UHGV virus genome: UHGV-1967114
Source: a virus
Direction: 5' to 3' (one strand)
DNA: 35,477 nucleotides
In this document: positions 1 through 35,477 of the stretch, piece by piece
How positions within the stretch are numbered: the stretch's first letter is position 1
How the letters are laid out: each line of letters opens with the position of its first letter
The notes under the pieces: generated by a model
The model's database searches: none
What the model was told of the DNA's origin: nothing
The model's input: the letters and a program-made list of their open reading frames with translations, nothing else
Translations under genes and position numbers: made by a program

Positions 1-263
1 CTGAAGCGTTGACCCAGGGCGAAACAGTTGCTGAAGCGATGGAAGCGGCAAAAGATGCTTTACTGACCGCATTTGATTTTTATTTTGAAGATAATGAGCT
101 AATCCCGTTGCCTTCGCCATTAACTAACAACGATCACTTTATTGAAGTACCTTTGAGCGTCGCCTCTAAAGTATTGCTGTTAAATGCTTTTTTACAGTCA
201 GAAATCACTCAGCAAGAGTTAGCCAGGCGAATTGGCAACCCGAATGTAGTCAACCCAAAATAA
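1..263 (+). CDS. hicB: HicB-family antitoxin, 5' portion of a gene interrupted by prophage insertion (truncated by window start); ORF now ends in 8 phage-derived codons (NPNVVNPK) then stop
   Basis: In-frame translation ...TQGETVAEAMEAAKDALLTAFDFYFEDNELIPLPSP...SEITQQELARRIG matches my recollection of E. coli HicB N-domain plus first half of an XRE-type HTH; second half of the HTH is found at 35268..35381 on the same strand. Confidence 0.75.
   Translation, partial: EALTQGETVAEAMEAAKDALLTAFDFYFEDNELIPLPSPLTNNDHFIEVPLSVASKVLLLNAFLQSEITQQELARRIGNPNVVNPK
231..246. other. attL junction: host ATTGGC - AA - phage CCCGAATG; putative 2-bp crossover AA at 237-238
   Basis: hicB reading frame diverges immediately after codon GGC-AA; compare attR at 35261..35276 where hicB frame resumes after AA. 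Confidence 0.55.
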
Positions 264-434
264 CTAAAAATTTTGCAATAAAAAGCCCCATCACAAGGAC
301 AGGGCTATAGAATCAATGAATTAGAAGAATTCTATAGCAACTGAGTCGCAATTAACACCATAAGAAATGAACTTAGGAACTAACTAGTAATATTCAGGCG
401 TTTAACTATCTCTGATTGTATTATGTCGCCTCTA

Positions 435-1229
435 TCATTTTTTCTCTACACAAGAATATTTCCATTCGATTTCCTTTCCGGTACGGTTGTCAACATAAAT
501 ATGATGATAGTCCAGTGTTCTTACATCATCAACCATCTTATCACCGGAATATGTTTTTCCGTGTTGTGCGTATAACTCTACACCAGTTTTTGTAGTTTTT
601 GACATGAATCCATCAGCGTCAATATTCATTTCCACTACAACTGGGGGGTGCATCGTTCCAGAAATTAGAAGTTTTGCCTTGTCTTTGTTTTTATCGATTA
701 CAATTTTTGTGTTTTCTTTCACTATATCACGATCTTCTACACTCAGTCCGTCAATTGTGGTTATCTTAACTACTTTCGGACAAATATATACGAAGTTGCT
801 ATTTGGGGACTTTTCCAGAACAACTTGTTTCTCTTTGGTTTTTAGAGTTTCTACTGCCTTCGGTTGTTCTTCTTCAACCTTCGCAGAAGTCTCTGAATCG
901 CTTTCTGACGCGGTTTCTTCTTTAGATAATACATCCATCAAGTTTTGGATTTGAGCGTTGTATACAGCCTCCAGTGGCTGAATCTGCCCGATATTGATCA
1001 TTGTATCACGAACAGTTTTATTCCAGTTGCGTTGCTCTTGTTTAAGCGACGGATCAATCTTAACAGCCTTAACATATACTTCATGAAGTTTAGAGTCCAG
1101 TGCGGAGATTGACTCATTAGCACAAATAAACTTCTCTGATTTGGTAGTAGCTTTAGTGCAATCGAAGGATGCAGCATTAGCACCGAATGCAGTAGCAGAA
1201 AGAACGATAGCAGCGATAATGTTTTTCAT
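435..1229 (-). CDS. Secreted protein with N-terminal LprI/DUF1311-like domain (signal peptide MKNIIAAIVLSATAFGANA) and C-terminal Cys-containing domain; probable moron
   Basis: Signal peptide; motif C-x(n)-EKFIC...LD..L...Y....QR.W...RD typical of DUF1311; RBS AGAGG upstream of ATG on minus strand. Confidence 0.6.
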   Translation of the reverse strand: MKNIIAAIVLSATAFGANAASFDCTKATTKSEKFICANESISALDSKLHEVYVKAVKIDPSLKQEQRNWNKTVRDTMINIGQIQPLEAVYNAQIQNLMDVLSKEETASESDSETSAKVEEEQPKAVETLKTKEKQVVLEKSPNSNFVYICPKVVKITTIDGLSVEDRDIVKENTKIVIDKNKDKAKLLISGTMHPPVVVEMNIDADGFMSKTTKTGVELYAQHGKTYSGDKMVDDVRTLDYHHIYVDNRTGKEIEWKYSCVEKK

Positions 1230-1587
1230 TTTATACCTCTTTTGGTATGGACTGACTTTTAGATGCTTACTTTATTGATTTTTGATATTTTTTCAATTAT
1301 TGGGATGAGATTTAGTAATTAAATTAAGAAATTAATGCTTGACAAATTAAAAAGGTACTGTTCCACGGATGAAATAAAGGGAGTTTTCGGCACCCCGGTA
1401 TTTGATGTGCGTGTGAGATTCTAAAACGTGATCACTTCACTTATGGCGCGGTCGCTACGCGACTATTAACCCACTTCCTAACCCTTACCATTACTGGATC
1501 TTTCCCTTCGTTAGAATGCGATTTAGGCGCTTAGATTGTGCGTAAAACCAATAAATAAAATTACGCAAATTTAATGGAGGATAACCA

Positions 1588-2142
1588 ATGAAAGAAGAAT
1601 TAACCCTTACAGAAATTTCCCGTTTATATGGCTATACATTGAATGGTGGCGGTAAGCGATGGTTAGAAAGGGGATTGCCATTTAACACCAATACCCGCCG
1701 CGTGCCAGCCAAAGAAGGAACAGAATGGGTCTTGAAAAATATTATCAACCCGCTTAAACAAACTTCTATCAAAGAACAAATCGACGTAGAGAAATTACGC
1801 CGTGAACGTGCTTTGGCAGATGCAGCCGAACGAGAGAACCAGGAAAAAATGAATCTCCTGATTCCTGTCGGTTATGTAGAACAGGAACTAGCGGAATACT
1901 GCGGGAAAGTGAAACAGACTATTTTGCAGATTTGTACGATCGATGCCCTAGAAATTTTAGAATCCGCCACTGATCAGAAAACATTGAAGAATAAGCTAAG
2001 GGAGATCATCGAACGTCGTTTAAATGAAGTAGGGGACTTGTTCGAAAATGCAGATTTGGGAGAAGACGAGGAAGAAGAATTAGCATTAATGGATGAACCG
2101 GAACAAGAACCAGAAGAAGACGATGAATTTGATGTGTCTTAA
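1588..2142 (+). CDS. Nu1-like DNA-packaging protein / terminase small subunit candidate (N-terminal HTH, GGGK motif, EKLRRE, acidic C-terminus)
   Basis: Pattern resembles lambda Nu1 N-terminus (HTH...GGGK...EKLRRE); strong RBS GGAGG 9 nt upstream; note it is not adjacent to the large subunit. Confidence 0.5.
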   Translation: MKEELTLTEISRLYGYTLNGGGKRWLERGLPFNTNTRRVPAKEGTEWVLKNIINPLKQTSIKEQIDVEKLRRERALADAAERENQEKMNLLIPVGYVEQELAEYCGKVKQTILQICTIDALEILESATDQKTLKNKLREIIERRLNEVGDLFENADLGEDEEEELALMDEPEQEPEEDDEFDVS

Positions 2143-2242
2143 AAATTAGATACTAAATATATACGTGAAGGATGTTGAGCTGGTCAACGTCTACGGGGGA
2201 GAACATCCCCCGCTAACCTTTTTCTTATTTGAGGATTTACCT

Positions 2243-2344
2243 ATGGTTGAATTTTTGATTTATCTGGCTGTAGGATTAACTATCGTATATTCACTTGCTC
2301 ACATTGGCATTTCTACTGTGTGTAACGCTTTCAAGTATCATTAA
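2243..2344 (+). CDS. Small hydrophobic membrane peptide (33 aa)
   Basis: ATG preceded by GAGGA RBS; single predicted TM helix; below ORF-track size cutoff. Confidence 0.3.
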   Translation: MVEFLIYLAVGLTIVYSLAHIGISTVCNAFKYH

Positions 2345-2397
2345 TTAAATCGATGAATTGAACTATAGATGATGGTCGTTTTCAAAGAGGATTATCT

Positions 2398-2571
2398 ATG
2401 GATCTTTTTGTCTACTTTGCTACTCTGCTGTTTTTGACTATCGTCGCTGGCATTAAATTGATTTTTATATCGCTGGTGGTGTTTTTCAAATTTCTAATCG
2501 GTACGCCTTACGGCTGGGTATGCTTAATCCAGTTTATTCTTTTTAGTTGCTGTAAAAAGGATACTAAATAA
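2398..2571 (+). CDS. Small membrane protein (57 aa, two hydrophobic segments)
   Basis: ATG preceded by AGAGGA RBS; hydrophobic composition. Confidence 0.35.
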   Translation: MDLFVYFATLLFLTIVAGIKLIFISLVVFFKFLIGTPYGWVCLIQFILFSCCKKDTK

Positions 2572-2728
2572 TAGTGTAATCTGCCTTTTCTCCTTATGGT
2601 TATTAACAGGGGATCTTCTTTGAGGATTCCCGATTAAAAGCCATAAAACACACTCCAGTACAGTGTTTTCATAGTCAGTGATCTATACAACACAAAAACA
2701 TAACAAGTATAGATTGAGTATTAATCCT

Positions 2729-2757
2729 CCCGCCCTTCGGGGCGGTTATTTTTCTGG
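2729..2757 (+). terminator. Intrinsic terminator (CCCGCCC-TTCG-GGGCGG + T-run)
   Basis: GC stem with UUCG tetraloop followed by TTATTTTTCT. Confidence 0.6.
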
Positions 2758-2830
2758 CTTTAAAGAATAATGTAGCATTATGTTCATTATAACCTCATCT
2801 TTGTTGTGCAAACCTAACCTAAACTTACTA

Positions 2831-2857
2831 GGGACTCTTCGGAGTCCCTTTTTTATT
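2831..2857 (+). terminator. Intrinsic terminator (GGGACTC-TTCG-GAGTCCC + T6)
   Basis: Perfect 7-bp stem, UUCG loop, TTTTTTATT; overlaps 3' end of minus-strand gene 2853..3794. Confidence 0.6.
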
Positions 2858-3794
2858 GGCAGTAAGAAAAGTTAGTACCGTACATTTCATCATGAAGCAT
2901 TGCAGCATTGCGTTTCTGTTCTTCTTCCTCGTCTACCGCATCACTAGAAAAATGAGATTTGCCCTTAAAAGAACGAAGCAATTGCAGTGCAGCCATCGGA
3001 TCACGCATCACATCGATTTTCACTTCTACTTCATCATTTGCGGCCTCATCAGCCGCATTTTCAACTACTGCCACCGGAGCAACTTCTTTAGCTTTCAGTT
3101 CTTCAATTTCAGCTTTCTGGGCTTCGATAATCTGGTCTTTTTCTTCCAGTGCAGCTTTCAGTTCTGCGATCTGTGCTTCCAGTGCAGCAAAGCGATCTTC
3201 TACAACAGGAGAAACAGCATTAACCTGTGCTTCCAGTTCCAGAAATGCTTCGCAAGATTCAATACGTTCTTTCTCTTCACCTTCATAAGCAACCAGTTCT
3301 ACAACTTCTTTTTCGGTAGCGTGGCTGTTAAAGAATACAGCAAAGTAAGGATTGCCGGATTTAGTGAAGTTCAGTTTAGCTTTTCCGGTAACTTCTTTAC
3401 GACGACCGAAGGTGATCTGGCAATCAGCGGTATCCTGAAAATCCATGTTAGGAGCGGAAACGATAGCAGTATCACCAGCAATAACCAGGTGGAACAGTTC
3501 AGAAGAGTTCTTAACGGTAAAGGTAACGATGTGGTCTACTGCAACGTCTTTAGCTGGTTTAACGCGGTCGATTGCTTTACGAATGCCGTTAGGCAGTTTA
3601 CCGTCAACACCAAAGCCAGCCGCGATCAGTGCTTCACGATGTGCTTTAAAGCCAGCGAAAGCGGATTTCTGCTGCGCAAAGGAAACATGAGCAACAACTT
3701 TCGGCTGAATCTTCTTGTTTGCTTCGGTGCCAAATTTGATAACTGCTTTAGCGTTGGTTACTTCGTTAGTGAAAAAGTTAGCGGAAAATAACAT
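2853..3794 (-). CDS. Hypothetical early protein with central coiled coil (AALEAQIAELKAALEEKDQIIEAQKAEIEELKAKE) and acidic region; function unknown
   Basis: 313-aa ORF with normal amino-acid composition; overlapping plus-strand ORFs are low-complexity and rejected. Confidence 0.6.
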   Translation of the reverse strand: MLFSANFFTNEVTNAKAVIKFGTEANKKIQPKVVAHVSFAQQKSAFAGFKAHREALIAAGFGVDGKLPNGIRKAIDRVKPAKDVAVDHIVTFTVKNSSELFHLVIAGDTAIVSAPNMDFQDTADCQITFGRRKEVTGKAKLNFTKSGNPYFAVFFNSHATEKEVVELVAYEGEEKERIESCEAFLELEAQVNAVSPVVEDRFAALEAQIAELKAALEEKDQIIEAQKAEIEELKAKEVAPVAVVENAADEAANDEVEVKIDVMRDPMAALQLLRSFKGKSHFSSDAVDEEEEQKRNAAMLHDEMYGTNFSYCQ

Positions 3795-3840
3795 TATAAA
3801 TACTCCTGTGGAAAGTTAGTTTTAATTGTTCATCGCAAAA

Positions 3841-3875
3841 GCCTCCTTGTTGCCGCAAGGGGGCTTTTTTATTTT
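3841..3875. terminator. Intrinsic terminator, possibly bidirectional (GCCTCCTTG...CAAGGGGGC + T6, A4 on other side)
   Basis: 9-bp stem with one wobble, 6-nt loop, T-run on plus side and short A-run upstream. Confidence 0.55.
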
Positions 3876-3906
3876 TAAAGCCATCATATAATTCTCAGTC
3901 AAAGTA

Positions 3907-4089
3907 TCAGTAAACCTCTGCGGTTATCTTTACTTTAATGTCATACTTCTTTAAGAGTTTGTGGAAGGTTGATTGATCAATACCTTCACCTTTAAACCAT
4001 TCACCAATCACTACATCAGGCGTCAGTTCAAAATAACGCTTTGCCATTTCTAAAACGATTTCACGAGTGAACTTAACAGGTCGTGCCAT
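3907..4089 (-). CDS. Small putative DNA-binding protein (60 aa), member of a 3-gene paralog family sharing motif F.RE...[FY]..LKKY.IKV
   Basis: Strong RBS AGGAGG 8 nt upstream; shared motif with 7207..7467 and both halves of 7470..8045. Confidence 0.55.
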   Translation of the reverse strand: MARPVKFTREIVLEMAKRYFELTPDVVIGEWFKGEGIDQSTFHKLLKKYDIKVKITAEVY

Positions 4090-4124
4090 CTTGAATCCTC
4101 CTAAATCTGGATTAATTATTTCTT

Positions 4125-4147
4125 AAAAAAAAGAGCGTTAACCGCTC
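4125..4147 (-). terminator. Possible leader terminator/attenuator upstream of 3907..4089 (minus strand GAGCG-GTTAA-CGCTC + T8)
   Basis: Short 5-bp stem but followed by 8 consecutive T on minus strand, located between candidate promoter and the gene RBS. Confidence 0.3.
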
Positions 4148-4606
4148 ATTGTTATTTATACGGGGATTGTTTTTTAATTTTTCAACCCCTCACATTTATC
4201 TCTTATATATGTATTTATAACAGAGATATGTTAAAATGTTATTCAGATGTTATCAGGCGTGTTAAATGTGTTAAACCACAGCACGAATTGCTAAAGCGAA
4301 GAACGCGATTTAACCAAATTGATGTATATTTAATCAATTTAGAAAAATGCATAGCACTTTTTGCTAAAGCGGTGAGTATTAATTGAGCTATGAATTGTAA
4401 AGATTTGTTACAGGATTTTCTCTCAGATCCAAACCTTAACAGACATATAACAATTTAACAGGATAATAACAATAGGAAGGAAAATCGGTAAATTTTTACT
4501 TTCAATACAAATATTATAACATATTTATCTCGAATTGTCAATTATACCACTGTTCCTACACAGTGTCAACAAAGGACTTTCAAACCTACACTAGCCCTAC
4601 ACTATG

Positions 4607-4785
4607 AAAATTGCCCCTGAACCAAAATCCCCTAGATTTCACATCCCATTTTTGCCCCTGAAACCCACTATTTTTGCCCCTGAAATTCTGGGAAACAGTG
4701 ATTTTGCCCCTCATTTTTGCCCCTGAAATGCCAATAATTGCCCCTGAAAATCTAATTTTTGCCCCTGAAATTTGCCCCCGAAAAG
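4607..4785 (+). repeat. Array of 8 direct repeats, consensus TTTTTGCCCCTGAAA, spacing 13-41 bp, in a 1.37-kb non-coding region; candidate iterons / protein-binding array
   Basis: Copies at about 4611, 4652, 4674, 4704(variant CTCA), 4717, 4738, 4759, 4772(variant CCCCCGA), all same orientation. Confidence 0.8.
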
Positions 4786-5458
4786 GATTGGTAAGAAAAA
4801 CTCTTTATAAAACATTAAGTTAGTGAGGGCAAAAACGGGGAATTGGGCGTGCATAGATATTATATAACACATTCGCTACGCTCATGTGTAAAACCAAAAA
4901 CAACAAATAACCAAAAAGATATTAGGAGGGCGTAGCCCGACTGCGCGAAGCGCTAACCAATTACTTCTAGTAACACTAATTTAAACTAGATGATACTAGA
5001 TGGTCTTAGAAGGAATTAACTAGTTTGCTCGCTCGCTTCGCTCACTCTCAAACGTCTGCGACGCCACTGCGTGGCATCGAGAATCACTTCTGAAAGGATT
5101 TTCTTGAAAGGGATTTTAAACTAGTTACTAACTGATTCTAGTAAACGAACGAAGTGAGTAACAATCACTTTCTAGAAAGGTATTGGTATCCCTTCGGGAT
5201 TGCAACCTTCGGTTGCTAAATTTCTTCCTGATTATTATTTCTTCAAAAGAAAGATTCTTATATTCTAAAGATACTTCTTCGTTTTGGTGATGATTTAATC
5301 AAAATCTATGAAGGAGGGCTTTAGCCCGACTGAATCCAATCACCTTTCAAGTACAGACCAGTTTTGGACTCTACCAGATCACTCTTTTCATAATAACAAG
5401 AATTTTCTCTTTATAAATAATATTAGATTGATTCACTTTCTTTTAGAGGATTTCCACT

Positions 5459-5926
5459 ATGAACCATAAAATGACTACCACTACTCCTTTTATCCTTCTG
5501 GGTCTGGATTCTGATAGCTTCCACAATGACAAGTTAATGAAGATGTTCCGTGAACGTGGTTATAACATCCTTTTCAACTCTGATGAATCCCATTTCTCTA
5601 GTGCATGGTATGCGTTTTGCCGTAATAAGAAGCCGACCATTGTTGTTAACGTCTTCACCGATGAAGAACGCTTAAAGTACCAGAATCTACCAGCAATTAT
5701 TGTTCGTGATGATCTGCCGTTTCAAGTCCGTTCCGGTGACATTGATCTGGGTAGCTTCGTTACTGTCTATGAACTGGATGAAGCAATGTTTAACTACGGT
5801 AAAGAAACCGCTCAGGAAGCCCCAGAAGAAGATGAACAAGACGAAGATGACGACGACTACGCACCAATCTGTTTTTCTTCTCAGAATGGCTTCTACGGTT
5901 ACGACGAAGGCTTAGATATGCTGTAA
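5459..5926 (+). CDS. Hypothetical early protein with highly acidic C-terminus (EEDEQDEDDDDY)
   Basis: 155-aa ORF, RBS AGAGGA; acidic tail. Confidence 0.6.
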   Translation: MNHKMTTTTPFILLGLDSDSFHNDKLMKMFRERGYNILFNSDESHFSSAWYAFCRNKKPTIVVNVFTDEERLKYQNLPAIIVRDDLPFQVRSGDIDLGSFVTVYELDEAMFNYGKETAQEAPEEDEQDEDDDDYAPICFSSQNGFYGYDEGLDML

Positions 5927-5948
5927 GTTAGGTCAACCCTTTGGTGTC

Positions 5949-5990
5949 TTGTCAAGGGGTATTGACAAAAATTTCTAACTTTTTTATGAT
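5949..5990 (+). promoter_or_regulatory. Sigma70-like promoter (TTGACA 5962-5967, 17-bp spacer, TATGAT 5985-5990) overlapped by inverted repeat TTGTCAA-N6-TTGACAA (5949-5968); candidate operator
   Basis: Near-consensus -35/-10 with optimal spacing; palindromic half-sites; third TTGACAA copy at 5999-6005. Confidence 0.5.
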
Positions 5991-6048
5991 TATCGCACTT
6001 GACAACTATGAATCTATTTGACCTAGATTTGTAAATGGAATGTTAATT

Positions 6049-6195
6049 ATGAACGCTACTAAGAAAATTGATGGACGCAAAAACCCGAACCGCAAACCGT
6101 GGACCCCAAACCTGAATTTCTCAATGGTTGACTTCCATGAACGCCAGCGTCGCATTCAAGAAGAAATTGATCGCGCGATTGCTGAATCTAAATGA
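6049..6195 (+). CDS. Small basic protein (48 aa)
   Basis: ATG downstream of promoter at 5962-5990; basic composition; below ORF-track cutoff. Confidence 0.3.
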   Translation: MNATKKIDGRKNPNRKPWTPNLNFSMVDFHERQRRIQEEIDRAIAESK

Positions 6196-6284
6196 GATAA
6201 AAATTTCTTTATAAATAAAATTGTTCCGGTAGTGATGCCGGAACTAGGAGGATCATCACTAAACCGTTTAAGGGGGATTTTACT

Positions 6285-7127
6285 ATGAATACTGTTACTA
6301 CTATGAATACTGCTATTAAACCTGCTTCCGTGTCTCTGGTTGTTGATAACACCAAACCGCTGACCATGTCTACTTTGCAGATCGCGGAATTAACCGGAAA
6401 GAATCATAAAGATGTTATGCGTGATTTTCGTAATATGGTTGATTCACTTGAAAAGGGTAGCAAACTGGTCGGAGGAGATGAGCGCAATTTTGCGCCCATC
6501 GGTTTTTATAAAGAAACGACTTATAAAGATTCTCTGAATCGTAATAAACCGATGTATGAACTGGATGAAGATCTCTGTAATACTCTGGTTATGGGATACG
6601 ATGCACCGCTTCGCTTCAAAATTGCTAAAGAATGGCGTTTGATGAAAGAAGGTAAAGCTAATGTTCCGGTTAATCCATATGAACACTTTGAAGAAACCGA
6701 TTGGATCGAACTGGCATTAGAGAAAACCCGCGAAAACAAACGTCTGGTTGAATTGCATGTTCGTAAAGCTATCGACACACACAGTCTTAGCCGCTTATTA
6801 GGCGAAAAACGAGGCTCTACGAAGGTACAAATGATTCTGAAAGGTTTATGTGCTGCTGGTGTTCTTGAGCGTCGTCTGGATGATTCTGGTAAGCCTAAAG
6901 GCTATGATCTGCTTCCTCCTGGCTATATGTTCGCTCGTATGTCGGCACACGGTCAGATCGAGTTCACTGCTGATGCTATCCCGCATCTCGTAAAACTCGG
7001 ATTGCTTGAAGAAGAAAAGGCCGCAACTTTGAAATTGCCACAGCCGAATAACTCACGAGCAATCGTCAATAATACTGCTTTGCTGATTCGTCAGAATGCT
7101 GGATCACTGGAACACTTCGGACTGTAA
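6285..7127 (+). CDS. Rha-family phage regulatory protein / antirepressor-like (N-terminal Rha domain, C-terminal Ant-like domain)
   Basis: N-terminal motif LQIAELTGKNHKDVMRDFRNMVDSLE...LVMGYD typical of Phage_pRha domain (recollection). Confidence 0.65.
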   Translation: MNTVTTMNTAIKPASVSLVVDNTKPLTMSTLQIAELTGKNHKDVMRDFRNMVDSLEKGSKLVGGDERNFAPIGFYKETTYKDSLNRNKPMYELDEDLCNTLVMGYDAPLRFKIAKEWRLMKEGKANVPVNPYEHFEETDWIELALEKTRENKRLVELHVRKAIDTHSLSRLLGEKRGSTKVQMILKGLCAAGVLERRLDDSGKPKGYDLLPPGYMFARMSAHGQIEFTADAIPHLVKLGLLEEEKAATLKLPQPNNSRAIVNNTALLIRQNAGSLEHFGL

Positions 7128-7135
7128 TAATTTTT

Positions 7136-7164
7136 GCCCCTGAATTTCAGGGGCTTTTTGTTTT
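7136..7164 (+). terminator. Intrinsic terminator built from one copy of the TTTTTGCCCCTGAA motif paired with its inverted partner (GCCCCTG-AATTT-CAGGGGC + T-run)
   Basis: 7-bp GC stem, 5-nt loop, TTTTTGTTTT immediately downstream of stop at 7127. Confidence 0.65.
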
Positions 7165-7172
7165 CTATAGGT

Positions 7173-7198
7173 ATAAAAAAGCCACTCCGAAGAGTGGC
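7173..7198 (-). terminator. Intrinsic terminator for the minus-strand operon (GCCACTC-CGAA-GAGTGGC, A-run on plus = T-run on minus)
   Basis: Perfect 7-bp stem and tetraloop 9 nt downstream of stop of 7207..7467. Confidence 0.6.
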
Positions 7199-7206
7199 AA
7201 TGAGAA

Positions 7207-7467
7207 TCAAACTCCGTTGATTGGTACAACCTCTCCACCGTCTACACGTATAAAGAACTCGACATTAAGTTTCTTCATACTTTTATAAAACTGGGCGGTG
7301 GAGATGCCCAGATCGTTTAATACTTTCTCTCTGCTTTCTTTACCCTTGCCAGCTTTGTAAAACTCGTAGCAAATGTATGCCAGTTGTTCACGATTAAAAC
7401 GGGCAGGACGACCGCGAGTAGCTTTAGTAGTCATAGTCATTTTCTCCAAATTAAAGTGAATGTTCAC
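7207..7467 (-). CDS. Small putative DNA-binding protein (86 aa), paralog of 3907..4089
   Basis: Shared motif ...FYKSMKKLNVEFFIRVDGGE.. with the C-terminal half of 7470..8045. Confidence 0.55.
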   Translation of the reverse strand: MNIHFNLEKMTMTTKATRGRPARFNREQLAYICYEFYKAGKGKESREKVLNDLGISTAQFYKSMKKLNVEFFIRVDGGEVVPINGV

Positions 7468-7469
7468 CT

Positions 7470-8045
7470 TTATTTAGAGGACTTAGATTTTATAGGAAAA
7501 AGTTCTCCATCGTCAACTGACATAAAGAACTCAACCTTAATCCCGTACTTCTTCAACCGTGAATAATATGTACCCCGACTTATATCAACCTTGCGAAGCA
7601 CTTCAAAGAAGGACTTAGGATCGTTGTAATAGTGGCTGTACTTCACGTTAGCGAGTTCAACGAATAGTTCTCTTGTATCACCATAGTCTTTCTTAAAAGC
7701 CACGTTACGATAGCGTGTAATGGCATGATTCAATCTCTTCTGTTTAAGCACTTCCCTGATCGGTGTCCACTGCAACCGATAGATAGGACCGTCATCTACT
7801 CGATAGAATCGCTTAATGTCAAAATCAAACCACTCACGGACTCGCTGAAACTCTGTCTGTGATGTGCGATGCTTCTTAAAGAAGTTATGAATATCGGTAT
7901 ACCCATTATCACGATACAACTCGATTAAAATCTGTTTAGCTTCCTCACGACTAAAGCCAGATGTTGTGTAGTCGGTCTTTAAGTGCTTATGTTTTACTGG
8001 CAAACGATATTCATGATCGGTACAAGACAAGACAAGACAAGACAA
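7470..8045 (-). CDS. Protein with tandem duplication of the same HTH-like module (191 aa); start codon uncertain (only TTG candidates, inside the pentanucleotide repeat)
   Basis: Two internal copies of the family motif ending VDDG; no in-frame ATG near 5' end. Confidence 0.45.
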   Translation of the reverse strand: MSCLVLSCTDHEYRLPVKHKHLKTDYTTSGFSREEAKQILIELYRDNGYTDIHNFFKKHRTSQTEFQRVREWFDFDIKRFYRVDDGPIYRLQWTPIREVLKQKRLNHAITRYRNVAFKKDYGDTRELFVELANVKYSHYYNDPKSFFEVLRKVDISRGTYYSRLKKYGIKVEFFMSVDDGELFPIKSKSSK

Positions 8046-8056
8046 GACAAGACAAG
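8022..8056. repeat. Pentanucleotide microsatellite (ACAAG)x7 (CTTGT on minus strand)
   Basis: Seven perfect tandem units read directly from the sequence. Confidence 0.9.
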
Positions 8057-8185
8057 GCTAATTCTAATTCATCTCTTTCTTGCTGATTAATTAGCATACA
8101 CCCCCCCTTAAATCTTAATACCCGTATTTATCAAAATATCAACAATTTAATAAATACCTTCATATTTCGTAATGAGGGTAATTAC

Positions 8186-10099
8186 ATGAAACTGATTTCT
8201 AATAAGGCCAAATTAAAAAAGATTCTCAGAAATGCAGCCAAATATATTACGCCACCGCCTAAACTCCTTCCTTCTGAATGGTGCGAAGCGAATCTAACGC
8301 TAGTCGATGGTCCTCGTGCTGGGGATAAAGTTAAATTACTGTCATTTCAGAAAGGCATGATTGATGCTCCTTTCCTTGAGAAGAAAAAGAAGTACGTTTT
8401 TTGTACGAGTGCGCAGATCGGAAAGACGACCATCATGTCAGGGATCATGTTTAACCAGATGGCAAACGATCCGTGCAATATCATTATCGGGCAAAGTACC
8501 GCTAAAGAAGTGGCTATGTACTTGAATACTAAGATCCGTCCTTCTATTGAAGCATGTCCGGCATTACAGGAAGTGGTAACAGATAAGAATGATCGTAATG
8601 CGGTAAACAACAATAACCAGATTCAGCTAAAAACAAACCATTTCCTTTACATGGTTTCTTTGACCAGTCCTTCAAGTTTGCGTGGGCGTACTGCCAAGTT
8701 AGGGATTGTAGACGAATGCGACGCAGCAACAATCACCGAAGAAGGTTGTCCGGTGGCACTAACTGCAAACCGTTTAACTACCTTTGGTGATGAAGCTCGA
8801 TTGATTGTTTCTAGTACCCCAACCAATAAGCTGGGAATCATTAACCAGCAATGGTTATCAAGTGATATGCGTATGTTTTTTGTTCCGTGTCCTCATTGCG
8901 GGGAACACCAGGTGATCGAGTGGGAAAACGTTCAATTTGAATGGCGTAACATCGATGGTAAGAACTTACCCGATCCTGATACCGCTCGTTATATTTGCCC
9001 CCACTGTAAGCAATCATGGACAGAAGGGGAACGAATCAGGGCAGTAGCGCAAGGCGAGTGGAGAGCAACCCGTGAAAGTGAAGTAGCAGGATTCTGGATC
9101 AGCCGTCTGTATTCACCTTTCAGTAGTATCCGCGCTTGTGTGGTTGATTTTAGTCATGCGTGGCAATCCTTTGATTTACAATCATTTTATAACACAGTGT
9201 TAGGTAAGGTATACGACGATCAGGACACGGCAGTAGAAGCAAATGAACTGGAACAACTCAAAACAGATGTTTCTATCGAGAATATCCCTGATGACGTGAT
9301 TTTCTTGTGTGCGGGTACTGACCAGCAATTAGATCGCGCAGAAACTACGATCATGGGCGTGGCAAAGGATAAGATTTATATTCTGGATCATCGCAGCTTT
9401 TACGACCATAACTGTGAACGATATGAATCTCCTGTATGGGACAGATTAATCAACTTCCATAAAACCAAATTTACTACTGTATCGGGTGATCGTGTTCCTA
9501 TGCTCGCCAGCTTCCTTGATACATCGAACGGTCGATTCACTCAAGCCGGATACCGTATTTGCGGTGGTAAGTGGAAGAACTTACACGCAATCAAAGGTAG
9601 TTCATCTGGTACTGCTCCAATCATTCCGGTGAAACCAACTACCACGGGTGGTCATGAATTGCTTATGTTGGGCGTTAACGTGGGTAAAACGGCTATTCGT
9701 GAGCTATTAACACGCAACTTGAAAGAAAACCCTCATATTGGTTTAGAGATATCAGAAACCGTTCCTGATGATTATCTCGATCAGCTTTTGAGTGAATCCA
9801 TCAAGCGTACTGTTACTGGAACACGTTGGGTAAAAAATCCAGGTGCGACACGAAACGAGGCGCTCGACTGTCTGGTTTATAGCTATGCGGCTTCTCGCTA
9901 TGTTCTTTCAAAAATGTCATGGGATAAGCTCATTGCAATGAAAGAAAAGCTGAATCGTGAACCAGAAGCAACCGTAGAAGCTCCTAAATCACATTCTAAC
10001 GAGCAAATCGAAGAAACTAAGCCAATCACTCATCACAAACCTAATCGTCGTCCTATGGCGCGTCCTGTGCGTCGTGGTGGGTGGGTAAATAACTTTTAA
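8186..10099 (+). CDS. Terminase large subunit (lambda gpA-like ATPase/nuclease)
   Basis: 637 aa; Walker A-like SAQIGKTT and Walker B LGIVDECD; CPHCGEH...CPHCKQ motif; position upstream of portal. Confidence 0.85.
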
Positions 10100-10170
10100 T
10101 TGATGCCGTCCTTCGGGGCGGCTTGCTCCTAAATATTGTTAATCCAATAACAATTAAATAAGGGGTAATT

Positions 10171-10665
10171 ATGAGTTTAGAACTAATTCCCTTAGTAATT
10201 CGTAAAGGCGAAAAAATCACGCTGGCGAATGAAGAGGGTGTAACAATTCAGGTAGGAAATAGTAAAGGTATCATTTATCAGGTTGATGACACTCCGGCTA
10301 ATCATGAGATTAAAACCTTAGATTTTGCCGAAGGTAAATATACCATCGTAACCACTTTGGAAAATGAACTGGTATCAATGCAGGAATTAACTGTTTTACC
10401 AGTATTCGCCAAACAATCCAAAAAAGAATATCTGCGGGAAACTATCGCCACCATAGAGCAAGTTATTTTCGCCAGGCTATCTGGAGACGAAGCCGCATTA
10501 TCTGCAATGACCGTGAAAGGGAATACTTTCGCCTATGAGTCATTAGGTGTTCTCCAGCAATTAAAGACTGATTATGAACGTCAGTTATCTAAACTAATTC
10601 AAGCCGAACGACGTAAACAGGGAATTAGCCCGATTAAAAATATCAAATTACGTCTTACGCGATAA
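10171..10665 (+). CDS. Hypothetical head-module protein between terminase and portal
   Basis: 164-aa ORF with RBS AAGGGGTAA; position only. Confidence 0.5.
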   Translation: MSLELIPLVIRKGEKITLANEEGVTIQVGNSKGIIYQVDDTPANHEIKTLDFAEGKYTIVTTLENELVSMQELTVLPVFAKQSKKEYLRETIATIEQVIFARLSGDEAALSAMTVKGNTFAYESLGVLQQLKTDYERQLSKLIQAERRKQGISPIKNIKLRLTR

Positions 10666-10675
10666 GGGGTAAATC

Positions 10676-12187
10676 ATGTTTAATCTTTTTCGACGCAAAA
10701 AGGCGGTAGAAACTCCAGTTAAAACTAATCACCGCCAGCAACAACCAAAAATTTTCATCGACAAATCTATAGAAAGATACCAGAAAGACATATCTAAACG
10801 TAGTTTAGGACTGGTTGGTGATCGCATTGATGGATCGCTTCAACAAGATACTATCACAGGAACCTTCAATAAGGCTCTCAAATCGAACGGTAAGCGCCTT
10901 TATGATCAGGGTCGTACTCTGGCCTTAAACACTTCCGTAGGCAGTCGCTACACGCAATACATCACCGATATGGTGGTTGGTACTGGTCTAGATCCGAAGC
11001 CGTCAGTTGTTAAATCAAATGGCAAACTTGATAGCGCACTGAATAAGCAGATCGAGAATGCTTTCTGGAAGTGGGCGCAGAATGCTAAACGCTTCTCTCG
11101 TAACGGTCGCTTTAACTTCCGTGAATTGCTGGTAATGGCTGAACGTGAGCGCGTTATGGGTGGTGAGTGCTTCATAGTTTTAACCAAAGAAAACAATGAG
11201 TTAAATGTTTCTATCCTGTCTGCTGATAAGTGCGACTGGACGCTCAACCGTGAAGTAAGCAAAGAACGCGCTATCTATCAGGGGATCGAGTATGACGTAG
11301 AAACAATGCGCCCTGTTGCATTTTGGTTTCGTAAAATCAACCTACTGACTCAGACTTACACAGGTGATAACTATCGCGTAGATGCTTCGCAAGTATGCCA
11401 TTATTATCAACCACTTGCGGCCGAATCTCTGCGTGGTGTGACTGACTTCCTGCCAGTGATCAAGGATATTGCGCATCAAGACGCATTCCGCGAAACCGCG
11501 ATCATCCAGAAACGTATTGCAGCTAGCTCTATGGGCTTTATCGAACGTCCGAAAGATTCTGGTGACGATTTTGATACTGGTGAAGAGGATGAACAATATC
11601 AAGCGCCGGAAGTAGTACAGGATTTTGCACCGGGTACTATTCAGGAATTGCCGGAAGGGGCAACGATTAAATCAATCCAAGCTACTCAATCAGGCGATGA
11701 TTTCAATTCCTTCAATGATGCGATGTTTACTAGCGTATCAATGGGCTTAGGCGTGTTCAAACAGGGCTTAACAGGAGATTGTTCACAAATCAACTACTCA
11801 GCCGCGCGTTTCGGCGAATTGCTTCAACGTAACCGTGTTAAATCGCTGCAAAACAAATTGATTGAAACAGTGGTGTTGCCAATTTTCGAAGCGTATCTGC
11901 GTCATTATTCTGCGCGTGGTATTGTTCCGATTCGTATTACTGCAATTCCACATATTATCGATAACACTACTATTATCAGGCCACGTTTCGAGTCTGTCGA
12001 TGTTATTAAAGACGTAAACGCTGATATTGCTTTAATTGATAAAGGACTTAAATCACGTACTGCCGTTATTCTTGAACGTGGTGATGATCCTGAAAAAGTA
12101 TTCTCAGAGATTCAAGCCGAAAAGAGCGCACTAAATATTATCGTTAATGGCGAGGGTGAAGAAAAAAATTCCCCAGCCGATCCCTAA
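10676..12187 (+). CDS. Portal protein
   Basis: 503 aa, immediately downstream of terminase large subunit and upstream of protease/capsid gene; acidic region typical of portals. Confidence 0.7.
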   Translation: MFNLFRRKKAVETPVKTNHRQQQPKIFIDKSIERYQKDISKRSLGLVGDRIDGSLQQDTITGTFNKALKSNGKRLYDQGRTLALNTSVGSRYTQYITDMVVGTGLDPKPSVVKSNGKLDSALNKQIENAFWKWAQNAKRFSRNGRFNFRELLVMAERERVMGGECFIVLTKENNELNVSILSADKCDWTLNREVSKERAIYQGIEYDVETMRPVAFWFRKINLLTQTYTGDNYRVDASQVCHYYQPLAAESLRGVTDFLPVIKDIAHQDAFRETAIIQKRIAASSMGFIERPKDSGDDFDTGEEDEQYQAPEVVQDFAPGTIQELPEGATIKSIQATQSGDDFNSFNDAMFTSVSMGLGVFKQGLTGDCSQINYSAARFGELLQRNRVKSLQNKLIETVVLPIFEAYLRHYSARGIVPIRITAIPHIIDNTTIIRPRFESVDVIKDVNADIALIDKGLKSRTAVILERGDDPEKVFSEIQAEKSALNIIVNGEGEEKNSPADP

Positions 12188-12232
12188 TAACCAACGGGGG
12201 CGCAATGCCCCCAATTAATTAAAGGTGATTAA

Positions 12233-14233
12233 ATGCTTAAATTTCGCCGCGATCTTAACGGTTACGGTGGAGTTATTAACGAAGGGCAGAATGATCAATA
12301 CGAATTTGAAATTGCTTTCTCCAGTGAACAGCCTTATCAGCGCCAATTCTGGGATGAGCAAAATCAAGAAATGGTGGTATTAGATGAAATTCTGGTACAT
12401 ACACCGGAAGCGGTTGATCTGTCTCGTCTGAATAATAACGCTCCGTTGCTGTTCAATCATAATTTCGATAATCACATTGGTGTCGTTTGTAACGCTCGAA
12501 TCGATGCGGATAACGTAGGTCGTGCTCTGGTTAAATTCTCCAAGCATGGCACTTTGGCTAATGATATTCGTAATAAAGTCATTGAAGGTACGATGGAAAA
12601 AATTTCTGTCGGTTATGACATTAAAGAATATCACATCGACTACACCAAAGGACAATTGATTGTTACTAAGTGGGCACCCTATGAACTCTCATTTGTCACC
12701 GTTCCCGCAGACGATACGGTCGGTTTAAATCGCTCTCTAAATACTATCACAGTTAATTTGGAGGCTAAACGCGATATGACTAAAGAACAAATCGAAGAAA
12801 TCAAAGAAGAACAAGAACCCGCTCAGGTTGAAGAAACTCCGGTAGAAGAAATTAAAGAACCGGAAGTTGAAGAAACTCAAGAGCGCCAAGTTGAAGAGAA
12901 TAAAGAAAATGAAAATCTCGAAGACGGAAAAGACGCTGAACATCCTGAAAGTGTTGATGATGATAGTTCAACTGTTCGGGAAGAAGAAGTAAAAGAAGAA
13001 CGTGAAGCCGCTCCGGTTGAAGAAGAAAAAATCGAAGAAGTGGCTGAACGTTCCGAAGAAGACGAATTAGAAATTCGCGAGATCGCTCGCGAGCTAAATA
13101 TTAACGACGAAGAATTAGAACGCGCATTGGCAGTTAAAGACATGACGCCGGAAGCATTCCGCACTAAGGCACTAAATAACATTACCAATGCTCAACGTAA
13201 TAACGAACAAATTAAGGACTCTAAAATGGAAAAAACTTTTGACCTGAACAACGTAATTCGCTCTCTGGTAGATGGTGCTGCTCTGGGTGCTAACGAAGCT
13301 GAATATTCCGCTATGGCTGCTGGTGCTGCAATGCAGCGTGGTCGTGCTGCTCGCGGTGGCTCTGTATTCGTTCCGGCTGCTGCTCTGCGTGCTGCTTCCG
13401 AAGGTAACACCAAAGCTACTCTGACCGCTGTAACTGACGAAAAACTGCTGACCGAATCCTATGTTGAAATGCTGTTGCCTCAGAGTGTTTTAGGCCGCCT
13501 CGGTGTGACTGTTCTGTCTGGTCTGAATGCTCCGATTGCTGTACCGAAAATGACTACTTCCAGCGTTGATGCTTTCGGTTTCGTTGATGAAAACGGTGCT
13601 GCACCGGAAAGCAAAGCTGAATTTGCAAACGTGAAAATGGCTCCGAAAACTTTTGCTGGTGGCAACCCGATCAGCCGTCAGTCTCTGAAAACTGTTCCGA
13701 ATATTGCTACCCTGATCACCGATCACATTAACAAATCTGTTCGGATCAAACTGGAACAACTGATTCTGTCTGATAAAGAAAATGCTCGTGGTCCGGCTGG
13801 TCTGGTTAAGCAACTGGTAGACGCGGGTCGCGTTACTAAGAAAGCCGCTTTCTCTTACAAAGACTTCCTGAAAGAAATTGCAGCACTGACCGACGCTGGC
13901 GTTCCTGCTCAGGCGATCAAGTTTGCGATGAGCGGTGCAACTGCTGCTGAACTGGAATCTACCCTGAAAGATAACGGCGTTTCCGGTTATATCATCGAAA
14001 ACGGCAAACTGGCTGGTTACGAAGTAGTTACTTCTGGTGTTATCCCGGCAGACCACATCGTTCTGGGCGCGTTCGACGGTATCACCATTGGTGAGTGGGG
14101 CGGTCTGGAACTGGATATGGACGACACTACCTACCGCGCACAGTCTGCTATCGTTCCGCGAATCTGGGTAGACCTGGATTATGTTGTTACTCAGCCGGAA
14201 GCCCTGAAAGTTCTTCACATCTCCGCTGAATGA
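12233..14233 (+). CDS. Prohead protease - scaffold-like acidic coiled-coil - major capsid protein (HK97-fold) fusion
   Basis: N-terminal motif LLFNHNFDNHIGV...SVGY...ELSFVTVPADD resembles HK97-type prohead protease (recollection); residues ~180-330 are E/K-rich; C-terminal ~330 aa capsid-like. Confidence 0.7.
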   Translation: MLKFRRDLNGYGGVINEGQNDQYEFEIAFSSEQPYQRQFWDEQNQEMVVLDEILVHTPEAVDLSRLNNNAPLLFNHNFDNHIGVVCNARIDADNVGRALVKFSKHGTLANDIRNKVIEGTMEKISVGYDIKEYHIDYTKGQLIVTKWAPYELSFVTVPADDTVGLNRSLNTITVNLEAKRDMTKEQIEEIKEEQEPAQVEETPVEEIKEPEVEETQERQVEENKENENLEDGKDAEHPESVDDDSSTVREEEVKEEREAAPVEEEKIEEVAERSEEDELEIREIARELNINDEELERALAVKDMTPEAFRTKALNNITNAQRNNEQIKDSKMEKTFDLNNVIRSLVDGAALGANEAEYSAMAAGAAMQRGRAARGGSVFVPAAALRAASEGNTKATLTAVTDEKLLTESYVEMLLPQSVLGRLGVTVLSGLNAPIAVPKMTTSSVDAFGFVDENGAAPESKAEFANVKMAPKTFAGGNPISRQSLKTVPNIATLITDHINKSVRIKLEQLILSDKENARGPAGLVKQLVDAGRVTKKAAFSYKDFLKEIAALTDAGVPAQAIKFAMSGATAAELESTLKDNGVSGYIIENGKLAGYEVVTSGVIPADHIVLGAFDGITIGEWGGLELDMDDTTYRAQSAIVPRIWVDLDYVVTQPEALKVLHISAE

Positions 14234-14254
14234 ACTCCTGTAGAACCATCTTAA

Positions 14255-14362
14255 CCTTCCCCCGATTTGGGGGAAGAAAATCTGATTCCTGAACCGGAAG
14301 AAGAATCCCAGACGGTTAAGGCGAAAGCCACAGCTAAAAAACAGCGTAAAACTAAAGAATAA
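14255..14362 (+). other. Pro/Glu-rich + Lys-rich coding module (PSPDLGEENLIPEPEEESQTVKAKATAKKQRKTKE) in the same frame as the capsid gene but separated from it by TGA and TAA; homologous to the extension after the tail tube gene
   Basis: Frame and 15-nt identical core GGCGAAAGCCACAGC shared with 20176..20301; synonymous differences preserve K/R residues. Confidence 0.4.
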
Positions 14363-14367
14363 TAATT

Positions 14368-14397
14368 AGCCCTGCCGTTATTGGCGGGGCTTTTTTG
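14368..14397 (+). terminator. Intrinsic terminator (AGCCCTGCC-GTTATT-GGCGGGGC + T6)
   Basis: Strong GC stem and T-run; near-identical copy at 20307..20336. Confidence 0.75.
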
Positions 14398-14426
14398 TAT
14401 GTAAATACTCCATAAAGGGGGTAACT

Positions 14427-14717
14427 ATGTTCAAATTATCAGAATCACAATTATCAAGAATGTTTAAGAGTGCTCCTGTATTTTCGGTGGAAGGTGGTAA
14501 ATCAATTCGTGCTTATCATGAAATTACTACTACCGACGAATCAGGGGTAATGACAGAGACAGAATTTCTATTTTGTCGTGAGGGAGACTTAAAGCAGGGT
14601 GATATTGTCACTGTAGAAAATCAGCGTTTCAAAGTTCAATACGTTAAGCGCAATGGTGATAATACCACTGATTGCTTTATTACTCTGGCAGGGGGTACAC
14701 ATGCTCGCTACCGTTAA
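14427..14717 (+). CDS. Head-tail connector/adaptor candidate
   Basis: 96-aa ORF with RBS AAGGGGGTAA directly after capsid gene terminator; position only. Confidence 0.45.
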   Translation: MFKLSESQLSRMFKSAPVFSVEGGKSIRAYHEITTTDESGVMTETEFLFCREGDLKQGDIVTVENQRFKVQYVKRNGDNTTDCFITLAGGTHARYR

Positions 14718-15123
14718 TAATATGCCTAGACTGAAAATCAAACGCGCCTTGCAAGATATTATCGAACAAGATTTAGGTCTGGCTTTAAACGTAGAACAAA
14801 CTCAGCAAGGTTTTAGTGATGACGTGGTTTGTTGGATTACTGGCATGAATGAGACTTACACTAGGGTCCGTGGTGGTAATGCAATGCAAGCTGAATGCGT
14901 TATCGAAATGCAATTATATTCTCAGATTCATGAAACAAAAATCCATGAGGGTATTTGCCAGATAATCCAGATTCAGCCGGATAACCCACGATTTAAAGAT
15001 TTGGGCTTCTCTATTTCAGATATCACTCCAGTAGCTTCTAATACCGATTATGACGATGATTCTAGTGATGGGGGTATCGTTGGGACACTTAGCCTTAAAT
15101 TTTCTTATCTAGCGCGTTTTTAA
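14701..15123 (+). CDS. Head-tail joining / tail completion candidate (start taken at ATG 14701, overlapping previous stop)
   Basis: ORF 14653..15123 trimmed to first ATG with upstream GGGGG; position only. Confidence 0.4.
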   Translation: MLATVNNMPRLKIKRALQDIIEQDLGLALNVEQTQQGFSDDVVCWITGMNETYTRVRGGNAMQAECVIEMQLYSQIHETKIHEGICQIIQIQPDNPRFKDLGFSISDITPVASNTDYDDDSSDGGIVGTLSLKFSYLARF

Positions 15124-15132
15124 GGGGTAATA

Positions 15133-15966
15133 ATGAATATTACACAAGATAACTTAGATATTTTCACTGGATCACATGTTGAAGTGTCGATCTCTAACCA
15201 GATAGACAATCAGGTCGACTTTTTCGATCCTAGCTTTAGTTCTATGGAGAACATCGCAGCATTCCCTACGCTAACCGAATCCACAGAGATAGAAACTCTG
15301 GAAGAGTACGATCAGGACGCTACGGGGAAACTTGCTGGTTATCGTAGACTGGAACCGACAACACTCACATTAAACCGTGTTCTTGACGATGAACATCAAG
15401 CAATGTTGATGAAAGCGGTAGAGGATAAAACACCTTTACGCTTCCGTATGTTCTATGTTGTGAACTCTGGCTATAGTGCTGCTAACACAGGGTACTTTTG
15501 TATATTCGATGCTTACGTCACATCACATAAAACCCGTGGTAGTGATAACAAAGCTGTAACACTGGAATTTAAACTTGAACCAGATGGCGGGATTCTAGCA
15601 AGGGGTATAGCGACCGAGGGAAAAATTCTGCGACAAGGGGATTATGGCGTAGGCTCAGGCGTTAGCCCATTCACCGGACCTATTGATAGTGAATCTCTGA
15701 CAGGAAACCGCTTCGTAACCTACAAAGGAACGGCTAGCACTAACCCTTATGGTGCTGATACATCATTAATTCACCTTCAAGCTAATGAGCATGGCGCATG
15801 GCAATTAACCTGTAATACTTCCGGTGCACCACGTTTACGTGTCCGAAATATTCAGGAAAACGGTCGCTCTGAATGGATCAAGGTATATTCCACCAATGAG
15901 AAACCGACACCTAGCGAAATTGGCGCAGTGGCTAAGACTGATAGAATCGACTTCGGTGAGTATTAA
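15133..15966 (+). CDS. Tail-tube-like paralog (N-domain related to 19702..20175) with extra C-terminal domain carrying KPTPSEIGA motif
   Basis: Shared DIFTG...LTL...ED.T...F....VT.EF...DG pattern with the gpV-like protein; C-terminal motif shared with tail fiber. Confidence 0.5.
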   Translation: MNITQDNLDIFTGSHVEVSISNQIDNQVDFFDPSFSSMENIAAFPTLTESTEIETLEEYDQDATGKLAGYRRLEPTTLTLNRVLDDEHQAMLMKAVEDKTPLRFRMFYVVNSGYSAANTGYFCIFDAYVTSHKTRGSDNKAVTLEFKLEPDGGILARGIATEGKILRQGDYGVGSGVSPFTGPIDSESLTGNRFVTYKGTASTNPYGADTSLIHLQANEHGAWQLTCNTSGAPRLRVRNIQENGRSEWIKVYSTNEKPTPSEIGAVAKTDRIDFGEY

Positions 15967-16041
15967 GATTGCTTACCTAAATAAAACATGACGCGGGGAG
16001 GTTAACGCCTCCCTTATTCCTGTTTTATGTGAGGTGATTAG

Positions 16042-19000
16042 ATGCAATCAATCCAATTTAAACGCACACAAACGGCTGGTAAAAAACCAACGCCGGAACA
16101 ATTACAGGTCGGTGAAATCGCTATTCAGATGGCAGACCATGTAATTTACACCAAAGACAAAAATAACGCAGTAGTTCAAATCAGCGTTTCCCCAGAAAGT
16201 CATAATGCTTTAAACACGAAAGTAGACAATAACAAAACTAGCACTGACCGTGTTATTGCTTCCAACAAACAAGAGGCCGCTAATAATCTGGCTAGTGCTA
16301 AAGCTGAACTGAATCAGACTATTACCACGAAAGATACAGCGACCAATAAGCGCATTGATGCTACCAACACCACTGTTAGTAACTTAACCCAGACAGTTAC
16401 GGCAAATAAAACCGATGCCGACACTAAGATCAATAACCTTACGGGGACCGTATCTGCGAATAAGACCGCAATTGAAAGAACCGTTGCCGCAAACAAATCT
16501 GATGCAGATAGCAAACATGCAGCTTTAACGAAAACGGTCACTGACAATAACACCGCGATTAACAACAAGGTTAATACCACTAACACCAACGTTAGCAACT
16601 TAACTAAAACTGTTACTGCAAATAAAACCGATGCAGATAACAAAATTTCTAGCTTAACTAGCACGGTTGCAGCTAACAAGACAGCGATCGAAAAGACTGT
16701 TTCCGACAATAAGAAAGACGCGGATACTAAGATTACCAATCTTACTGGCACTGTTAATAGCAACCATACCGCAATTAACAACAAGGTAGACCAGAATAAA
16801 TCTTCTACTGATGCCGCAATTGCAGCCGCTAACAAACGAATTGATGGTATTGAAGGTAGCAATGATGCTCTTTACATCAAGAAGAATACCAATACTAAGC
16901 ATGGTGGGTATCTGTTAAGCAAGACAGCTAACTATCTGGAAGACCAGACATCACGAGATCTTAACTACTTTGGTGCTTTCCGTACCAATGGTCAAGATGG
17001 ACTCATGGATCTAACTCTTAACGTTCCTCACTCTTCCGGTAAAGCGCACGGTCGCGGATTTACTTTCCGTTATGCATCTGGTGGATCTCGTGTTGAAACC
17101 TATGGTTTTGATAGAGAAGGACAGAAGAACTTTAGCTATAAGATGTATCACGAAGGTGATAAGCCGACTCCTGGCGAGATTGGTGCATACACCAAAGCCG
17201 AAGTTGATAAGATGTTTGTTAAAAACGTCGTTATGTCTGTTCCCAATTCTAGCGAAAACGTATCTGCATATTTCAAATTGGCAACCGCAACAATTCCACA
17301 AAACGGGCGTAGTGTGTTTTTCCGTATTCATGGTGGTAATGGTTACAACGTTACGGCATATGATCAGGTTGACGTAGTAGAAATTCTTCTGCGTAGTGGT
17401 AACGATAGACCTAAAGGTCTTAACGTAATTGCATACCGTAGAAATACAAACAAAGATTTTGAGGTATTTGCTGTCAATACTTCCGGTGATAACTATGATA
17501 TCTACGTGAAATATCAGCGTTATACCGATAACGTTATTGTCGAATATGGGAAATCTGTTTATGTAAGTTTGACGGTTTATGATACGCCGGAAGCCACGTT
17601 AATTAAACCTTCCGTTGGTGTTATCGGTGGTCGCAACGTAACTCTTTTTAATACTGAAAATAAACGTGGTGTGTTAAGTTTTGATGATAACACACAAAAC
17701 AGCTATGACATTGTTCATCTAAGTAATGATAAAGGTACTGGACGGAAATATATTCGTAAATTCCGTAGCAACTATAACGAAATGGTTTGGCATGAAACCG
17801 TTCAGGGTGCTGTATATCGTCTTGCTACTGGTGCTACAGATTCTACAGAAGTTATTAGAATTGATTCTAATAGTGCAATACCGGGTAATTATAAAGGATA
17901 TGTAATTACTGGTAAAATGGAATTGCACGGTAGTGGTAATGCGATGACTTTACATCGACAGACTGGTCAAGCTGCATATATGGCGTGGTGGGATCGTCGT
18001 GATGGTAAAAACCAACGTAGTGGTTATATCGGTCATGCGGATGGTACTAGTGATGGTTTTGTGTGGCGTAATGATGTTGGTGCTAACTCATTTGATTTGG
18101 AAGGTAGTGGACAAGTAAATTTGACTACAGGAAAAACAAAAATTGTATATACCAATGGTCAATATTATTCCGCTAACGCTGATGCATTCCGTATGATTTA
18201 CGGTAAGTATGGTGCATTCTGGCGAAATGATGGTGGTAAAGTTTATCTGTTGTCTACTGCCGAAAATGATAGATTTGGTGGTTGGAATACATATCGACCT
18301 TTTATCTACGATCTTACTTCCGGTAACGTTCAATTAGGTGGTGATGGAAACGAAGATGTATTAACTCTAGAACGCGCAAGCAAGGCCGCTCGATTCTCTG
18401 GCAACGCTTACATCAAAGGTCAACATTTAACATTTGATGCTGGTGCTGGACAATCCCGCGATTACTTCCGGTTTAACCATTGGGGCGATAGTAATAACGC
18501 TCGCGATAACATCCTACAGATTGAAGACAGTCAGGGTGCACACTTTACCACTGAACGCGCTATGGGTACTGGCAATATCACAGCACGTTTTAAAGGCTTC
18601 GTGCGTGTAGAATCCGGTGAGATTGCCTTTGATGCTAATCGTGGATCTGCGTCTCAATTTACCTTACATACATGGGGTAACGAGCAACGCAAACAGGTTT
18701 TTGAATGTAAGGATGCTACTAGTTATCATTGGTATACCGAACGTACAAACGGTGGAACTGGTCCTATCCTGTTCTCTGTTGCTGGTACATTAAAAACTGC
18801 GAGCAATATACAGGTTGGCGGTGCTGATATTGAGTTTCGTCGCAGTGGTAATAAGCATTTATGGTTTAGAGATCCGAACGGTTTAGAATTAGGTTTGATG
18901 TACTGCGATGATGCTGGTGTTATCCGCTTCCGTGGTCAGAAACAAGGTCAAACTTGGAAACTTGCTGATAAAATGATTCATCTTGAGGCGGGGACTGTCG

Positions 19001-19644
19001 GCGGGTCTGATAAAGGTTTGATTCGTGGTAATGTTGCTGGTGGTAGCTGGGCTAGCTGGCGTGATCGTTCTGCCGGAATCCTCGTAGACTGTCCGAACTC
19101 AACCGATTCCGCTCATAACATCTGGAAAGCGACTCATTGGGGAAAATATCATATTGCGGCAATGGGTGTGCATGTTCCTAGTGGTACTATTACCAATGCT
19201 TTAGCTCGCCTAAACGTTCACGACGCCAACTTTGACTTTAACGCTGCGGGTGATTTTAGCGCAGGTCGTAACGGTAGCTTTAACGATGTTTACATTCGCT
19301 CTGACTCCCGTTTGAAGATTAACAAGGAAGAATTACAGGACGGTGCATTAGAGAAAGTAAACTCACTGAAAGTCTACACCTACGATAAAGTTAAATCTCT
19401 TTCCGATGACACGGTGATTAAACGCGAAGTAGGTATTATTGCTCAGGATCTGGAAAAAGTATTGCCGGAAGCAGTAGGTATTCAATCCACAGAAGATCCA
19501 GAACAACCGGAAGCAATCAAGACTATTTCTAACTCTGCTGTTAATGCCTTGATTATTAAAGCTATGCAGGAAATGGACGCCAAATATAAAACACAGATCG
19601 AAGCATTACAGAAAGAAATTGCCGAACTGAAAGCAACTAAATAA
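16042..19644 (+). CDS. Tail fiber protein (1200 aa) with N-terminal repetitive shaft and C-terminal intramolecular chaperone (peptidase S74-like) domain
   Basis: Repeats TVTANKTDADTKI...; C-terminal YIRSDSRLKINKEELQ...LKVYTYDK matches endosialidase-type chaperone signature (recollection). Confidence 0.75.
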   Translation: MQSIQFKRTQTAGKKPTPEQLQVGEIAIQMADHVIYTKDKNNAVVQISVSPESHNALNTKVDNNKTSTDRVIASNKQEAANNLASAKAELNQTITTKDTATNKRIDATNTTVSNLTQTVTANKTDADTKINNLTGTVSANKTAIERTVAANKSDADSKHAALTKTVTDNNTAINNKVNTTNTNVSNLTKTVTANKTDADNKISSLTSTVAANKTAIEKTVSDNKKDADTKITNLTGTVNSNHTAINNKVDQNKSSTDAAIAAANKRIDGIEGSNDALYIKKNTNTKHGGYLLSKTANYLEDQTSRDLNYFGAFRTNGQDGLMDLTLNVPHSSGKAHGRGFTFRYASGGSRVETYGFDREGQKNFSYKMYHEGDKPTPGEIGAYTKAEVDKMFVKNVVMSVPNSSENVSAYFKLATATIPQNGRSVFFRIHGGNGYNVTAYDQVDVVEILLRSGNDRPKGLNVIAYRRNTNKDFEVFAVNTSGDNYDIYVKYQRYTDNVIVEYGKSVYVSLTVYDTPEATLIKPSVGVIGGRNVTLFNTENKRGVLSFDDNTQNSYDIVHLSNDKGTGRKYIRKFRSNYNEMVWHETVQGAVYRLATGATDSTEVIRIDSNSAIPGNYKGYVITGKMELHGSGNAMTLHRQTGQAAYMAWWDRRDGKNQRSGYIGHADGTSDGFVWRNDVGANSFDLEGSGQVNLTTGKTKIVYTNGQYYSANADAFRMIYGKYGAFWRNDGGKVYLLSTAENDRFGGWNTYRPFIYDLTSGNVQLGGDGNEDVLTLERASKAARFSGNAYIKGQHLTFDAGAGQSRDYFRFNHWGDSNNARDNILQIEDSQGAHFTTERAMGTGNITARFKGFVRVESGEIAFDANRGSASQFTLHTWGNEQRKQVFECKDATSYHWYTERTNGGTGPILFSVAGTLKTASNIQVGGADIEFRRSGNKHLWFRDPNGLELGLMYCDDAGVIRFRGQKQGQTWKLADKMIHLEAGTVGGSDKGLIRGNVAGGSWASWRDRSAGILVDCPNSTDSAHNIWKATHWGKYHIAAMGVHVPSGTITNALARLNVHDANFDFNAAGDFSAGRNGSFNDVYIRSDSRLKINKEELQDGALEKVNSLKVYTYDKVKSLSDDTVIKREVGIIAQDLEKVLPEAVGIQSTEDPEQPEAIKTISNSAVNALIIKAMQEMDAKYKTQIEALQKEIAELKATK
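16366..16797 (+). repeat. In-gene tandem coding repeats (two ~216-nt units with ~33-nt subrepeats) in tail fiber shaft
   Basis: Near-identical stretch ACTGTTACTGCAAATAAAACCGATGC at ~16390 and ~16611; explains spurious minus ORF 16314..16862. Confidence 0.6.
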
Positions 19645-19651
19645 TAAAAGT

Positions 19652-19670
19652 CGGGGGACTAGTTCCCCCG
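19652..19670 (+). terminator. Stem-loop after tail fiber gene (CGGGGGA-CTAGT-TCCCCCG), weak T-run
   Basis: Perfect 7-bp stem; downstream TTATAAACAATTTT is only moderately U-rich. Confidence 0.35.
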
Positions 19671-19701
19671 TTATAAACAATTTTAATTAAGGGGTAATTC
19701 T

Positions 19702-20175
19702 ATGTCTCAGCAATTTAAAGATATTTTTACTGGTGGTCTGGTAAGTATGTTCTATCACGCCGATACCACTAACACCAATCTTGCACATGAAAGCTATGAA
19801 GAAATTAAAGAGTGTGCTGGTTTTCCTGAAACTGGTATCGAGCGCGGCACTGTAGAAGTTAAATCCTTCTCTTCTCAGTATAACCGTAAGCTGGTAGGTA
19901 AACTGAACGTTCCTGATCTGACTCTGACCGTTAACTACATTCCTGGTGATGCGGTACACGAGAAGCTCATTAAAGCTGCCGAAGACGGTACTCGAATTCA
20001 GATTAAGATTGAATACTATGTAGATGCAGCAAAACAGACTGGTATTCGCACAGCTTTCAACGGCTTCATCTCTAAAGTTGCTATGAACGGTGGCGATGAA
20101 GAAGTGGTAACGAAAGAGTTTACCTTTGCTGTTGATGGTGCTCCGCTGAAACAGCAAATCTTCACTGCCGGATGA
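19702..20175 (+). CDS. Major tail tube protein (lambda gpV-like N-domain)
   Basis: Pattern PGD...L....EDGT...I......F.GF......G..EVVT..F...VDG resembles gpV; RBS TAAGGGGTAA; position upstream of chaperones and tape measure. Confidence 0.7.
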   Translation: MSQQFKDIFTGGLVSMFYHADTTNTNLAHESYEEIKECAGFPETGIERGTVEVKSFSSQYNRKLVGKLNVPDLTLTVNYIPGDAVHEKLIKAAEDGTRIQIKIEYYVDAAKQTGIRTAFNGFISKVAMNGGDEEVVTKEFTFAVDGAPLKQQIFTAG

Positions 20176-20301
20176 ACTAACGAAGAACTTCCTTTACCAG
20201 AACCGGAACCACTGCCGGAACATGAAGCGGTGGTGATTCCAGAAGTAGAAGAAGTTACGGCGAAAGCCACAGCAAAACGAGGCCGCAAGGCTAAGAATTA
20301 A
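20176..20301 (+). other. 41-codon in-frame extension directly after the tail tube UGA stop (TNEELPLPEPEPLPEHEAVVIPEVEEVTAKATAKRGRKAKN); candidate readthrough product
   Basis: Same frame as 19702..20175 with a single intervening TGA; homologous to 14255..14362. Confidence 0.45.
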
Positions 20302-20306
20302 TTTTA

Positions 20307-20336
20307 AGCCCTGCCTTAATGGTGGGGCTTTTTTAT
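20307..20336 (+). terminator. Intrinsic terminator (AGCCCTGCC-TTAAT-GGTGGGGCT + T6)
   Basis: Paralogous copy of terminator at 14368..14397. Confidence 0.75.
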
Positions 20337-20349
20337 TGGAGTAATCAAA

Positions 20350-20856
20350 ATGGCAAATGTCGTTAAAGTTCCTGGCTGGATCGGGTCATCTGCTGTATCG
20401 GTGACGGGTAAGCGATGGATGAAAGAAGCATTAACAGCTTTAAAAGTTCCGGCTCCGCGTAATATGTCGGCAATGGCTGGTCGTGGTATGGATACGGTTG
20501 TAGCTACTGCATCGTGGTCTACTTCATTGGGTAATAACTGGGGTGTAACTGCTTCAAACTATCCTGTTTCCGGTATGCAAAGCAAAGGATCTATGGAGAA
20601 CCCCGAAAACGTGGGCGTAGGGCGTCTGGTTGGCGTTATCGTTGGTCAATTCAATGGCGGTACTCCTACTATGGCTGTATATCTCCAGAACGGTAGAGCG
20701 GGGAATATAACCGTTAATTTGGGTGGTGCTGCTGTCACTGTTCCTTATAACAGTATGCAAAGTGGTTTTCATTACTATTGGTTAAGCAATCCTCCGGCTG
20801 CTTTCCTAACAAATATTAAGAAAACTGGCACTAAGCAGACTTTGAAAATCTCTTAA
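20350..20856 (+). CDS. Hypothetical Gly/Ser/Thr-rich protein inserted between tail tube terminator and tail chaperone genes
   Basis: 168-aa ORF with RBS GGAG; no lambda counterpart at this position. Confidence 0.5.
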   Translation: MANVVKVPGWIGSSAVSVTGKRWMKEALTALKVPAPRNMSAMAGRGMDTVVATASWSTSLGNNWGVTASNYPVSGMQSKGSMENPENVGVGRLVGVIVGQFNGGTPTMAVYLQNGRAGNITVNLGGAAVTVPYNSMQSGFHYYWLSNPPAAFLTNIKKTGTKQTLKIS

Positions 20857-20901
20857 ATTCTAAATAAATACAGCGTAATCACTATTAATGAGGAAACAAT
20901 A

Positions 20902-21210
20902 ATGAATCTGAATGAAATGCTGAAAGCTCTTTCTCCGAAACGTGAATCTTTAACCCTCGGCGGATTTACGTTCTATGCTCGCCCTATGTCGGTGCAAGAA
21001 TTTAATGAACATGTTTTCAATACTGATAAAAAAGACCGCGATGAACGCTCTATTCTTCGTTGTATTGAAGATGAAGACGGTAAGCCAGTATTTGAATCTA
21101 TTGAACAAGTTAAGGCACTGTATACTAGCGTCCGCAGCGAATTAATCGGCTTAGTTGCTCAAGCATCATTGATGAAAGATGCGGCGGTAATTGAAAACGA
21201 GGTAAAGTAA
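20902..21210 (+). CDS. Tail assembly chaperone (gpG-like by position)
   Basis: 102-aa ORF between tail tube and tape measure genes, overlapped at 3' end by a -1 frame ORF. Confidence 0.55.
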   Translation: MNLNEMLKALSPKRESLTLGGFTFYARPMSVQEFNEHVFNTDKKDRDERSILRCIEDEDGKPVFESIEQVKALYTSVRSELIGLVAQASLMKDAAVIENEVK

Positions 21211-21593
21211 ACCCGCTCTTGAATTTTTATTTTCGGCAAATGATGCGTCGGGGCTTGAGTAAAGATGAGATGGATAATATGCCAATTACGCTATTTTGGG
21301 CGTTGCATATATTCGATACATATCTTGAACCACAAAGCCCCCTATATCAAGATGCGCGACATGCACAGTCGATGTATTACATGCACGTTACATCTCCTAA
21401 CATGACTCGTGAATGGTTGAATAAAATCAATGTTAACCAATTCCGAATGATTAAGGACGACAAGCAATTTAAAACGCAAGAAGAAATAAAAAAAATTGCT
21501 CGTAAGAAAGAGGAAGAACGTAACTCTGCTTTGGTTGATAGTTATTTCGACGCTTCATTATTACAAAAGCTCAAGAGCGGTCAATTGGGGTAA
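21195..21593 (+). CDS. -1 frame extension ORF (gpT-like); probable G-T fusion via programmed -1 frameshift within 21195..21210
   Basis: Frame-0 ORF opens at 21195 (after TGA 21192-21194) and overlaps the last 5 codons of the G-like ORF; ends TAA 21591-21593, 3 nt before tape measure ATG. Confidence 0.5.
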   Translation, partial: KRGKVNPLLNFYFRQMMRRGLSKDEMDNMPITLFWALHIFDTYLEPQSPLYQDARHAQSMYYMHVTSPNMTREWLNKINVNQFRMIKDDKQFKTQEEIKKIARKKEEERNSALVDSYFDASLLQKLKSGQLG

Positions 21594-21596
21594 TTT

Positions 21597-24029
21597 ATGA
21601 CAAAACATATAGTAACAATAGAAGGGGATAATAAAGGTCTAAGGAGAAGTACCAATGAAGCCGCCGACCTTCTCGATAGTTTGTCTGAAAAGGCAAGTGG
21701 TATTGATTTTGGTGGTGGCTTATCTGGTCTGACTGGATCTCTTCGTGGGATCGCTGGCTCTGCTGGTTTGGCTGCTGGTGGTATCGGCTTAGTTGCGACC
21801 GCAGTGGTTGCAGCCGCTAAAGCTGGCGCGGAATACGTTAAACAATATTCAGAAGTATCTAAGGCGACCGGACTCTCGATTGAATCCCTTCAAAGACTGG
21901 AAAAGGAATTTTCTGGTACTGGCCTAACAGTTGAAAAATTCGGTGATATCAACAAAGACACCTTAGATAAGATGGGTGATGCATGGGCTAACGGTGGTGG
22001 TATTGCTGATGACTTAGAATCGGTTGGCCTTAAGTTAGAAAACTATGCTCACTTCATGACTGATCCGCAAGGTGGTATGAAAGCGGCGATCCAAGTGTTC
22101 TATGACATGAAGAAAGCCGGAAAATCAATGGCTGAAATCAAGTTCATGATGGAATCTTTAGCCAGTGATTCAAGTCATATGACCAGCCAGCTTGAGAAAT
22201 ATAATAGTGCTCAAGAGGCGATGATCGCTATTCAGAATCAATCTGTTAACGTCACCGAAGAAAACGCTAAAAAATATGATAAATTTTCTCAAAATATCAA
22301 TAAGCTGGAAAATAACCTGAAAGGTGTCGGCATGACCATTTCTGGTCCTTTGGTTGATAGCTTAAACTGGTTATTTGACTGGTTTAATATTGATTGGGAA
22401 AAGAGTTCTCTATTCAGGGCATTAGATCGACTGAATAAAGAAGGCAAGACCGCAACTGGTGGTATTCTTAACGCCAACCATAAAGACGCTCAAAAGATTA
22501 TTGACAAGTACAATAAAGAAAAGCGTTGGAATAATCTAGCAGATTGGGAAAAGGCCGCGATCCGTGGTGCTGGTGTCGATCCTCGTACTGCTGGCTTTGA
22601 TGTAGAAGGATTTAAGAAACGTTTTGGTGGGTCTTATAAGAAAAATGGTGCTCTGATTGTCGTAGATGCTGGTGAACATCTGACACGCAAGGCAGATCCT
22701 AACACTGATTTAACTCTACCAAATAAACCAGTAAGACCAGAATCATTGGGTAAATCTGGCAACGAGAAGAAAGCCGAGGAAGAAGCACGCAAGAAAGCGG
22801 AAGAGGCAGCTAAAAAGGCTAAGGAAGCCGCAGAAAAAGCACAGAAAGAACGTGAGGATGCAATCAAGCGTCTGAATGCACTTGATGTTAAATTGCAAGG
22901 GCAAGTTGCAGCGTCTATTGCTTCTCAAAACAAGCAGTTAGAAGCCAGCTTGAAAGATTTGGATACTGCTTTAGATCTGGGCTTAATCTCTCAACAAGAC
23001 GCAGCCGCGAAACGCCAATCCTTAATCGATCAGAATACTGAAAACGTATACAAAATGGTCTTAGGTGCTGATCCTGTTGATGCGCTGAATGCTTTAACAC
23101 AATTGCAACAAATCAGGGACAATGAGTTAGAAAGCCATAAACGGTTACTTGATGGTAAGGCTATCTCCTACGATGAATATATGCGTCGTGTGAATGATAC
23201 CAATCAGAATTATAGTCAAATTGGCAATGCTTTACAGGGAATGGATGGTTTTAAAACCAATCAATTAACCAGCGGATTTGATTATCAAGACTCAAATAAT
23301 CCGTTTGCTAAATTTAATGCAATCGATAAAGAGAAATCGGAAGCCGAACAAGATTATAAGACCGATAAACTACTCAAGATTGATGGGATCACCGATCCGG
23401 CTAAACGGATGGAAGCATTAGAAAAACTCAATGAAAACCATCAAAAACGGATGGCTGCAATTGAAAAGAAATATGCTGATGCTCGCCAGTCAATAGCCGA
23501 TGATATGTATGGCGGTTTTGCTGCTGCAATGACTCTCTTCGGGCAGGAAAACACAAAGGCTATGCAGATGGCTTTCAATGCTCATAAGGCATTCTCTATT
23601 GGACAAGCGACGGTGAACATGTGGACGGCTGCTACCGATGCATGGAACGATCCGACCAACGTCACCACAGGTCAAAAAATTGCTGCTGCTGCATTGGCTG
23701 TTTCTCAGAACATGGGGAACATCGCAAACATCAAGTCTACTAACGTTAGCGGTATGGCTCATGATGGTATTGATAACATCCCTCGTGAGGGTACATGGTT
23801 GCTTGATAAGGGTGAACGAGTAGTTGATCAGCGTACTAACGGTGATTTGAAAGACTTCTTATCTGCTCAAAAATCAGGCGGTGGTAACTCTCAGCCGATT
23901 GAAGTTAATGCGCCTTTGAACATTAACGGCAACGTTAATAGCTCAGACAAGATGGTTATGGATGCTATCAAACGTCACGCTAAGTTTGTTGCTCAGGCGA
24001 TAGAAGACGTTCAGCGTCGTAAGATGTAA
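21597..24029 (+). CDS. Tail tape measure protein
   Basis: 810 aa, Gly/Ala-rich hydrophobic N-region, extended coiled-coil-like central region, position after chaperone pair. Confidence 0.8.
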   Translation: MTKHIVTIEGDNKGLRRSTNEAADLLDSLSEKASGIDFGGGLSGLTGSLRGIAGSAGLAAGGIGLVATAVVAAAKAGAEYVKQYSEVSKATGLSIESLQRLEKEFSGTGLTVEKFGDINKDTLDKMGDAWANGGGIADDLESVGLKLENYAHFMTDPQGGMKAAIQVFYDMKKAGKSMAEIKFMMESLASDSSHMTSQLEKYNSAQEAMIAIQNQSVNVTEENAKKYDKFSQNINKLENNLKGVGMTISGPLVDSLNWLFDWFNIDWEKSSLFRALDRLNKEGKTATGGILNANHKDAQKIIDKYNKEKRWNNLADWEKAAIRGAGVDPRTAGFDVEGFKKRFGGSYKKNGALIVVDAGEHLTRKADPNTDLTLPNKPVRPESLGKSGNEKKAEEEARKKAEEAAKKAKEAAEKAQKEREDAIKRLNALDVKLQGQVAASIASQNKQLEASLKDLDTALDLGLISQQDAAAKRQSLIDQNTENVYKMVLGADPVDALNALTQLQQIRDNELESHKRLLDGKAISYDEYMRRVNDTNQNYSQIGNALQGMDGFKTNQLTSGFDYQDSNNPFAKFNAIDKEKSEAEQDYKTDKLLKIDGITDPAKRMEALEKLNENHQKRMAAIEKKYADARQSIADDMYGGFAAAMTLFGQENTKAMQMAFNAHKAFSIGQATVNMWTAATDAWNDPTNVTTGQKIAAAALAVSQNMGNIANIKSTNVSGMAHDGIDNIPREGTWLLDKGERVVDQRTNGDLKDFLSAQKSGGGNSQPIEVNAPLNINGNVNSSDKMVMDAIKRHAKFVAQAIEDVQRRKM

Positions 24030-24034
24030 TTAAA

Positions 24035-24080
24035 AGCCCCCATAGTGATAAATAATCATAAAACTATGGGGGCTTTTTCT
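24035..24080 (+). terminator. Stem-loop/terminator-like structure between tape measure and distal tail genes (AGCCCCCATAG...CTATGGGGGCT + T5); 3' arm contains the RBS of the next gene
   Basis: 11-bp stem, 18-nt loop, TTTTT; GGGGG of stem is the likely SD for ATG 24081. Confidence 0.4.
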
Positions 24081-24641
24081 ATGTTCAAATCCAAGAATAT
24101 TAAAATCACAGATTTTACTCTTAAATCAAAACAACCTTTCTTCAAGGCGCAATCTATTTCTGGTAAGTTCCAGCGTCGCTTTACTGGTATTCATTTTTAT
24201 GAAGCAGAATTTACAGCTAATTTCATGGCTCAGGATATTAACGAAGTAAAAGAATTTGTAGCACGTCACCTTTTTGGTCGTCCTTTTAGTGTGCCACTGT
24301 CTTACTTTTCAAAATATACAGGTGATGTACGCCAGATGGTTACGGCTGCTGCTGGTACTGCTCGCGGTGGGCGTAAGGTGAGAATCTCCAACTTCACCGG
24401 AACACTGAAAGCAGGAACTATCATCCAGTTTGAGAACCACAAGAAAATCTACACGATCACCGAAGATGTGAAATCAGGTGGTGAAATGAAACTCTTCCCT
24501 AACTTGCGTCAGAACGTCCTAGCGGGTGAGGTGATCAAGTATCAGAACGTAGAAGGTGAATTTGTTCTCAAAACTGAAAATATCGATTGGAAGATCGCCC
24601 AGATTGGCAAGATGAAATTCGAATTAGTGGAGAATGTATAA
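24081..24641 (+). CDS. Minor tail protein (gpM-like position / distal tail protein candidate); start at ATG 24081
   Basis: Position after tape measure; stop overlaps next start (TAATG). Confidence 0.5.
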   Translation: MFKSKNIKITDFTLKSKQPFFKAQSISGKFQRRFTGIHFYEAEFTANFMAQDINEVKEFVARHLFGRPFSVPLSYFSKYTGDVRQMVTAAAGTARGGRKVRISNFTGTLKAGTIIQFENHKKIYTITEDVKSGGEMKLFPNLRQNVLAGEVIKYQNVEGEFVLKTENIDWKIAQIGKMKFELVENV

Positions 24642-25294
24642 TGGCAACTATTCAGGAATCATTCAGCAAACTATGCACTAATCTGGACTTCATCGAGGTC
24701 TACAACGACCAGACAGGTCAGAATGTGTCTAGATTGACGCTACCGCAGCTTTTCTCCACTGGATCGATGTTTCACATTATCGAAGTGATAACAGCGTCAG
24801 GGGACGTTCTACGGCTTACAGATGGGTATTTCGATTTGGACTATAACGGTTTTACATATCTCGCAACGGGTGATTTTCTTCAAATCTCATCGAATACCGA
24901 AGAGAAGGAGATCAACAACAACGGGATCAACGTAACTGTTTCTAACGTTCGCGAAGAATACATTACCCTGATTCGTAACAAGCAATTCGATAAATCAGAT
25001 GTGAAAATCGAGATGGTTTTCCTTAACCCCAACACGGGCAAAGTTGAAACCACTTACCCTGTTTTCCGTGGGGTAGTCGATTCCATCGGGATTAACATCG
25101 AACATGAAGATGATGAGTGTAAAAACGAATCAGAATTTCAGCTTAATAGTATCTGGGAAGTTCTAGATAAAAACGCTCGTAGTCATGCCTCCGATGGTAT
25201 CCACCGTTCCTATGTTGGAAACGAGAACGATCTATTCTTCTCAAGGGCGGGTCGCTGGCAATCAGAAAGCAGGTGGCATTCATCGAAGAAATAA
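24641..25294 (+). CDS. Minor tail protein (gpL-like position)
   Basis: 217-aa ORF coupled to upstream gene by TAATG overlap; position. Confidence 0.5.
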   Translation: MATIQESFSKLCTNLDFIEVYNDQTGQNVSRLTLPQLFSTGSMFHIIEVITASGDVLRLTDGYFDLDYNGFTYLATGDFLQISSNTEEKEINNNGINVTVSNVREEYITLIRNKQFDKSDVKIEMVFLNPNTGKVETTYPVFRGVVDSIGINIEHEDDECKNESEFQLNSIWEVLDKNARSHASDGIHRSYVGNENDLFFSRAGRWQSESRWHSSKK

Positions 25295-25340
25295 TCCCTT
25301 CTCCCTAAGCCTAGTAAATAACAGCATGGAGGTATTCAAC

Positions 25341-25760
25341 ATGCTAAAAACTAGGCTTATCACCGATTACATCAATTCTTTAATAGGTCAGGAGTTCGTT
25401 CAGGGTGAGAATGATTGCAATTTAATTGCATGTAAGATCATCGATATTCTCGCTGGCACTGATCTATATAATTCTCTTTATAAAAAATATTCAACTAAAG
25501 AAGAAGGCTTGAAAATCTGCAAAGAATTAAGCGGGTATTCAAATATCCTTCAACCAATTAAGAAACATTTCAAATTAGTCACTGATGATTTACAGGACGG
25601 CGATTTACTGGTCACAGCCCACAAATTAGGAAACCGTAATTATTATTCCGTAGTTCCTCATTATTCCGGTTATGGCCTCGTTGAAGAAGATGGTATCTGG
25701 ATGACCATTCCTGTTTCAGACATTGACTATGAACAAGTTTATAGATTCGGGGGTGAATAA
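25341..25760 (+). CDS. NlpC/P60-like tail assembly protein (gpK-like C-terminal domain)
   Basis: GENDCNLIAC...GDLLV.AH....NYYSVVPHYSGYG pattern resembles Cys-His-His NlpC/P60 catalytic arrangement; RBS GGAGG; stop overlaps J-like start. Confidence 0.5.
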   Translation: MLKTRLITDYINSLIGQEFVQGENDCNLIACKIIDILAGTDLYNSLYKKYSTKEEGLKICKELSGYSNILQPIKKHFKLVTDDLQDGDLLVTAHKLGNRNYYSVVPHYSGYGLVEEDGIWMTIPVSDIDYEQVYRFGGE

Positions 25761-28700
25761 TGGGATTTGAAATATTGGTAGGCGCGGTTATTGCTGGTGC
25801 GTCTGCTGGGATGGCTGCTGCTGCAACATTTTCTGTTATGACCGCAGTCGCTATCGGTATGGCTGCTGGTGCAATGACCTTGATCGCTTCCACTGTAGGC
25901 GCACCAAAAACACCTAAAGTACAAAGCCCAGATAATGCGGTGACACTAGGAACATCAAACGATCCGAAAGCGGTGATACCAGTCGTTTTCGGTACTACCC
26001 GCACTGGCACAAACTGTGTTTACAAAGCAGTTTCTAAGCAAGAAAACAATAAGCTAGTGCAAATCTTCTCTGTAGCCGAGGGTGAAATCGACCATTACAA
26101 AGCACTCTTTATTGATAATAAAAATGTTCTTGTTGGTAAGAACATGACGATCCGTGATGGTATTCTCGATAAGGGCAACATTAAAGAAGAATATCGTAAA
26201 GTATTAGAAGTCGAGTTCCGCACGGGCAAGAATCCTAACACCGCTTTGTCGCTGGCAAAACGTCATTTAGGCTCAGACTGGACCGACGCTTTCAAGGGTA
26301 ACGGCATTGCAACCATGTGTATTGTGTTACGTCGTGATGACAAATCTCTTGCTGCTGGTGTTGATATTCTCCAGCCAAATAGCCAGGTAGCAGTAGACGT
26401 TTGCGGGTTAAAGATTCGTAACCTTGAAACCAATGCTATTGAGGCTAGCACTAACGGCGTGGACCAGATTTTCCACTACCTAACAAATGAAAAATATGGT
26501 TTATCAGTACCAATTGAAAACATCAACGTTGATTCATTCCTGAAAGTACGTAAACAAGTACGCCAGATGGACCTACATTCAAACGGTGCATGTGATCCGA
26601 ACGCCAGCTTTAAAGAGAACTTGACCAGTCTTATGCAGACTTTCGGCGGGGTGATGTTCGAATCCTTTGGACGTATTACGCTGAAACTGGATGCTCCTGA
26701 TATTGTTAAGCATACCTTCAATGAAGACAATATCATGATGGGTAAGGTATCACTGAAAACAGGTGGCACTAACGGTTATTTCAATACCATTAACGCAATG
26801 TATCAGGAACCATCAATCGACTATTCAGAGCAAATGCTACGTTATCCGGCTGATGCTGAAAACGATGCTACTGTTCGCGCAGATGGTCGAATTATTGCTA
26901 AGGATGTAGAATATCGTTTCGTTAAGTCTAAAGACCAGATTGATAAACTTGCGAGTATTGAACGAAATAAATCTCGTATCACTCAGGTTATCAGCTTTAT
27001 GACTACTGACGCATTCACTGCCGAAGTATGGGACGTTATCAGCGTAACCTATGATGAATTGAAGCTGAATAATTCCTTATGGCGTATTACTGCAATTGAT
27101 CGCTCGATTGATTCTGGTATTGCTGGGATGATGACTATCACCGCCACAGAATATAATTCTCAGGTTTATACTGACCTGAACTATGCGGCAACTCCAGACA
27201 ATAGACCAAGTGGTTTACCGGATTCAATGACAGTACAGAAGCCTACTAATTTCAGAATTAAGGCAACTGGCGAGACGATTTACGGTAAAAACGTTACTTT
27301 GACATGGGATGCGCCGGAAGATTTTAACCGTTATGGTTTTCAGATTGATTACCGTGTAAGCGGATCACCTAACTGGATTAAGCTGGGACAGACTTCACAG
27401 CAAATTTTCAGTGTCAATGCACTGGCAAAAGATCGTTCTTATGATTACCGAGTTTGTGCTTTCGGTATCATCGCTCGATCCGATTGGGTAGAACTGATTA
27501 ACCAGAATCCAACTGTTACATATGAATTGCCGACTCCGGTTATTCGAATCAAAAATCAGGGTAGCACGCCAGGAACTTTCGAAGGTAATGATCTGATTAT
27601 CGAATGGGAAAATCAGCAACAATTAGATGTTGAGATCAACGGGGAAACTAACAAGTTTAGTGACCTGTTTGAAGCATACATTATCAAGGTGACTAACAAG
27701 GCTGGTAAGTCTATTCAGTACCGTACCCGCGATCCTGAATCATGGACTTATACGCTTGATATGAACCAGTTTAACGGCCTTTCGCGTCAACTGACGGTAG
27801 AAGTATCAGCTAAGGGCTATAACAACTCAGAGAGCGCCCCAGCGCGTTTAGTGGCTATCAACCCACAGCATAAGCCAATGAAAGGTTTTAGTGCGCGTGG
27901 TGGCTTTAATACTGCGTTTGTTAGCTGGGCAGATGACGTAGAACATGACTATGCAGGGTCAATCATCCAGTATGCAACCGATAACACTTTCTCCGATGCA
28001 AGGGCAGTAAGCACGAATAGTGTTAGCCATACTTCCTTTGATATTGCTGACGGTGATTATTATATCCGTGGTGCTCACTACGATATTTTCGGTATGGATG
28101 ATGCTGTCTGGTCCGAACCTTATTTCATGTCTATGAAGTCTACGATTAGTTGGGACGACCAGGACAAAGAAGCACTGGAAGACCTGATTGGTTTACAAGA
28201 TCGCTTAGATGAAACCATCGCTGATGCTATTGCTCAAGCTGGCGCTAATGCCGATGCTAAAATTGATGCAATGCATAAGCAAATCACTACCGAAACAGGG
28301 CAGACGGTGCAAGCCTCAGCCGATACCTTAAAGAGTCTGATTACTTCTGGTGATCAAGCCAGTGCAACTAAGATTGATCAGGTTAAAGCTGAACTGAAAG
28401 GCGATATCACCAAAGAAGTTAGCGCATCTGCTACTACCCTGAAACAAGCTATTGCTACCAGTGAGGCAGCAAGCGCAAGTAAGATTGATCAAGTTCGGGT
28501 AGAAATGGATGGCAAGATTGCTGGTGTGAATCAGGAAGCAGATGTAAAAATCGATGCTTTGAAAGGAACCATTAACAGCAAATACAATCTGGCAGTTAAT
28601 GCAGATGGTCGCGTGGCTGGTATTCACATGAGCGCAACCAACGATCCGGCACAACCGACTAAAATCATCTTTACGGCTGATAAAATTGCTGTAGCTCCGC

Positions 28701-29506
28701 AGAACGGGACCGATGTTTGCCCGTTTGGTATCGAAGGTAACAAGGTTTATCTCGATAATGCGATGATTCGTAATGCTGCAATTGGCACAGCCCAGATTAA
28801 TGATGCGGCGATTACTACCGCTAAGATCGGAAATGCTGCAATTAACAGCGCGAAGATTCAGGACGGGGCAATCACTAACGCCAAGATCGTAAACGGTGCA
28901 ATTGATAACGCCAAAATTGGTAACTATATCCAGTCTTCCAACTGGAACGGATCTACCGGATGGCATATCAACAAGAACGGGTCCGCTACGTTCATGAATG
29001 CTACCGTTAAAGGTAATATCACGGCTGATTCTGGTACTCTGAACAACGTCACGATTAACTCTAGCTGTGTTATTAAGGGTATGCTTGAAGCTACTCAGGT
29101 TAAGGGTGATTTCGTTAAGGTGATTGGTAAGAAATTCCCTCATCGTCAACAAAACTGGCCTGATGGCACTGTTACGGTAAGGGTGGAAGATGATCATAAG
29201 TTTGATCGCCAAATTGTGATTCCAGCTATTCACCATAACGGGTCTGTTCGTCGTGGCGAAAGTAGTGATCATTGGGACACTTGCCGATTAATCGTTAAGA
29301 AAAATGGCTCTGTTCTATATGATCGCACGGCTACTTCTGGCAGCATGTACACAGGCGTTATTGACATGCCAGCGGGTAAAGGTGCTGTAACGTTAACATT
29401 CCAAGTTATTTGTGATGGTGTTAACAACTATAACCCAAGTGCATATATCAGCGATCTAACAGTAATGGTAACTAAAAAAGCCACTACTGGTATTACTGTT
29501 TCTTAA
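25760..29506 (+). CDS. Central tail fiber / host specificity protein (lambda gpJ-like) with hydrophobic Gly/Ala-rich N-terminal segment
   Basis: C-terminal ~150 aa (..SGTLNNVTINSSCVIKGMLEA..FPHRQQNWPDGTVTVRVEDDHKFDRQIV...VIDMPAGKGAVTLTF...MVTKKATTGITVS) closely resembles my recollection of lambda J receptor-binding end. Confidence 0.85.
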   Translation: MGFEILVGAVIAGASAGMAAAATFSVMTAVAIGMAAGAMTLIASTVGAPKTPKVQSPDNAVTLGTSNDPKAVIPVVFGTTRTGTNCVYKAVSKQENNKLVQIFSVAEGEIDHYKALFIDNKNVLVGKNMTIRDGILDKGNIKEEYRKVLEVEFRTGKNPNTALSLAKRHLGSDWTDAFKGNGIATMCIVLRRDDKSLAAGVDILQPNSQVAVDVCGLKIRNLETNAIEASTNGVDQIFHYLTNEKYGLSVPIENINVDSFLKVRKQVRQMDLHSNGACDPNASFKENLTSLMQTFGGVMFESFGRITLKLDAPDIVKHTFNEDNIMMGKVSLKTGGTNGYFNTINAMYQEPSIDYSEQMLRYPADAENDATVRADGRIIAKDVEYRFVKSKDQIDKLASIERNKSRITQVISFMTTDAFTAEVWDVISVTYDELKLNNSLWRITAIDRSIDSGIAGMMTITATEYNSQVYTDLNYAATPDNRPSGLPDSMTVQKPTNFRIKATGETIYGKNVTLTWDAPEDFNRYGFQIDYRVSGSPNWIKLGQTSQQIFSVNALAKDRSYDYRVCAFGIIARSDWVELINQNPTVTYELPTPVIRIKNQGSTPGTFEGNDLIIEWENQQQLDVEINGETNKFSDLFEAYIIKVTNKAGKSIQYRTRDPESWTYTLDMNQFNGLSRQLTVEVSAKGYNNSESAPARLVAINPQHKPMKGFSARGGFNTAFVSWADDVEHDYAGSIIQYATDNTFSDARAVSTNSVSHTSFDIADGDYYIRGAHYDIFGMDDAVWSEPYFMSMKSTISWDDQDKEALEDLIGLQDRLDETIADAIAQAGANADAKIDAMHKQITTETGQTVQASADTLKSLITSGDQASATKIDQVKAELKGDITKEVSASATTLKQAIATSEAASASKIDQVRVEMDGKIAGVNQEADVKIDALKGTINSKYNLAVNADGRVAGIHMSATNDPAQPTKIIFTADKIAVAPQNGTDVCPFGIEGNKVYLDNAMIRNAAIGTAQINDAAITTAKIGNAAINSAKIQDGAITNAKIVNGAIDNAKIGNYIQSSNWNGSTGWHINKNGSATFMNATVKGNITADSGTLNNVTINSSCVIKGMLEATQVKGDFVKVIGKKFPHRQQNWPDGTVTVRVEDDHKFDRQIVIPAIHHNGSVRRGESSDHWDTCRLIVKKNGSVLYDRTATSGSMYTGVIDMPAGKGAVTLTFQVICDGVNNYNPSAYISDLTVMVTKKATTGITVS

Positions 29507-29524
29507 AATTTAATTTTAATAATA

Positions 29525-29566
29525 AATCCCGCTTAATTCTTTTGAGTTAGGCGGGATTATTTTTAT
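29525..29566 (+). terminator. Terminator-like hairpin after J-like gene (AATCCCGC...GCGGGATT + ATTTTTAT)
   Basis: 8-bp stem with large 18-nt loop and T-rich tail. Confidence 0.45.
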
Positions 29567-29611
29567 CTAAATAATTTTGCCATTAAACTATATAAAAATA
29601 TCGGGGGCGTA

Positions 29612-29890
29612 ATGACTGAAATTATATATGGCGGTATCGGTGTTATCGCCTTAATTTGTGGTGGTCTTTGGAGACTTCACCGAAATCAATTAGCAACTGA
29701 AAATAGGTTATCTAAATTGGAATCCAGCGACGCATTGTTAAACCAGAAGTTTGAGACGATGCAGAATAACCATACTCAGATTGCTGAACGTGTTTACCAA
29801 ATGGAACAAACACTACACGGTATAGAGAAGAAAGTGGTTGCGATGGACGCCAAATTTGACCAAGTTCTCGACATACTCAAACAAAAATAA
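29612..29890 (+). CDS. Membrane protein with N-terminal TM helix and coiled-coil tail; holin- or spanin-like lysis protein candidate
   Basis: IIYGGIGVIALICGGLW hydrophobic segment then charged helical region; RBS GGGGGCG; position at start of lysis region. Confidence 0.4.
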   Translation: MTEIIYGGIGVIALICGGLWRLHRNQLATENRLSKLESSDALLNQKFETMQNNHTQIAERVYQMEQTLHGIEKKVVAMDAKFDQVLDILKQK

Positions 29891-29908
29891 TAATAAAGGG
29901 GTGAATAT

Positions 29909-30079
29909 ATGAAGAATAAACTTAAGAAATATTTTGGTTATCTCTTGATTGTCGCCCTCACTTATAACGTAGCTATTAGACCTCTGCTAACGTCCTTTGG
30001 GCTTGAACTCCCGGCTATGACCGTGGATGAACAATTGCTAAGGACACTGGCGGGGGTCTTTTCGTTATTAGGGGGCTAA
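29909..30079 (+). CDS. Small single-TM protein (56 aa); holin/antiholin candidate
   Basis: RBS AAAGGGGTGA; hydrophobic core YLLIVALTYNVAI; below ORF-track cutoff. Confidence 0.3.
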   Translation: MKNKLKKYFGYLLIVALTYNVAIRPLLTSFGLELPAMTVDEQLLRTLAGVFSLLGG

Positions 30080-30080
30080 C

Positions 30081-30764
30081 ATGGCAACCAGTACCAATAA
30101 ACGAAACGCTCTAAGGACTAAGAAAGCGTTACGCCAATGGACTGATAAAGCAACCGATACATTCGAAAAGGCGATAGGGGAAGGGGCGATCTTTGCTTCC
30201 AGAGCACTCCAGAAGAAGATTAACAAGAATGTTGATAGACCTACTCGATGGACTCAGCAAGCTGTAGGTAATACCAACTACAAGAACCGATCAGGGACGA
30301 GACACCAAATCTTCATCAAGGGCGCAAGGGATAAGGACAAGAAGATCGGTAGTCAGGACGACTATCTGAAACACTATTTCGATGGTGGCAAAATCAATAA
30401 GCTAGTGCCAATCGCTAACGGTAAGGTCTTAGACGCCCACGGGAACATTAAGGCCATCAAAGGCGGTAAGATGATGCGTAACATCGAAAACGGCAACTTC
30501 ATCAAGGTAGAGAACAAGGAAGGGACTTTTATCATGAAGAAGTACAAGCCTAAGAAATCCCGAACCAAACGCGCTAAGAATGGATCGGCGGTGGCAAAAC
30601 GTCGCTTAGAGAAACGCATCCAGAAACAGAGTAAGCGAATTGTTGCCGTTAAGTCGGATAAAATTTCTACTCGTTATTCGACGCTAGGATCGTGGGAAAG
30701 CAATGAAGCAATGATGCTTGAAAACATCAATAAGCACATTAAATCGCGCATGAAATACGTTTAA
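30081..30764 (+). CDS. Hypothetical highly basic protein (Lys/Arg-rich)
   Basis: 227-aa ORF with RBS; basic composition. Confidence 0.55.
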   Translation: MATSTNKRNALRTKKALRQWTDKATDTFEKAIGEGAIFASRALQKKINKNVDRPTRWTQQAVGNTNYKNRSGTRHQIFIKGARDKDKKIGSQDDYLKHYFDGGKINKLVPIANGKVLDAHGNIKAIKGGKMMRNIENGNFIKVENKEGTFIMKKYKPKKSRTKRAKNGSAVAKRRLEKRIQKQSKRIVAVKSDKISTRYSTLGSWESNEAMMLENINKHIKSRMKYV

Positions 30765-30802
30765 TCAATAAATACCCTCATAGAATCCTATGGAGGTATA
30801 AC

Positions 30803-31150
30803 ATGGCTAAAAATATTTTCACTGAATTTCCTACTTATCCGGTCGATCAGCTTTCCGGTATTTTTATTAATGGCATTAGCCCAGAATCAATGACCTATGA
30901 TTTTGAGGCGAAGAGAGTTAAACATAAACAATATAAAGAATGTATCCGCGATCATGAAAAAGGGACCGTGTTTTGTGTCGCTACATTGGCTAAACGTCCT
31001 AAGTATCGTTTTCGTGTCGGGCAAGAAGTCGATGTAGTTAATCCTTATAGCTTTAACTGTCTGGGTGATGCACGCGCGGTGTGTGTAGGCACTGCTCCTT
31101 ATTATATCAAGGGTATGCGCTTTATTGGTTATATCTTCGAAATGATCTAA
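30803..31150 (+). CDS. Hypothetical protein
   Basis: 115-aa ORF with RBS GGAGG. Confidence 0.55.
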   Translation: MAKNIFTEFPTYPVDQLSGIFINGISPESMTYDFEAKRVKHKQYKECIRDHEKGTVFCVATLAKRPKYRFRVGQEVDVVNPYSFNCLGDARAVCVGTAPYYIKGMRFIGYIFEMI

Positions 31151-31159
31151 GGGGGTAAT

Positions 31160-31513
31160 ATGTTAAGTAAGCATTTTTCTCGCAAGGAATTTAAATGTAG
31201 ATGCGGAAAATGTGATTATGATACTATCGATGCTGAATTACTGGTAATTCTTGAGGATGTACGAGAACACTTCGGGAAACCAGTTATTATTAACAGTGGC
31301 AACCGTTGCCCGACTCATAACAAGAATGTAGGCGGGGCAGCCAATAGCTATCACGTTCGAGGCCGCGCGGCTGACATTGTTATCAAGGGTGTCTCACCTG
31401 ATATTGTTCATGCTTATCTTGATGGGAAATATCCTACTCAATACGGCTTAGGAAAATATAAAACATTTACGCATATCGATTCCAGATCGAAAAAATCACG
31501 ATGGAATGGATAA
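31160..31513 (+). CDS. Peptidase M15 family (Peptidase_M15_3-like) cell-wall hydrolase; endolysin candidate
   Basis: Motif SGNRCPTHNKNVGGAANSYHVRGRAADIV ... FTHID matches zinc-binding H/D/H signature of M15 peptidases (recollection). Confidence 0.65.
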   Translation: MLSKHFSRKEFKCRCGKCDYDTIDAELLVILEDVREHFGKPVIINSGNRCPTHNKNVGGAANSYHVRGRAADIVIKGVSPDIVHAYLDGKYPTQYGLGKYKTFTHIDSRSKKSRWNG

Positions 31514-31518
31514 AATTA

Positions 31519-31545
31519 AAGCGCCTCTAGTGGGCGCTTTTTTGT
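31519..31545 (+). terminator. Intrinsic terminator ending the late operon (AAGCGCC-TCTAGTG-GGCGCTT + T6)
   Basis: GC stem and TTTTTTG immediately after stop of 31160..31513. Confidence 0.7.
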
Positions 31546-31710
31546 TAGAATATGCTGGCGACGTTAGCTATATTTCTGACCATTTTTTCATTATAGACAA
31601 ATATACCGCAGACGATAAAGTCGTTTTTGACGAAGCCGTCTCTGGTTGAAGTAATGAAAGAACCGGAAGACCTAGAGCTTGATTTAAGCCCATTAGAGAC
31701 TCTCTAACGC

Positions 31711-31741
31711 AATTAAATTAAAAAGGGGTACGAATTACCCC
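31711..31741 (-). terminator. Intrinsic terminator for minus-strand recombinase-side operon (GGGGTA-CGAAT-TACCCC with T-run on minus strand)
   Basis: Hairpin preceded on plus strand by AATTAAATTAAAAA; located downstream of minus-strand stop at 31780. Confidence 0.5.
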
Positions 31742-31779
31742 TTAAAGCGTTTGGTTCGTTATACGGCGATTTAGGCCGC

Positions 31780-32052
31780 CTATGATTTATTTTCTTGTTC
31801 TATGAAAATCTTTCTCACCTCATCAGAATAAATGTCTAGTGATTCCTCATAACATTTTCTGTATTCACCGTAATTACTGGTGGTCTTTTGACATAGCAAT
31901 TTCAATGTTTTATGTGCTCCATCAATGAAAGCATCTTCTCTATAGGTTAGCGGTCTACGCATTTCTTGGTCTACGGTTGCCAATGCCAGGCAAGAATTCA
32001 TAGATAAAATCAAACCTAAAATCTTAATCATCTTCATTAGCTTAAATTCCAA
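31780..32052 (-). CDS. Small secreted protein (signal peptide MKMIKILGLILSMNSCLALA), Cys-containing
   Basis: Hydrophobic N-terminus with ALA cleavage-like site; overlaps 3' end of recombinase gene. Confidence 0.5.
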   Translation of the reverse strand: MEFKLMKMIKILGLILSMNSCLALATVDQEMRRPLTYREDAFIDGAHKTLKLLCQKTTSNYGEYRKCYEESLDIYSDEVRKIFIEQENKS

Positions 32053-33721
32053 ATTCCTGTAATGGACCTGGTATTTCTTCTTCTGGTTTCCAGTTCTTAT
32101 CTGTCAGCATGTCTAAACATGGATGCAGAACAAGCCCGTTACTCTCCAGAATCTGCCTATCATTGATAGTCTTCAAATCAATGAAGATCCGGCCTTTCCT
32201 CGGTCCTCTTGAATTTTCTATTACAACTCTCTGGGTCTTGCCATCGATGTATTCCAATACAAACAAGTTTTTGTACTTGTCAATCCTGCTACACCCGATC
32301 CGTTTTAGAGCTTGCTTAATCTTAAACCGGACCTTAATGCGATCCTCGTTGTAAACATCTTCTAAATCAAATTCTGCGAGCTTCTCCCAGCCTTGAGAGT
32401 CAACAGAATACATTTCCTCTTCTGCCATCTTAATTTGATTGTAGAGTGTTTCACGCTCGCTATTGAGGGTAGTAATCTGATCGGCTAGCTCCTTCGTTGC
32501 TCCTGTCATAGCAGAAAGGGTAATCAGGTTATCAATCTTGCGTGATATTTCATCAATCTGTACTTTCAAAGCCGGAACCGGATTAGCCTTATCTTCAGCA
32601 ATCCAGATTTTATCAGCCAGCAATTGCAATACAGCTTTCTCTAATTGGTCGCCGCGAAAACTCCAGTTTGTATGCACACATTCAATACGACTAGAGCGCA
32701 TTGCATCGCATGAATAACGATATTGGTTAGGCCGTCTGTTTGTTCCTTTCACCTTAACCATAGCGGAACCGCAATGTTCACATTTCAATAGACCAACACC
32801 ACTAAGCAAGGGAATAGGTTTAACTTCTTCTTTGTCTCCAAAGTTACATGCTCTAACACCAATGCTTTTCTTAAGGTGATAAAACTCAGCGTCATCTAGC
32901 ACACGAGGATAATAATCCTTTAACTCATACTTAACGCCATCTACAGAGATTTCCTTGATACCAATCAAAGCGCGGGTATGGAACAACCTTTCAATCATTG
33001 CCCGTGACCAGTTTGAATGCCTCTTGTGACTTGCGGCTGGTGGTGGTGTGTATGTCGCGTTAAGGTGATCCAGTATCTCGGCGGTTGACCGTCCATTCCT
33101 GCGTAATTCCACAACTTCCTGAACAATAGGGAAGAAGACCGGATGAGGAAGCACATAACCAGATGTGGTATCAGTCCACCACATATTCTTTCCAATTTCC
33201 TCGATTGCAACAGCCGGATTTTGTGGATTTTCTTGATGAGCTTTAATCTTAATCAGTGCGCTTGAGTTAGTACGATTGCGCTTAGTCTGGCTTTCCTCAT
33301 TACCACGGATGAATAAAAGGATGGAGAACATCAGGTCCATCGGGTTAGCGGTAACAGTATCCAGCGAGTAGATCTTGTTATCCATGCCAGTAACAATGGT
33401 TATCCCCCTACGGATGATTGAAAGGAATAACTCCTGCGCACTGACAATATCGGCACGGGATAAACGGTCCAAGTTTTCGATGAATAGCCAGCTACCAACA
33501 GGAACGGATCTACCTATTGCATCAAGGAAACGAGATAGCGCCCCTGTTTTGGAGTTAGCACCCTTAAACGCAGATACACCCAGATCCTGATAATCATTTA
33601 CCAGTTCAAGGTCATACTTTACCGCAATCTCTCTAGCCATCCTGATTTGTCGTTCATAACTCGAACCATCATTCTGACGCATAGACGAGAAGCGAATATA
33701 CGAATACAGTTTAGTTTTCAT
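32042..33721 (-). CDS. Large serine recombinase (probable prophage integrase); start taken at ATG 33721
   Basis: N-terminal resolvase-type motif YIRFSSMRQ (catalytic Ser), central recombinase region, zinc-ribbon CEHCGSAMVKV...YRYSCD...IECVH; 559 aa. Confidence 0.85.
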   Translation of the reverse strand: MKTKLYSYIRFSSMRQNDGSSYERQIRMAREIAVKYDLELVNDYQDLGVSAFKGANSKTGALSRFLDAIGRSVPVGSWLFIENLDRLSRADIVSAQELFLSIIRRGITIVTGMDNKIYSLDTVTANPMDLMFSILLFIRGNEESQTKRNRTNSSALIKIKAHQENPQNPAVAIEEIGKNMWWTDTTSGYVLPHPVFFPIVQEVVELRRNGRSTAEILDHLNATYTPPPAASHKRHSNWSRAMIERLFHTRALIGIKEISVDGVKYELKDYYPRVLDDAEFYHLKKSIGVRACNFGDKEEVKPIPLLSGVGLLKCEHCGSAMVKVKGTNRRPNQYRYSCDAMRSSRIECVHTNWSFRGDQLEKAVLQLLADKIWIAEDKANPVPALKVQIDEISRKIDNLITLSAMTGATKELADQITTLNSERETLYNQIKMAEEEMYSVDSQGWEKLAEFDLEDVYNEDRIKVRFKIKQALKRIGCSRIDKYKNLFVLEYIDGKTQRVVIENSRGPRKGRIFIDLKTINDRQILESNGLVLHPCLDMLTDKNWKPEEEIPGPLQEFGI

Positions 33722-33730
33722 ACCATTTCC

Positions 33731-33770
33731 AAACAAAAACGCCCCTACCGCGTATTATAACGATAGGGGC
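33731..33770 (-). terminator. Terminator-like hairpin between secreted-protein gene and recombinase gene (minus strand)
   Basis: GCCCCTA...TAGGGGC stem with 16-nt loop, followed on minus strand by GTTTTTGTTT. Confidence 0.45.
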
Positions 33771-33784
33771 TAGGTGATTAAAGA

Positions 33785-34204
33785 TTAAAGAATTTCACGG
33801 CAGCTAATCAGGGTATAAGATGTATCACCTTTTTTAACATCAAATATAGGAGCGCCATCTACAGAATGCAGATATTTGATGTAAGACTTACCATCTTCGG
33901 AACCATAATATTCTTCTTTCTCGTTCTTATCTTCTTTCAGTTTCGGGCTTTTGATTGTTTTATCAAATACCGGATCGTTGAAAGCAAATTGACTATTATC
34001 ATCATTCACTCGAACCTTTACACCGATAAAACCACGGTATTTGCCAGACGGCGCATGATAATAACGGTCGCCATCACTCAGGTAGCGTGTATCATCTCCT
34101 TTATATTCGAAGTAGGAATTGCACACATAATAGGTATAGGTATTAGCATTTGCAGCACCAACCAAACCCAGAGCAAGAACGATACCAGCGATAATCTTTT
34201 TCAT
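33785..34204 (-). CDS. Secreted protein (signal peptide ...LVGAANA), two Cys; possibly related to C-terminal domain of 435..1229
   Basis: Signal peptide; Y-V-C near N-terminus and I-S-C near C-terminus as in the 264-aa protein (FVYIC...KYSC). Confidence 0.6.
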   Translation of the reverse strand: MKKIIAGIVLALGLVGAANANTYTYYVCNSYFEYKGDDTRYLSDGDRYYHAPSGKYRGFIGVKVRVNDDNSQFAFNDPVFDKTIKSPKLKEDKNEKEEYYGSEDGKSYIKYLHSVDGAPIFDVKKGDTSYTLISCREIL

Positions 34205-34515
34205 AGTAGAATTTCCTCTTGTTGTTTGAATTACGATATATTTATATCGTTAAAAATTGATGCTAATTACCAGACCAAACACAACCGCACCAATCAAATC
34301 AATCCAGTTAATACACAATCCGCTATATTCTTTCTTGAATGTCTTAGATGAAATGCCATCATGAAATTGTTTCATTGCTCACCCCATACTAACGACAAGA
34401 TAAGAAAGACTAATAATAGTTGTGAGACTACCTCCCACGAATGAGATAAAAGCTAACATGTTTGATTCTCCATTTAAAAAGCGGTGGGAATTACACCCAC
34501 CAAATTAGAAATTAA

Positions 34516-34953
34516 TTAAGCGCGAACGATGGTCAGAGTATCCAGCAAACCTTTTTCGTATAATTCAAAACACGTTTTATATTGCTCAATCTGGAAACCA
34601 TAGCGGGTGATCTTATTCAGTAGAACAATCACGGTATTCTCATCTAGGTATTGTCCTTGCTTACCAATTACATATGACTCGCGGGATAGTCTCAGCTTAC
34701 GGAAACCTTTAACACCTAATTCCTTAGCCACCGCTTTAATCTCGTTAATCTCACCTTCTGCGGCTACATATTCAGCGTCGATAATATCAGTTGATGATCT
34801 CAGTGCTACCAGAACTAAAGCCATTGCTTCTTCTTCGGTACGAGCAACACCAGCTTTCTCGAAAGTCATCTCACCAAATTTACGAATCATGATATTGAAC
34901 ATTGTCTGTATTCCGTTTAAATCGGCGGGAATAGTACCCGCCAAATTAGACAT
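34516..34953 (-). CDS. Hypothetical protein (145 aa), second gene of attR-proximal two-gene operon
   Basis: Start overlaps upstream stop (TAATG); no recognizable motif. Confidence 0.55.
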   Translation of the reverse strand: MSNLAGTIPADLNGIQTMFNIMIRKFGEMTFEKAGVARTEEEAMALVLVALRSSTDIIDAEYVAAEGEINEIKAVAKELGVKGFRKLRLSRESYVIGKQGQYLDENTVIVLLNKITRYGFQIEQYKTCFELYEKGLLDTLTIVRA

Positions 34954-35249
34954 TACTTCTTGCTGATAAACTCTTTAGCGATAAAGTTGATTACTTCTTT
35001 CAGCTTCTTGTCTGTATCGATGCACGCTGGTAATTCTTCTTTAATATCCTGCGGCAGATACACATTCCCTTTAAAGTGGAGGAAACCATCATTACCAATC
35101 ATGTAGGAGAACATCCATTCACAATCGTTATCCGCTTCCCAGAACGCCACGGTCTCATCGTCAATCAAGGTAATGTCCATGTTGCGACGTGCTGCGTAGT
35201 TGATGATTGCTTTACCGATGTTCATTGTTGTACCCCCTCGTGTTATCAT
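34953..35249 (-). CDS. Hypothetical protein (98 aa), first gene of attR-proximal two-gene operon
   Basis: ORF begins 18 nt inside attR; RBS GGGGGT; no recognizable motif. Confidence 0.55.
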   Translation of the reverse strand: MITRGGTTMNIGKAIINYAARRNMDITLIDDETVAFWEADNDCEWMFSYMIGNDGFLHFKGNVYLPQDIKEELPACIDTDKKLKEVINFIAKEFISKK

Positions 35250-35267
35250 GGGTACATGATATTAGGG

Positions 35268-35381
<114 letters not shown>

Positions 35382-35459
35382 TTACAGTTAACGAAAAGTT
35401 GTCATTTTTAACAACTGATATAGACTGCCGAATCATCTGCACATAATTACGATTCGATA

Positions 35460-35477
35460 ATGAAAAAATACCAGCAG
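35460..35477 (+). CDS. Start of a downstream host gene (partial, MKKYQQ...)
   Basis: ATG at 35460 at window edge; only 6 codons visible. Confidence 0.25.

What the first reader, a model, noticed from the sequence alone, without database searches (positions are those of the whole stretch)
231..35276. Serine-recombinase integration with a 2-bp AA crossover and imperfect palindromic attP core
attL and attR share only the dinucleotide AA bounded by mismatches on both sides (host ATTGGC-AA-ACCTAAA; attL ATTGGC-AA-CCCGAATG; attR ATTAGGG-AA-ACCTAAA). There are no long direct repeats. The reconstructed attP core ATTAGGG-AA-CCCGAAT is an imperfect inverted repeat around a non-palindromic centre, as expected for large serine integrases. 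The only recombinase in the element is the 559-aa serine recombinase at 32042..33721, which makes this a candidate new integrase/att pair targeting a TA-module gene.
Basis: partly seen in the sequence, partly recalled or inferred. Interest (0 to 1): 0.6.

Follow-up and report, generated by a model that had tools for sequence, protein, structure and literature searches.

The report
Serine-integrase prophage inserted in hicB
A 35-kb E. coli prophage sits inside the antitoxin gene hicB exactly as expected for a large serine integrase (2-bp AA crossover, symmetric phage site); this is an ordinary mechanism, but the integrase/site pair looks uncharacterised and close relatives have retargeted to another gene.

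Summary

- **Junctions.** The window is E. coli chromosome with a 35,031-bp prophage in hicB. Against real empty sites, attL and attR share exactly AA (237-238 and 35268-35269).
- **attP.** The reconstructed site is an 18/26 imperfect inverted repeat around AA, the joint best dyad among all 35,031 positions of the circularised phage.
- **Integrase.** The 559-aa protein (32042-33721, minus strand) has all three large-serine-recombinase Pfam domains, the catalytic serine and four zinc cysteines. Its predicted fold matches full-length phiC31-type integrases. No other recombinase was found in the element.
- **Relatives.** They occupy hicB (30 complete genomes), ycdX or codB. The target tracks perfectly with the DNA-binding (RD/ZD) allele, not with the catalytic-domain allele.
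- **Extra inference.** A sigma-70-like promoter spans the attP crossover and is conserved in five attP variants. Integration would split it.
- **Limits.** No excised attP junction was found in any collection searched, and no directionality factor was identified.

Verdict: a new member of a known kind. It is only 24-30% identical to E. coli serine integrases already tested. Interest is moderate.

The parts
1..263 (+). 5' part of host hicB (the window starts inside the gene). It is fused at codon 102 to 8 phage-encoded codons (..RRIG-NPNVVNPK*). The HicA-neutralising N-terminal part is kept and the C-terminal DNA-binding part is lost.
211..264 (+). attL, made of host B arm 211-236, crossover AA 237-238 and phage P' arm 239-264
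239..35267 (.). Prophage body; 35,031 bp counting one copy of AA. It carries small and large terminase, lambda-type portal, protease-capsid fusion, tail genes, T4-like tail-fibre module, M15 endolysin and a Rha-type regulator.
284..306 (-). Terminator-like hairpin ending the LprI-like gene (435-1229), 46 bp from the crossover. In the circular form it would insulate attP from leftward transcription.
248..253 (-). Putative -35 hexamer TTGACT inside the P' arm; one half of the attP-spanning promoter. Inferred.
35256..35261 (-). Putative -10 hexamer TATCAT inside the P arm, 30 nt upstream of the ATG at 35225. Inferred.
32042..33721 (-). Large serine recombinase (integrase), 559 aa. Catalytic domain about 1-136, long helix 139-164, recombinase domain about 196-291, zinc ribbon about 310-356 (C314, C317, C338, C348), coiled coil about 357-438, C-terminal beta domain about 472-540. 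Nucleophile is S12 in YIRFSS.
33741..33770 (-). Strong terminator-like hairpin plus T-run, with TTATAAT in its loop, 20 nt upstream of the int start codon. A similar element precedes int in Edwardsiella.
33785..34204 (-). 139-aa ORF of unknown function between attR and int
34516..34953 (-). 145-aa ORF (phrog_14908, function unknown)
34953..35225 (-). 90-aa ORF (phrog_6147, function unknown). It is the first gene downstream of attP, and its RBS GAGGGGG lies next to the outer P arm.
35242..35295 (+). attR, made of phage P arm 35242-35267, crossover AA 35268-35269 and host B' arm 35270-35295
35270..35381 (+). 3' part of hicB (codons 103-138, PKQEITRLFN...LVMV*), followed by the start of ydcR

Best explanation
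The window holds a temperate, siphovirus-like prophage. Its own large serine integrase inserted it into the E. coli antitoxin gene hicB by conservative site-specific recombination.

Inferred mechanism, from established knowledge of the family: integrase dimers bind the roughly 54-bp dyad-symmetric attP (GTTATCATGGGTACATGATATTAGGG-AA-CCCGAATGTAGTCAACCCAAAATAAC) and the weakly symmetric attB (..GCGAATTGGC-AA-ACCTAAACAGG..). They synapse, make 2-bp staggered double-strand cuts at the central AA through serine 12, rotate subunits and religate. This yields attL and attR, which share only AA. Because AA is not palindromic, it fixes the orientation.

Shown here: the junction anatomy, the attP dyad, the full domain set, catalytic residues and predicted fold of the enzyme, the absence of any other recombinase, repeated occupation of the identical site in unrelated strains, and target choice that follows the DNA-binding-domain allele.

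Inferred: catalysis itself, the roughly 50-bp site limits, and how excision is controlled (no directionality factor identified).

The insertion truncates HicB after residue 101, inside its C-terminal helix-turn-helix. The toxin-neutralising N-terminal domain remains, which explains why lysogens with an intact hicA are viable.
For: - **Junctions.** Empty site versus attL/attR shows a 2-bp AA overlap and no duplication.
- **attP dyad.** 18/26, joint best of 35,031 positions.
- **Enzyme.** Resolvase, Recombinase and Zn_ribbon_recom are above their curated cut-offs. R10, Q16, the E82/D85/R86/R89 motif and four zinc cysteines are invariant in 59 homologues, and S12 is at least 90% conserved. The AlphaFold model has mean pLDDT 83.8 and shows a catalytic domain, long helix, helical recombinase domain, zinc ribbon and a two-helix coiled coil. 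Foldseek top hits are full-length serine integrase complexes, phiC31, LI integrase 4KIS and Bxb1, at probability 1.00.
- **No other recombinase**.
- **Recurrence.** The same attR junction occurs in 20 complete genomes from pigs, humans, cattle and chicken, including O55:H7 and O6:H16, and in two metagenome contigs.
- **Target follows the binding domains.** The RD/ZD segment is bimodal: 30 genomes at 96.8% identity or more, all at hicB, and 24 at 84-87%, of which 14 were checked and all are at ycdX. Of 41 amino-acid differences between the window integrase and the ycdX-type PEC41 integrase, 31 fall in residues 191-355 (binomial P = 1.5e-9). All four combinations of catalytic-domain allele and RD/ZD allele exist, and the site follows RD/ZD.
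- **Second site.** ycdX lysogens also share only AA between attL and attR, with nearly the same attP.
- **hicA.** It is intact in lysogens DEC5A, H2 and PE15.
Against: - There is no experimental or read-level evidence of recombination. The predicted attP junction was absent from IMG/VR, JGI metagenome contigs and GTDB representative genomes. Every contig recovered was in the integrated form.
- No recombination directionality factor could be identified.
- RefSeq flags the large terminase of the PI7 prophage (100% identical to the window over the right-hand 4 kb compared) as frameshifted. The 637-aa ORF here does cover both terminase domains and matches the length of the intact homologue in FDAARGOS_1267. 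This copy might still be defective.
- The allele-to-site association is not phylogenetically independent evidence. It could partly reflect co-inheritance of int and att blocks.
Confidence: 0.9

Rival explanations
1. The element is a transposon-like insertion. The AA would be a 2-bp target-site duplication and the symmetric ends (CCCGAAT... / ...ATTAGGG) would be terminal inverted repeats used by a transposase.
For: The geometry is formally identical: inverted ends flanked by a duplicated dinucleotide.
Against: No DDE or other transposase domain was found in any ORF. The same base pair is used in 30 genomes, and only three targets were seen in the whole family. Target choice follows the integrase's DNA-binding-domain allele. 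The element is a complete tailed-phage genome.
Confidence: 0.02
2. Integration was done by a tyrosine integrase that has been lost or acts in trans, and the serine recombinase has another role such as resolution or inversion.
For: Only the lack of direct activity data. Also, the PE15-type relative shows a 14-bp attP/attB identity (TTGGCAAACCTAAA), which superficially looks like a tyrosine-type core.
Against: The window type and the ycdX type share only 2 bp, too little for tyrosine-integrase strand-swap homology. No tyrosine recombinase is present in the element. The protein has the integrase-specific recombinase, zinc-ribbon and coiled-coil modules that resolvases and invertases lack. The gene lies 1.5 kb from attP in every relative. 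PE15's integrase is identical to the window's at 410 of 414 positions from residue 146 onward (162/165 in the RD/ZD segment 191-355), and it uses the same site.
Confidence: 0.02
3. The anatomy is a genuine serine-integrase footprint, but this copy is a fossil: a defective prophage that can no longer excise or form particles. The att/integrase pair here would then be historical and not active. This does not exclude the best explanation.
For: RefSeq marks the terminase as a pseudogene in the PI7 prophage (identical to the window over the 4 kb compared). No replication module, CI-type repressor or directionality factor was recognised. No attP junction was found in the public collections searched. 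No deposited phage genome resembles it.
Against: The integrase ORF is intact with all catalytic and zinc residues. Structural genes are full length. Integrases in lysogens from unrelated lineages, hosts and continents are at least 99.5% identical in DNA, which implies recent spread. The terminase ORF covers both domains.
Confidence: 0.2

Closest known systems
Phage large serine integrases: phiC31 Int, Bxb1 Int, TP901-1 Int, Listeria A118/LI Int (PDB 4KIS), SPbeta SprA
   Same: The domain order is the same: catalytic domain, long helix, recombinase domain, zinc ribbon with inserted coiled coil. attP is short and dyad-symmetric and attB is less symmetric. There is a 2-bp non-palindromic crossover, and attL/attR carry no duplication.
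   Different: Identity in structural alignments is only 12-17%, and there is essentially no sequence-level hit to any solved structure. The host is an enterobacterium, whereas the classical examples come from Gram-positive bacteria. About 110 residues of beta-rich C-terminal domain follow the coiled coil. Neither a directionality factor nor activity is known.
E. coli large serine recombinases Ec03-Ec07 of Durrant et al. 2022 (PMC10083194), predicted with att sites by comparing lysogens with empty sites
   Same: Same species and the same way of deriving attP and attB. The concept of a core dinucleotide inside a short 'attachment site centre' is the same.
   Different: They are 24-30% identical to this protein. 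The att strings and the N-terminus of this protein are absent from the supplementary files held here. Their complete predicted database could not be searched, so prior prediction cannot be excluded.
Gene-disrupting serine-integrase prophages: SPbeta in spsM (PMC5499854), A118 in comK
   Same: Insertion is inside a protein-coding host gene, so excision would restore the reading frame exactly.
   Different: Here the disrupted gene is a type II antitoxin. The cut falls between its two functional halves, so the neutralising domain survives. No evidence of regulated excision.
State-dependent int promoters of ICEs (ICEKp1, ICEclc, ICEEc1; PMC13023037) and junction promoters of circularised IS elements (IS911 and IS30 type; from my own knowledge)
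   Same: A promoter works only when the element's two ends are joined, and a terminator-like stem-loop sits in the int leader. Here a -35 in P' and a -10 in P flank the crossover, with a hairpin directly before int.
   Different: Those cases involve tyrosine integrases or transposases and have been shown experimentally. Here the promoter is only a conserved consensus match inside the integrase-binding arms of a serine-integrase attP.

Membership tests
Large serine recombinase (serine integrase) | N-terminal serine-recombinase catalytic domain with nucleophilic Ser and conserved Arg/Asp residues | tested here: met
   PF00239 scores 54.3 bits against a cut-off of 23.3. The motif is Y8-I-R10-F-S12-S13. 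R10, Q16, R24, Q25, E82, D85, R86 and R89 are invariant and S12 is at least 90% conserved in 59 homologues. Fold hits include TP901-1, Sin and gamma-delta catalytic domains.
Large serine recombinase (serine integrase) | Recombinase domain (RD) after the long E-helix | tested here: met
   PF07508 scores 32.1 bits against a cut-off of 21.1 at residues 198-286. The model has a helical domain at 196-291.
Large serine recombinase (serine integrase) | Zinc-ribbon domain with four Cys ligands | tested here: met
   PF13408 scores 39.6 bits against a cut-off of 25.3 at residues 310-368. C314, C317, C338 and C348 are invariant.
Large serine recombinase (serine integrase) | Coiled-coil motif emerging from the zinc-ribbon domain (controls directionality) | tested here: met
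   The model shows helices 357-373, 382-406 and 410-438 with pLDDT mostly 80-90. Full-length alignments to phiC31 and other integrase-att complexes have probability 1.00. This is prediction only.
Large serine recombinase (serine integrase) | attP and attB share a 2-bp non-palindromic central dinucleotide, and attL/attR are simple hybrids without target duplication | tested here: met
   AA is the only overlap when attL and attR are compared with real empty sites. The ycdX-type relative gives the same result.
Large serine recombinase (serine integrase) | attP is an imperfect inverted repeat of about 50 bp centred on the crossover, and attB is shorter and less symmetric | tested here: met
   attP scores 18/26 per arm, the joint best of 35,031 positions. 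attB scores 8/26. Functional site limits were not determined.
Large serine recombinase (serine integrase) | Integrase alone is sufficient for attP x attB recombination, and attL x attR needs a phage-encoded directionality factor | not testable with these tools
   No assay was possible. No candidate factor was recognisable among the ORFs near int. The neighbouring genes are not conserved across the family.
Tyrosine integrase system (considered and rejected) | Tyrosine recombinase gene plus an attP/attB identity core of about 7 bp or more | tested here: not met
   No Phage_integrase-type domain was found in any ORF. The core is only 2 bp.
Transposon with TIRs and 2-bp TSD (considered and rejected) | Element-encoded transposase and many unrelated insertion sites | tested here: not met
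   No transposase was found. Only three specific target genes were seen family-wide, and one exact position is used in 30 genomes.

The most novel reading that the evidence does not exclude
Two things beyond a routine att pair are not excluded.

(a) The attP site may double as a split sigma-70 promoter. The -35 TTGACT lies in the P' arm and the -10 TATCAT in the P arm, with a 17-nt spacer containing the crossover. Integrase-mediated integration would then physically dismantle the promoter of the int-proximal operon, and any transcript reading on through the hairpin into int would be lost with it. Excision or infection would reassemble it. That would make it an integration-state sensor built into a serine-integrase attachment site.

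(b) This enterobacterial prophage family may have naturally retargeted from the ancestral ycdX site to hicB. The change would be about 31 substitutions confined to the recombinase and zinc-ribbon domains, with the inner attP kept. Double lysogens carry both types at their own sites. This would be a natural example of serine-integrase reprogramming.
Probability: 0.4. Interest if true: 0.55.

Novelty: new member of a known kind. Interest (0 to 1): 0.4.

Why it matters
A further serine integrase with defined attP and attB adds little on its own, because thousands have been predicted.

This one has three useful properties:

1. It is native to E. coli, and its attB is present in nearly every E. coli chromosome. 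That makes it a possible single-copy integration tool, orthogonal to the lambda, HK022 and phi80 systems.
2. Nature supplies matched variants: same catalytic domain with different binding domains, and the reverse, landing in hicB or ycdX. This gives a compact, testable map of specificity-determining residues. Such a map bears on current efforts to reprogram serine integrases.
3. The insertion cuts a type II antitoxin between its neutralising and DNA-binding halves. This predicts derepressed hicAB expression in lysogens.

The possible attP-spanning promoter, if real, would show how a serine-integrase phage senses whether it is integrated.

Tried and rejected
1. **Excised attP junction.** I searched for TATTAGGGAACCCGAAYGTAGT and a longer variant in IMG/VR, JGI metagenome contigs and GTDB representative genomes. 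There were no matches.
2. **Candidate phage circles.** Contigs of about 35 kb carrying the integrase (ENA scaffold of 35,782 bp, IMG/VR entries) might have been circles. All are integrated prophages, or are trimmed at or before attR.
3. **hicB as a general hot spot.** About 1200 genomes covered less than 80% of the empty-site query. They simply carry a divergent 5' hicB allele with attB intact.
4. **hicA inactivation as a requirement for lysogeny.** hicA is frameshifted in PI7 and 24AR0357 but intact in DEC5A, H2 and PE15.
5. **Directionality factor.** Pfam and PHROGs gave only unknown-function families for the three ORFs between int and attR. These ORFs are not conserved across genera.
6. **Prior description.** Full-text searches (hicB or ycdX with prophage, serine recombinase, integration site) found nothing specific. 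One paper merely lists ycdX as a prophage locus in Cronobacter sakazakii.
7. **AA in every family member.** The codB-type relative shares GGCA between attP and attB, and its centre is more likely CA. AA is therefore not universal in the family.
8. **Rfam.** The scan of the window at gathering thresholds found nothing.

Full report
**What the window is**

The flanks are E. coli chromosome. The left end is the 5' part of the antitoxin gene hicB. The right end is the 3' part of hicB followed by ydcR. The right-hand 4 kb is 100% identical to strains PI7 (pig, Cuba) and 24AR0357 (human, New Zealand).

Between the hicB halves lies a 35,031-bp tailed-phage genome. It encodes small and large terminase, a lambda-type portal, a protease-capsid fusion, tail tube, chaperone and tip proteins, a T4-like tail-fibre module, an M15 endolysin and a Rha-type regulator. 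Nothing similar is among 50,697 deposited phage genomes apart from the tail-fibre module.

**Checking the observation**

The quoted strings are at 231-246 and 35261-35276. An uninterrupted hicB reading ...GACGAATTGGC-AA-ACCTAAACAGG... is found over at least 80% of the query in 4217 of 5426 complete E. coli genomes. About 1150 more differ only in the 5' half of hicB.

Compared base by base, attL retains host sequence up to the second A of GGCAAACC, and attR retains host sequence from the first A. The two junctions therefore overlap by exactly AA (237-238 and 35268-35269). There is no direct repeat at the ends.

The reconstructed attP is GTTATCATGGGTACATGATATTAGGG-AA-CCCGAATGTAGTCAACCCAAAATAAC. 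Its arms match as an inverted repeat at 6/7, 12/18 and 18/26 positions. I scored every position of the circularised phage the same way, and only one other position reaches 18/26. The dyad is therefore far beyond chance, and it lies exactly where the junctions place it. attB is only weakly symmetric (8/26). All four half-sites share nCC-n-A at positions 1-5 from the centre.

**The enzyme**

The ORF at 32042-33721 (minus strand, 559 aa) matches Resolvase, Recombinase and Zn_ribbon_recom, all above Pfam's curated thresholds. It also matches the PHROG integrase family.

In an alignment of 59 homologues, R10 and Q16 of the nucleophile motif (Y8-I-R10-F-S12-S13), the E82/D85/R86/R89 motif and four zinc cysteines (C314, C317, C338, C348) are invariant. 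S12 is at least 90% conserved.

An AlphaFold model (mean pLDDT 83.8) shows these elements in order:
- the catalytic domain;
- the long E-helix;
- a helical recombinase domain;
- a zinc ribbon;
- a helical hairpin of about 80 residues (the coiled coil);
- an additional C-terminal beta domain.

Foldseek against the PDB returns full-length serine integrase-att complexes, phiC31 integrase, the Listeria LI integrase-attP complex 4KIS and Bxb1, all at probability 1.00 but only 12-17% identity. A sequence search of the PDB finds almost nothing.

No other ORF in the element has a recombinase or transposase domain. RefSeq annotates none in the PI7 prophage, whose right-hand 4 kb is identical to the window.

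**Evidence from relatives**

The integrase family occurs in 57 of 5426 complete E. coli genomes. It also occurs in Shigella, in Salmonella (68-75% identity), in E. fergusonii (72%) and in Edwardsiella (60%).

I found three targets.

1. **hicB.** Twenty complete genomes have the same attR as the window, in strains from pigs, humans, cattle and chicken, including O55:H7 and O6:H16. About ten more have a variant attP at the same site.
2. **ycdX.** E. coli PEC41 and at least 13 others, Salmonella, and probably Edwardsiella use this gene. In PEC41, attL is CATCCCGGA-AA-CCCGAACG and attR is ATTAGGG-AA-TCCCAAAT. The overlap is again only AA, and attP is nearly identical to the window's.
3. **codB.** E. 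fergusonii and E. coli 06-00048 use this gene. Here attP and attB share GGCA, and the centre is more likely CA.

**What decides the target**

The integrases are mosaics.

| Pair compared | Catalytic domain, aa 1-145 | RD/ZD, aa 191-355 |
|---|---|---|
| Window vs PEC41 (ycdX) | 2 of 145 differ | 31 of 165 differ |
| Window vs PE15 (hicB) | 32 of 145 differ | 3 of 165 differ |

For window versus PEC41, 31 of all 41 differences fall in residues 191-355 (binomial P = 1.5e-9).

All four allele combinations exist, and the site always follows the RD/ZD allele:
- window, catalytic allele a with RD/ZD allele H: hicB;
- PEC41, a with X: ycdX;
- PE15 and an IMG/VR prophage, b with H: hicB;
- FDAARGOS_1267, b with X-like: ycdX.

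Genome-wide, the RD/ZD DNA segment is sharply bimodal. Thirty genomes are at least 96.8% identical to the window, and all are hicB lysogens. Twenty-four are 84-87% identical; the 14 I could place are all in ycdX, and none is in hicB. Two strains (BS74R-D and UTME-9) carry both types.

Several ycdX-type residues are shared with the Salmonella ycdX integrases: N232, K234, K237, W292 and P352, against H, R, N, C and T in the window. ycdX therefore looks ancestral and hicB derived. This association is strong, but it is not phylogenetically independent proof of causation.

**Consequence for the host**

The crossover is in codon 102 of 138, inside the C-terminal helix-turn-helix (..TQQELARRIG|KPKQEITRLFN..). 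The attL fusion encodes residues 1-101 plus NPNVVNPK.

From published work on HicAB (my knowledge; Turnbull and Gerdes 2017 is cited in PMC5854682), the N-terminal domain neutralises HicA and the C-terminal domain represses the operon. Lysogens should therefore remain protected but lose autoregulation. Consistent with this, hicA is intact in lysogens DEC5A, H2 and PE15. It is frameshifted only in the PI7/24AR0357 lineage.

**An additional inference: a promoter across attP**

On the minus strand of attP, TTGACT (248-253, P' arm) and TATCAT (35256-35261, P arm) are separated by 17 nt that include the crossover. They lie 30 nt upstream of the ATG at 35225, which has the RBS GAGGGGG.

The same arrangement recurs in all five attP variants I could reconstruct, although their sequences differ:

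| attP variant | -35 | spacer (nt) | -10 |
|---|---|---|---|
| window (hicB) | TTGACT | 17 | TATCAT |
| PEC41 (ycdX) | TTGACT | 17 | TATCAT |
| FDAARGOS_1267 (ycdX) | TTGACA | 17 | TATCAT |
| PE15 (hicB) | TTTACA | 18 | TATAAT |
| 06-00048 (codB) | TTGACC | 16 | TATCAT |

Phage-wide there are only 11 matches of this quality (at least 10/12) in 70,062 strand positions. After integration, host sequence replaces the -35 with ATCTCC.

Downstream, a strong terminator-like hairpin (33741-33770) sits 20 nt before the int start codon. A similar element precedes int in Edwardsiella, where no ORF separates attP from int. This resembles the state-dependent int promoters shown for ICEKp1, ICEclc and ICEEc1 (PMC13023037).

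The same bases are also integrase-binding arms, so conservation alone does not prove promoter function.

**What is missing**

- No excised attP junction was found in IMG/VR, JGI metagenome contigs or GTDB representative genomes.
- Every contig retrieved is in the integrated form.
- No directionality factor was identified.
- RefSeq calls the large terminase of the PI7 prophage a pseudogene, although the ORF here spans both terminase domains.

**Novelty and verdict**

The mechanism is textbook large-serine-integrase biology, so this is a new member of a known kind.

The protein is 24-30% identical to the E. coli recombinases Ec03-Ec07 tested by Durrant et al. 2022. Its sequence and att strings are not in the supplementary text held here. 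I found no paper describing a hicB-targeting serine integrase. I could not search Durrant's complete predicted database, so prior computational prediction remains possible.

The added value is the natural hicB/ycdX specificity switch and the candidate split promoter. Interest: moderate (0.4).

Noticed in passing
window 248-253 and 35256-35261 (minus strand), joined in attP: A sigma-70-like promoter (TTGACT-17-TATCAT) spans the attP crossover, 30 nt upstream of the first ORF of the int-proximal operon. It is conserved in five divergent attP variants, and integration would split it.
   Followed up: partly
window 33741-33770 (minus strand): An 11-bp-stem terminator-like hairpin plus T-run, with TTATAAT in the loop, lies 20 nt before the int start codon. 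A similar element precedes int in Edwardsiella (L014 about 5020-5055). It may be an attenuator of int expression.
   Followed up: partly
window 4609-4783 (plus inverted copy 4827-4840), within the ORF-poor stretch 4090-5459: Seven to eight direct copies of TTTGCCCCTGAAA are spaced mostly 21-22 bp apart. This iteron-like array could be an origin or operator. No replication protein was recognised nearby.
   Followed up: no
window 16042-19644 and 20350-20856; also within 435-1229: The tail-fibre gene (gp34 trimerisation domain plus S74 chaperone), a Gp38-type adhesin and part of the LprI-like gene match virulent T4-like Krischvirus phages (RB49, JSE) at 80-84% DNA identity. This indicates module exchange between a temperate siphovirus-like prophage and T4-like phages.
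   Followed up: partly
outside the window: hicA in NZ_CP074033 (PI7) and NZ_CP195351 (24AR0357): The toxin gene hicA is frameshifted in the two strains identical to the window over the 4 kb compared. It is intact in lysogens DEC5A, H2 and PE15, so toxin loss is not needed for lysogeny.
   Followed up: yes
L004/L006 (E. coli PE15, NZ_CP041628): A relative at hicB has an attP whose inner 14 bp (TTGGCAAACCTAAA) are identical to attB. Its integrase differs from the window's only in the catalytic domain. This prophage also carries an ISApl1-mcr-1-pap2-ISApl1 colistin-resistance transposon.
   Followed up: partly
L053/L057 (E. coli 06-00048), L011 (E. fergusonii), L054 (empty codB): A 72%-identical integrase allele targets codB. 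attP and attB share GGCA only if the host has the GGC codon, which most E. coli lack (they have GGT). This may explain why only one of 5426 genomes is occupied.
   Followed up: partly
NZ_CP063332 (BS74R-D) and NZ_CP157110 (UTME-9): Each of these genomes contains two copies of the integrase family. They appear to be double lysogens with one prophage at hicB and one at ycdX.
   Followed up: partly
L007-L013, L018, L047, L052: Many relatives carry a UvsW-like helicase and a UvsY-like protein (T4 recombination mediators), and sometimes a GIY-YIG nuclease, next to int. The window's prophage lacks this module.
   Followed up: no
window 2853-3794: Two almost fully overlapping long ORFs lie on opposite strands: 313 aa on the minus strand (annotated in RefSeq) and 311 aa on the plus strand. 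Neither has a family match.
   Followed up: no

What the first reader, a model, noticed from the sequence alone, without database searches (positions are those of the whole stretch)
435..34204. Secreted proteins at both ends of the prophage, apparently sharing a two-Cys domain
The 264-aa protein at the left end has a signal peptide, a DUF1311/LprI-like domain and a C-terminal domain with Cys in FVYIC...KYSC context. The 139-aa secreted protein at the right end shows a similar Cys arrangement (YYVC...LISC). A third small secreted protein lies at 31780..32052. These look like periplasmic morons, possibly lysozyme inhibitors or superinfection-exclusion factors.
Basis: partly seen in the sequence, partly recalled or inferred. 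Interest (0 to 1): 0.45.

Follow-up and report, generated by a model that had tools for sequence, protein, structure and literature searches.

The report
Secreted phage barrel proteins near attP
An E. coli prophage carries three small exported accessory genes next to its integration site; two are predicted disulfide-closed beta-barrels of the fold class that includes bacterial lysozyme inhibitors, but they are not detectably related in sequence, and what they do has not been tested.

Summary
The window is a ~35 kb E. coli prophage inserted in the antitoxin gene hicB by a large serine integrase.

The "shared two-Cys domain" is not supported as homology. BLASTP aligns only the signal peptides. 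Profile-profile probability is 0.1-0.2%.

New points:
- P264 belongs to a phage family with a 97%-conserved N-module (signal peptide, DUF1311, acidic linker) and swapped C-terminal domains (32% identity). The N-module is 96-97% identical in DNA to virulent T4-like Krischvirus phages.
- P139 is a rare Enterobacteriaceae family. In this window and in two Salmonella prophages it lies about 60 bp upstream of the serine integrase; terminator-like hairpins flank it here and one follows it in Salmonella.
- The two "ends" are one contiguous low-GC block across attP.

The most likely function, inferred only, is periplasmic inhibition or binding acting in superinfection exclusion or immunity.

The parts
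1..238 (+). 5' fragment of the host antitoxin gene hicB, ending at the left prophage junction (attL, 238|239)
   Evidence: RefSeq annotation of the 99.7%-identical strain PI7. The sequence reads ...RRIG then phage-derived NPNVVNPK*.
284..306 (-). Terminator-like hairpin downstream of P264
   Evidence: 9-bp stem, 5 GC pairs, T-run.
435..1229 (-). P264. Signal peptide aa 1-19; LprI/DUF1311 helical module aa ~24-105; acidic linker aa ~106-143; predicted beta-barrel aa ~145-262 with C150 and C260
   Evidence: phrog_14799 matched full length at E 1e-109. PGAP name is 'lysozyme inhibitor LprI family protein'.
859..1229 (-). N-module of P264, shared at 96-97% nucleotide identity with virulent Krischvirus phages (RB49, JSE and others). 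Identity begins near the start codon and ends inside the acidic linker.
438..800 (-). Type-B C-terminal barrel cassette of P264. Found in 6 of 5426 complete E. coli genomes; 48.6% identical to phage JSE.
1269..1296 (-). Sigma-70-like promoter match upstream of P264 (consensus match only)
   Evidence: TTGAAA-16-TAAAGT, 9 of 12. The number of such matches in the region is not above the shuffle expectation.
31723..31743 (-). Terminator-like hairpin after P85. It is conserved downstream of the integrase in related prophages.
31780..32037 (-). P85, a small ORF with a weaker signal-like N-terminus and two Cys in a helix-looking mature part. It occupies a variable slot between the integrase stop and the terminator.
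   Evidence: No Pfam, PHROG or NCBIfam hit.
32042..33721 (-). Large serine recombinase (integrase)
   Evidence: Pfam Resolvase, Recombinase and Zn_ribbon_recom. PGAP coordinates.
33741..33770 (-). Strong terminator-like hairpin between P139 and the integrase. It is conserved in the Salmonella relative.
   Evidence: 11-bp stem, 7 GC pairs. The same hairpin is at L007 6422-6447.
33785..34204 (-). P139. Signal peptide aa 1-20; predicted beta-barrel with C28 and C135; invariant D-K-x-I-x-S-P-K-L-K segment at aa 81-90
34482..34502 (-). Terminator-like hairpin upstream of P139, after the 145-aa gene
34516..35225 (-). Two cytoplasmic-looking phage genes (145 aa and 90 aa) between P139 and attR. Context only.
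   Evidence: phrog_14908 and phrog_6147, both of unknown function.
35270..35381 (+). 3' fragment of hicB after the right junction (attR, 35269|35270)

Best explanation
P264, P139 and probably P85 are independently acquired accessory genes (morons). They sit in one contiguous block around attP of a serine-integrase prophage, and integration into hicB splits that block to the two prophage ends.

Shown or directly predicted:
- P264 and P139 have Sec-type signal peptides with A-x-A sites and no lipobox.
- Each carries a predicted eight-stranded up-and-down beta-barrel with an invariant or nearly invariant Cys in the first and in the last strand. This is the position of the beta1-beta8 disulfide in MliC/PliC/ACP.
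- The two barrels are not detectably homologous.
- P264 is a two-module protein. A nearly invariant DUF1311/LprI helical module plus acidic linker is joined to a replaceable barrel cassette. The constant module moves between virulent T4-like Krischvirus phages and temperate prophages.
- P139 belongs to a small Enterobacteriaceae family. In this window and in the two Salmonella prophages examined it sits just upstream of the serine integrase. It has diverged much faster than that integrase.

Inferred:
- After export and DsbA-dependent oxidation, the proteins act in the periplasm as binding or inhibitor proteins.
- The most likely targets are cell-wall hydrolases or envelope-penetration proteins that arrive from outside: tail-tip lysozymes of superinfecting phages, or T6SS muramidase-type effectors.
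- On this reading the DUF1311 module supplies a conserved activity and the barrel a fast-switching specificity.
For: - Context and junctions.
- Signal-peptide pattern and low pLDDT of residues 1-20.
- LprI hit above the Pfam cut-off.
- AF2 models. P139 has pLDDT 91-97 over the mature part. The P264 barrel has pLDDT 69-87 (per 10-residue block), all beta.
- The beta1-beta8 disulfide is a conserved feature of that fold (PMC5507604).
- Constant and variable architecture. The N-module has 97% mean pairwise identity and the C-domain 32%. Nucleotide breakpoints lie at the start codon and at about +370.
- Both cassette types occur in lytic and in temperate phages.
- Moron features: flanking terminators and low GC.
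- P139-integrase synteny holds in Salmonella, with the intervening hairpin conserved. P139 is 44% identical there and the integrase 73%.
- DUF1311 proteins are T6SS immunity proteins. This is experimental for Etsi4 against the cell-wall effector Etse4 (PMC12981562) and predicted elsewhere (PMC9796082, PMC12135965).
- M. tuberculosis LprI is DUF1311 followed by an MliC barrel (PMC7933661).
Against: - No function was tested.
- The MliC/PliC motifs and the Pfam model are absent.
- DUF1311 alone does not imply lysozyme inhibition. ScwA showed none.
- The P264 model is only moderately confident (mean pLDDT 64, 7-sequence alignment).
- The number of promoter matches is not above chance.
- Expression in the lysogen is unknown.
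- No PADLOC defence model matches significantly.
Confidence: 0.5

Rival explanations
1. The two barrels are true but very old homologues. On this view a single ancestral phage two-Cys barrel was duplicated or recombined and has diverged beyond sequence recognition.
Against: hhalign probabilities are 0.14-0.6% with richer profiles. No bridging sequences turned up among 1.84 billion representatives. Disulfide-closed eight-stranded barrels are common among exported proteins, so convergence or independent capture is the simpler reading. Signal peptides resemble one another for compositional reasons.
Confidence: 0.15
2. The proteins are receptor-masking or entry-blocking superinfection-exclusion factors. 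They would bind a host outer-membrane or periplasmic component rather than inhibit an enzyme, in the manner of T5 Llp or Cor.
For: They are exported and lie next to the lysogeny module. The P264 family occurs in both virulent phages (which need exclusion early in infection) and prophages. Rapid cassette turnover and the fast divergence of P139 relative to the integrase suggest an arms race.
Against: There is no lipobox, and the known receptor-masking factors Llp and Cor are lipoproteins (general knowledge; the lipobox test is). No sequence or profile relationship to any characterised exclusion protein was found. T4 Spackle against P264 gives E 1.7.
Confidence: 0.2
3. The proteins are host-benefit lysogenic-conversion factors. 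They would protect the bacterium from animal lysozymes or other host factors in the gut, acting as true MliC/PliC/LprI-type lysozyme inhibitors.
For: The LprI-like domain order and the MliC/PliC/ACP-class fold. The carrier strains come from pig and human gut.
Against: Nearly the same protein is carried by strictly virulent T4-like phages, which gain nothing from long-term host protection. The lysozyme-contact motifs are missing. The proteins are soluble and periplasmic rather than lipid-anchored.
Confidence: 0.1
4. The resemblance is incidental and at least P85 is not a functional secreted protein. On this view P85 is a chance or remnant ORF in a variable slot.
For: PGAP leaves P85 unannotated. 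Its hydrophobic core is interrupted by polar residues and failed my filter. It has no family hits and no obvious Shine-Dalgarno sequence.
Against: The ORF starts 5 nt after the integrase stop and is followed by the conserved terminator. It is kept intact in 17 complete genomes, and the exact protein is found on 790 contigs.
Confidence: 0.05

Closest known systems
Krischvirus proteins RB49p262 (NP_891833.1) and JSE EpJSE_00265 (YP_002922337.1); PHROG families phrog_14799 and phrog_4675 (function unknown)
   Same: The signal peptide, DUF1311 module and acidic linker are 96-97% identical in DNA. JSE also shares the barrel cassette (48.6% aa identity). P264 matches phrog_14799 end to end.
   Different: RB49 and most relatives carry an unrelated-in-sequence C-terminal two-Cys cassette (type A). 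The flanking DNA and the upstream region are not shared. The Krischvirus copies lie among small unannotated genes near gene 52 of a virulent genome, not in a lysogeny block.
Mycobacterium tuberculosis LprI (Rv1541c): DUF1311/LprI domain plus MliC domain, a lysozyme inhibitor
   Same: The domain order: an exported protein with an N-terminal DUF1311 helical module followed by an eight-stranded barrel of the MliC fold class (PMC7933661).
   Different: LprI is a lipoprotein, whereas P264 has no lipobox. The P264 barrel has no PF09864 hit and lacks SxSGAxY and YxxxTKG. Lysozyme inhibition was not tested.
MliC/PliC and Neisseria ACP periplasmic or membrane lysozyme inhibitors
DUF1311 T6SS immunity proteins (for example EHEC Etsi4 against the cell-wall effector Etse4; predicted orphan immunity genes in Pantoea)
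   Same: Exported DUF1311 proteins that neutralise periplasm-acting cell-wall toxins (PMC12981562, PMC9796082, PMC12135965).
   Different: P264 has no adjacent effector gene. It is phage-borne and has an extra barrel. I did not compare the sequences directly, because the Etsi4 sequence was not at hand.
Phage T4 Spackle (Sp, gene 61.3)
   Same: A small signal-peptide-bearing periplasmic protein of a T4-type phage that blocks the tail-tip lysozyme gp5 of superinfecting phage (general knowledge). It is the functional precedent for the inferred role.
   Different: There is no sequence similarity and Spackle is a small helical protein. The genomic position differs: in T4, sp lies between genes 41 and 61; the Klebsiella phage Marfa DUF1311 gene lies between 61 and 56; the RB49 gene lies near 52.
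Salmonella ScwA (periplasmic LprI-domain protein)
   Same: A soluble periplasmic DUF1311 protein with DsbA-dependent disulfides.
   Different: In ScwA the DUF1311 domain is C-terminal and the protein is all-helical. It regulates lytic transglycosylase levels and has no lysozyme-resistance phenotype (PMC7933661).

Membership tests
Pfam PF07007 LprI/DUF1311 (P264 N-module) | Score above the Pfam gathering threshold | tested here: met
   25.6 bits against a cut-off of 22, E 1.7e-5. aa 24-76 match model positions 1-71 of 106, so coverage is partial.
Pfam PF07007 LprI/DUF1311 (P264 N-module) | Helical fold with conserved cysteines | tested here: met
   AF2 helices at 30-37, 39-58, 62-79 and 83-105. 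C24 and C36 are invariant in 22 family members.
MliC/PliC lysozyme inhibitors (PF09864): P264 C-domain and P139 | Eight-stranded antiparallel beta-barrel | tested here: met
MliC/PliC lysozyme inhibitors (PF09864): P264 C-domain and P139 | Disulfide linking the first and last strands | tested here: inconclusive
   C150 lies in strand 145-159 and C260 in strand 253-262. C28 lies in strand 23-35 and C135 in strand 128-137.
MliC/PliC lysozyme inhibitors (PF09864): P264 C-domain and P139 | Sequence motifs SxSGAxY (loop 4) and YxxxTKG (strand 6) | tested here: not met
   No match, including relaxed patterns. The motifs are defined in PMC5507604.
MliC/PliC lysozyme inhibitors (PF09864): P264 C-domain and P139 | Match to the family HMM | tested here: not met
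   No PF09864 hit at E <= 0.1 for either protein. No relative among PDB sequences.
MliC/PliC lysozyme inhibitors (PF09864): P264 C-domain and P139 | Inhibition of c-type lysozyme | not testable with these tools
   Needs a biochemical assay.
M. tuberculosis LprI-type architecture | Lipoprotein signal (lipobox with Cys at +1) | tested here: not met
   No [LVI][ASTVI][GAS]C in the first 40 residues of P264, P139 or P85. A-x-A signal peptidase I sites are present instead.
   BLASTP aligns only residues 1-21. hhalign probabilities are 0.18% and 0.14%. The HMMER profile search found no linking sequences.
Phage moron | Own transcription signals: a terminator after the gene and a promoter before it | tested here: inconclusive
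   Terminator-like hairpins follow all three genes and also precede P139. Their number is 9 against 2.8 expected and 13 against 3.4 expected. Promoter matches are not above the shuffle expectation.
Phage moron | Present or absent, or replaced, among otherwise related phages; atypical composition | tested here: met
   The type-B cassette is in 6 of 5426 genomes. The P85 slot holds other genes elsewhere. GC is 34-38% against 41.4%.
T4 Spackle family | Sequence similarity to T4 Sp | tested here: not met
   BLASTP E 1.7 against P264. P139 was not compared.

The most novel reading that the evidence does not exclude
The DUF1311-linker-barrel gene would be a cassette-switching periplasmic counter-weapon that circulates between virulent T4-like phages and temperate prophages. 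A constant module would neutralise or dock onto an incoming peptidoglycan hydrolase (a phage tail-tip lysozyme or a T6SS muramidase). Interchangeable disulfide-closed barrels would set which competitor is excluded. P139 would be a second, independent barrel of the same functional class, travelling with a serine-integrase module. Together they would form a multi-specificity exclusion block at attP.
Probability: 0.2. Interest if true: 0.65.

Novelty: new variant of a known kind. Interest (0 to 1): 0.4.

Why it matters
- Exported phage accessory proteins are a main route by which prophages change the cell envelope and decide which other phages or competitors can attack a strain.
- This locus offers a clean natural experiment. 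One near-identical N-module is joined to at least two barrel cassettes unrelated in sequence, with several subtypes. It occurs in both virulent and temperate E. coli phages.
- If the barrels set specificity, swapping them should re-target exclusion or immunity. That would be directly testable and is relevant to phage-therapy host-range failures with Krischvirus-type phages.
- If no phenotype is found, the result is still useful. It would show that the database name "lysozyme inhibitor LprI family protein" for these phage proteins is unsupported.

Tried and rejected
- **Homology between the two Cys domains.** BLASTP, hhalign with shallow and richer profiles, and a HMMER profile search of 1.84 billion representatives were all negative. 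The one 1752-aa hit is a Bacteroidetes SprB-repeat protein and looks spurious.
- **First search with the P264 C-domain alone.** The word-indexed protein database returned nothing. Relatives appeared only with the full-length query and by tblastn.
- **MliC/PliC membership.** Rejected on the HMM and on the motifs.
- **PDB sequence relatives.** None.
- **PADLOC, NCBIfam and PHROG function calls.** None informative. PDC-M63A at E 0.005 and DUF4352 at E 0.08 for P139 are below any threshold.
- **Positional equivalence with T4 spackle.** Considered after seeing the phage Marfa gene next to primase, then rejected. T4 sp lies on the other side of gene 61.
- **Whether Krischviruses lack spackle.** The tblastn summary truncates the organism list, so this is inconclusive.
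- **AFDB Foldseek.** The library was unavailable.
- **P139 in the phage genome collection.** No match.
- **BFVD.** Only weak matches to uncharacterised phage lipoproteins.
- **P85 as a recombination directionality factor.** Considered and thought unlikely because of its signal-like N-terminus. Not tested.

Full report
**Context**

The window matches E. coli chromosomes at 99.7-100% identity (strain PI7 and others). RefSeq annotation of PI7 shows a tailed prophage flanked by two fragments of the antitoxin gene hicB, between hicA/yncJ and ydcR. Reading the junctions directly puts the hicB 5' part at window 1-238 and the 3' part from 35270 onward, with an AA core. The prophage is therefore about 239-35269. 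Its integrase is a large serine recombinase at 32042-33721(-), with Pfam Resolvase, Recombinase and Zn_ribbon_recom.

On the minus strand the gene order is P264, terminator, attL ... attR, 90-aa gene, 145-aa gene, terminator, P139, terminator, integrase, P85, terminator. When the phage circularises, this is one uninterrupted block spanning attP.

**Checking the observation**

All three ORFs exist.

- **P264** begins MKNIIAAIVLSATAFGANA|AS and **P139** begins MKKIIAGIVLALGLVGAANA|NT. Both have a basic n-region, an uncharged hydrophobic core and an A-x-A site. Among annotated-size ORFs, they are the only two my simple scan flagged. AF2 gives pLDDT below 50 for residues 1-20 of each. No lipobox is present. 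No dedicated predictor was available, so export is a strong prediction rather than a result.
- **The LprI/DUF1311 hit** in P264 is above Pfam's threshold: 25.6 bits against 22, over aa 24-76.
- **P85** more likely starts at the ATG at 32037. Its hydrophobic segment is weaker. PGAP does not call it, but other annotations do, and the exact sequence occurs on 790 contigs.

**Is there a shared domain?**

By sequence, no. BLASTP aligns only the signal peptides. Profile-profile comparison of the P264 C-domain family with the P139 family gives probability 0.18%, and 0.14% with larger profiles built from database homologues. A HMMER profile of the P139 family read against 1.84 billion representatives found nine proteins. 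None had a DUF1311 fusion or a bridging sequence.

My verdict is same fold class and same disulfide logic, with no evidence of common descent. I could not superpose the two models directly.

**What P264 is**

The first 370 nt of the gene are 96-97% identical to a gene of RB49-like Krischvirus phages, which are virulent T4 relatives. These 370 nt encode the signal peptide, the DUF1311 module and the acidic linker. RB49p262 has the same N-part followed by a different C-terminal region that also has a Cys near each end. Phage JSE has the same C-domain type as the window, at 48.6% identity. Other hicB prophages carry the RB49 type.

Across 21 database relatives, the mature N-module averages 97% pairwise identity and the C-domain 32%, with a minimum of 9%. 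Nucleotide identity starts near the start codon when compared with Krischvirus. It drops to background at about +370, inside the linker, in every comparison except JSE. The window's cassette occurs in only 6 of 5426 complete E. coli genomes.

The protein is therefore a constant module joined to exchangeable barrels, traded between lytic and temperate phages. The DUF1311 module itself is found in 115 phage records: Krischvirus, Klebsiella Marfavirus-like phages, Aeromonas T4-like phages and a few temperate phages. Those carry yet other C-terminal parts, each again with two Cys. PHROGs lists the family as phrog_14799 and phrog_4675, function unknown.

**What P139 is**

P139 belongs to a small family restricted to E. 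coli, Shigella and Salmonella. It has an invariant D-K-x-I-x-S-P-K-L-K segment at aa 81-90 and two invariant Cys. No copy is present in the phage genome collection.

In two Salmonella prophages integrated at a different chromosomal site, the homologue again lies about 60 bp upstream of a large serine recombinase. The same GC-rich hairpin sits between them in the one Salmonella locus scanned (L007). Between the window and that Salmonella locus the integrase is 73% identical but the barrel only 44%. The barrel therefore evolves much faster than its neighbour.

In the window, terminator-like hairpins bracket the gene.

**What P85 is**

P85 fills a slot between the integrase stop and a conserved terminator. 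That slot is empty in the Salmonella relative. In other E. coli prophages it holds a GIY-YIG nuclease or other small genes. No family matches. I treat P85 as a probable but unproven small exported protein.

**Mechanism**

Shown or directly predicted:
- export signals;
- barrel folds;
- Cys placement;
- modular exchange;
- moron-like layout;
- low GC (34-38% against 41.4%).

Inferred: Sec export, signal peptidase I cleavage and DsbA oxidation, then action in the periplasm as binding or inhibitor proteins.

Three points favour cell-wall hydrolases, or proteins entering from outside, as the targets:
- DUF1311 proteins serve as immunity against periplasm-acting cell-wall T6SS effectors. This is experimental for Etsi4 (PMC12981562) and predicted for others (PMC9796082, PMC12135965).
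- The barrel fold class includes three independent lysozyme-inhibitor families, and M. tuberculosis LprI combines DUF1311 with such a barrel (PMC7933661).
- A gene kept by both virulent and temperate phages fits superinfection exclusion, for which T4 Spackle is the precedent. The role of Spackle is from general knowledge. There is no sequence similarity.

Three points count against over-reading this:
- The fold is generic.
- ScwA shows that DUF1311 need not affect lysozyme resistance (PMC7933661).
- Nothing here measures expression or activity.

I put about 0.8 on the structural and genomic description and about 0.35 on the inhibitor or exclusion function, which gives 0.5 overall.

**Novelty and score**

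The gene families are already in the databases, and P264 already carries an LprI-family name. Four things are new:
- the two proteins are not homologues but are fold-mates;
- P264 has a constant and variable cassette architecture that is exchanged between lytic and temperate phages;
- P139 is linked to the serine integrase in all three loci examined;
- the whole set forms one attP-spanning block.

This is a new variant of a known kind. It is moderately interesting and readily testable.

Noticed in passing
window 4635-4777 and 7130-7152: Iteron-like array. Five copies of ATTTTTGCCCCTGAAA at 21-22 or 43 nt spacing lie in a gene-poor stretch, and a sixth copy lies 2.4 kb away just after the Rha-family regulator gene. 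It could be a replication origin or a regulator binding array.
   Followed up: no
window 1-238 and 35270-35381: The prophage interrupts the antitoxin gene hicB. This leaves an N-terminal HicB fragment fused to eight phage-derived codons. hicA upstream is intact in strains PD23 and MEI003 but frameshifted in PI7. What this does to control of the HicA toxin is unknown.
   Followed up: partly
window 8186-10099: The terminase large-subunit ORF is intact here (637 aa). The otherwise 99.7-100% identical PI7 prophage is 113 bp longer between window positions 4000 and 31000, and its terminase gene (2027 bp there against 1914 bp here) is flagged frameshifted, which places the extra bases in that gene.
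   Followed up: partly
window 14315-14395 and 20254-20334: An 81-nt segment is repeated at 72% identity. It consists of a Lys/Ala-rich C-terminal coding tail plus a terminator hairpin, and it follows two different structural genes.
   Followed up: no
window 31723-32041; L007 8143-8201: The stretch between the serine-integrase stop codon and a conserved terminator (AAGGGGTA...TACCCCTT) is a cargo slot. It holds P85 here, nothing in the Salmonella relative, and a GIY-YIG nuclease or other small genes in other E. coli prophages.
   Followed up: partly
L010 838-1596 (Klebsiella phage Marfa), L011 829-1548 (Aeromonas phage AS-sw), L012 847-1545 (Escherichia phage ev099): Other phages join the same signal peptide and DUF1311 module (38-42% identity) to quite different, helix-looking C-terminal regions that again contain two Cys. 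In the lambda-like phage ev099 the gene lies near the excisionase.
   Followed up: partly
window 16447-16787 and 28760-28879: There are tandem, imperfect coding repeats inside the 1200-aa tail-fibre-domain protein (38-nt unit at 54-87 nt spacing) and inside the 1248-aa tail-tip protein (30-nt period).
   Followed up: no
window 33785-34204 versus 32042-33721: Between this prophage and a Salmonella relative, the barrel protein P139 is 44% identical while the adjacent integrase is 73% identical. This suggests diversifying or relaxed selection on the exported protein.
   Followed up: partly

Follow-up and report, generated by a model that had tools for sequence, protein, structure and literature searches.

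The 35,477 nt stretch of DNA analysed here (the window) represents an E. coli prophage of 35.1 kb, inserted in hicB, in which a 184 residue Nu1-like protein (ORF184) is probably a genuine small terminase subunit (TerS) encoded beside a cos, with a variable early/regulatory block lying between its gene and the gene of the large subunit (TerL). This unusual order of terS/cos and terL is common to a group of related enterobacterial phages. Both genes are + strand ORFs, that of ORF184 opening with ATG, and 6,043 nt separate its stop from the terL start, bearing out an earlier remark from the sequence that the Nu1-like gene stands apart from terL. Adjacency of a Nu1-type gene to a gpA-family terL, which is a feature of gene order and not of the protein, is absent here. 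Coordinates are presented in Table 1.

Table 1. Features of the divided packaging region and of the block that divides it (window coordinates)
Feature	Position	Strand	Basis or remark
Conserved non-coding element, ~100 nt; candidate cos (cosQ + cosN region)	1328-1431	+	
cosQ-like heptamer AGGTACT	1353-1359	+	position matches Jilinvirus heptamers
cosN-like core GGGAGTTTTCGGCACCCC, predicted nicking region	1379-1396	+	conservation, dyad flanks
Candidate cosB / terS leader	1400-1587	+	motif positions, conservation blocks
TGTGCGT copies	1406-1412, 1537-1543		in candidate cosB
Inverted pair TGCGTAA / TTACGCA	1539-1545, 1561-1567		in candidate cosB
Probable terS, divergent Nu1-family small terminase subunit, 184 aa (ORF184)	1588-2142	+	family profiles, AlphaFold2 model
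Intervening early/regulatory block	2143-8185		separates packaging halves; not part of packaging machinery
Block: two small ORFs		+	
Block: 313 aa coiled-coil gene and 60 aa gene		-	
Block: repeat array, probable iterons	4600-4790		beside tandem consensus promoters 4569-4513 (- strand)
Block: gene for 155 aa acidic protein			
Block: Rha-family gene	6285-7127		
Block: 86 aa gene and ~200 aa gene		-	
terL, gpA-family large terminase, 637 aa	8186-10099	+	PF05876, PF20454, phrog_15
Basic N-terminal peptide of terL (first 16 codons), candidate TerS-contact segment	8186-8233	+	

The large terminase subunit and the probable small subunit

Profile comparisons indicate that ORF184 belongs to the small-terminase superfamily of lambda Nu1, as the original prediction had proposed in calling it Nu1-like. 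Its sole PHROG match is phrog_57, 'terminase small subunit' (6e-11, residues 24-172), the family that also contains lambda Nu1 (1e-77), and hhalign against lambda Nu1 gave 93.7% probability (E 2e-7) with close homologues only and 99.0% (E 6e-18, 124 columns) with 60 remote homologues included. ORF184 itself matches no Pfam or NCBIfam family (PF07471, Phage_Nu1, is not found at E<=0.1), and PF07471 is matched by 25 of the 60 remote homologues. Weak PDB profile matches fell on small-terminase N-terminal domains (6hn7, 1j9i, 7lw0); a UDP-sugar epimerase that topped the PDB sequence searches was spurious. Homologues form 73 clusters, in most of which the protein is full length (a few are annotated as partial), and tblastn against deposited phages gave a single match, in a chimeric record.

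The AlphaFold2 model of ORF184 (mean pLDDT 73) predicts an N-terminal winged helix-turn-helix (strand 4-6, helices 7-14 and 21-27, strand 38-40), long helices (41-89, 94-118 and 130-153), and a disordered segment (158-178) in an acidic tail ending EFDVS. The winged helix-turn-helix elements (residues 4-40) align with Nu1 residues 2-50, as expected of a DNA-binding domain of this family, and the helices spanning 41-89 and 94-153 align with Nu1 to residue 144, so that a Nu1-type helical self-association region is predicted from both alignment and model. No alignment with Nu1 was obtained for the C-terminus, whose acidic tail ending EFDVS is conserved among homologues.

terL is intact in the window and encodes both gpA domains, an N-terminal ATPase (PF05876, GpA_ATPase, 1e-55, residues 54-292) and a C-terminal endonuclease (PF20454, GpA_nuclease, 3e-45, residues 301-572), and matches phrog_15 at 6e-135. 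It opens the late operon, in which genes for head-tail joining, the portal and a protease-capsid fusion come next. No other ORF of the prophage matches any small-terminase family; the homology searches tied ORF184 to small terminases and produced no different TerS beside position 8186. Only opposite-strand or non-coding sequence occupies 7128-8185, and no same-strand gene abuts terL. More distant relatives with the same divided order lack the genes that neighbour terL here, which resemble no solved structure. The one of ~200 aa was considered as a TerS and rejected, having no family, PDB-sequence or Foldseek match; its model consists of two tandem three-helix-plus-hairpin modules.

Conservation of the divided gene order

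A synteny comparison recovered this order in every one of 38 distinct contigs from relatives (E. coli, Salmonella, Proteus, plus IMG/VR contigs), the Nu1-like gene preceding terL by 4.9-8.6 kb on one and the same strand, across identities down to ~35% for terS and ~48% for terL. What lies between the two genes is variable: homologues of the block genes of the window are confined to the E. coli/Salmonella/Proteus branch, other members of this split clade carrying instead genes for an antirepressor, a homing endonuclease, an LprI-like protein or endonuclease VII. In the window the gap also includes a 1.35 kb non-coding stretch that holds the repeat array. The suggestion that a mosaic insertion had split the packaging module, which implies a recent event, does not agree with a division common to every clade member found, in several genera; judged by these comparisons, the split did not arise by recent mosaic insertion, and mosaicism is confined to what the intervening block contains.

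A sister clade (Serratia and Pantoea according to source annotations; IMG/VR L037-L116, L154) has homologous portal, protease-capsid fusion and tail genes, shares the cos-like element upstream of terS, and includes at least one member that uses a large serine recombinase. It differs in having the canonical order, with early genes upstream of terS and terS overlapping terL: at 80 of 80 loci a Nu1-like homologue abuts or overlaps the gpA-family terL (-88 to +23 nt). These homologues, found with the close-family profile (E 3e-28 to 3.5e-20), are 29-33% identical to ORF184 and are named terminase small subunit or Nu1 by their sources; the accompanying terL is 35-43% identical to that of the window. 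A literature search returned nothing relevant on split terS/terL or on hicB-inserted prophages, and the paper describing cf-PICIs shows hnh, terS and terL adjacent.

A candidate cos upstream of terS

Immediately left of terS lies a conserved non-coding element that we propose as a lambda-type cos. A DNA profile built from 15 copies finds one + strand match in nearly every locus (two weak matches in two loci), and its sole match in the window (E 9e-15) is the element listed in Table 1, with no copy near terL (8004-8185) or in the 4600-4790 repeat array. The layout is common to 72 distinct copies. In the split clade and the canonical clade alike the element precedes the Nu1-like gene; in Hafnia relatives it lies just downstream of that gene, which argues that it is not that gene's promoter or leader. 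Left of 1339 the sequences of relatives are unrelated; the element itself is conserved. The original prediction had named two possible packaging sites, the region just upstream of ORF184 and the repeat array. The former stands as the best candidate region, with the element slightly left of the 1380-1580 interval then given; the latter falls away, since the array does not resemble the cos-like element, lies against two promoters of 12/12 consensus and has a different repeat unit in Salmonella and Proteus. It is best read as an iteron or operator array.

Within the element, the cosQ-like heptamer has counterparts at the same position in Jilinvirus genomes (AGGTACT in ECOO78 and Bas97, GGGTCCT in Arya and KA2-1). 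In the lambda record GGGTCCT starts 30 nt from the right end, where lambda cosQ lies, and in lambda and Jilinvirus alike the heptamer precedes the chromosome end by 21-23 nt, the Jilinvirus ends being those of GenBank records. The most conserved block of the element is the core, GCG[TAG][AG]GTTT(T)CG[GA]C, which resembles lambda bases 13-24 (CGCGGGTTTTCGC) and lies between short inverted repeats that differ in sequence from one relative to another yet remain complementary. It starts ~21 nt after the heptamer, where the ends of the ECOO78 record map. Both ends of the linear ECOO78 record carry one and the same 13-mer. The first base of the KA2-1 record coincides with that of ECOO78, and the Arya record begins 4 nt earlier; we found no published experiment on these ends, and the ECOO78 and Arya papers make no mention of termini. 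In its left part, the element of the sister-clade locus L116 matches the sequence upstream of ECOO78 terS at 24 of 27 positions. The register of the predicted nicks is uncertain, since lambda and Jilinvirus have ~14 nt more between the heptamer and the corresponding box than lie between heptamer and core box here.

Between the core and terS, 1400-1587 contains blocks conserved among E. coli variants and partly in Salmonella, and by analogy with the lambda layout its repeated and inverted motifs (Table 1) are candidate TerS-binding sites. We found no convincing sigma-70 candidate for a terS promoter, and Rfam returned only sub-threshold chance matches over 1-9000. A metagenome scan identified seven contigs that carry the element, and in none (0/7) does a contig end coincide with it; the start of two ~36 kb contigs falls instead at the att boundary.

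Alternative explanations

The original prediction also allowed that the gene encodes a DNA-binding regulator rather than a terminase subunit. In its fuller form, ORF184 would be a repurposed Nu1-derived regulator or a directionality factor for the serine recombinase, and packaging would depend on an unrecognised small subunit or on TerL alone. ORF184 does sit outside the late operon, ~1.3 kb from attL and in a regulatory neighbourhood, with an inverted repeat directly before its ribosome-binding site; PGAP and most sources call it hypothetical; and the N-terminal fold of Nu1 is common to excisionases and MerR-type regulators, to the extent that lambda Nu1 itself weakly matches excisionase PHROGs and that Foldseek on the ORF184 model returned only weak matches, to MerR, BldC and RacA. 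The homology is not limited to the helix-turn-helix, however, but continues through the Nu1 self-association region, giving ORF184 ~130 further residues homologous to Nu1 and a size beyond that of excisionase-like proteins, and no excisionase, HTH_17, MerR or regulator family in Pfam, NCBIfam or PHROG matches it. Given also the canonical TerS position of its sister-clade homologues, the lack of another TerS in the prophage and the continued linkage of the cos-like element to ORF184, we regard such a non-terminase role as quite improbable.

Somewhat less improbable, though still unlikely, is that ORF184 is TerS and the element at 1328-1431 a promoter, protein-binding hairpin or attenuator, with cos elsewhere, for example at 8004-8185. 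The T-rich run after a short dyad in the element is reminiscent of a terminator or protein-binding hairpin, TTGACA occurs at 1339-1344, just upstream, and the 180 nt intergenic stretch before terL carries a pentanucleotide repeat. Yet the stems, mostly of 3 bp with loops of 10-12 nt, are not strong enough for intrinsic termination, TTGACA is not followed by a matching -10 hexamer, and 8004-8185 holds neither a copy of the element nor similar sequence; the position downstream of the gene in Hafnia relatives and the match of the left half of the element to the Jilinvirus region where record ends map point the same way. The idea that a canonical terS-terL pair was disrupted in a decaying prophage by some recent insertion or rearrangement is already contradicted by the synteny survey and can be given very little credence. 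Signs of decay do exist, in that terL of the same prophage in strain PI7 is frameshifted and a gene neighbouring terL in the window is disrupted by repeat expansion, but they are outweighed by the intact terL of the window, the mostly full-length ORF184 homologues and the constancy of the order at the identities given above.

Comparison with known cos systems

The probable TerS beside its candidate cos resembles the cos-Nu1-A arrangement of lambda, with a gpA-family large subunit, a Nu1-family small subunit (N-terminal winged helix-turn-helix, helical assembly region), head genes in the same order (terL, head-tail joining gene, portal) and, upstream of terS in the same orientation, a cosQ-like heptamer ~21-23 nt before a dyad-flanked predicted nicking region. 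Unlike lambda, where Nu1 overlaps A by 26 nt, terS here lies outside the late operon, with early/regulatory genes between it and terL; ORF184 is not recognised by the Pfam Nu1 model and has an acidic tail that cannot be aligned to the Nu1 C-terminus; and the candidate cos differs in sequence, the element profile giving no score at the lambda cos junction and only a marginal one in Bas97. Jilinvirus (vB_EcoM-ep3, ECOO78, Bas97, Arya, KA2-1) likewise combines a gpA-type terL (~28-29% identity) with a terS that has AAGGTACTTCCGGAGGGGG or GGGTCCT in front of it, the motif shared with the element here, and its record ends define a 13 nt repeat 21 nt after the heptamer. Its terS and terL, however, are adjacent, its cohesive-end region and right flank differ in sequence, and its tail and early modules are different.

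The cos phages P2 and 186 also have small (gpM) and large (gpP) terminase genes that are not adjacent. In P2 these genes belong to other protein families and are located in divergent late operons, and scaffold and capsid genes, rather than an early/regulatory block, lie between them.

Proposed mechanism and implications

By analogy with lambda, the winged helix-turn-helix of TerS would bind sites next to cosN, TerL would be recruited through the acidic tail at the TerS C-terminus and the basic peptide at its own N-terminus, and TerL would nick cosN. Packaging would then run rightwards from terS through the early block, terL and the head, tail and lysis genes, continue through the recombinase gene, attP and an LprI cargo gene, and end at the next cos. 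On this model cos has stayed with terS in this lineage, in which the block lies between terS and terL.

The putative TerS-TerL contact is suggested by the pairing of the acidic ORF184 tail with the conserved basic TerL N-terminus, for which lambda gpA offers a precedent. Two E. coli terL alleles, 55% identical overall, encode identical first 14 residues, and both are paired with an ORF184 and a cos-like element that are 100% identical. DNA homology between the window and locus L012 stops at 8234, and the conserved N-terminus could alternatively mark only a recombination boundary.

A further reading, possible though doubtful, is that uncoupling has made terS/cos an exchangeable, independently regulated cassette, its specificity residing in contact between the tail and those 14 residues, with TerS perhaps also an early regulator. 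Because it is transcribed outside the late operon, TerS may double as a DNA-binding regulator near attP and cos. One TerS and cos would then serve terL alleles as divergent as the two above.

Since this TerS is divergent and stands apart from terL, annotation pipelines call it 'hypothetical', and prophage and packaging-type predictors built on a terS-terL pair will consequently misjudge this widespread group of prophages in E. coli, Salmonella and Proteus. The known mechanism of cos packaging is unchanged by the finding. The lineage nevertheless provides a natural experiment in which lambda-type terminase subunits are neither co-transcribed nor translationally coupled and the cos/terS unit recombines independently of terL, and so a simple system for asking how little TerL needs in order to recognise TerS.

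Identity of ORF184

The candidate small terminase gene (ORF184, 184 aa) and the large terminase gene, terL, were both confirmed, on a common strand and 6,043 nt apart. The terL product is unambiguously a large subunit (PF05876 and PF20454 in Pfam, phrog_15 in PHROG). ORF184 itself has no match in Pfam or NCBIfam, and its sole PHROG match is phrog_57 (6e-11, residues 24-172), a family also matched by lambda Nu1 (1e-77). Twenty close homologues of ORF184, aligned against lambda Nu1, gave a probability of 93.7%. Searching a set of 1.8 billion representative proteins by profile yielded 229 relatives; among 60 of full length, 25 match Pfam Phage_Nu1 and 7 match DUF1441, and the alignment of these 60 against lambda Nu1 reached 99.0% (E 6e-18, 124 columns), extending up to Nu1 residue 144. 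An AlphaFold2 model of ORF184 (mean pLDDT 73) begins with a strand-helix-helix-strand unit at the N-terminus, continues in long helices and has an acidic tail that is disordered. The phrog_57 and Nu1 profile matches, the Phage_Nu1 matches among relatives and the modeled fold together indicate that the 'Nu1-like' label in the original prediction is correct, and that homology extends beyond the DNA-binding domain.

ORF184 is most probably a genuine small terminase that adjoins cos and lies 6 kb upstream of terL. The other reading offered originally, a Nu1-derived regulator that is not a terminase, is less likely; its support is mostly positional, to which can be added that the DNA-binding fold of ORF184 is shared with excisionases and MerR-type regulators. 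Homology searches related ORF184 to small terminases and found no second one beside terL; no other window ORF matches a small-terminase family.

Prophage layout

The window is a ~35.1 kb E. coli prophage with hicB as its insertion site. The prophage of strain PI7 is 99.9% identical to it across the 12 kb compared, and in PI7 the 5' part of hicB stops at approximately window position 242 and its 3' part restarts at approximately 35,375. No repressor, Cro-like, replication initiator, helicase or primase gene is recognizable in this otherwise complete-looking 35.1-kb prophage, and nearly all proteins of the early block lack an assigned function.

Layout of the prophage and features discussed in the text
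Feature	Position	Strand	Placement
attL			left end of prophage
LprI-family cargo gene	435-1229	minus	between attL and ORF184
Cos-like element (candidate cos)	1328-1431	plus	upstream of ORF184
ORF184	1588-2142	plus	
Early/regulatory block			6 kb, between ORF184 and terL
Small gene with shared C-terminal module	3907-4089	minus	
Two tandem sigma-70 promoters	4569-4513	minus	
Repeat array	4600-4790		directly upstream of the promoters
Small gene with shared C-terminal module	7207-7467	minus	
Small gene with shared C-terminal module	7470-8096	minus	divergent from terL
terL (gpA-type)	8186-10099	plus	
Head-tail joining, portal and protease-capsid fusion genes			after terL
Major tail, tail fibre, tape measure, distal tail and tail tip genes			after head genes
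Endolysin gene			after tail genes
Large serine recombinase gene	32042-33736	minus	followed by three small minus-strand genes, then attR

Part of the cargo gene (window 859-1235) matches, at 95-97% DNA identity, a hypothetical gene found in the RB49-like, T4-type virulent phages (Krischvirus), which implies that a temperate prophage and lytic phages have exchanged DNA recently. Two independent contigs (35.5 and 36.7 kb) start no more than 6 nt apart, ~30 nt left of a sequence that matches the att-junction region, AACCCGAAYGTAGTCAACCC (regions concerned: window 237-256, and in related loci L009 1-135 and the end of L193); they probably represent assemblies with the attachment site as their boundary, and the variants they carry lack a cargo gene in the interval from att to cos.

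Synteny of terS and terL

Relatives were fetched from genomes and IMG/VR, and terS and terL were placed in them by tblastn. In 38 distinct contigs, those with named hosts being from E. coli, Salmonella and Proteus, terS (100% to ~35% identical to ORF184) lies 4,857-8,557 nt upstream of terL (100% to ~48%) on the same strand; homologous proteins are also recorded in Citrobacter and Rahnella. A sister clade of 80 loci (terS 29-33%, terL 35-43%) has terS abutting or overlapping terL, at -88 to +23 nt, and its proteins in Serratia and Pantoea are called 'terminase small subunit' or 'Nu1' by their sources. One sister-clade locus has the canonical order of serine recombinase, early genes, terS and terL. 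The Nu1-like gene is likewise far from terL, standing behind the tail and lysis genes, in one Hafnia relative and in the section of DCP80 that derives from a temperate phage. The DCP80 record ('Escherichia phage DCP80', GenBank PQ671644, 141 kb; our loci L008 and L036) is chimeric: its first ~26.3 kb is a relative of the window prophage with a terL 43% identical and the Nu1-like gene behind the endolysin gene, and the remainder is T4-like, with two rIIA copies in opposite orientations.

These sequence comparisons show the separation, kept in 38 distinct contigs down to ~35% terS identity, to be an old and stable trait of one clade; the arrangement is a conserved non-canonical order of a well-known machine. 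The suggestion that a mosaic insertion had split the packaging module thus fails for the split itself and holds for the content of the gap. Between the Rha gene (ending at 7127) and terL there are no plus-strand genes; the two terL neighbors, of 86 and ~200 aa, are both on the minus strand and occur only in the E. coli, Salmonella and Proteus branch, the larger having no sequence or fold match. In more distant split relatives the slot beside terL holds unrelated genes (a GntR-like regulator, endonuclease VII, an antirepressor, a homing endonuclease, an LprI-like gene).

Three small minus-strand proteins encoded between ORF184 and terL share a C-terminal module (..YY.RLKKYGIKVEFF..D.GE..P). The 7470-8096 product, the largest of the three, matches no family, PDB entry or fold, and its AlphaFold2 model contains two three-helix-plus-hairpin modules of the shared type. 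Its gene contains (CTTGT)7 at 8022-8056, against 2 copies in 22 related loci and 9 in one contig. Having 7 or 9 copies puts the usual start codon (8096) out of frame, and a stop follows near 8011. The gene is either broken or a candidate slipped-strand on/off switch.

In E. coli relatives whose ORF184 is 97-100% identical and whose cos-like element is the same, terL is either 87-100% or only ~55% identical to that of the window. DNA homology between the window and one such related locus, L012, ends 48 nt into terL and restarts at 9821. The two alleles agree exactly in TerL residues 1-14, and a basic motif related to this stretch occurs across the family. This conserved basic N-terminus and the conserved acidic tail of ORF184 would fit a tail-to-N-terminus contact by analogy with lambda, although the N-terminus could equally be a mere recombination boundary. 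The central 1.6 kb of terL (8234-9821, spanning the ATPase domain and the bulk of the nuclease domain) has no detectable DNA similarity to the divergent L012 allele, between flanks 84-99% identical, and is a mosaic patch within an essential gene. The annotation of the PI7 copy of terL (L001 26686-28712) records a frameshift and an internal stop; the window copy is intact.

A candidate cos upstream of ORF184

The 240 nt upstream of ORF184 are conserved even where the upstream cargo wholly differs, and short collinear matches to the sister-clade terS-upstream regions revealed a common motif. A DNA profile of this element, made from 15 copies, has one plus-strand match in nearly every locus of both clades, always adjoining the Nu1-like gene; its sole window match is the element in the table, with none near terL or in the repeat array. 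The 72 distinct copies have a constant layout: an A/T-rich stretch, AGGT[AT]CT, ~21 variable bases, a core (GCG[TAG][AG]GTTT(T)CG[GA]C), a T-rich run and a TATGTG-like box, the short inverted repeats flanking the core varying yet remaining complementary. In the window AGGTACT (1353-1359) is followed after ~21 nt by GGGAGTTTTCGGCACCCC (1379-1396). In Hafnia relatives the element lies directly downstream of the Nu1-like gene, a position that speaks against its being a promoter or leader.

Jilinvirus phages, also gpA-type, carry AAGGTACTTCCGGAGGGGGTACAGCCTGC / GGGGCATTGGTCC / CGCATAATTCGCG upstream of terS, with 24 of the first 27 bases matching sister-clade locus L116. The linear record of the Jilinvirus ECOO78 has GGGGCATTGGTCC at both ends, the KA2-1 record begins at that same position and the Arya record 4 nt earlier, which is what 13-nt cohesive ends, once filled in, would be expected to look like. 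Arya and KA2-1 have GGGTCCT in place of the AGGTACT of ECOO78, Bas97 and the window. In the lambda record, GGGTCCT begins 30 nt short of the right end, at the position of lambda cosQ. The lambda junction reads GGGTCCT, 23 nt, chromosome end, GGGCGGCGACCT, CGCGGGTTTTCGC. Two TGTGCGT copies and an inverted TGCGTAA / TTACGCA pair within 1400-1587 would be positional equivalents of the Nu1-binding sites of lambda. The element profile gave no score against lambda cos itself.

By homology and analogy, then, the element is a candidate cos, with a predicted nick register uncertain by several bases; none of the seven public metagenome contigs carrying it terminates there. Of the two packaging sites proposed originally, the region just upstream of ORF184 (1380-1580) remains the best candidate, with the element slightly further left, and the repeat array was rejected: it is unrelated to the element, adjoins consensus promoters and has a different unit in Salmonella and Proteus.

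The array consists of 7-8 copies of TTTTTGCCCCTGAAA spaced 21-22 bp apart, and the two promoters beside it (12/12 consensus) face leftward toward 60-aa and 313-aa genes. Salmonella and Proteus relatives have an array in the corresponding place with a different 11-bp unit, ATCCCTAGAAC. The array in the window has the appearance of an early-region iteron or operator array. An extra copy of TTTTTGCCCCTGAAA, at 7134, forms the terminator hairpin behind the Rha gene.

What the first reader, a model, noticed from the sequence alone, without database searches (positions are those of the whole stretch)
2853..8045. No recognizable repressor or replication genes; early region holds a paralog family of small HTH-like proteins
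I could not recognise a CI/Cro-type repressor, a replication initiator, a helicase/primase or recombination genes. Instead three minus-strand genes (3907..4089, 7207..7467, 7470..8045) encode related small proteins with a shared motif (F.RE...[FY]..LKKY.IKV...VDDGE), the last a tandem duplication, alongside a 313-aa coiled-coil/acidic protein and a Rha-like antirepressor. These may form an uncharacterised immunity or replication-control system, or the element may depend on host or helper functions.
Basis: inference. Interest (0 to 1): 0.5.

Follow-up and report, generated by a model that had tools for sequence, protein, structure and literature searches.

The report
Prophage early region with orphan iteron-binding module

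Summary
The three minus-strand genes (60, 86/75 and 191/200 aa) are real paralogs. The last is an internal duplication predicted as two three-helix-plus-hairpin domains. Pfam, PHROGs, NCBIfam, PADLOC and PDB searches give no repressor, initiator, helicase, primase or recombinase hit. The window is a whole prophage (about 238-35267) inserted into hicB by a large serine recombinase, so nothing is hidden outside it. The family is syntenic and mosaic in E. coli, Salmonella and Proteus, so it is not a remnant.

It holds eight TTGCCCCTGAA repeats (4611-4782) next to two perfect-consensus leftward promoters that read into the 60-aa and 313-aa genes. Across 24 related loci the N-terminal domain of the 313-aa-position protein has four types. 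Each type goes with its own repeat, 24/24, although the DNA between gene and repeats is shuffled.

Best reading: the 313-aa protein binds the repeats and is an orphan initiator at an iteron origin, working like lambda O or plasmid Rep (inferred, about 0.45). The HTH paralogs do not track the repeats and are probably transcription regulators. An immunity or packaging role for the 313-aa protein is not excluded.

The parts
238..240 (.). attL junction inside hicB (CGAATTGGCAA|CCCGAATG); left end of the prophage
   Evidence: The hicB reading frame breaks here; comparison with the right junction indicates a crossover at an AA dinucleotide.
1588..2142 (+). 184-aa terminase small-subunit-like protein, 6 kb from the large subunit gene
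   Evidence: phrog_57 (terminase small subunit) E=6e-11; no Pfam hit.
2853..3794 (-). 313-aa protein: beta-rich N-domain (about 1-160), coiled coil (161-236), acidic disordered tail, conserved C-terminal peptide. Candidate repeat-binding initiator.
   Evidence: AF2 model. The N-domain type co-varies 24/24 with the repeat type. The family is tiny: 12 representatives among 1.8e9 proteins.
3837..3868 (.). GC-rich hairpin between the 60-aa and 313-aa genes (terminator-like)
3907..4089 (-). 60-aa HTH paralog, first gene of the leftward operon
   Evidence: At least three alleles, which assort independently of repeat type.
4133..4147 (-). Terminator hairpin plus T-run immediately upstream of the 60-aa gene's ribosome-binding site
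   Evidence: Present in all 19 loci examined, with two different stem sequences.
4513..4569 (-). Two overlapping perfect sigma-70 consensus promoters (TTGACA-17-TGnTATAAT, 12/12 each) reading leftward
4611..4782 (+). Array of 8 direct repeats with core TTGCCCCTGAA (6 exact, 2 variant); start-to-start spacings 41, 22, 30, 13, 21, 21, 13 bp
   Evidence: (8 matches in the window vs 0.53 expected; 0 of 100 shuffles reach 8).
4585..4604 (+). Two copies of CCTACACTA, the repeat used as the main array in type-B relatives
4860..5235 (+). Conserved, hairpin-rich non-coding block (UUCG and GNRA-like loops; tandem GAAAGGATTT / GAAAGGGATTT motif), partly type-specific
   Evidence: Alignment. RNA fold z=-3.9. 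No Rfam family.
5459..5926 (+). 155-aa acidic protein of unknown function, C-terminal half nearly invariant
   Evidence: no family hit.
5962..5990 (+). Rightward promoter TTGACA-17-TATGAT, overlapped by the inverted repeat TTGTCAA-N6-TTGACAA
   Evidence: sequence.
6285..7127 (+). Rha-family regulator (280 aa)
   Evidence: Pfam Phage_pRha 5.7e-17; phrog_63 1.5e-17.
7136..7154 (+). Rha terminator hairpin GCCCCTGAAtttCAGGGGC. It contains the repeat core but does not co-vary with repeat type.
7207..7467 (-). 86-aa (75 aa from ATG 7434) HTH paralog
7470..8098 (-). Tandem-HTH paralog (200 aa when intact); here its ATG at 8096 is out of frame with the body
8022..8056 (-). (CTTGT)7 pentanucleotide tract that causes the frameshift
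   Evidence: 1-2 copies in 19 other loci; 9 copies, also out of frame, in L017.
8186..10099 (+). Terminase large subunit (GpA type), first gene of the structural operon, divergent from the paralog operon
   Evidence: Pfam GpA_ATPase 1.3e-55 and GpA_nuclease 3.1e-45.
32042..33736 (-). Large serine recombinase (integrase)
   Evidence: Pfam Resolvase, Recombinase and Zn_ribbon_recom; phrog_95 1.2e-58.

Best explanation
The region is the early/regulatory module of an intact, uncultivated temperate siphovirus lineage of Enterobacterales. Its core is a two-part specificity unit: a direct-repeat (iteron) array at 4611-4782, and the 313-aa protein encoded 0.8 kb to its left.

Proposed mechanism. The variable beta-rich N-domain of the 313-aa protein recognises the repeats, and its coiled coil multimerises it on the array. 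I propose that it is the phage's replication initiator. On this view the array, with the flanking AT-rich promoter region and the hairpin-rich block, is the origin. Host helicase, loader and primase would be recruited as they are by plasmid Rep proteins or lambda O.

Control of expression. Two consensus leftward promoters would express the protein. Terminator hairpins before and after the 60-aa gene would gate that expression.

The HTH paralogs. The three small proteins (60 aa; 86 aa; 200 aa tandem) are lineage-specific tri-helical DNA-binding proteins. They most likely act as the transcription regulators of this module and of the divergent late operon, taking the roles normally filled by CI/Cro-type proteins.

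Shown: paralogy, predicted HTH fold, the repeat array, the promoters and terminators, the protein-repeat co-variation, and the absence of standard genes.

Inferred: DNA binding by the 313-aa protein, origin function, and the regulatory roles of the paralogs.
For: 1. Repeat array. There are 8 copies of an 11-bp core, mostly 21-22 bp apart, against 0.53 expected by chance.

2. Co-variation in 24 loci from E. coli, Salmonella and Proteus:
- N-domain type A goes with TTGCCCCTGAA (11 loci).
- Type B goes with CCTACAC (10 loci).
- Type C goes with TCCCCG (1 locus).
- Type D goes with ATCCCTAG (2 loci).

3. Recombination between the partners. The 60-aa gene and the leader lie between the gene and the array. 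Their alleles occur in all combinations with types A and B. The match is therefore kept despite recombination between the two partners.

4. Specificity maps to the N-domain. L038 keeps the type A N-domain (76% identity) and the A repeats but has a different C-terminal domain. L033 and L034 share the D N-domain (86%) and D repeats but have different C-termini. A relative, P0166, replaces the N-domain with an ORF6N DNA-binding domain (Pfam 1.2e-20) on the same coiled coil and C-terminal domain.

5. No other replication function. No other replication-related gene is detectable in the complete prophage.

6. The lineage is active-looking. The family has conserved synteny, occurs in 63 of 5426 complete E. 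coli genomes, and uses at least two integration sites, hicB and ycdX.

7. Known parallel. A variable N-terminus matched to iterons with an exchangeable C-terminus is the pattern known for lambdoid O proteins (established knowledge, not tested here).
Against: - There is no sequence or structural similarity to any initiator. The N-domain model has low confidence (overall pLDDT 57) and resembles small beta barrels, not winged helices.
- No homolog was found on any PLSDB plasmid or INPHARED phage, so there is no independent replicon context.
- Co-variation proves a specific match, not replication. A repressor-operator or terminase-pac pair would co-vary in the same way.
- Only one DnaA-box-like site (4885) is present, and it is not conserved in type B loci.
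- The type D arrays are 11-bp tandem units, a spacing also typical of ParR-type centromeres.
- The co-variation rests on four types, so the number of independent events is small.
Confidence: 0.45

Rival explanations
1. The 313-aa protein and its repeat array form the immunity module. The protein is the lysogeny repressor, or a stoperator-type silencer, bound to multiple asymmetric sites next to the early promoters. The four types are heteroimmune groups. Replication would then depend entirely on host functions or on another unrecognised gene.
For: Matched protein and site swaps are the classic signature of heteroimmunity. The array abuts the strongest promoters of the region. No other repressor candidate is recognisable.
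Against: The sites are direct repeats clustered 40-215 bp upstream of the promoters; they are not palindromes overlapping the promoters. The gene is driven by perfect-consensus promoters behind terminators, which looks like an early lytic transcription unit and not a maintenance gene. The phage would then have no replication determinant at all.
Confidence: 0.22
2. The 313-aa protein is the DNA-recognition subunit for packaging (a functional small terminase) and the array is the pac/cosB site. Its layout of DNA-binding N-domain, coiled-coil oligomerisation region and C-terminal partner-binding tail is the canonical small-terminase layout.
For: Domain layout from the AF2 model. The repeats are helically phased. 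The locus lies between the small-terminase-like and large-terminase genes.
Against: A separate protein with real homology to small terminases exists at 1588-2142 (phrog_57, 6e-11). The gene lies on the opposite strand from the late operon and under early-type promoters. Identical 313-aa proteins occur with large terminases that are only 55% identical.
Confidence: 0.1
3. Immunity is RNA- or termination-based, as in satellite phage P4 and phage N15. On this view, the strong constitutive leftward promoters produce a leader RNA of about 400 nt. That RNA terminates before the 60-aa and 313-aa genes. This would explain why no protein repressor is found.
For: Twin 12/12 promoters. A terminator hairpin before the 60-aa gene is conserved in 19 of 19 loci, with two different stems, and a second hairpin lies before the 313-aa gene. 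The leader folds better than shuffled sequences (z=-3.3).
Against: No Rfam match. No complementary target-site pairs were seen in the repeat search. The two leader types share little sequence. This reading is compatible with the best explanation and does not replace it.
Confidence: 0.13
4. The HTH paralogs are not regulators. They are accessory DNA-binding factors such as a recombination directionality factor for the serine integrase, or packaging helpers next to the large terminase gene.
Against: There are three separate copies in two operons, both next to promoters. No known directionality factor or terminase family matched.
Confidence: 0.1

Closest known systems
Lambda O protein with ori-lambda iterons (lambdoid O/ori specificity types)
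   Same: An adjacent gene plus repeat array. The N-terminal part is type-specific and matched to the repeats, while the C-terminal part is exchangeable between types. No helicase or primase of its own is required beyond host proteins.
   Different: No homology to Phage_rep_O or any winged-helix fold. The repeats lie outside the gene and are direct, not inverted. No lambda-P-like loader gene was recognised. A long coiled coil is present.
Iteron plasmid initiators (RepA/RepE/pi, Pfam Rep_3) and their origins
   Same: Six to twenty direct repeats at about 11 or 22-bp phasing beside an AT-rich stretch. The initiator gene lies in cis, preceded by a small DNA-binding protein gene that could autoregulate it.
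   Different: No Rep_3 or tandem winged-helix signature in the 313-aa protein. No homolog on 72,556 plasmids. No conserved DnaA boxes.
Hin/Tc3/Myb-type tri-helical HTH domains (homeodomain-like)
   Same: The paralogs are predicted as three-helix bundles preceded by a basic GRP arm. The 200-aa protein has two such domains in tandem, as in Myb R2R3 or the Tc3 bipartite domain.
P4 / N15 RNA-mediated immunity (premature termination of an early operon)
   Same: A strong promoter, a long untranslated leader and terminators ahead of the putative replication gene; no protein repressor recognisable.
   Different: No sequence or Rfam similarity, and no demonstrated antisense pairing. Wholly untested here.
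Rha-family phage regulators
   Same: The 280-aa protein carries a bona fide Phage_pRha domain (5.7e-17).
   Different: 'Antirepressor' is an annotation label only. Its alleles vary from 42 to 100% identity among relatives, independently of the other parts.

Membership tests
CI/Cro (Xre, HTH_3) phage repressors | Sequence match to HTH_3/HTH_XRE or related repressor models in any ORF of the prophage | tested here: not met
   No such hit in Pfam, PHROGs or NCBIfam for any non-structural ORF.
Iteron-type replication initiators (lambda O, Rep_3) | Homology or fold similarity to winged-helix initiators | tested here: not met
Iteron-type replication initiators (lambda O, Rep_3) | Array of phased direct repeats next to the gene | tested here: met
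   8 repeats at 4611-4782, mostly 21-22 bp apart, against 0.53 expected.
Iteron-type replication initiators (lambda O, Rep_3) | Protein specificity type matched to repeat sequence across relatives | tested here: met
   24/24 loci, four types; the match maps to the N-domain.
Iteron-type replication initiators (lambda O, Rep_3) | AT-rich unwinding element and DnaA/IHF sites at the origin | tested here: inconclusive
   78-82% AT at 4465-4540, but that stretch is also the promoter region. There is one DnaA-box-like site at 4885, not conserved in type B. No IHF consensus match.
Iteron-type replication initiators (lambda O, Rep_3) | Supports autonomous or induced replication | not testable with these tools
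   Requires a plasmid-rescue assay or marker-frequency experiment.
Rha family regulators | Phage_pRha domain above the Pfam gathering score | tested here: met
   62.5 bits against a cut-off of 29.9. TIGR02681 scores 45.0 against a cut-off of 45.95, just below.
Tri-helical (homeodomain-like) HTH DNA-binding domains | Three-helix bundle with a recognition helix; structural match to known members | tested here: inconclusive
Terminase small subunit | Homology to small-terminase families; gene adjacent to the large subunit | tested here: not met
   For the 313-aa protein and the paralogs there is no hit. The separate 184-aa protein matches phrog_57 (6e-11) but lies 6 kb from the large subunit gene.
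ParR/parC-type partition | Centromere repeats plus adaptor plus partner NTPase (ParM/ParA) | tested here: not met
   Repeats and a candidate binder are present, but no NTPase gene exists in the prophage. The element integrates into the chromosome.
Defective prophage remnant | Truncated or missing structural, lysis or integration modules | tested here: not met
   The terminase, portal, capsid, tail, endolysin and integrase ORFs are uninterrupted. The only lesion is the (CTTGT)7 frameshift in the 200-aa gene. Synteny is conserved in more than 24 loci.

The most novel reading that the evidence does not exclude
This prophage lineage replicates from an iteron origin using a previously unrecognised initiator family: a beta-rich DNA-binding N-domain, a coiled coil and an exchangeable C-terminal effector. 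Its specificity modules are swapped among phages. Lysogeny is held by transcription termination or leader RNA together with private HTH proteins, not by a CI-type repressor. On this reading both core functions of a temperate phage are carried out by families absent from current databases.
Probability: 0.3. Interest if true: 0.7.

Novelty: new variant of a known kind. Interest (0 to 1): 0.55.

Why it matters
About 1% of complete E. coli genomes carry this prophage type (63 of 5426), as do Shigella sonnei, Salmonella and Proteus. Yet every gene of its control region is annotated as 'hypothetical', and no isolated phage resembles it. If the 313-aa protein is an initiator, it defines a new origin-binding fold with four natural specificity variants. 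That would be useful for annotating the many prophages that appear to lack replication genes, and could provide orthogonal replicon parts. The co-variation table also gives ready-made positive and negative controls for binding experiments. The paralog family adds an uncatalogued HTH variant to phage regulatory proteins.

Tried and rejected
Searches that found nothing:
- Nucleotide and protein searches of INPHARED phages with the region, the 191-aa, the 313-aa and the type D proteins gave no match.
- A PLSDB plasmid search with type A and type D proteins gave no match.
- A scan of GTDB species-representative genomes with the 155-aa protein gave no relatives.
- Rfam over the whole window, and permissively over 4000-6300, found nothing beyond a chance snoRNA hit.
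- PADLOC found no defence-system match.
- A PDB sequence search with profiles of the 200-, 313- and 155-aa families gave only coiled-coil noise.
- Foldseek of the 313-aa model against viral structures gave nothing at E <= 0.001.
- One full-text literature search (hicB + prophage + serine recombinase + Escherichia coli) found nothing on this element.

Ideas rejected:
- The window is truncated and the missing genes lie outside. Rejected: both hicB halves flank it.
- The repeat copy at 7134 is a ninth functional iteron. Rejected: it is the Rha terminator hairpin and is present regardless of repeat type.
- The tandem-HTH 200-aa protein is the iteron binder, by analogy with two-winged-helix Rep proteins. 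Rejected: it is 84-94% conserved across loci whose repeats differ.
- The 52-aa and 53-aa ORFs inside the non-coding block are genes. Rejected: they are not conserved.
- A shared-9-mer search across all intergenic regions produced no convincing common operator.

Full report
**What the window is**

Positions 2800-8200 are 100% identical to the E. coli PI7 chromosome. The surrounding host genes are those of the E. coli hicAB-ydcR neighbourhood: yncJ and hicA on the left, ydcR and ydcS on the right.

The window starts in the 5' part of hicB (9-263) and ends in its 3' part (about 35268-35381). The junctions read CGAATTGGCAA|CCCGAATG and TTAGGGAA|ACCTAAACAGG. That is a two-base AA crossover without a long direct repeat, as expected for the large serine recombinase encoded at 32042-33736.

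The window therefore holds one complete prophage of about 35.0 kb and 41% G+C. Nothing relevant can be hiding outside it. The window is not PI7 itself: PI7 has an indel in the large terminase gene, whereas the window's copy is an intact 637-aa ORF.

**Gene content**

From 8186 to 31513 runs an uninterrupted plus-strand structural and lysis operon:
- GpA-type large terminase
- lambda-type portal
- a 666-aa capsid protein; its homologs in related loci carry precomputed Peptidase_S78 and Phage_capsid hits
- tail genes
- an M15 endolysin

The rest is 238-8185 on the left and 31514-35267 on the right. The right arm holds the integrase, three secreted or membrane proteins, and two unknowns that match only PHROGs of unknown function.

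**Checking the observation**

The three minus-strand genes are paralogs. BLASTP gives E=3e-8, 4e-4 and 6e-4 between them, and 0.002 between the two halves of the largest.

None of the 60-, 86-, 200-, 313- or 155-aa proteins matches Pfam, PHROGs, NCBIfam, PADLOC or any PDB sequence at a meaningful level. A profile of the HTH domain finds only 26 proteins among 5.8 billion, all unnamed proteins of E. coli, Salmonella and Edwardsiella. The Rha domain and the promoter at 5962-5990 are confirmed.

- The 60-aa protein lacks the terminal hairpin motif.
- The 191-aa ORF is an artefact of a frameshift. The gene's real ATG is at 8096, and a (CTTGT)7 tract at 8022-8056 puts it out of frame. Intact homologs are 200 aa with one or two copies of the unit.

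**Not a remnant**

The same gene order recurs in other E. coli genomes, in 17 IMG/VR proviruses, in Salmonella and in Proteus columbae. The order is: small-terminase-like gene, 300-340-aa protein, about 60-aa HTH, 1.2-1.7 kb of non-coding DNA, about 150-aa protein, small ORF, Rha, about 75-aa HTH, 200-aa HTH, large terminase.

These relatives use at least two integration sites, hicB and ycdX. Related DNA is present in 63 of 5426 complete E. coli genomes. No isolated phage is close. The best is the 141-kb Escherichia phage DCP80, at 43-46% identity for terminase and capsid only.

The 1369 bases between the 60-aa and 155-aa genes (4090-5458) are non-coding. They hold four elements:

- *Repeat array.* Eight direct copies of TTGCCCCTGAA lie at 4611-4782 (six exact, two variant), mostly 21-22 bp apart. 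The window has 8 matches against 0.53 expected by chance.
- *Twin promoters.* Immediately to the left, on the minus strand, are two overlapping promoters that each match TTGACA-17-TATAAT at 12 of 12 positions and have an extended -10 (4569-4513). They point at the 60-aa and 313-aa genes.
- *Terminators.* A terminator hairpin lies just before the 60-aa gene's ribosome-binding site (4147-4133). It is present in all 19 loci examined, with two different stem sequences. Another hairpin lies between the 60-aa and 313-aa genes (3837-3868).
- *Hairpin-rich block.* To the right of the array is a conserved block with many hairpins (about 4860-5235). It has no Rfam match but folds better than shuffles, z=-3.9.

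**The key result: co-variation**

Across the window plus 23 related loci, the protein in the 313-aa position comes in four N-domain types. These types are barely alignable with one another. Each goes with its own repeat:

| N-domain type | Repeat core | Loci |
|---|---|---|
| A | TTGCCCCTGAA | 11 |
| B | CCTACAC(TA), 6-9 copies | 10 |
| C | TCCCCG, 13-14 copies | 1 |
| D | ATCCCTAG, 10-17 copies, many at 11-bp spacing | 2 (Proteus and Salmonella) |

There are no exceptions.

The 60-aa gene and the leader lie physically between the protein gene and the array. Their alleles (two main classes each) occur in all combinations with types A and B. Recombination has therefore repeatedly separated the two partners, yet only matched pairs are seen.

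The specificity maps to the N-domain:
- Salmonella locus L038 has a type A N-domain (76% identity) and A repeats, but a different C-terminal domain.
- The two type D loci share the N-domain (86%) and the repeats, but differ in the C-terminus.
- A relative found in the representative search, P0166, carries an ORF6N DNA-binding domain (Pfam 1.2e-20) in place of the N-domain, on the same coiled coil and C-terminal domain.

By contrast, the alleles of the HTH paralogs, the 155-aa protein and Rha do not follow the repeat type. The extra copy of the repeat core at 7134 is only the Rha terminator hairpin. It occurs in type B loci too.

**Interpretation**

That the 313-aa protein's N-domain recognises the array is a strong inference; I put it at about 0.8. 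What the complex does is less certain. I favour replication initiation, for four reasons:
- The array has the form of iterons.
- The binding-protein gene lies in cis.
- The pattern of a variable N-terminus matched to repeats with an exchangeable C-terminus is the one known for lambdoid O proteins.
- The phage otherwise has no replication determinant, while a single initiator that recruits the host helicase is enough for iteron plasmids (established knowledge).

Against this:
- The AF2 model is poor (pLDDT 57; N-domain 70-83) and resembles small beta barrels, not any initiator.
- There is no homolog on plasmids.
- Origin hallmarks such as DnaA boxes are not conserved.

An immunity role (repressor plus operators) or a packaging role (small-terminase-like layout plus a pac site) would give the same co-variation, so I list both as rivals. 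The strong promoters followed by conserved terminators also allow a P4/N15-like termination or RNA mechanism of immunity. That would explain the missing repressor, but it is untested.

**The paralogs**

They are best described as a private family of tri-helical DNA-binding proteins placed at the control points of the region. One heads the leftward operon. Two form an operon that diverges from the late operon across an 89-bp intergenic region. Regulatory roles are likely but not shown. I found no shared operator motif.

**Verdict**

The finding is real and moderately interesting. But the most informative component is the repeat array paired with the 313-aa protein, not the HTH paralogs. I rate it a new variant of a known kind, an iteron-plus-binder module built from an unrecognised protein family, pending experiments.

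Noticed in passing
window 8022-8056 (minus strand): A (CTTGT)7 pentanucleotide tract sits in the first codons of the 200-aa HTH gene and puts the body out of frame with the ATG at 8096. Related loci have 1-2 copies (in frame), and L017 has 9 (also out of frame). The same 7-copy allele is in five other assemblies (L005-L009). This may be slipped-strand phase variation or recurrent inactivation.
   Followed up: partly
window 9-263 and about 35268-35381; L012 35677-35831: The prophage splits the hicB antitoxin gene, removing its C-terminal part. In strain PI7 the adjacent hicA toxin gene is annotated as frameshifted, while another carrier (L006) has an intact 58-aa HicA. Insertion may disturb toxin-antitoxin autoregulation.
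   Followed up: no
window 1588-2142 vs 8186-10099: The only small-terminase-like gene (phrog_57, 6e-11) lies 6 kb from the large terminase gene, with the whole early/regulatory region inserted between them. This order is conserved in all relatives. The cos/pac site is unknown.
   Followed up: partly
window about 4150-4160 (-), 5409-5418 (+), 6206-6215 (+): A TATAAATA-containing motif (CTTTATAAATAA) recurs roughly 45-70 nt upstream of the 60-aa, 155-aa and Rha genes. The copies upstream of the 60-aa and 155-aa genes are conserved in the related loci aligned. It may be a promoter -10 element or a regulator site.
   Followed up: no
window 4585-4604: Two copies of the type B repeat CCTACACTA sit directly beside the type A array in this window and in some other type A loci. 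This could be a trace of module exchange or a secondary site.
   Followed up: partly
window 7136-7154: The Rha terminator hairpin GCCCCTGAAtttCAGGGGC is made of the type A repeat core and its inverted copy, preceded by the same TTTTT. It is present in loci of other repeat types too, so the resemblance is unexplained.
   Followed up: yes
window 5092-5120 and related loci: The tandem motif GAAAGGATTTT-N4-GAAAGGGATTT is conserved in nearly all repeat types. AAAGGGATT occurs 3-4 times in type B loci. It may be a binding site for one of the conserved proteins, or for terminase.
   Followed up: no
window 435-1229(-), 31780-32052(-), 33785-34204(-): Three genes with signal-peptide-like N-termini sit at the prophage ends: an LprI-like 264 aa protein, and proteins of 90 aa and 139 aa. 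They look like lysogenic-conversion cargo. Relatives carry other cargo at the same spot, for example a GIY-YIG nuclease in L015.
   Followed up: no
window 8186-8233 vs L013/L025: Large terminases of two classes that are only about 55% identical overall share an identical first 16 residues ([16 protein letters not shown]). This is either a recombination boundary or a conserved partner-binding peptide.
   Followed up: partly
window 5950-6030 and L014/L016 leader region: TTGACA/TGTCAA-type inverted repeats (TTGTCAA-N6-TTGACAA; CTTGACC) overlap the 5962 promoter. Similar elements occur at the leftward promoter of the second leader type. They are possible operators for a shared regulator.
   Followed up: no

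What the first reader, a model, noticed from the sequence alone, without database searches (positions are those of the whole stretch)
4090..5458. 1.37-kb non-coding region with several repeat families and UUCG hairpins
No ORF of 60 aa or more lies on either strand. It contains an AT-rich segment (4150-4560) with an 11-bp direct repeat TTGCTAAAGCG at 4288 and 4359, a cluster of CTAG-containing motifs (TTTAAACTAG twice, 4980 and 5117), two copies of GGAGGGC-N-TAGCCCGACTG (4926 and 5313), and tandem UUCG-loop hairpins (ATCCC-TTCG-GGGAT, GCAACC-TTCG-GTTGC at ~5180-5215). CTAG is generally avoided in enterobacterial genomes, so its clustering suggests a function. This could be an origin, a regulatory hub or a structured non-coding RNA.
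Basis: seen in the sequence. Interest (0 to 1): 0.5.

Follow-up and report, generated by a model that had tools for sequence, protein, structure and literature searches.

The report
Prophage control region with swappable iterons
The 1.37-kb gene-free stretch is the central control region of an unstudied E. coli prophage; its core is an array of repeated protein-binding sites that always travels with one matching, completely uncharacterised phage protein, which most likely marks the phage's replication origin.

Summary
The window is a complete ~35-kb prophage inserted in hicB. The gap at 4090-5458 lies between two divergently oriented early operons. It is kept as a 1.2-1.5-kb gap in 58 of 5,426 E. 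coli genomes.

- **Iterons.** Seven direct repeats TTTTGCCCCTGAA lie at 4609-4782, spaced 21-22 bp.
- **Promoters.** Two tandem perfect sigma-70 promoters face left at 4569-4513. They read through the AT-rich segment to an intrinsic terminator just before the first leftward gene.

Relatives carry three unrelated repeat types at the same spot. Repeat type matches the type of the leftward ~313-340-aa coiled-coil protein in 42 of 42 informative loci. The alleles of three other genes tested in all loci assort freely. That protein has no detectable relative of known function.

The right half is a conserved block of short GC hairpins kept by compensatory changes. It also holds a second repeat that explains part of the CTAG cluster, and a stem-loop/promoter cassette shared with RB49-like T4 phages.

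Best reading: an iteron-type origin embedded in the early control region (~0.45). The rivals are an operator array and regulatory RNAs. There is no Rfam match, and no homology assigns a function to the matching protein.

The parts
2853..3794 (-). Gene of the 313-aa protein (p313). It has a variable N-terminal domain, a coiled coil and an acidic C-terminal part. It is the cognate partner of the type-A iterons.
3907..4089 (-). First leftward gene, p60. It is a 60-aa protein with a domain also found in p86 and twice in p191.
   Evidence: Its alleles assort independently of iteron type.
4125..4147 (-). Intrinsic terminator t1 for leftward transcripts, 45 nt before the p60 start. On the minus strand it reads GAGCGGTTAACGCTC followed by T8.
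   Evidence: It is kept in both leader types and in L050 with a different loop and stem length.
4150..4512 (-). AT-rich leader (28.7% GC) transcribed leftward from P1/P2. It contains the hairpin GGGGUUG...CAAUCCCC (4162-4189) and two similar hairpins UAGCA-N5-UGCUA.
   Evidence: (z = -4.1). No compensatory changes. The segment is only 45% identical to L050.
4513..4569 (-). Two tandem perfect sigma-70 promoters, each TTGACA-17-TATAAT with an upstream TG. P1 has its -35 at 4569-4564 and its -10 at 4546-4541. P2 has its -35 at 4541-4536 and its -10 at 4518-4513.
   Evidence: 12/12 each. Near-consensus leftward promoters occupy this position in relatives.
4585..4604 (+). Two copies of the type-B iteron core CCTACACTA at the left edge of the array. 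Probably a recombination relic.
   Evidence: Absent from type-A loci that carry the other leader type.
4609..4782 (+). Type-A iteron array: seven same-orientation copies of (A/T)(A/T)TTGCCCCTGAA, with start-to-start spacing 41, 22, 43, 21, 21 and 13 bp. A partial copy lies at about 4703-4712 and a partial inverted copy at 4827-4840.
   Evidence: Copy number ranges from 4 to 12 in relatives. L050 has 7 x TTTTTGCCCCT.
4873..5084 (.). Type-linked hairpin block. H1 is GGGC-GTA-GCCC (4928-4938). H2 is GCGC-GAA-GCGC (4943-4953). H3 is GACGCCAC-TGC-GTGGCATC (5060-5078). TCGCTWCGCTCA occurs at 4873 and 5033.
   Evidence: The wider block 4920-5190, which extends past this part, is 75% identical to L050. 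H1 and H3 are kept by compensatory changes.
5004..5190 (+). Three copies of a type-independent box, TCTWGAAAGGNATT(G/T)(G/A), with cores at 5009, 5107 and 5176. They sit inside the CTAG cluster (4967-5175).
   Evidence: AAGGNATT occurs six times on this strand in 35 kb, three of them here. The same boxes are found in types A and B and in L050. Type C (L017) shows two, one with a variant upstream part.
5188..5216 (+). Two adjacent hairpins, ATCCC-UUC-GGGAU and GCAACC-UUC-GGUUGC. They act as the stem-loop part of a PeSL-like cassette and are a probable terminator or insulator.
   Evidence: Other GC hairpins replace them at the same place in L050, L071 and L084.
5228..5315 (+). AT-rich stretch homologous to intergenic stem-loop/early-promoter cassettes (PeSL) of RB49-like T4 phages. 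The -35 is TTGGTG. The aligned -10 (TATGAA) is degenerate.
   Evidence: PMC2839356. 94-99% identical among E. coli relatives.
5312..5332 (+). Second copy of AGGAGG-hairpin-GACTG (H6).
   Evidence: Seven stem/loop variants all keep the stem, including GGGC/GCCC changed to TGGC/GCCA. 5306-5335 is 90% identical to L050.
5393..5458 (+). Candidate rightward promoter (ATAACA-17-AATAAT) and the 5' UTR and ribosome-binding site of the 155-aa gene.
   Evidence: 9/12. 78-98% conserved.

Best explanation
The gap is the divergent early control region of a temperate phage, built around an iteron-type specificity module that most likely serves as the replication origin.

**Shown**
- Seven phased direct repeats sit next to two consensus leftward promoters and a ~400-bp AT-rich stretch.
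- Three unrelated repeat types occupy the same position in related prophages. Each type is always accompanied by its own version of the leftward ~313-340-aa protein.
- That protein's N-terminal ~170 aa differ between types. The coiled-coil and acidic architecture is shared.
- About 300 bp to the right of the repeats also changes with the type.

**Inferred**
- The N-terminal domain of p313 binds the repeats on one face of the helix and oligomerises through its coiled coil.
- Together with transcription from P1/P2 into the AT-rich DNA, it opens the duplex and recruits host replication proteins. The phage encodes no recognisable helicase, primase or loader.
- The short GC hairpins to the right are either single-strand priming or structural signals, or transcription punctuation.
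- The conserved far-right part (boxes, twin hairpins, PeSL-like cassette, AGGAGG-hairpin-GACTG) insulates and drives the rightward early operon. It probably carries the binding sites of a regulator common to all types.
For: - **Repeats are real.** 8 matches against 0.53 expected, all in one orientation, spaced 21-22 bp. Types B and C are also phased at 11/22 bp.
- **Perfect association with the adjacent protein.** Repeat type matches protein type in 21 A, 19 B and 2 C loci with no exception. Alleles of p60, p155 and the TerS-like gene, which lie between or beside them, assort freely in all 47 loci; in the first 18 loci Rha and p86 did too, and p191 is 88-94% identical across types A and B.
- **Copy number varies** from 4 to 12 among near-identical phages. 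Origins tolerate this better than promoter-linked operators do.
- **A distant relative keeps the arrangement.** In L050 the protein is 50% identical. It has the same synteny, seven TTTTTGCCCCT repeats and the same hairpins with compensatory changes. Block 4920-5190 is 75% identical, while TerL is 56% and p155 is 37% identical in amino acids.
- **Flanking origin-like features.** The AT-rich flank is 28.7% GC. Two 12/12 promoters read into it.
- **SOS control in relatives.** Relatives carrying the same p313 (99% identical) have three LexA-box-like sites between the promoters and the p60-p313 operon. This argues that the operon is induced rather than a maintenance function.
- **No other replication gene.** Pfam and PHROG scans of the early and right-end genes, the terminase and two tail genes found no replication protein.
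Against: - No binding or replication experiment exists.
- p313 resembles no known initiator or any known protein. The structure model is weak (pLDDT 58).
- No DnaA box or IHF consensus lies in the region.
- The promoters separate the AT-rich stretch from the repeats, and that stretch is poorly conserved in L050 (45%). A conserved unwinding element is therefore not demonstrated.
- Repressor-operator modules show the same kind of covariation.
- Two terminators precede p313 (4133-4147 and 3837-3868), so its expression route is unclear.
- The LexA argument rests on predicted boxes in relatives. The window itself has none.
Confidence: 0.45

Rival explanations
1. Operator array of an immunity or early regulator. 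In this reading p313 is a repressor or activator. It coats the direct repeats just upstream of P1/P2 and controls the two divergent early operons. The three types are hetero-immune classes, as in lambdoid or P2-like phages.
For: - Protein-site covariation is equally typical of immunity modules.
- The array starts about 40 bp upstream of the -35 of P1.
- The coiled coil would allow cooperative oligomers.
- No CI-like repressor was recognised elsewhere.
- From my own knowledge, not tested here: the P2 C repressor uses direct repeats 22 bp apart.
Against: - The repeats do not overlap any -35 or -10 element.
- Copy number and array length vary from 4 to 12.
- In relatives the p313 operon lies behind LexA-like boxes, and in all loci behind terminators. 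This does not fit a protein needed constantly in the lysogen.
- A type-independent box family and a conserved family of small proteins (p60, p86, p191) are available as the common regulatory system.
Confidence: 0.25
2. The main products are regulatory RNAs. One candidate is a ~380-410-nt leader RNA from P1/P2 that ends at t1. It would work as premature-termination or antitermination control in the manner of P4, N15 or lambda nut. The other candidate is a hairpin-rich RNA from the right half.
For: - Consensus promoters are followed by a leader and a conserved terminator just before the first gene.
- Both halves fold better than shuffles: z = -4.1, -4.4 and -4.3.
- The hairpin UAGCA-N5-UGCUA occurs twice in the leader, and one copy is kept in the other leader type.
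- H1, H3 and H6 are kept by compensatory changes. H3 carries a G.U pair on the minus strand only.
Against: - No Rfam family matches, even at E <= 10.
- 0 of 116 predicted leader pairs show a compensatory change, and the covariation term is unfavourable.
- The leader is the least conserved part against L050 (45%).
- Folding scores are the same on both strands, so they do not show transcription.
- No clear promoter feeds the right half on the + strand.
- An RNA does not explain the protein-linked repeat types.
Confidence: 0.2
3. Packaging site. In this reading the repeats are terminase small-subunit binding sites (cosB or pac-like) for the gpA-type terminase.
For: - The large terminase is lambda gpA-like, which implies a cos site somewhere.
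- The TerS-like gene (1588-2142) and TerL (8186-10099) lie on either side of this region.
Against: - TerS-like alleles do not follow the repeat type. Alleles 96-100% identical to the window's occur with type-B repeats.
- The region sits between divergent early promoters.
Confidence: 0.05

Closest known systems
Iteron-type replication origins (lambda ori with O protein; P1 oriR with RepA; pSC101 and R6K; RSF1010 oriV with ssiA/ssiB)
   Same: - Several same-orientation repeats phased at about two helical turns.
- An AT-rich flank.
- A specificity protein encoded next door, whose DNA-binding part changes together with the repeats while the rest of the protein is kept.
- GC palindromes beside the repeats.
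   Different: - The protein has no similarity to Rep_3, RepA, lambda O or any other known family.
- No DnaA boxes.
- The repeats lie outside the gene and are separated from it by another gene and a 400-nt leader.
- Replication has not been shown.
Promoter-plus-unwinding-element origins (T7 primary origin; T4 oriF/oriG; ColE1 RNA II). Recalled from knowledge, not tested.
   Same: Tandem strong promoters read directly into a long AT-rich stretch.
   Different: The transcript here ends at a conventional terminator. Nothing shows an R-loop or primer processing. No RNAI or RNAII family was hit in Rfam.
PeSL cassettes (promoter-early stem-loops) of RB49, phi1 and JSE T4-type phages (PMC2839356)
   Same: - A stem-loop followed by AT-rich DNA and a -35 element, in an intergenic position upstream of an orphan gene.
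- Direct sequence similarity of 75-80% over about 80 bp to 59 phage records, with E down to 4e-8.
- It sits at a mosaic junction, as PeSLs do.
   Different: - The host element is a temperate siphovirus-like prophage.
- The -10 aligned with JSE's TATATT is TATGAA or CATGAA, so promoter activity is doubtful.
- The stem-loops differ in sequence.
Leader-terminator control of early operons (lambda nutL/N; P4 CI RNA; N15 CA RNA). Recalled from knowledge.
   Same: A strong promoter, a leader of several hundred nucleotides with repeated small hairpins, and a terminator before the first gene.
   Different: There is no arginine-rich N-like protein, no convincing boxA, no Rfam match and no covariation in the leader.

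Membership tests
Iteron-type replication origin | Three or more direct repeats in one orientation with helical phasing | tested here: met
   Seven copies spaced 21-22 bp or multiples, plus one 13-bp step. 8 matches against 0.53 expected. Types B and C are phased at 11/22 bp.
Iteron-type replication origin | Cognate sequence-specific initiator encoded nearby | tested here: inconclusive
   A cognate protein is strongly indicated by 42/42 covariation. Nothing shows that it is an initiator. It has no similarity to any Rep family.
Iteron-type replication origin | Adjacent AT-rich unwinding region | tested here: inconclusive
   4150-4560 is 28.7% GC. It is poorly conserved in L050 (45%) and is separated from the repeats by promoters.
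Iteron-type replication origin | Host-factor sites (DnaA boxes, IHF) | tested here: not met
   No TTATCCACA within one mismatch and no IHF consensus. One relaxed DnaA-like match lies at 4885. This feature is not universal among phage origins.
Iteron-type replication origin | Supports autonomous replication when the initiator is supplied | not testable with these tools
   Needs a cloning and replication assay or marker-frequency data.
PeSL cassette of RB49-type phages | Stable stem-loop in an intergenic region | tested here: met
   Hairpins at 5188-5216. Other GC hairpins replace them in L050, L071 and L084.
PeSL cassette of RB49-type phages | Consensus sigma-70 early promoter with an AT-rich upstream region | tested here: inconclusive
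   The AT-rich region and the -35 (TTGGTG or TTGATG) align with JSE's TTGGTT-17-TATATT. The -10 here is TATGAA or CATGAA and did not pass the promoter scan.
PeSL cassette of RB49-type phages | Sequence similarity to PeSLs of RB49, JSE or phi1 | tested here: met
   59 phage records, all RB49-like, 75-80% over about 80 bp, in unannotated intergenic DNA, 1-3 places per genome.
Known structured RNA families (Rfam 15) | Covariance-model match at or near the gathering score | tested here: not met
   No match at gathering score. The best E-value hits lie far below threshold and are terminator-like or eukaryotic snoRNA models.
Lambda-type nut / processive antitermination site | boxA plus boxB hairpin downstream of an early promoter, and an N-like arginine-rich protein | tested here: inconclusive
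   Two 5-bp hairpins with 5-nt loops, each preceded by CGCUUU. No N-like protein was found. No covariation.
LexA (SOS) operator | CTGT-N8-ACAG box at a promoter | tested here: not met
   None in the window. Three boxes occur in the alternative leader type of relatives, for example TGCTGTATGAATTAACAGTG.
cos/pac terminase recognition site | Repeats covary with the small terminase subunit | tested here: not met
   TerS-like alleles are independent of repeat type.

The most novel reading that the evidence does not exclude
p313 and its type-B and type-C counterparts are a new family of sequence-specific origin-binding initiators with exchangeable N-terminal specificity domains. With them, a 35-kb temperate phage would replicate with no helicase, primase or loader of its own.

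The neighbouring short hairpins all carry a C-GNA-G triloop. H1 and H2 have it on the + strand; H3, H4 and H5 have it on the - strand. In this reading they would act as single-strand priming signals on the two strands.
Probability: 0.2. Interest if true: 0.7.

Novelty: new variant of a known kind. Interest (0 to 1): 0.45.

Why it matters
This prophage family is present in about 1% of complete E. coli genomes, and no isolated phage resembles it. Its whole early region consists of orphan genes.

The repeat-protein covariation gives a direct, cheap entry point. It names one protein, its probable DNA site and three natural specificity variants that can be swapped. If the module is the origin, it defines a new initiator family and shows how such a phage borrows the host replisome. 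If it is an immunity module, it defines a new repressor class.

The stem-loop/promoter cassette shared with lytic RB49-like phages also documents exchange of regulatory DNA between temperate and T4-type phages.

Tried and rejected
**Searches that found nothing**
- Rfam at gathering and at E <= 10: nothing.
- Megablast of the region against phages, and blastn against plasmids: nothing.
- Representative-genome collection, searched by TerL and by a DNA motif: only chance hits in unrelated phyla.
- A metagenome motif scan gave the same three repeat types plus two useful variants, L071 and L084.

**p313**
- The 5.8-billion-protein word search returned only near-identical E. coli and Shigella hypotheticals.
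- The full HMMER scan of 1.8 billion representatives found three full-length clusters.

**Coding potential**
- Rejected for four ORFs because relatives carry frameshifts or stop codons: the 35-aa ORF (5183-5290), the 53-aa ORF (5308-5469), the 37-aa ORF (4239-4352, minus strand) and the 53-aa ORF (4711-4872, minus strand).
- Left open for the 52-aa ORF at 4228-4386 on the + strand.

**Other ideas rejected or unsupported**
- The extra TTGCCCCTGAA at 7134 is not a distal iteron. It is half of a terminator hairpin after the Rha gene and is present in all types.
- No DnaA or IHF sites.
- Direct repeats shared between the leader and the right half (D6, D7, D12, D16) are at chance level for AT-rich DNA by my estimate.
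- Literature search for the repeat sequences found only unrelated primer sequences.
Full report
**Context**

The window is identical to a stretch of the chromosome of E. coli strain PI7. That stretch carries a complete ~35.1-kb prophage inserted in hicB. The two halves of hicB lie at about window 1-242 and 35375-35477.

The prophage has these recognisable genes:
- a large serine recombinase (32042-33736, minus strand);
- a lambda gpA-type large terminase (8186-10099);
- portal, capsid and gpJ-like tail genes;
- a lysis module.

No isolated phage is close. The best TerL match is 43% identical.

The finding's region is the gap between two divergent early operons:
- leftward: a 60-aa gene (p60, 3907-4089), then a 313-aa gene (p313, 2853-3794);
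- rightward: a 155-aa gene (p155, 5459-5926), a 51-aa gene and a Rha-family gene.

A gap of 1.2-1.5 kb is kept at this position in 58 of 5,426 complete E. coli genomes, always on the chromosome.

**Check of the observation**

Confirmed:
- No ORF of 60 aa or more lies in the region.
- The AT-rich segment is real: 28.7% GC at 4150-4560 against 41.4% for the window.
- The three two-copy repeats are present, two of them 2 nt from the stated positions.
- The CTAG cluster is real. Seven lie in 4960-5180, the densest 220 nt of the window, against about 0.4 expected from the window-wide rate.

Corrected:
- The 'UUCG hairpins' are written with one G too many. The sequence gives a 5-bp stem (5188-5200) and a 6-bp stem (5202-5216), each with a UUC triloop.

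Missed:
- Seven same-orientation copies of TTTTGCCCCTGAA at 4609-4782, spaced mostly 21-22 bp. The window has 8 matches against 0.53 expected, and no shuffle reached 8.
- Two tandem perfect sigma-70 promoters on the minus strand (TTGACA-17-TATAAT, each with an upstream TG) at 4569-4541 and 4541-4513.
- An intrinsic terminator for leftward transcripts at 4147-4133 followed by T8, only 45 nt before the p60 start.

**The repeats and their partner protein**

I fetched 18 related E. coli loci, 28 viral contigs and 22 metagenome hits. At the same position they carry one of three unrelated repeat families:

| Type | Repeat | Copies and phasing |
|---|---|---|
| A | TTGCCCCTGAA | 4-12 copies, 21-22 bp |
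| B | AAACCTACACTA | about 5-9 copies, mostly 11/22-bp phasing |
| C | TCCCCG(Y) | 13-16 copies, about 11-bp period |

The repeat type predicts the leftward protein beyond p60 without exception:
- 21 of 21 type-A loci encode p313 (91-100% identical);
- 19 of 19 type-B loci encode an unrelated-looking 333-aa protein plus an 80-aa one;
- both informative type-C loci encode a 340-aa protein.

Alleles of p60, p155 and the TerS-like gene do not follow the repeat type in any of the 47 loci. In the first 18 loci Rha and p86 did not either, and p191 is 88-94% identical across types A and B. This holds even though p60 and the 400-nt leader lie physically between the repeats and the p313 gene.

The three proteins share an architecture. 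Each has a divergent N-terminal ~170 aa, then a coiled coil, then an acidic stretch. Types A and B also share a C-terminal motif, LHDxxYxTNxS.

About 300 bp to the right of the repeats (to about 5084) also differs by type.

The association survives recombination on both sides, so a mismatch is probably not viable. I take this as strong evidence that the protein's N-terminal domain reads the repeats.

**What p313 is**

No search assigned a function:
- no Pfam or PHROG family;
- no PDB sequence match;
- no match in 50,697 phage or 72,556 plasmid records;
- only three full-length clusters among 1.8 billion representative proteins;

One distant homologue (50% identical) could be placed on a contig, L050. 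That contig has the same gene order. Its gap contains seven copies of TTTTTGCCCCT, the same terminator before p60, and the same hairpins.

**The right half**

From 4873 to 5335 there is a fixed order of short elements:
- H1: GGGC-GTA-GCCC followed by GACTG;
- H2: GCGC-GAA-GCGC;
- a first box;
- TCGCTTCGCTCA;
- H3: GACGCCAC-TGC-GTGGCATC;
- two more boxes, interspersed with CTAG-containing sequence;
- the twin hairpins H4 and H5;
- an AT-rich stretch;
- a second AGGAGG-hairpin-GACTG (H6).

Stems are kept while their sequence changes:
- H1 is GGCC/GGCC in L050 and ACGGC/GCCGT in type B.
- H3 is GACGTCCC/GGGACATC in L050, with two compensatory pairs. It keeps one C.A mismatch on the + strand, which is a G.U pair on the minus strand.
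- H4/H5 are replaced by GACGCTC-N4-GAGCGTC in L084, by GACGCTC-N3-GAGCGTC in L071, and by AAGGGC-TAAA-GCCCTT in L050.
- H6 has seven variants that all keep the stem, including TGGC/GCCA.

Block 4920-5190 is 75% identical between the window and L050, and 5306-5335 is 90% identical. Over the same distance TerL is 56% and p155 is 37% identical in amino acids. This DNA is therefore under constraint.

Folding energies are better than shuffles, but equally so on both strands. They do not tell RNA from DNA structure.

By inspection, H1-H5 each have a C-GNA-G triloop on one strand: H1 and H2 on the + strand, H3-H5 on the minus strand. I record this as an observation. Its meaning is not established.

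The box TCTWGAAAGGNATT occurs three times here. AAGGNATT occurs only six times on this strand in 35 kb. The boxes are present in types A and B and in L050. Type C (L017) shows two, one with a variant upstream part. The boxes account for part of the CTAG excess.

**The PeSL-like cassette**

Among E. coli relatives the most conserved part of the whole gap is 5170-5310, at 94-99% identity. The neighbouring p155 alleles can be only 57-65% identical.

Positions 5228-5309 match unannotated intergenic DNA of 59 RB49-like T4 phages at 75-80% identity, with E down to 4e-8 and one to three places per genome. In phage JSE the aligned stretch follows two stem-loops and contains TTGGTT-17-TATATT, 48 nt before a small orphan gene. 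That is the layout described for PeSL cassettes: stem-loop terminator, AT-rich region and early promoter, which act as recombination junctions (PMC2839356).

In the prophage the -35 is kept, but the aligned -10 is TATGAA or CATGAA. I regard it as PeSL-derived, with doubtful promoter activity. A moderate promoter candidate for p155 lies at 5393-5421.

**The left half**

P1 and P2 would start leftward transcripts near 4534 and 4506. These run through the AT-rich leader to the terminator at about 4125.

- The leader folds better than shuffles (z = -4.1).
- Across seven relatives, none of 116 predicted pairs shows a compensatory change.
- It is the least conserved part against L050 (45%).
One copy is kept in an alternative leader type.

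That alternative leader (L010-L020) has its own near-consensus promoters and three LexA-box-like sites, for example TGCTGTATGAATTAACAGTG. It occurs together with the same p313 (99% identical) in L010 and L011 (97% in L012). This suggests that the p60-p313 operon is an induced function, not a lysogen-maintenance function.

A second strong hairpin terminator lies between p60 and p313 (3837-3868).

**Interpretation**

I consider it well supported (about 0.85) that the repeats are specific binding sites of p313-family proteins.

What the complex does is inferred. I favour a replication origin at about 0.45, for these reasons:
- the repeats are phased, in one orientation and variable in number;
- they do not overlap promoter elements;
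- they adjoin an AT-rich stretch that is transcribed from very strong promoters;
- the specificity protein changes its N-terminal domain with the repeats, as lambdoid O proteins do;
- its operon appears SOS-controlled in relatives;
- no other gene scanned looks like a replication gene.

Against this reading:
- the protein matches no initiator;
- there are no DnaA boxes;
- the AT-rich stretch is not conserved at distance;
- immunity modules covary in the same way.

The main rival is an operator array (about 0.25). A mainly RNA-based function is about 0.2 and is not exclusive. A packaging site is unlikely, because the TerS-like gene does not covary.

**Novelty**

The kind of feature is known: iterons with a cognate protein inside a divergent phage control region. 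What is new:
- a protein family without relatives of known function;
- three naturally swapped specificities;
- a conserved hairpin block linked to the type;
- a regulatory cassette shared with lytic T4-type phages.

Noticed in passing
window 1-242 and 35375-35477; 32042-33736 (-): The window holds a whole prophage inserted in the antitoxin gene hicB. The gene is split into two annotated fragments. A 564-aa large serine recombinase lies near the right end.
   Followed up: partly
window ~859-1229 and up to ~19476-19575: Besides the PeSL-like stretch, the prophage shares DNA at 80-84% identity with RB49-like T4 phages (Krischvirus). The matched places in those records lie in the gp37 distal tail fibre region and neighbouring hypothetical genes. 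A temperate phage and lytic T4-type phages have evidently exchanged DNA.
   Followed up: no
window 8186-10212: In strain PI7, RefSeq annotates the large terminase as a pseudogene (frameshifted, internal stop). The window has a 637-aa ORF ending at 10099. This copy of the prophage may be defective.
   Followed up: no
window 4228-4386 (+): A 52-aa basic ORF lies inside the AT-rich leader, antisense to the P1/P2 transcript. It is intact in 20 homologues. Variable sites split 11 synonymous to 11 non-synonymous, and 7:4:11 by codon position. It is possibly a real small gene. It has a weak ribosome-binding site and is absent from the other leader type.
   Followed up: partly
window 3837-3868: A 14-bp-stem hairpin with T runs lies between the p60 stop and the p313 start. 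It is a strong terminator on the + strand and a weaker one for the leftward operon.
   Followed up: no
window 5950-5991: A near-consensus rightward promoter, TTGACA-17-TATGAT, lies between p155 and the 51-aa gene. Its -35 is part of the palindrome TTGTCAA-N6-TTGACAA. A similar TTGACA-N2-TGTCAA palindrome overlaps the main leftward promoter in the alternative leader type. This is a possible operator.
   Followed up: no
window 3907-4089, 7207-7467, 7470-8045 (all -): p60, p86 and both halves of p191 share one ~55-aa domain with the motif IS..TYY..LKKY.IKV. p191 is the most conserved early protein, at 88-94% across types A and B. It is a candidate common regulator for the type-independent boxes.
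   Followed up: partly
window 7130-7160: The terminator after the Rha gene reads TTTTTGCCCCTGAATTTCAGGGGCTTTTTG. One arm is identical to the type-A iteron. It is present in all three types, so it is not a covarying distal site.
   Followed up: yes
L010-L020, gap positions 101-223: Relatives with the alternative leader carry three LexA-box-like sequences (for example CACTGTATATCCGATCAGTG and TGCTGTATGAATTAACAGTG) between the leftward promoters and p60. The window's leader has none.
   Followed up: partly
L013 1117-2376; L017 329-2380; P0123, P0127: Most p313-family and accompanying proteins end in small non-polar tails (...YAYAA...LDFAA...RRAA...LKAA...LRIVA...LRLVA) that resemble ssrA-like degradation tags. 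The window's p313 ends ...FSYCQ.
   Followed up: no
L013 ~1152 and ~2165 (-) and equivalents in all type-B loci: Two further copies of the type-B repeat, within one mismatch, lie inside the coding sequences of the type-B 333-aa and 80-aa genes. No such internal copy was seen for type A.
   Followed up: no

What the first reader, a model, noticed from the sequence alone, without database searches (positions are those of the whole stretch)
4607..4840. Array of eight TTTTTGCCCCTGAAA direct repeats in a gene-free region: candidate iteron, pac or centromere-like site
Eight same-orientation copies of a 15-bp motif occur within ~180 bp, spaced 13, 21-22, 30 and 41 bp apart. An inverted partial copy lies at ~4823-4834, and a further copy forms half of the terminator hairpin at 7131-7154. 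Such arrays are typical of replication-origin iterons, terminase small-subunit binding sites or partition sites. No replication initiator gene is recognisable, so the binding protein is unknown; candidates are the HTH paralogs, the Rha-like protein or the Nu1-like protein.
Basis: seen in the sequence. Interest (0 to 1): 0.65.

Follow-up and report, generated by a model that had tools for sequence, protein, structure and literature searches.

The report
Phage repeat array with cognate protein
The eight repeats are real and mark a docking platform on the DNA of an unstudied E. coli prophage, but the protein they match is a neighbouring 313-residue protein of unknown fold, not the candidates first proposed, and the pair most likely forms the phage's replication origin and initiator.

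Summary
Eight same-strand copies of TTTTTGCCCCTGAAA lie at 4608-4783, in a 1.37-kb gene-free gap of a 35-kb serine-integrase prophage inserted in E. coli hicB. An inverted copy follows a 39-bp A+T-rich spacer.

Related prophages in E. coli, Salmonella, Providencia and Proteus keep the same gene order. At this position they carry five different repeat motifs, usually phased at about 10.7-11.2 bp.

The motif follows one thing only: the N-terminal ~165 residues of the 300-380-residue protein encoded two genes to the left (window 2853-3794, minus strand). The Nu1-like small terminase, all three HTH paralogs, Rha and the 155-residue protein each occur as the same allele with different arrays. The terminator "copy" at 7131 is unrelated.

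The partner protein has no sequence or fold relatives in any library searched.

Function is inferred, not shown. I favour an iteron-type origin with its initiator (about 0.45), then an operator or immunity array (about 0.25). A centromere or a packaging site is unlikely. This is a new variant of a known kind.

The parts
4608..4783 (+). Array of eight direct repeats, consensus TTTTTGCCCCTGAAA. The 15-mers lie at 4608-4622, 4649-4663, 4671-4685, 4701-4715 (degenerate), 4714-4728, 4735-4749, 4756-4770 and 4769-4783 (degenerate).
   Evidence: Conserved with the same spacing in 33 E. coli genomes and in Salmonella. Best period 10.7 bp, R=0.81.
4784..4822 (.). A+T-rich spacer of 39 bp between the last direct copy and the inverted copy. 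By my own count from the sequence it is 77% A+T, against about 59% for the window. It contains AGAAAAAC-YTTATAAAACAT, conserved in Salmonella type-A loci.
   Evidence: Sequence; window composition; alignment of the array's right flank in win, L032 and L037.
4823..4838 (-). Single inverted copy of the repeat. GAGGGCAAAAA on the + strand equals TTTTTGCCCTC on the - strand. It faces the array.
   Evidence: I7, I8. It is a full inverted copy in L005, L006 and L008, and is conserved in Salmonella L032, L037 and L036.
2853..3794 (-). Gene for the 313-aa protein ('BIG'), the inferred cognate binder of the array. Architecture: N-terminal beta-rich domain, long coiled coil, acidic stretch, then a conserved C-terminal motif.
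   Evidence: It is the only gene whose type tracks the array type in 25 E. coli loci and across genera. No Pfam, PHROG, NCBIfam or PDB sequence hit. AF2 model. No fold match.
3300..3794 (-). Part of that gene encoding the N-terminal ~165 residues, the inferred specificity (DNA-recognition) domain.
   Evidence: The motif follows the class of the N-domain and is independent of the class of the C-terminus. pLDDT is 73-92 over residues 1-150. hhalign detects homology between classes only in the C-terminal half.
4555..4604 (+). Three copies of the alternative (type B) repeat CCTACAC(TA), at 4555-4561, 4582-4593 (a full AAACCTACACTA) and 4596-4604, immediately left of the array. They appear to be a remnant of a type-B array at a recombination joint.
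   Evidence: Sequence. The type-B array occupies the equivalent position in L027-L029 and L031. The remnant travels with the window-like hth60 module.
4513..4569 (-). Context: two tandem perfect-consensus sigma-70 promoters (12/12, with TG) firing leftward, away from the array, toward hth60 and BIG.
   Evidence: An equivalent near-consensus promoter lies 30-540 bp from the array in L029, L009, L032, L034 and L033.
3907..4089 (-). Context: the 60-aa HTH gene between the array and BIG. It belongs to an independently exchanged module and is not the array-specific binder.
   Evidence: The same allele (WP_021515494.1) is found with type-A arrays (L009-L011) and with a type-B array (L028).
4868..5225 (+). 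Possibly part of the same functional unit: a conserved run of hairpins to the right of the array. It includes an invariant GACTG followed by GCGCGAAGCGC.
   Evidence: The block 4605-5126 aligns as one unit with Salmonella type-A loci at 75-78% identity. Compensatory changes. Fold z-scores of -2.8 and -4.6.

Best explanation
The array is the multi-site docking platform for the phage's own 313-aa protein (2853-3794, minus strand). That protein's N-terminal ~165-residue domain reads the 13-15-bp repeat on double-stranded DNA. The sites lie on one face of the helix, so many protein molecules, held together by their coiled coils, can assemble into one nucleoprotein complex. I infer that this complex is the phage's replication origin. 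In this reading the repeats act as iterons, the protein as the initiator, the 39-bp A+T-rich spacer closed by an inverted repeat as the likely melting site, and the conserved hairpin block to the right as a possible priming signal. Host enzymes would supply the rest, because the phage has no recognisable helicase, primase or loader. Shown here: the array, its conservation, its phasing, and its exclusive covariation with the N-domain. Inferred: physical binding (my estimate about 0.8) and origin function (about 0.45 overall).
For: (1) Exclusive covariation in E. coli. In 25 loci, TTGCCCCTGAA arrays always accompany the 313-aa type (91-100% identical). CCTACACTA arrays always accompany a 328-351-aa type that is 27-28% identical. 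The hth60 gene lying between array and BIG recombines freely. (2) The same rule holds across genera. N-domains 75-76% identical (Salmonella P0135, P0136) have the same motif. N-domains 54-55% identical (P0123, P0141) have TTTTTGCCCCT without GAAA. An N-domain 36% identical (P0133) has TTTTTGTCCGTGAAA. The Providencia class-B N-domain has CCTACAC. The Proteus class-C N-domain has CTAGGGAT at an 11-bp period. All of this is independent of which of two C-terminal classes is attached. (3) The best period is 10.7-11.2 bp in 8 of 9 arrays, with R of 0.81-0.95. This points to recognition of B-form DNA on one face. (4) The layout is origin-like: 7-17 direct repeats, an A+T-rich spacer, an inverted copy, then a GC-rich hairpin block. 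It sits upstream of the promoter that drives the binder's operon. (5) Parsimony. The whole 35-kb prophage lies in the window. None of the 20 early- and right-arm proteins scanned has a match to a replication protein. The three HTH paralogs and the promoter-embedded palindrome CACTGT-N6-ACAGTG can account for transcriptional control.
Confidence: 0.45

Rival explanations
1. Operator or immunity array. The 313-aa protein is a repressor or other transcription regulator. By coating the array it silences or insulates the divergent early operons, and the motif types are heteroimmunity types.
For: Covariation of a DNA-binding domain with its sites is also the signature of immunity modules. The array lies between divergent transcription units. 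No CI-like repressor is recognisable among the 20 early- and right-arm proteins scanned. From my own knowledge, not tested here: asymmetric, directly repeated operators exist in phi105, P1 C1 and L5 gp71.
Against: The distance from the array to the only strong promoter nearby varies from about 30 to about 540 bp between relatives, and that promoter fires away from the array. No promoter-like site lies inside the array. The binder is transcribed from a near-perfect consensus promoter behind a Cro-sized HTH gene, which looks like an early lytic operon. Three HTH paralogs and promoter-embedded palindromes are better candidates for the switch. A copy number of 7-17 is high for operators.
Confidence: 0.25
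2. Centromere-like or pairing site. The protein bridges arrays through its coiled coil in order to segregate, anchor or pair phage genomes, in the manner of ParR/parC or TubR/tubC.
For: Arrays of 11-bp-phased direct repeats bound by a small dedicated protein resemble parC and tubC, most clearly in the Proteus array. The binder has a long coiled coil.
Against: No ParA, ParM or TubZ-type NTPase was found among the 20 early- and right-arm proteins scanned against Pfam. The element integrates with a serine integrase, and all E. coli copies are chromosomal, with none on plasmids.
Confidence: 0.07
3. Packaging recognition site (cosB or pac), bound by the Nu1-like small terminase at 1588-2142.
For: The phage has a gpA-type large terminase and a Nu1-like small subunit. 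Terminase small subunits do bind repeated sites.
Against: TerS is 88-100% identical across array types, and identical in PI7 (type A) and C325 (type B). Its N-terminal DNA-binding region is conserved even in Providencia and Proteus, whose arrays differ. The array is 2.5 kb from terS and 3.4 kb from terL. A conserved GC-rich block GCGGTCGCTACGCGAC lies about 125 bp upstream of terS, the position cosN has in lambda.
Confidence: 0.03
4. The array is bound by one of the HTH paralogs (60, 86 or 191 aa) or by Rha.
For: These are the only recognisable DNA-binding proteins near the array.
Against: For each of them, the same allele (93-100% identity; 90-94% for hth191) is found with both type-A and type-B arrays. 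Examples are hth60 WP_021515494.1, the hth86 allele in L019, L023-L025 versus L027, and Rha in L025 versus L027 and in L029 versus the window.
Confidence: 0.05
5. The repeats act in RNA, as a protein- or ribosome-binding leader or sponge transcribed rightward into the structured region.
For: All copies share one orientation relative to the flanking genes. A conserved structured element follows on the same strand. A weak rightward promoter-like site precedes the array in L029.
Against: Spacing in multiples of about 10.7-11.2 bp is a property of duplex DNA, not of RNA. No good rightward promoter lies upstream in the window. There is no Rfam match.
Confidence: 0.05

Closest known systems
Iteron-type replication origins with a cognate initiator: lambda O with ori-lambda; plasmid Rep_3 proteins such as F RepE, P1 RepA, pSC101 RepA and R6K pi; SaPI Rep with its ori
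   Same: Multiple direct repeats at a spacing of about two helical turns, next to an A+T-rich stretch and an inverted copy. They lie close to, and upstream of, the gene for a protein whose specificity domain co-varies with the repeat sequence among related elements. Related elements carry different, exchangeable specificity types.
   Different: The protein matches no Rep_3, lambda O, RepL, primase-helicase or HUH family by Pfam, PHROG, NCBIfam, PDB sequence or fold search. There are no DnaA boxes. The array is not inside or directly abutting the gene; an independently exchanged HTH gene and a 500-bp leader lie between. Replication activity is untested.
Type II and type III plasmid centromeres (ParR with parC; TubR with tubC)
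   Same: About ten helically phased direct repeats coated by one dedicated small DNA-binding protein.
   Different: No motor NTPase gene was found, the element is integrated, and the binder is three times larger and has a coiled coil.
Lambda cosB R sites bound by Nu1
   Same: The phage has a Nu1-like and gpA-like terminase pair, and cosB consists of repeated Nu1 sites.
   Different: TerS does not covary with the array, the array is remote from the terminase genes, and a better cos candidate lies upstream of terS.
Asymmetric, directly repeated phage operators (phi105 repressor, P1 C1, mycobacteriophage L5 gp71 stoperators, Mu c). This comparison rests on my own knowledge.
   Same: Non-palindromic sites in one orientation, recognised by a phage-specific protein, with specificity types that differ between related phages.
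   Different: Here 7-17 sites are packed into 120-260 bp at a variable distance from promoters, not overlapping promoters or dispersed through the genome.

Membership tests
Iteron-type replication origin | Three or more direct repeats of about 13-22 bp, spaced in register with the DNA helix | tested here: met
   Eight copies, best period 10.7 bp. Eight of nine related arrays peak at 10.7-11.2 bp.
Iteron-type replication origin | A cognate, element-encoded protein whose specificity co-varies with the repeats | tested here: met
   Motif type follows the N-domain class of the 313-aa protein in 25 E. coli loci and in 7 loci from other genera. Physical binding was not tested.
Iteron-type replication origin | An adjacent A+T-rich unwinding element | tested here: inconclusive
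   The 39-bp spacer is 77% A+T and conserved among type-A loci. It does not reach the 82.5% threshold used, and it is not conserved across array types.
Iteron-type replication origin | Host-factor sites (DnaA boxes, IHF) as in most theta plasmids | tested here: not met
   The only DnaA-box matches with one mismatch or fewer lie at positions 16-17 of the gap in four loci, about 340-550 bp from the arrays. The window's gap has no IHF consensus; the four matches in L032, L034 and L036 lie outside the arrays. Lambda ori also lacks DnaA boxes, so this feature is not universal.
Iteron-type replication origin | The initiator belongs to a known Rep family | tested here: not met
   No hit in Pfam, PHROGs, NCBIfam or PDB sequences. 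No fold match in PDB or BFVD. No tblastn hit in 50,697 phage records or (with the Providencia homologue P0134) 72,556 plasmid records.
Iteron-type replication origin | Supports autonomous or induced replication | not testable with these tools
   This needs cloning on a conditional replicon, or marker-frequency analysis after induction.
Terminase recognition site (cosB or pac) | Recognised by the small terminase, so the sites change when the TerS DNA-binding domain changes and stay the same when it does not | tested here: not met
   An identical TerS occurs with two different arrays, and the TerS N-terminus is conserved across four genera with five motifs.
Terminase recognition site (cosB or pac) | Lies next to the cleavage site and the terminase genes | tested here: not met
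   The array is 2.5 kb from terS and 3.4 kb from terL. The candidate cosN is at 1448-1463.
Plasmid-type centromere (parC, parS or tubC) | A partner NTPase motor (ParA, ParM or TubZ) encoded with the centromere-binding protein | tested here: not met
   No such domain in any of the 20 early- and right-arm proteins scanned against Pfam, including every gene next to the array and BIG. The structural genes between 10676 and 29506 were not scanned.
Plasmid-type centromere (parC, parS or tubC) | The element is maintained extrachromosomally | tested here: not met
   It is integrated in hicB by a serine integrase. All 63 E. coli places are chromosomal and there is no plasmid match.
Repressor-operator (immunity) module | The sites overlap or abut the promoters they control | tested here: not met
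   The distance from array to the leftward promoter is 30-540 bp in different relatives, and there is no promoter-like site within the array. A rightward promoter could not be located, so this test is partial.
Repressor-operator (immunity) module | The binder is expressed in the lysogen and confers type-specific immunity | not testable with these tools
   This needs lysogen RNA-seq and superinfection tests.

The most novel reading that the evidence does not exclude
The 300-380-residue proteins form a previously unrecognised family of phage replication initiators, or master DNA organisers. A shared effector half (coiled coil, acidic stretch, C-terminal motif) is combined with non-homologous, swappable N-terminal DNA-reading domains of unknown fold, and each N-domain travels with its own array of helically phased repeats. 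The family would work without DnaA boxes and without any phage helicase, loader or primase. It may use the adjacent conserved hairpin block (invariant GACTG followed by GCGCGAAGCGC) as a host-primase entry site.
Probability: 0.3. Interest if true: 0.7.

Novelty: new variant of a known kind. Interest (0 to 1): 0.55.

Why it matters
This prophage lineage occurs in E. coli, Shigella, Salmonella, Providencia and Proteus. At least 58 of 5,426 complete E. coli genomes carry it. It has no cultured relative in the phage collection searched and no recognisable replication or immunity protein among the early genes.

Pairing the array with one orphan protein gives the first functional handle on its early region. 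It also makes a concrete, cheap prediction: five protein-motif pairs that should bind only their own repeats.

If the pair is an origin and initiator, it adds a new initiator family and new sequence-specific DNA-binding folds. It also yields a set of orthogonal protein-site pairs that could be used as tools.

The work also corrects the packaging reading and points to the probable cos site elsewhere.

Tried and rejected
1. Rfam, at gathering and at permissive thresholds, and tRNA search found nothing relevant in the gap.
2. Nucleotide search of the phage collection found only Krischvirus mosaics: the LprI gene, the tail fibre and an 80-nt intergenic piece. No relative of the array appeared. The plasmid collection gave no match.
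3. The first homology search with the 313-aa protein returned only 98-100% identical E. coli and Shigella proteins among the 120 listed.
4. The exhaustive representative search showed a tiny family of 12 clusters.
5. The genome-contig scan with alignment A1, and viral-contig scans with P0123 and P0127, found nothing.
6. A literature search for the motif returned only unrelated primer sequences. A search on hicB prophages led to an unrelated LF82 paper.
8. A profile search with the C-terminal domain alignment found nothing.
9. DnaA boxes, IHF sites, GATC clusters and LexA boxes showed nothing near the arrays.
10. The terminator hairpin at 7131 was rejected as a satellite binding site because it does not follow the array type.
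11. The small ORFs across the array were rejected as coding because of the single-base spacing differences in relatives.

Full report
WHAT THE WINDOW IS

The window is a complete prophage of about 35 kb. It is 100% identical over 4000-6000 to the chromosomes of E. coli PI7 and 24AR0357. It is inserted in the antitoxin gene hicB, whose two halves flank it.

It encodes the following:
- a large serine integrase (32042-33736, minus strand);
- a lambda gpA-type large terminase (8186-10099);
- a portal, a capsid, a tail, a T4-like tail fibre and lysis genes;
- a Nu1-like small terminase at 1588-2142 (phrog_57).

None of the 20 early- and right-arm proteins scanned matches a replication protein or a CI-type repressor. 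No cultured phage in the collection is close; the best portal match is 36% identical.

THE OBSERVATION

The array is real. The exact core TTGCCCCTGAA occurs six times on one strand between 4611 and 4769, against 0.011 copies expected for the whole window. With two degenerate copies there are eight, spaced 41, 22, 30, 13, 21, 21 and 13 bp.

A 39-bp spacer follows. By my count from the sequence it is 77% A+T. After it comes one inverted copy at 4823-4838.

The array sits in a 1.37-kb gap (4090-5458) between a 60-aa HTH gene on the minus strand and a 155-aa gene on the plus strand. Only 40-53-aa ORFs overlap it. Relatives differ by single-base changes in repeat spacing, so it is not coding.

Thirty-three of 5,426 complete E. 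coli genomes carry the array at 91-100% identity, with 7-10 copies and the same spacing pattern.

SURROUNDINGS

Immediately left of the array are two tandem perfect-consensus sigma-70 promoters on the minus strand (4569-4541 and 4541-4513). They fire away from the array, toward the 60-aa HTH gene and the 313-aa gene behind it.

To the right, from 4868 to 5225, lies a run of hairpins that is conserved in Salmonella relatives. It shows compensatory base changes, and its G-U pairs favour the plus strand.

WHO BINDS IT

The decisive evidence is comparative.

Within E. coli. A second group of about 25 E. coli prophages (for example L027-L029) has the same gene order. At the array position they carry 8-10 direct copies of AAACCTACACTA, spaced in multiples of about 11 bp.

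I tabulated alleles in 25 loci. Most early genes appear as the same allele with both array types: the small terminase, the 60-, 86- and 191-aa HTH paralogs, Rha, and the 155- and 51-aa proteins. Two examples:
- TerS WP_052915405.1 is identical in PI7 (type A) and C325 (type B).
- The HTH WP_021515494.1 occurs with type A in L009-L011 and with type B in L028.

Only the large gene left of the HTH gene follows the array. The 313-aa form (91-100% identical) is found with every type-A array. A 328-351-aa form, 27-28% identical to it, is found with every type-B array. The HTH gene lies between this gene and the array and recombines independently, so the association survives recombination.

Across genera. 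Homologues found through a distant family member were placed in their genomic context. The synteny holds in Salmonella, Providencia and Proteus, and every gap contains an array. The motif follows the N-terminal ~165 residues:

| N-domain (identity to the window's 313-aa protein unless stated) | Source | Repeat motif |
|---|---|---|
| 75-76% | Salmonella P0135, P0136 | TTTTTGCCCCTGAAA, same as the window |
| 54-55% | Salmonella P0123, P0141 | TTTTTGCCCCT, without GAAA |
| 36% | Salmonella P0133 | TTTTTGTCCGTGAAA |
| class B (66% to the E. coli type-B protein) | Providencia P0134 | CCTACAC |
| class C | Proteus P0138 | about 15-17 copies of CTAGGGAT at an 11-bp period |

Two different C-terminal classes are combined freely with these N-domains. 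Profile comparison detects homology between classes only in the C-terminal half. The protein is therefore modular: a variable reader domain joined to a shared coiled-coil and acidic effector half.

DNA or RNA. Eight of nine arrays have a best period of 10.7-11.2 bp with strong concentration, R of 0.81-0.95. This is the signature of sites on one face of duplex DNA and argues against an RNA role.

Limits. The AF2 model gives a confident beta-rich N-domain and a long helix. It has no significant match in PDB or BFVD. Binding is therefore inferred from covariation and is not shown.

WHAT IT IS NOT

Packaging site. This reading fails the covariation test. It is also remote from both terminase genes. 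A conserved GC-rich block, GCGGTCGCTACGCGAC at 1448-1463, lies about 125 bp upstream of terS, the position cosN occupies in lambda.

Centromere. This is unlikely. The element is integrated, its DNA is never found on plasmids, and none of the 20 early- and right-arm proteins scanned is a partition NTPase.

The terminator copy at 7131-7160. It travels with the Rha allele, not with the array type. It is present in L028 (type B) and absent from L037 (type A).

WHAT IT MOST LIKELY DOES

Two readings fit the covariation: iterons with an initiator, or operators with a repressor. I favour the origin reading (about 0.45) for four reasons.
- The layout is that of iteron origins: many direct repeats, an A+T-rich spacer, an inverted copy, then a GC-rich structured block, all upstream of the binder's own operon.
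- The nearest strong promoter lies at a variable distance of 30-540 bp and points away, so the array is not a promoter-proximal operator.
- The binder sits behind a Cro-sized HTH gene under a near-perfect promoter. This looks like an early lytic operon.
- The phage needs an origin and an initiator, and this is the only candidate pair. The HTH paralogs and promoter-embedded palindromes can cover regulation.

Against the origin reading:
- There are no DnaA boxes, no IHF consensus sites at the arrays and no GATC clusters.
- The protein resembles no known initiator.
- There is no helicase loader.
- There is no functional test.

The operator or immunity reading keeps about 0.25.

NOVELTY

Arrays of binding sites that co-vary with a cognate protein are a known kind of system. 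What is new is the protein family, which has no relatives in Pfam, PHROGs, NCBIfam, PDB, 50,697 phage records or, for its Providencia homologue P0134, 72,556 plasmid records. Also new are the exchange of apparently non-homologous reader domains together with their arrays, and the lineage itself. I classify the finding as a new variant of a known kind.

Noticed in passing
window 4868-5225 (+): A conserved series of hairpins with compensatory changes across E. coli and Salmonella relatives. Elements: CACAT..ATGTG; UAGGAGG followed by GGGCGUAGCCC (with a G/C swap in L036 and L034); an invariant GACTG followed by GCGCGAAGCGC; a long stem CTTCTAG..CTTAGAAGG; GACGCCACTGCGTGGCATC; and two UUCG hairpins. 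G-U pairs favour the + strand. There is no Rfam match. It could be an RNA gene, the 5' leader of the 155-aa gene, or a single-strand priming signal belonging to the origin.
   Followed up: partly
window 4513-4569 (-) and 4133-4147 (-): Two tandem perfect-consensus sigma-70 promoters, with an 18-bp palindrome CACTGT-N6-ACAGTG in the spacer of the first. A terminator-like hairpin plus T-run lies just upstream of the ribosome-binding site of the 60-aa HTH gene. The pairing of promoter and terminator recurs in all genera examined. It may be an attenuated leader or a non-coding RNA of about 400 nt.
   Followed up: partly
window 1448-1463: A GC-rich block, GCGGTCGCTACGCGAC, about 125 bp upstream of the Nu1-like small terminase gene. 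It is conserved in E. coli and Salmonella relatives within otherwise variable DNA. It is a candidate cosN.
   Followed up: partly
window 5228-5309: This 80-nt stretch matches unannotated intergenic DNA of Krischvirus (RB49/JSE-like T4 relatives) at 76-80% identity, at 1-3 places per phage genome. The prophage also shares its LprI-family gene (435-1229) and its tail-fibre gene (16042-19644) with these lytic phages at 80-90% nucleotide identity.
   Followed up: partly
window 4925-4943 and 5313-5332: A 20-nt element, AGGAGGGC-loop-GCCCGACTG (a Shine-Dalgarno-like sequence plus a hairpin), occurs twice, 389 bp apart. The second copy overlaps a 53-aa ORF start.
   Followed up: no
window 8024-8056; L028 2720-3775: Two simple-sequence repeats in regulatory genes. 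One is an (AAGAC)x6 run at the 5' end of, or upstream of, the 191-aa double-HTH gene. The other is an expanded (Ala-Tyr)n tail on the type-B 351-aa protein in strain C325. Either might act as a slippage switch.
   Followed up: no
window 3907-4089, 7207-7467, 7470-8045 (all -): The 60-aa and 86-aa proteins and both halves of the 191-aa protein appear, by eye from the translations, to be paralogous small HTH domains with a TetR-N-like RGRPxKF...GIS..TFY..KKY pattern. They have no family match. An octamer, ACTGTTCC, is shared by the spacer of the leftward promoter (4549-4556) and the promoter region of terS (1358-1365). It may be their operator half-site.
   Followed up: no
window 4555-4604: Three copies of the type-B repeat (CCTACAC) sit at the left edge of the type-A array. 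They occur only in loci with the window-like HTH module. This suggests that the arrays themselves are recombination joints between phage types.
   Followed up: partly
L001 24187-26213 (E. coli PI7) versus window 8186-10099: In strain PI7 the large terminase gene is annotated as frameshifted with an internal stop, and it is about 113 bp longer than the intact gene in the window. That copy of the prophage may be defective.
   Followed up: no

What the first reader, a model, noticed from the sequence alone, without database searches (positions are those of the whole stretch)
5459..6195. Early acidic protein and a palindromic operator-like promoter controlling a small basic protein and the Rha-like gene
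ORF 5459..5926 ends in a highly acidic tail (EEDEQDEDDDDY), a feature of DNA-mimic anti-restriction proteins. Immediately downstream, a near-consensus sigma70 promoter (TTGACA-17-TATGAT) is overlapped by TTGTCAA-N6-TTGACAA, with a third TTGACAA 30 bp downstream, ahead of a 48-aa basic ORF and the Rha-like gene. This may be the immunity switch of the phage.
Basis: inference. Interest (0 to 1): 0.4.

Follow-up and report, generated by a model that had tools for sequence, protein, structure and literature searches.

The report
Conserved prophage early promoter with operator-like repeats
A near-consensus bacterial promoter, surrounded by five conserved TTGAC(A/C) repeats, lies in an uncharacterised E. 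coli prophage and most likely switches on a swappable small gene plus a Rha/antirepressor-like regulator; the acidic protein upstream is a real orphan gene, but nothing supports it being a DNA mimic.

Summary
The sequence features are real and sit at the stated coordinates. The window is an E. coli prophage integrated in hicB, 100% identical to strain PI7. Relatives occur in about 1% of complete E. coli genomes and none in the phage collection.

**Promoter.** TTGACA-17-TATGAT (5962-5990) is one of only three matches of at least 11/12 in 35 kb. It sits inside a cluster of five TTGAC[AC] hexamers that never arose in 1000 simulations. In 40 distinct relatives these hexamers are almost invariant while the spacers vary. 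Salmonella-type relatives, whose flanking protein is only about 40% identical, keep them too. This is a selected, probably regulated, early promoter.

**Downstream.** It drives a cassette slot holding three unrelated small genes in different relatives, then a Rha/Ant-like gene.

**Immunity switch.** This reading is only partly supported. No repressor gene is adjacent, and the region does not vary with the control-region type. A better candidate switch lies at 4.1-4.6 kb.

**DNA mimic.** This reading is not supported. The 155-aa protein has an α/β domain with net charge −3, a disordered acidic linker and a conserved C-terminal peptide. It has no homology or fold match to Ocr or ArdA.

Overall this is an ordinary kind of element in an unstudied phage lineage, of modest interest.

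The parts
5393..5421 (+). Candidate weaker promoter of the 155-aa gene (ATAACA-17-AATAAT). Its -10 region TTATAAATAAT is conserved in relatives.
   Evidence: Scan hit at 9/12; conservation of the -10 block in 40 upstream sequences. Assignment as a promoter is inferred.
5459..5926 (+). Gene for the 155-aa orphan protein: alpha/beta domain (residues 1-115), disordered acidic linker (116-134), conserved C-terminal peptide (135-155).
   Evidence: ORF; RefSeq CDS; 79 homologues, all E. coli or Shigella; dN/dS 0.25; AF2 model; charge split; only 11 representatives among 1.84 billion proteins.
5931..5936 (-). GGTCAA, which is TTGACC on the minus strand; the outermost conserved hexamer.
   Evidence: Near-invariant in 40 distinct sequences; kept in the distant relatives L049-L052.
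5949..5955 (-). TTGTCAA, left arm of the inverted repeat (TTGACAA on the minus strand), at about -48 to -42 relative to the inferred start.
   Evidence: The spacing to the right arm is 6 nt in 35 and 7 nt in 5 of the 40 distinct sequences, and 7 nt in L049-L051.
5962..5990 (+). Sigma-70-type promoter ('P_rha'): -35 TTGACA(A) at 5962-5968, 17-bp spacer, -10 TATGAT at 5985-5990. Inferred transcription start is about 5996-5998.
   Evidence: 11/12 match. Both hexamers are near-invariant while the spacer sequence varies. Distant relatives have TTGACA-17-TAGCAT. The start site is inferred, not measured.
5999..6005 (+). Third TTGACAA, at about +2 to +9 of the inferred transcript.
   Evidence: Invariant apart from a change at its last base (the A at 6005) in 1 of 40 sequences; kept in L049-L052.
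6017..6036 (+). Conserved 5'-leader block ATTTGACCTAGATTTGTAAA, containing the fifth hexamer TTGACC (6018-6023), followed by the Shine-Dalgarno sequence.
   Evidence: The block is conserved in front of three unrelated downstream genes.
6049..6195 (+). 48-aa basic ORF (pI 10.15), one of at least three alternative cassettes in this slot.
   Evidence: RefSeq CDS. Homologues occur only in this prophage family. A 57-aa homologue in L049-L051 shares the helix VDFxERQRRxxExIDR (read). Alternative 110-aa and 59-aa genes occupy the slot in relatives.
6223..6244 (.). Conserved hairpin (GTTCCGG...CCGGAAC) between the cassette slot and the Rha ribosome-binding site. It forms the right boundary of the slot.
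   Evidence: Terminator-like on the minus strand; conservation 0.88. Its function was not tested.
6285..7127 (+). Rha-family (Ant-like) regulator gene, last gene of the operon.
   Evidence: Pfam PF09669, E = 5.7e-17. PHROG matches to anti-repressor Ant and Rha-like families. The N-terminal domain is swapped among at least 5 types in relatives.
7136..7154 (+). Intrinsic terminator ending the rightward early operon. A convergent terminator lies at 7181-7198 on the minus strand.
7470..8045 (-). p191, the most conserved neighbouring protein, with two helix-turn-helix-like modules. It is a candidate binder of the invariant hexamers (inferred). Its N-terminus is disrupted here by an (ACAAG)7 expansion.
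7207..7467 (-). p86, a single-module paralogue of p191 and a candidate regulator.
   Evidence: hhalign probability 92% to the second module of p191.
3907..4089 (-). p60, a single-module paralogue of p191, downstream of twin perfect-consensus promoters at 4569->4513 (minus strand). It is a candidate type-specific repressor (inferred).
   Evidence: hhalign probability 82%; promoters at 12/12; the adjacent region exists in two types.

Best explanation
The 122-bp gap between the 155-aa gene and the next gene holds a strong host-RNA-polymerase (sigma-70) promoter, called P_rha here. It heads a short rightward, lytic-orientation early operon: a swappable small-gene cassette, then a Rha/Ant-like regulator, then a terminator at 7136.

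Five conserved TTGAC(A/C) hexamers sit around and over the promoter. Two lie upstream in inverted orientation, one is the -35 itself, one lies at the transcription start and one in the leader.

The most likely mechanism is that these hexamers are binding sites for a conserved phage DNA-binding protein that keeps the promoter shut in the lysogen by occluding the -35 and the start site. The best candidates are the helix-turn-helix paralogues p191, p86 and p60, which are encoded on the opposite, lysogenic-orientation strand. Release of this repression would let the Rha/Ant-like protein drive lytic development.

Functionally this resembles the antirepressor promoter of the P22 immI region more than a lambda-type primary immunity switch.

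The 155-aa gene upstream has its own weaker promoter and probably reads through into the operon. Its product is a constrained orphan protein. Its acidic stretch is a flexible linker that presents a conserved C-terminal peptide to an unknown partner; it is not a folded DNA mimic.

Shown: the sequence features, their non-random clustering, their selective conservation, the gene content and the fold classes. Inferred: promoter activity, repression, the identity of the binder, and the roles of Rha and of the 155-aa protein.
For: **The promoter is real.**
- 11/12 match with a 17-bp spacer. It is one of only 3 matches of at least 11/12 in the window, all three in the 4.5-6.0 kb control region.
- The hexamers are near-invariant in 40 distinct sequences while the spacer sequence varies.
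- Distant relatives keep TTGACA-17-TAGCAT.

**There are extra selected elements.**
- Five TTGAC[AC] within 93 bp was reached in 0 of 1000 simulations.
- Element columns carry a mean of 0.26 minor alleles against 2.16 elsewhere in the gap (p = 2e-5; 0 of 108 circular shifts).
- The four non-promoter hexamers are as conserved as the -35 and -10.
- Intergenic pairwise identity is 0.93. Synonymous divergence is 0.30 in the adjacent tail-coding region and about 1.0 in the N-domain-coding region.
- GGTCAAC, TTGTCAA, the -35 and the start-site TTGACAA survive in relatives whose 155-aa homologue is only about 40% identical.

**The same vocabulary appears at a second promoter.** TGTCAAGG and TATTGACAA recur together, 9 bp apart, only at the leftward p60 promoter in type-2 relatives.

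**Candidate binders exist.**
- p191 is the most conserved neighbour at 86-94% identity.
- It is modelled as two tri-helical modules, each with a beta-hairpin.
- Its best structural matches are helix-turn-helix DNA binders.
- p86 and p60 are paralogous single modules.

**Operon layout.**
- The downstream slot holds three unrelated small genes.
- The Rha gene matches Ant/Rha families.
- Terminators follow.

**The 155-aa protein.**
Against: - No transcription data and no binding data exist, so repression is inference.
- The spacing between TTGTCAA and the -35 TTGACAA is 6 nt in most relatives but 7 nt in 5 of 40 and in L049-L051. A rigid dimeric repressor would not usually tolerate this.
- The inverted-repeat geometry at the second promoter (TTGACA-AC-TGTCAA) differs from that at P_rha.
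- TTGACA is the -35 consensus, so some conservation may reflect RNA polymerase contacts rather than a regulator.
- The whole 5800-6040 island has low synonymous divergence. Part of the conservation may therefore come from recombination or homogenisation at a module junction.
- p191 is N-terminally disrupted in this very prophage.
- The Rha DNA-binding domain is swapped among relatives, so autoregulation through it is unlikely, and its true role is unknown.
Confidence: 0.5

Rival explanations
1. The 155-aa protein is a DNA-mimic anti-restriction protein, and the palindromic promoter is the phage's primary immunity switch, possibly autoregulated by the small basic protein.
For: - The protein as a whole is acidic: net charge -18, pI 4.25.
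- It sits first in the rightward early cluster.
- An inverted repeat overlaps the -35.
- The small ORF is basic.
Against: - The charge is concentrated in a disordered 19-residue linker. The folded domain has net charge -3 and a generic alpha/beta fold.
- There is no hit to the Ocr or ArdA families, or to any defence or anti-defence model.
- The small-ORF slot holds unrelated genes in relatives while the operator-like sites stay invariant.
- No repressor gene is adjacent.
- The region does not vary with the control-region type, whereas 4090-4600 does.
Confidence: 0.07
2. The conserved inverted repeats act as nucleic-acid structure rather than as protein-binding sites. A long imperfect hairpin (about 5932-5966, extendable to 5927-5979 and followed by a T run) would end or stabilise the transcript of the 155-aa gene, and it happens to overlap the next promoter.
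For: - The read-through RNA 5927-6060 folds better than shuffles: -29.3 kcal/mol, z = -2.7.
- Variable loop length (6 or 7 nt) is easily tolerated by a hairpin.
- The two changes inside the short stem keep G-U pairing.
- CCCYTTG / CAAGGGG complementarity is kept in the distant relatives.
Against: - There is no significant covariation for either hairpin.
- Several relatives break stem pairs.
- The terminator scan did not call it.
- The T run is separated from the main stem by an 8-nt internal loop.
- The base stem is not conserved in L049-L051.
- It does not explain the conserved hexamers at 5999 and 6018, or the shared words at the p60 promoter.
Confidence: 0.15
3. P_rha is an unregulated (constitutive) strong promoter. 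The extra conserved sequence reflects RNA polymerase or upstream-element contacts, leader function, and homogenisation of a recombination junction between mosaic modules.
For: - The island 5800-6040 has 3-fold lower synonymous divergence than the rest of the gene.
- It lies exactly between two variable modules: the N-domain of the 155-aa protein and the cassette slot.
- All the repeats are variants of the -35 consensus.
Against: - Within the island, variation is concentrated in the spacers and avoids the hexamers.
- Conservation persists at much greater divergence.
- A near-consensus constitutive promoter driving an Ant/Rha-like gene in lytic orientation would be hard to reconcile with stable lysogeny (inference).
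Confidence: 0.18
4. The unit is an anti-defence operon of the acr-aca type. A strong promoter with inverted repeats drives variable small inhibitor genes, and the conserved downstream DNA-binding protein (Rha-like) shuts the promoter down after a burst of expression.
For: - The layout matches: a near-consensus promoter with an inverted repeat, a cassette slot holding three unrelated 48-110-aa genes, and a downstream regulator-family gene.
Against: - The small proteins match no PADLOC defence model; no anti-defence (Acr) library was available to search.
- The DNA-binding N-domain of the Rha-like protein is swapped among at least 5 types while the repeats stay invariant.
- No functional data exist.
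Confidence: 0.1

Closest known systems
P22 immI region (Pant-arc-ant, controlled by Mnt and Arc)
   Same: A strong promoter, overlapped by operator sequence, drives a small first gene followed by an antirepressor-class gene. It acts as a secondary control region separate from the main repressor locus. The layout of immI is as described in PMC8022706; details of the Arc and Mnt operators are from my own knowledge.
   Different: No ribbon-helix-helix signature was found in the first gene, and that gene is replaceable by unrelated genes. The operator-like repeats lie over and upstream of the -35 and at +1, not within the spacer. The downstream gene carries a Rha domain rather than the P22 Ant architecture. 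No divergent mnt-like gene is present.
Lambda-type immunity region (cI-OR-cro)
   Same: Repeated operator-like sites overlap a strong early promoter.
   Different: There is no adjacent divergent repressor gene. The flanking genes are co-directional. The sites are invariant across relatives instead of co-varying with an immunity type.
acr-aca anti-defence operons
   Same: A strong promoter with an inverted repeat, variable small genes, and a downstream DNA-binding regulator gene.
   Different: There is no evidence that the small proteins inhibit any defence. The regulator's DNA-binding domain is not conserved while the repeats are.
Ocr / ArdA DNA-mimic anti-restriction proteins
   Same: Low overall pI and an early-gene position.
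   Different: In those proteins the acidic residues decorate a folded surface. Here they form a disordered linker attached to a near-neutral alpha/beta domain. There is no sequence or fold similarity.
Acidic C-terminal tails with a hydrophobic tip (E. coli SSB ...DDDIPF, T7 gp2.5)
   Same: A disordered acidic stretch ends in a conserved aromatic or hydrophobic C-terminal peptide (...DDDDYAPICFSSQNGFYGYDEGLDML), and distant family members keep it. This comparison comes from memory and is a lead only.
   Different: There is no OB fold. The tail sequence is different, and no partner is known.

Membership tests
Sigma-70 promoter | -35 and -10 hexamers close to TTGACA/TATAAT with a 16-18 bp spacer | tested here: met
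   TTGACA-17-TATGAT, an 11/12 match.
Sigma-70 promoter | Hexamers and their spacing conserved in relatives while the spacer sequence drifts | tested here: met
   40 distinct sequences. Distant relatives have TTGACA-17-TAGCAT. The spacer is 16 nt in 4 of the 40 sequences.
Sigma-70 promoter | Transcription initiates 6-8 nt downstream of the -10 | not testable with these tools
   Needs 5'-end mapping.
Repressor operator / primary immunity switch (lambda-like) | Repeated sites overlapping the promoter core | tested here: met
   Five TTGAC[AC] hexamers, including the -35 and +1.
Repressor operator / primary immunity switch (lambda-like) | Adjacent, usually divergent, repressor gene | tested here: not met
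   The flanking genes are co-directional, and neither neighbour is a recognisable repressor.
Repressor operator / primary immunity switch (lambda-like) | Operators co-vary with immunity type among relatives | tested here: not met
   The region is invariant across relatives that differ in the 4090-4600 region type and in iteron type.
Repressor operator / primary immunity switch (lambda-like) | Fixed half-site spacing | tested here: inconclusive
   The spacing is 6 nt in 35 and 7 nt in 5 of the 40 distinct sequences, and 7 nt in L049-L051.
P22 immI-type antirepressor operon | Strong promoter, then a small gene, then an antirepressor-class gene | tested here: met
   Layout. The Rha gene hits PHROG 'anti-repressor Ant' families at E = 1.5e-17.
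P22 immI-type antirepressor operon | The first gene encodes an Arc-like ribbon-helix-helix autorepressor | tested here: not met
   No Pfam or PHROG match. Unrelated genes replace it while the sites stay constant.
Rha family (Pfam PF09669) | Match to the Phage_pRha domain above the gathering score | tested here: met
   62.5 bits against a cut-off of 29.9, residues 28-121.
DNA-mimic anti-restriction proteins (Ocr, ArdA) | Sequence or fold homology to a known mimic | tested here: not met
DNA-mimic anti-restriction proteins (Ocr, ArdA) | Acidic residues arrayed on a folded surface | tested here: not met
   The folded domain has net charge -3. Twelve of the net -18 charges lie in residues 116-134, where pLDDT is below 50.
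DNA-mimic anti-restriction proteins (Ocr, ArdA) | Inhibits restriction enzymes | not testable with these tools
   Needs plating or biochemical assays.
acr-aca-type anti-defence operon | Variable small genes upstream of a conserved autoregulator that binds promoter inverted repeats | tested here: inconclusive
   A variable slot is present. The regulator's DNA-binding domain is itself variable. Binding could not be tested.

The most novel reading that the evidence does not exclude
The conserved promoter, its cassette slot and the Rha-like gene form an anti-defence or host-takeover locus of a new prophage lineage. In this reading the three interchangeable small proteins, and the 155-aa protein with its acidic linker and conserved C-terminal docking peptide, are previously unknown inhibitors of host systems. 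They would be expressed in a controlled burst under a new family of tandem helix-turn-helix regulators (p191/p86/p60) that recognise -35-like TTGACA hexamers.
Probability: 0.12. Interest if true: 0.6.

Novelty: new member of a known kind. Interest (0 to 1): 0.3.

Why it matters
This prophage lineage is found in about 1% of complete E. coli genomes and also in Salmonella and Proteus. It has no cultured relative, no recognisable CI-type repressor and no recognisable replication genes, so its lysis-lysogeny control is unknown. The conserved promoter and its hexamer array give a precise, testable entry point: a 110-bp fragment, six defined elements and three candidate binding proteins. The cassette slot and the orphan 155-aa protein are candidates for new host-interaction functions. 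The element itself, however, is of a familiar kind: a regulated phage early promoter.

Tried and rejected
- **Homology for the 155-aa protein.**
  - Pfam, PHROGs and PADLOC gave nothing significant.
  - A PDB profile search and tblastn against phage genomes found nothing.
  - The species-representative genome scan found no relative.
  - A profile search of 1.84 billion proteins returned only its own narrow family.
- **RNA-structure explanations.** Covariation counts for both the short palindrome hairpin and the long hairpin were uninformative, because there is too little variation. Rfam gave no credible hit.
- **A second promoter from the third TTGACAA.** It would need a 19-bp spacer to TAGATT, and it is not conserved in the distant relatives. 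Rejected by reading the alignments.
- **Rha as the binder of the iterons or of the invariant hexamers.** Rejected. Its N-domain types do not track iteron types, and identical Rha proteins occur with different iteron types.
- **The 48-aa protein as an Arc-like autoregulator.** Rejected, because unrelated genes occupy the slot and it has no wider homologues.
- **Host regulator sites, from memory.** LexA, CRP and FNR spacing does not fit. A 10/12 resemblance to a TyrR box (TGTAAA-N6-TTTACA) was noted but not tested, and I treat it as coincidence.
- **Literature searches** on Rha/antirepressor operators and on hicB-integrated prophages found nothing about this lineage.

Full report
**Context**

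The window is a prophage of Escherichia coli. The stretch 4090-7200 is 100% identical to the chromosome of strain PI7. RefSeq shows the element inserted in hicB, with only 'hypothetical protein' and 'Rha family transcriptional regulator' annotated in the region of interest.

A large serine recombinase gene lies at 32042-33736 on the minus strand. Terminase, portal, capsid, tail and lysis genes run rightward from 8186.

Relatives are present in 58 of 5426 complete E. coli genomes. No close relative exists in the phage collection: there is no DNA match, and the capsid protein is at most 46% identical to any deposited phage.

The local gene order is conserved in all relatives fetched:
- 313-aa gene (-), then 60-aa gene (-)
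- about 1.4 kb without genes
- 155-aa gene (+), then a 122-bp gap
- a small gene (+), then the Rha-like gene (+), then terminators
- two small genes (-), then terminase (+)

**Observation**

The acidic run lies at residues 123-134 and is followed by 21 further residues, so it is not a terminal tail.

Two more copies of the repeat were overlooked: GGTCAA at 5931-5936 and TTGACC at 6018-6023.

Taken alone, the heptamer TTGACAA is no more common in the window than chance (8 against 7.9). One 11/12 promoter match is also unremarkable (3 in the window against 1.3±1.2 in simulations). The clustering, however, is not random. Three TTGACAA within 57 bp arose in 1 of 1000 simulations, and five TTGAC[AC] within 93 bp arose in none. 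All three promoter matches of at least 11/12 in the 35-kb window lie in the 4.5-6.0 kb control region.

**Comparative evidence for the promoter and the repeats**

I collected 14 loci from complete E. coli genomes, 33 from IMG/VR and 4 distant ones.

The gap after the 155-aa gene yields 40 distinct sequences. Mean pairwise identity there is 0.93. The N-domain of the flanking gene has 72% amino-acid identity and a synonymous divergence near 1.0. Even the adjacent tail-coding segment has a synonymous divergence of 0.30.

Variation inside the gap is not uniform:
- The 39 columns of the six predefined elements (five hexamer or heptamer repeats plus the -10) carry on average 0.26 minor alleles.
- The other 70 columns carry 2.16 (Mann-Whitney p = 2e-5).
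- None of 108 circular shifts of the mask did as well.
- The four repeats that are not promoter hexamers are as conserved as the -35 and -10.

In Salmonella-type relatives the 155-aa homologue is only about 40% identical and most of the gap has diverged. GGTCAAC, TTGTCAA, TTGACAA-17-TAGCAT and the start-site TTGACAA are nevertheless all retained.

The words TGTCAAGG and TATTGACAA also recur together, 9 bp apart, at one other place: the leftward promoter of the 60-aa gene in one of the two variants of that region.

I conclude that the promoter is real and that the TTGAC(A/C) repeats are selected elements, most simply protein-binding sites.

Three caveats apply:
- The whole island 5800-6040 has reduced synonymous divergence, so junction homogenisation contributes to the conservation.
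- The distance between the two arms of the palindrome is 6 nt in most relatives but 7 nt in five and in the distant group.
- The repeats are variants of the -35 consensus, so RNA polymerase contacts could explain part of the signal.

**What the promoter drives**

The gene right after the conserved leader and ribosome-binding site differs between relatives. It is a 48-aa basic protein (57 aa in the distant group), a 110-aa acidic protein or a 59-aa basic protein, and these are unrelated to each other. The swap begins at the start codon and ends at a conserved hairpin before the Rha ribosome-binding site.

The small basic ORF is therefore a cassette, not the conserved regulator of conserved sites. 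It has no homologues outside this lineage.

The Rha-like protein matches Pfam Phage_pRha and the PHROG 'anti-repressor Ant' families. Its N-terminal DNA-binding domain is exchanged among at least five types, whereas the repeats do not change. Autoregulation through that domain is therefore unlikely.

Strong terminators follow at 7136-7154 (+) and 7181-7198 (-).

**Who might bind**

The 86-aa and 60-aa proteins are single-module paralogues. All three are encoded on the strand opposite to the lytic genes. The 60-aa gene lies downstream of two tandem perfect-consensus promoters.

These are the only candidates for phage-encoded regulators that I could identify. Assigning any of them to the repeats is inference.

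In this particular prophage, the N-terminus of the 191-aa protein is put out of frame by an expansion of an ACAAG repeat: 7 copies here, 2 in most relatives and 9 in one.

**Is it the immunity switch?**

The region lacks an adjacent repressor gene, lies between co-directional genes, and is invariant across relatives. The stretch 4090-4600, in contrast, is bounded by divergent genes, contains the strongest promoters in the window, and exists in at least two sequence types.

The more economical reading is that P_rha is a regulated target promoter, comparable to the antirepressor promoter of the P22 immI region (layout as summarised in PMC8022706), rather than the primary switch.

**The 155-aa protein**

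It is a genuine gene with dN/dS of 0.25, and it belongs to a very narrow family. All 79 close homologues are from E. coli or Shigella, and there are only 11 representatives among 1.84 billion proteins.

The model shows three parts:
- an alpha/beta sandwich at residues 1-115, with pLDDT about 85
- a disordered stretch from 116 to 155
- within that stretch, a final 21 residues that are the best-conserved part of the protein, retained even in 40%-identical members together with the preceding acidic run

The folded domain has net charge -3, and the 19-residue linker has net charge -12.

This is not the anatomy of Ocr or ArdA. It looks like a domain that presents a conserved C-terminal peptide on an acidic flexible linker. 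From memory this resembles SSB-type tails; the resemblance is a lead, not a test. Its partner and function remain unknown.

**Alternatives**

- *RNA or DNA hairpin.* A hairpin spanning the palindrome folds somewhat better than shuffles (z = -2.7). There is no covariation support, it is not a canonical terminator, and it does not explain the downstream repeats.
- *Constitutive promoter at a homogenised junction.* This explains the low silent-site divergence, but not the element-specific pattern or its persistence at depth.
- *acr-aca-like anti-defence operon.* This fits the layout, but it lacks any functional or homology support and conflicts with the variable Rha N-domain.

**Verdict**

The DNA-mimic reading is not supported, and the immunity-switch reading is at best partly right. 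The element is an ordinary kind of phage control region in an unstudied prophage lineage, so interest is modest.

Noticed in passing
window 4600-4790: An array of about eight iterons, TTTTGCCCCTGAAA, at 21-22 bp spacing. Relatives carry at least four alternative iteron cassettes at the same place: A GCCCCTGAA, B CCTACAC, C TCCCCG, D CCCCAAGATTCCA. The iteron type does not co-vary with the Rha N-domain type. The array may be a replication origin or a packaging or other specificity site; its binder is unknown. One further copy forms the terminator hairpin at 7130-7154.
   Followed up: partly
window 4513-4569 (minus strand): Two tandem, overlapping, perfect-consensus sigma-70 promoters (TTGACA-17-TATAAT, both with TG) point towards the 60-aa gene across a 420-nt leader. 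A CACTGT-N6-ACAGTG palindrome sits in the spacer of the first. This region exists in two sequence types among relatives and is a better candidate for the primary lysis-lysogeny switch.
   Followed up: partly
window 4900-5235 (+): A gene-free, conserved stretch that folds better than shuffles (z = -3.3) and ends in two tandem C(UUCG)G hairpins at 5188-5200 and 5202-5216. It may be a non-coding RNA. There is no Rfam match.
   Followed up: partly
window 4928-4943 and 5316-5332: A repeated hairpin, GGGC-loop-GCCC followed by GACTG. In relatives the loop and stem length vary (GGGCTTTAGCCC, GGGCTTTGCCC, GGCGAAGCC) while the pairing is kept.
   Followed up: no
window 8022-8056: A pentanucleotide repeat, (ACAAG)7, at the 5' end of the 191-aa gene. 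Most relatives have 2 copies and one has 9. The expansions put the conserved N-terminus (MLINQQQRDELELALSC) out of frame. This could be slipped-strand phase variation or decay of a putative regulator.
   Followed up: partly
window 6285-7127 and relatives: The Rha-like protein keeps a conserved 28-residue N-terminal leader and a moderately conserved C-terminal half, but its DNA-binding N-domain is swapped among at least five unrelated types. Some of these are not recognised as Rha by RefSeq.
   Followed up: partly
window 1588-2142 (+): A 184-aa protein with a weak match to the PHROG terminase small subunit (E = 6e-11). By eye it has a Nu1-like N-terminus and an acidic C-terminus. It lies 6 kb away from the large terminase gene, on the other side of the control region.
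   Followed up: no
window 4280-4296: The block GCACGAATTGCTAAAG in the leader of the 60-aa gene is invariant across both variants of an otherwise divergent region.
   Followed up: no
whole window: No recognisable CI/Cro-type repressor, replication initiator, helicase or recombination gene was found among the ORFs that were scanned against Pfam or PHROGs. The scan did not cover every ORF. The prophage has about 41% G+C against about 51% for E. coli (the host value is from memory).
   Followed up: partly
window 435-1229 (-) and 33785-34204 (-): Prophage-end genes in lysogenic orientation. One is a lysozyme-inhibitor LprI-family protein. The other is a 139-aa protein that, by eye, has a signal-peptide-like N-terminus. 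Both are likely lysogenic-conversion cargo.
   Followed up: no
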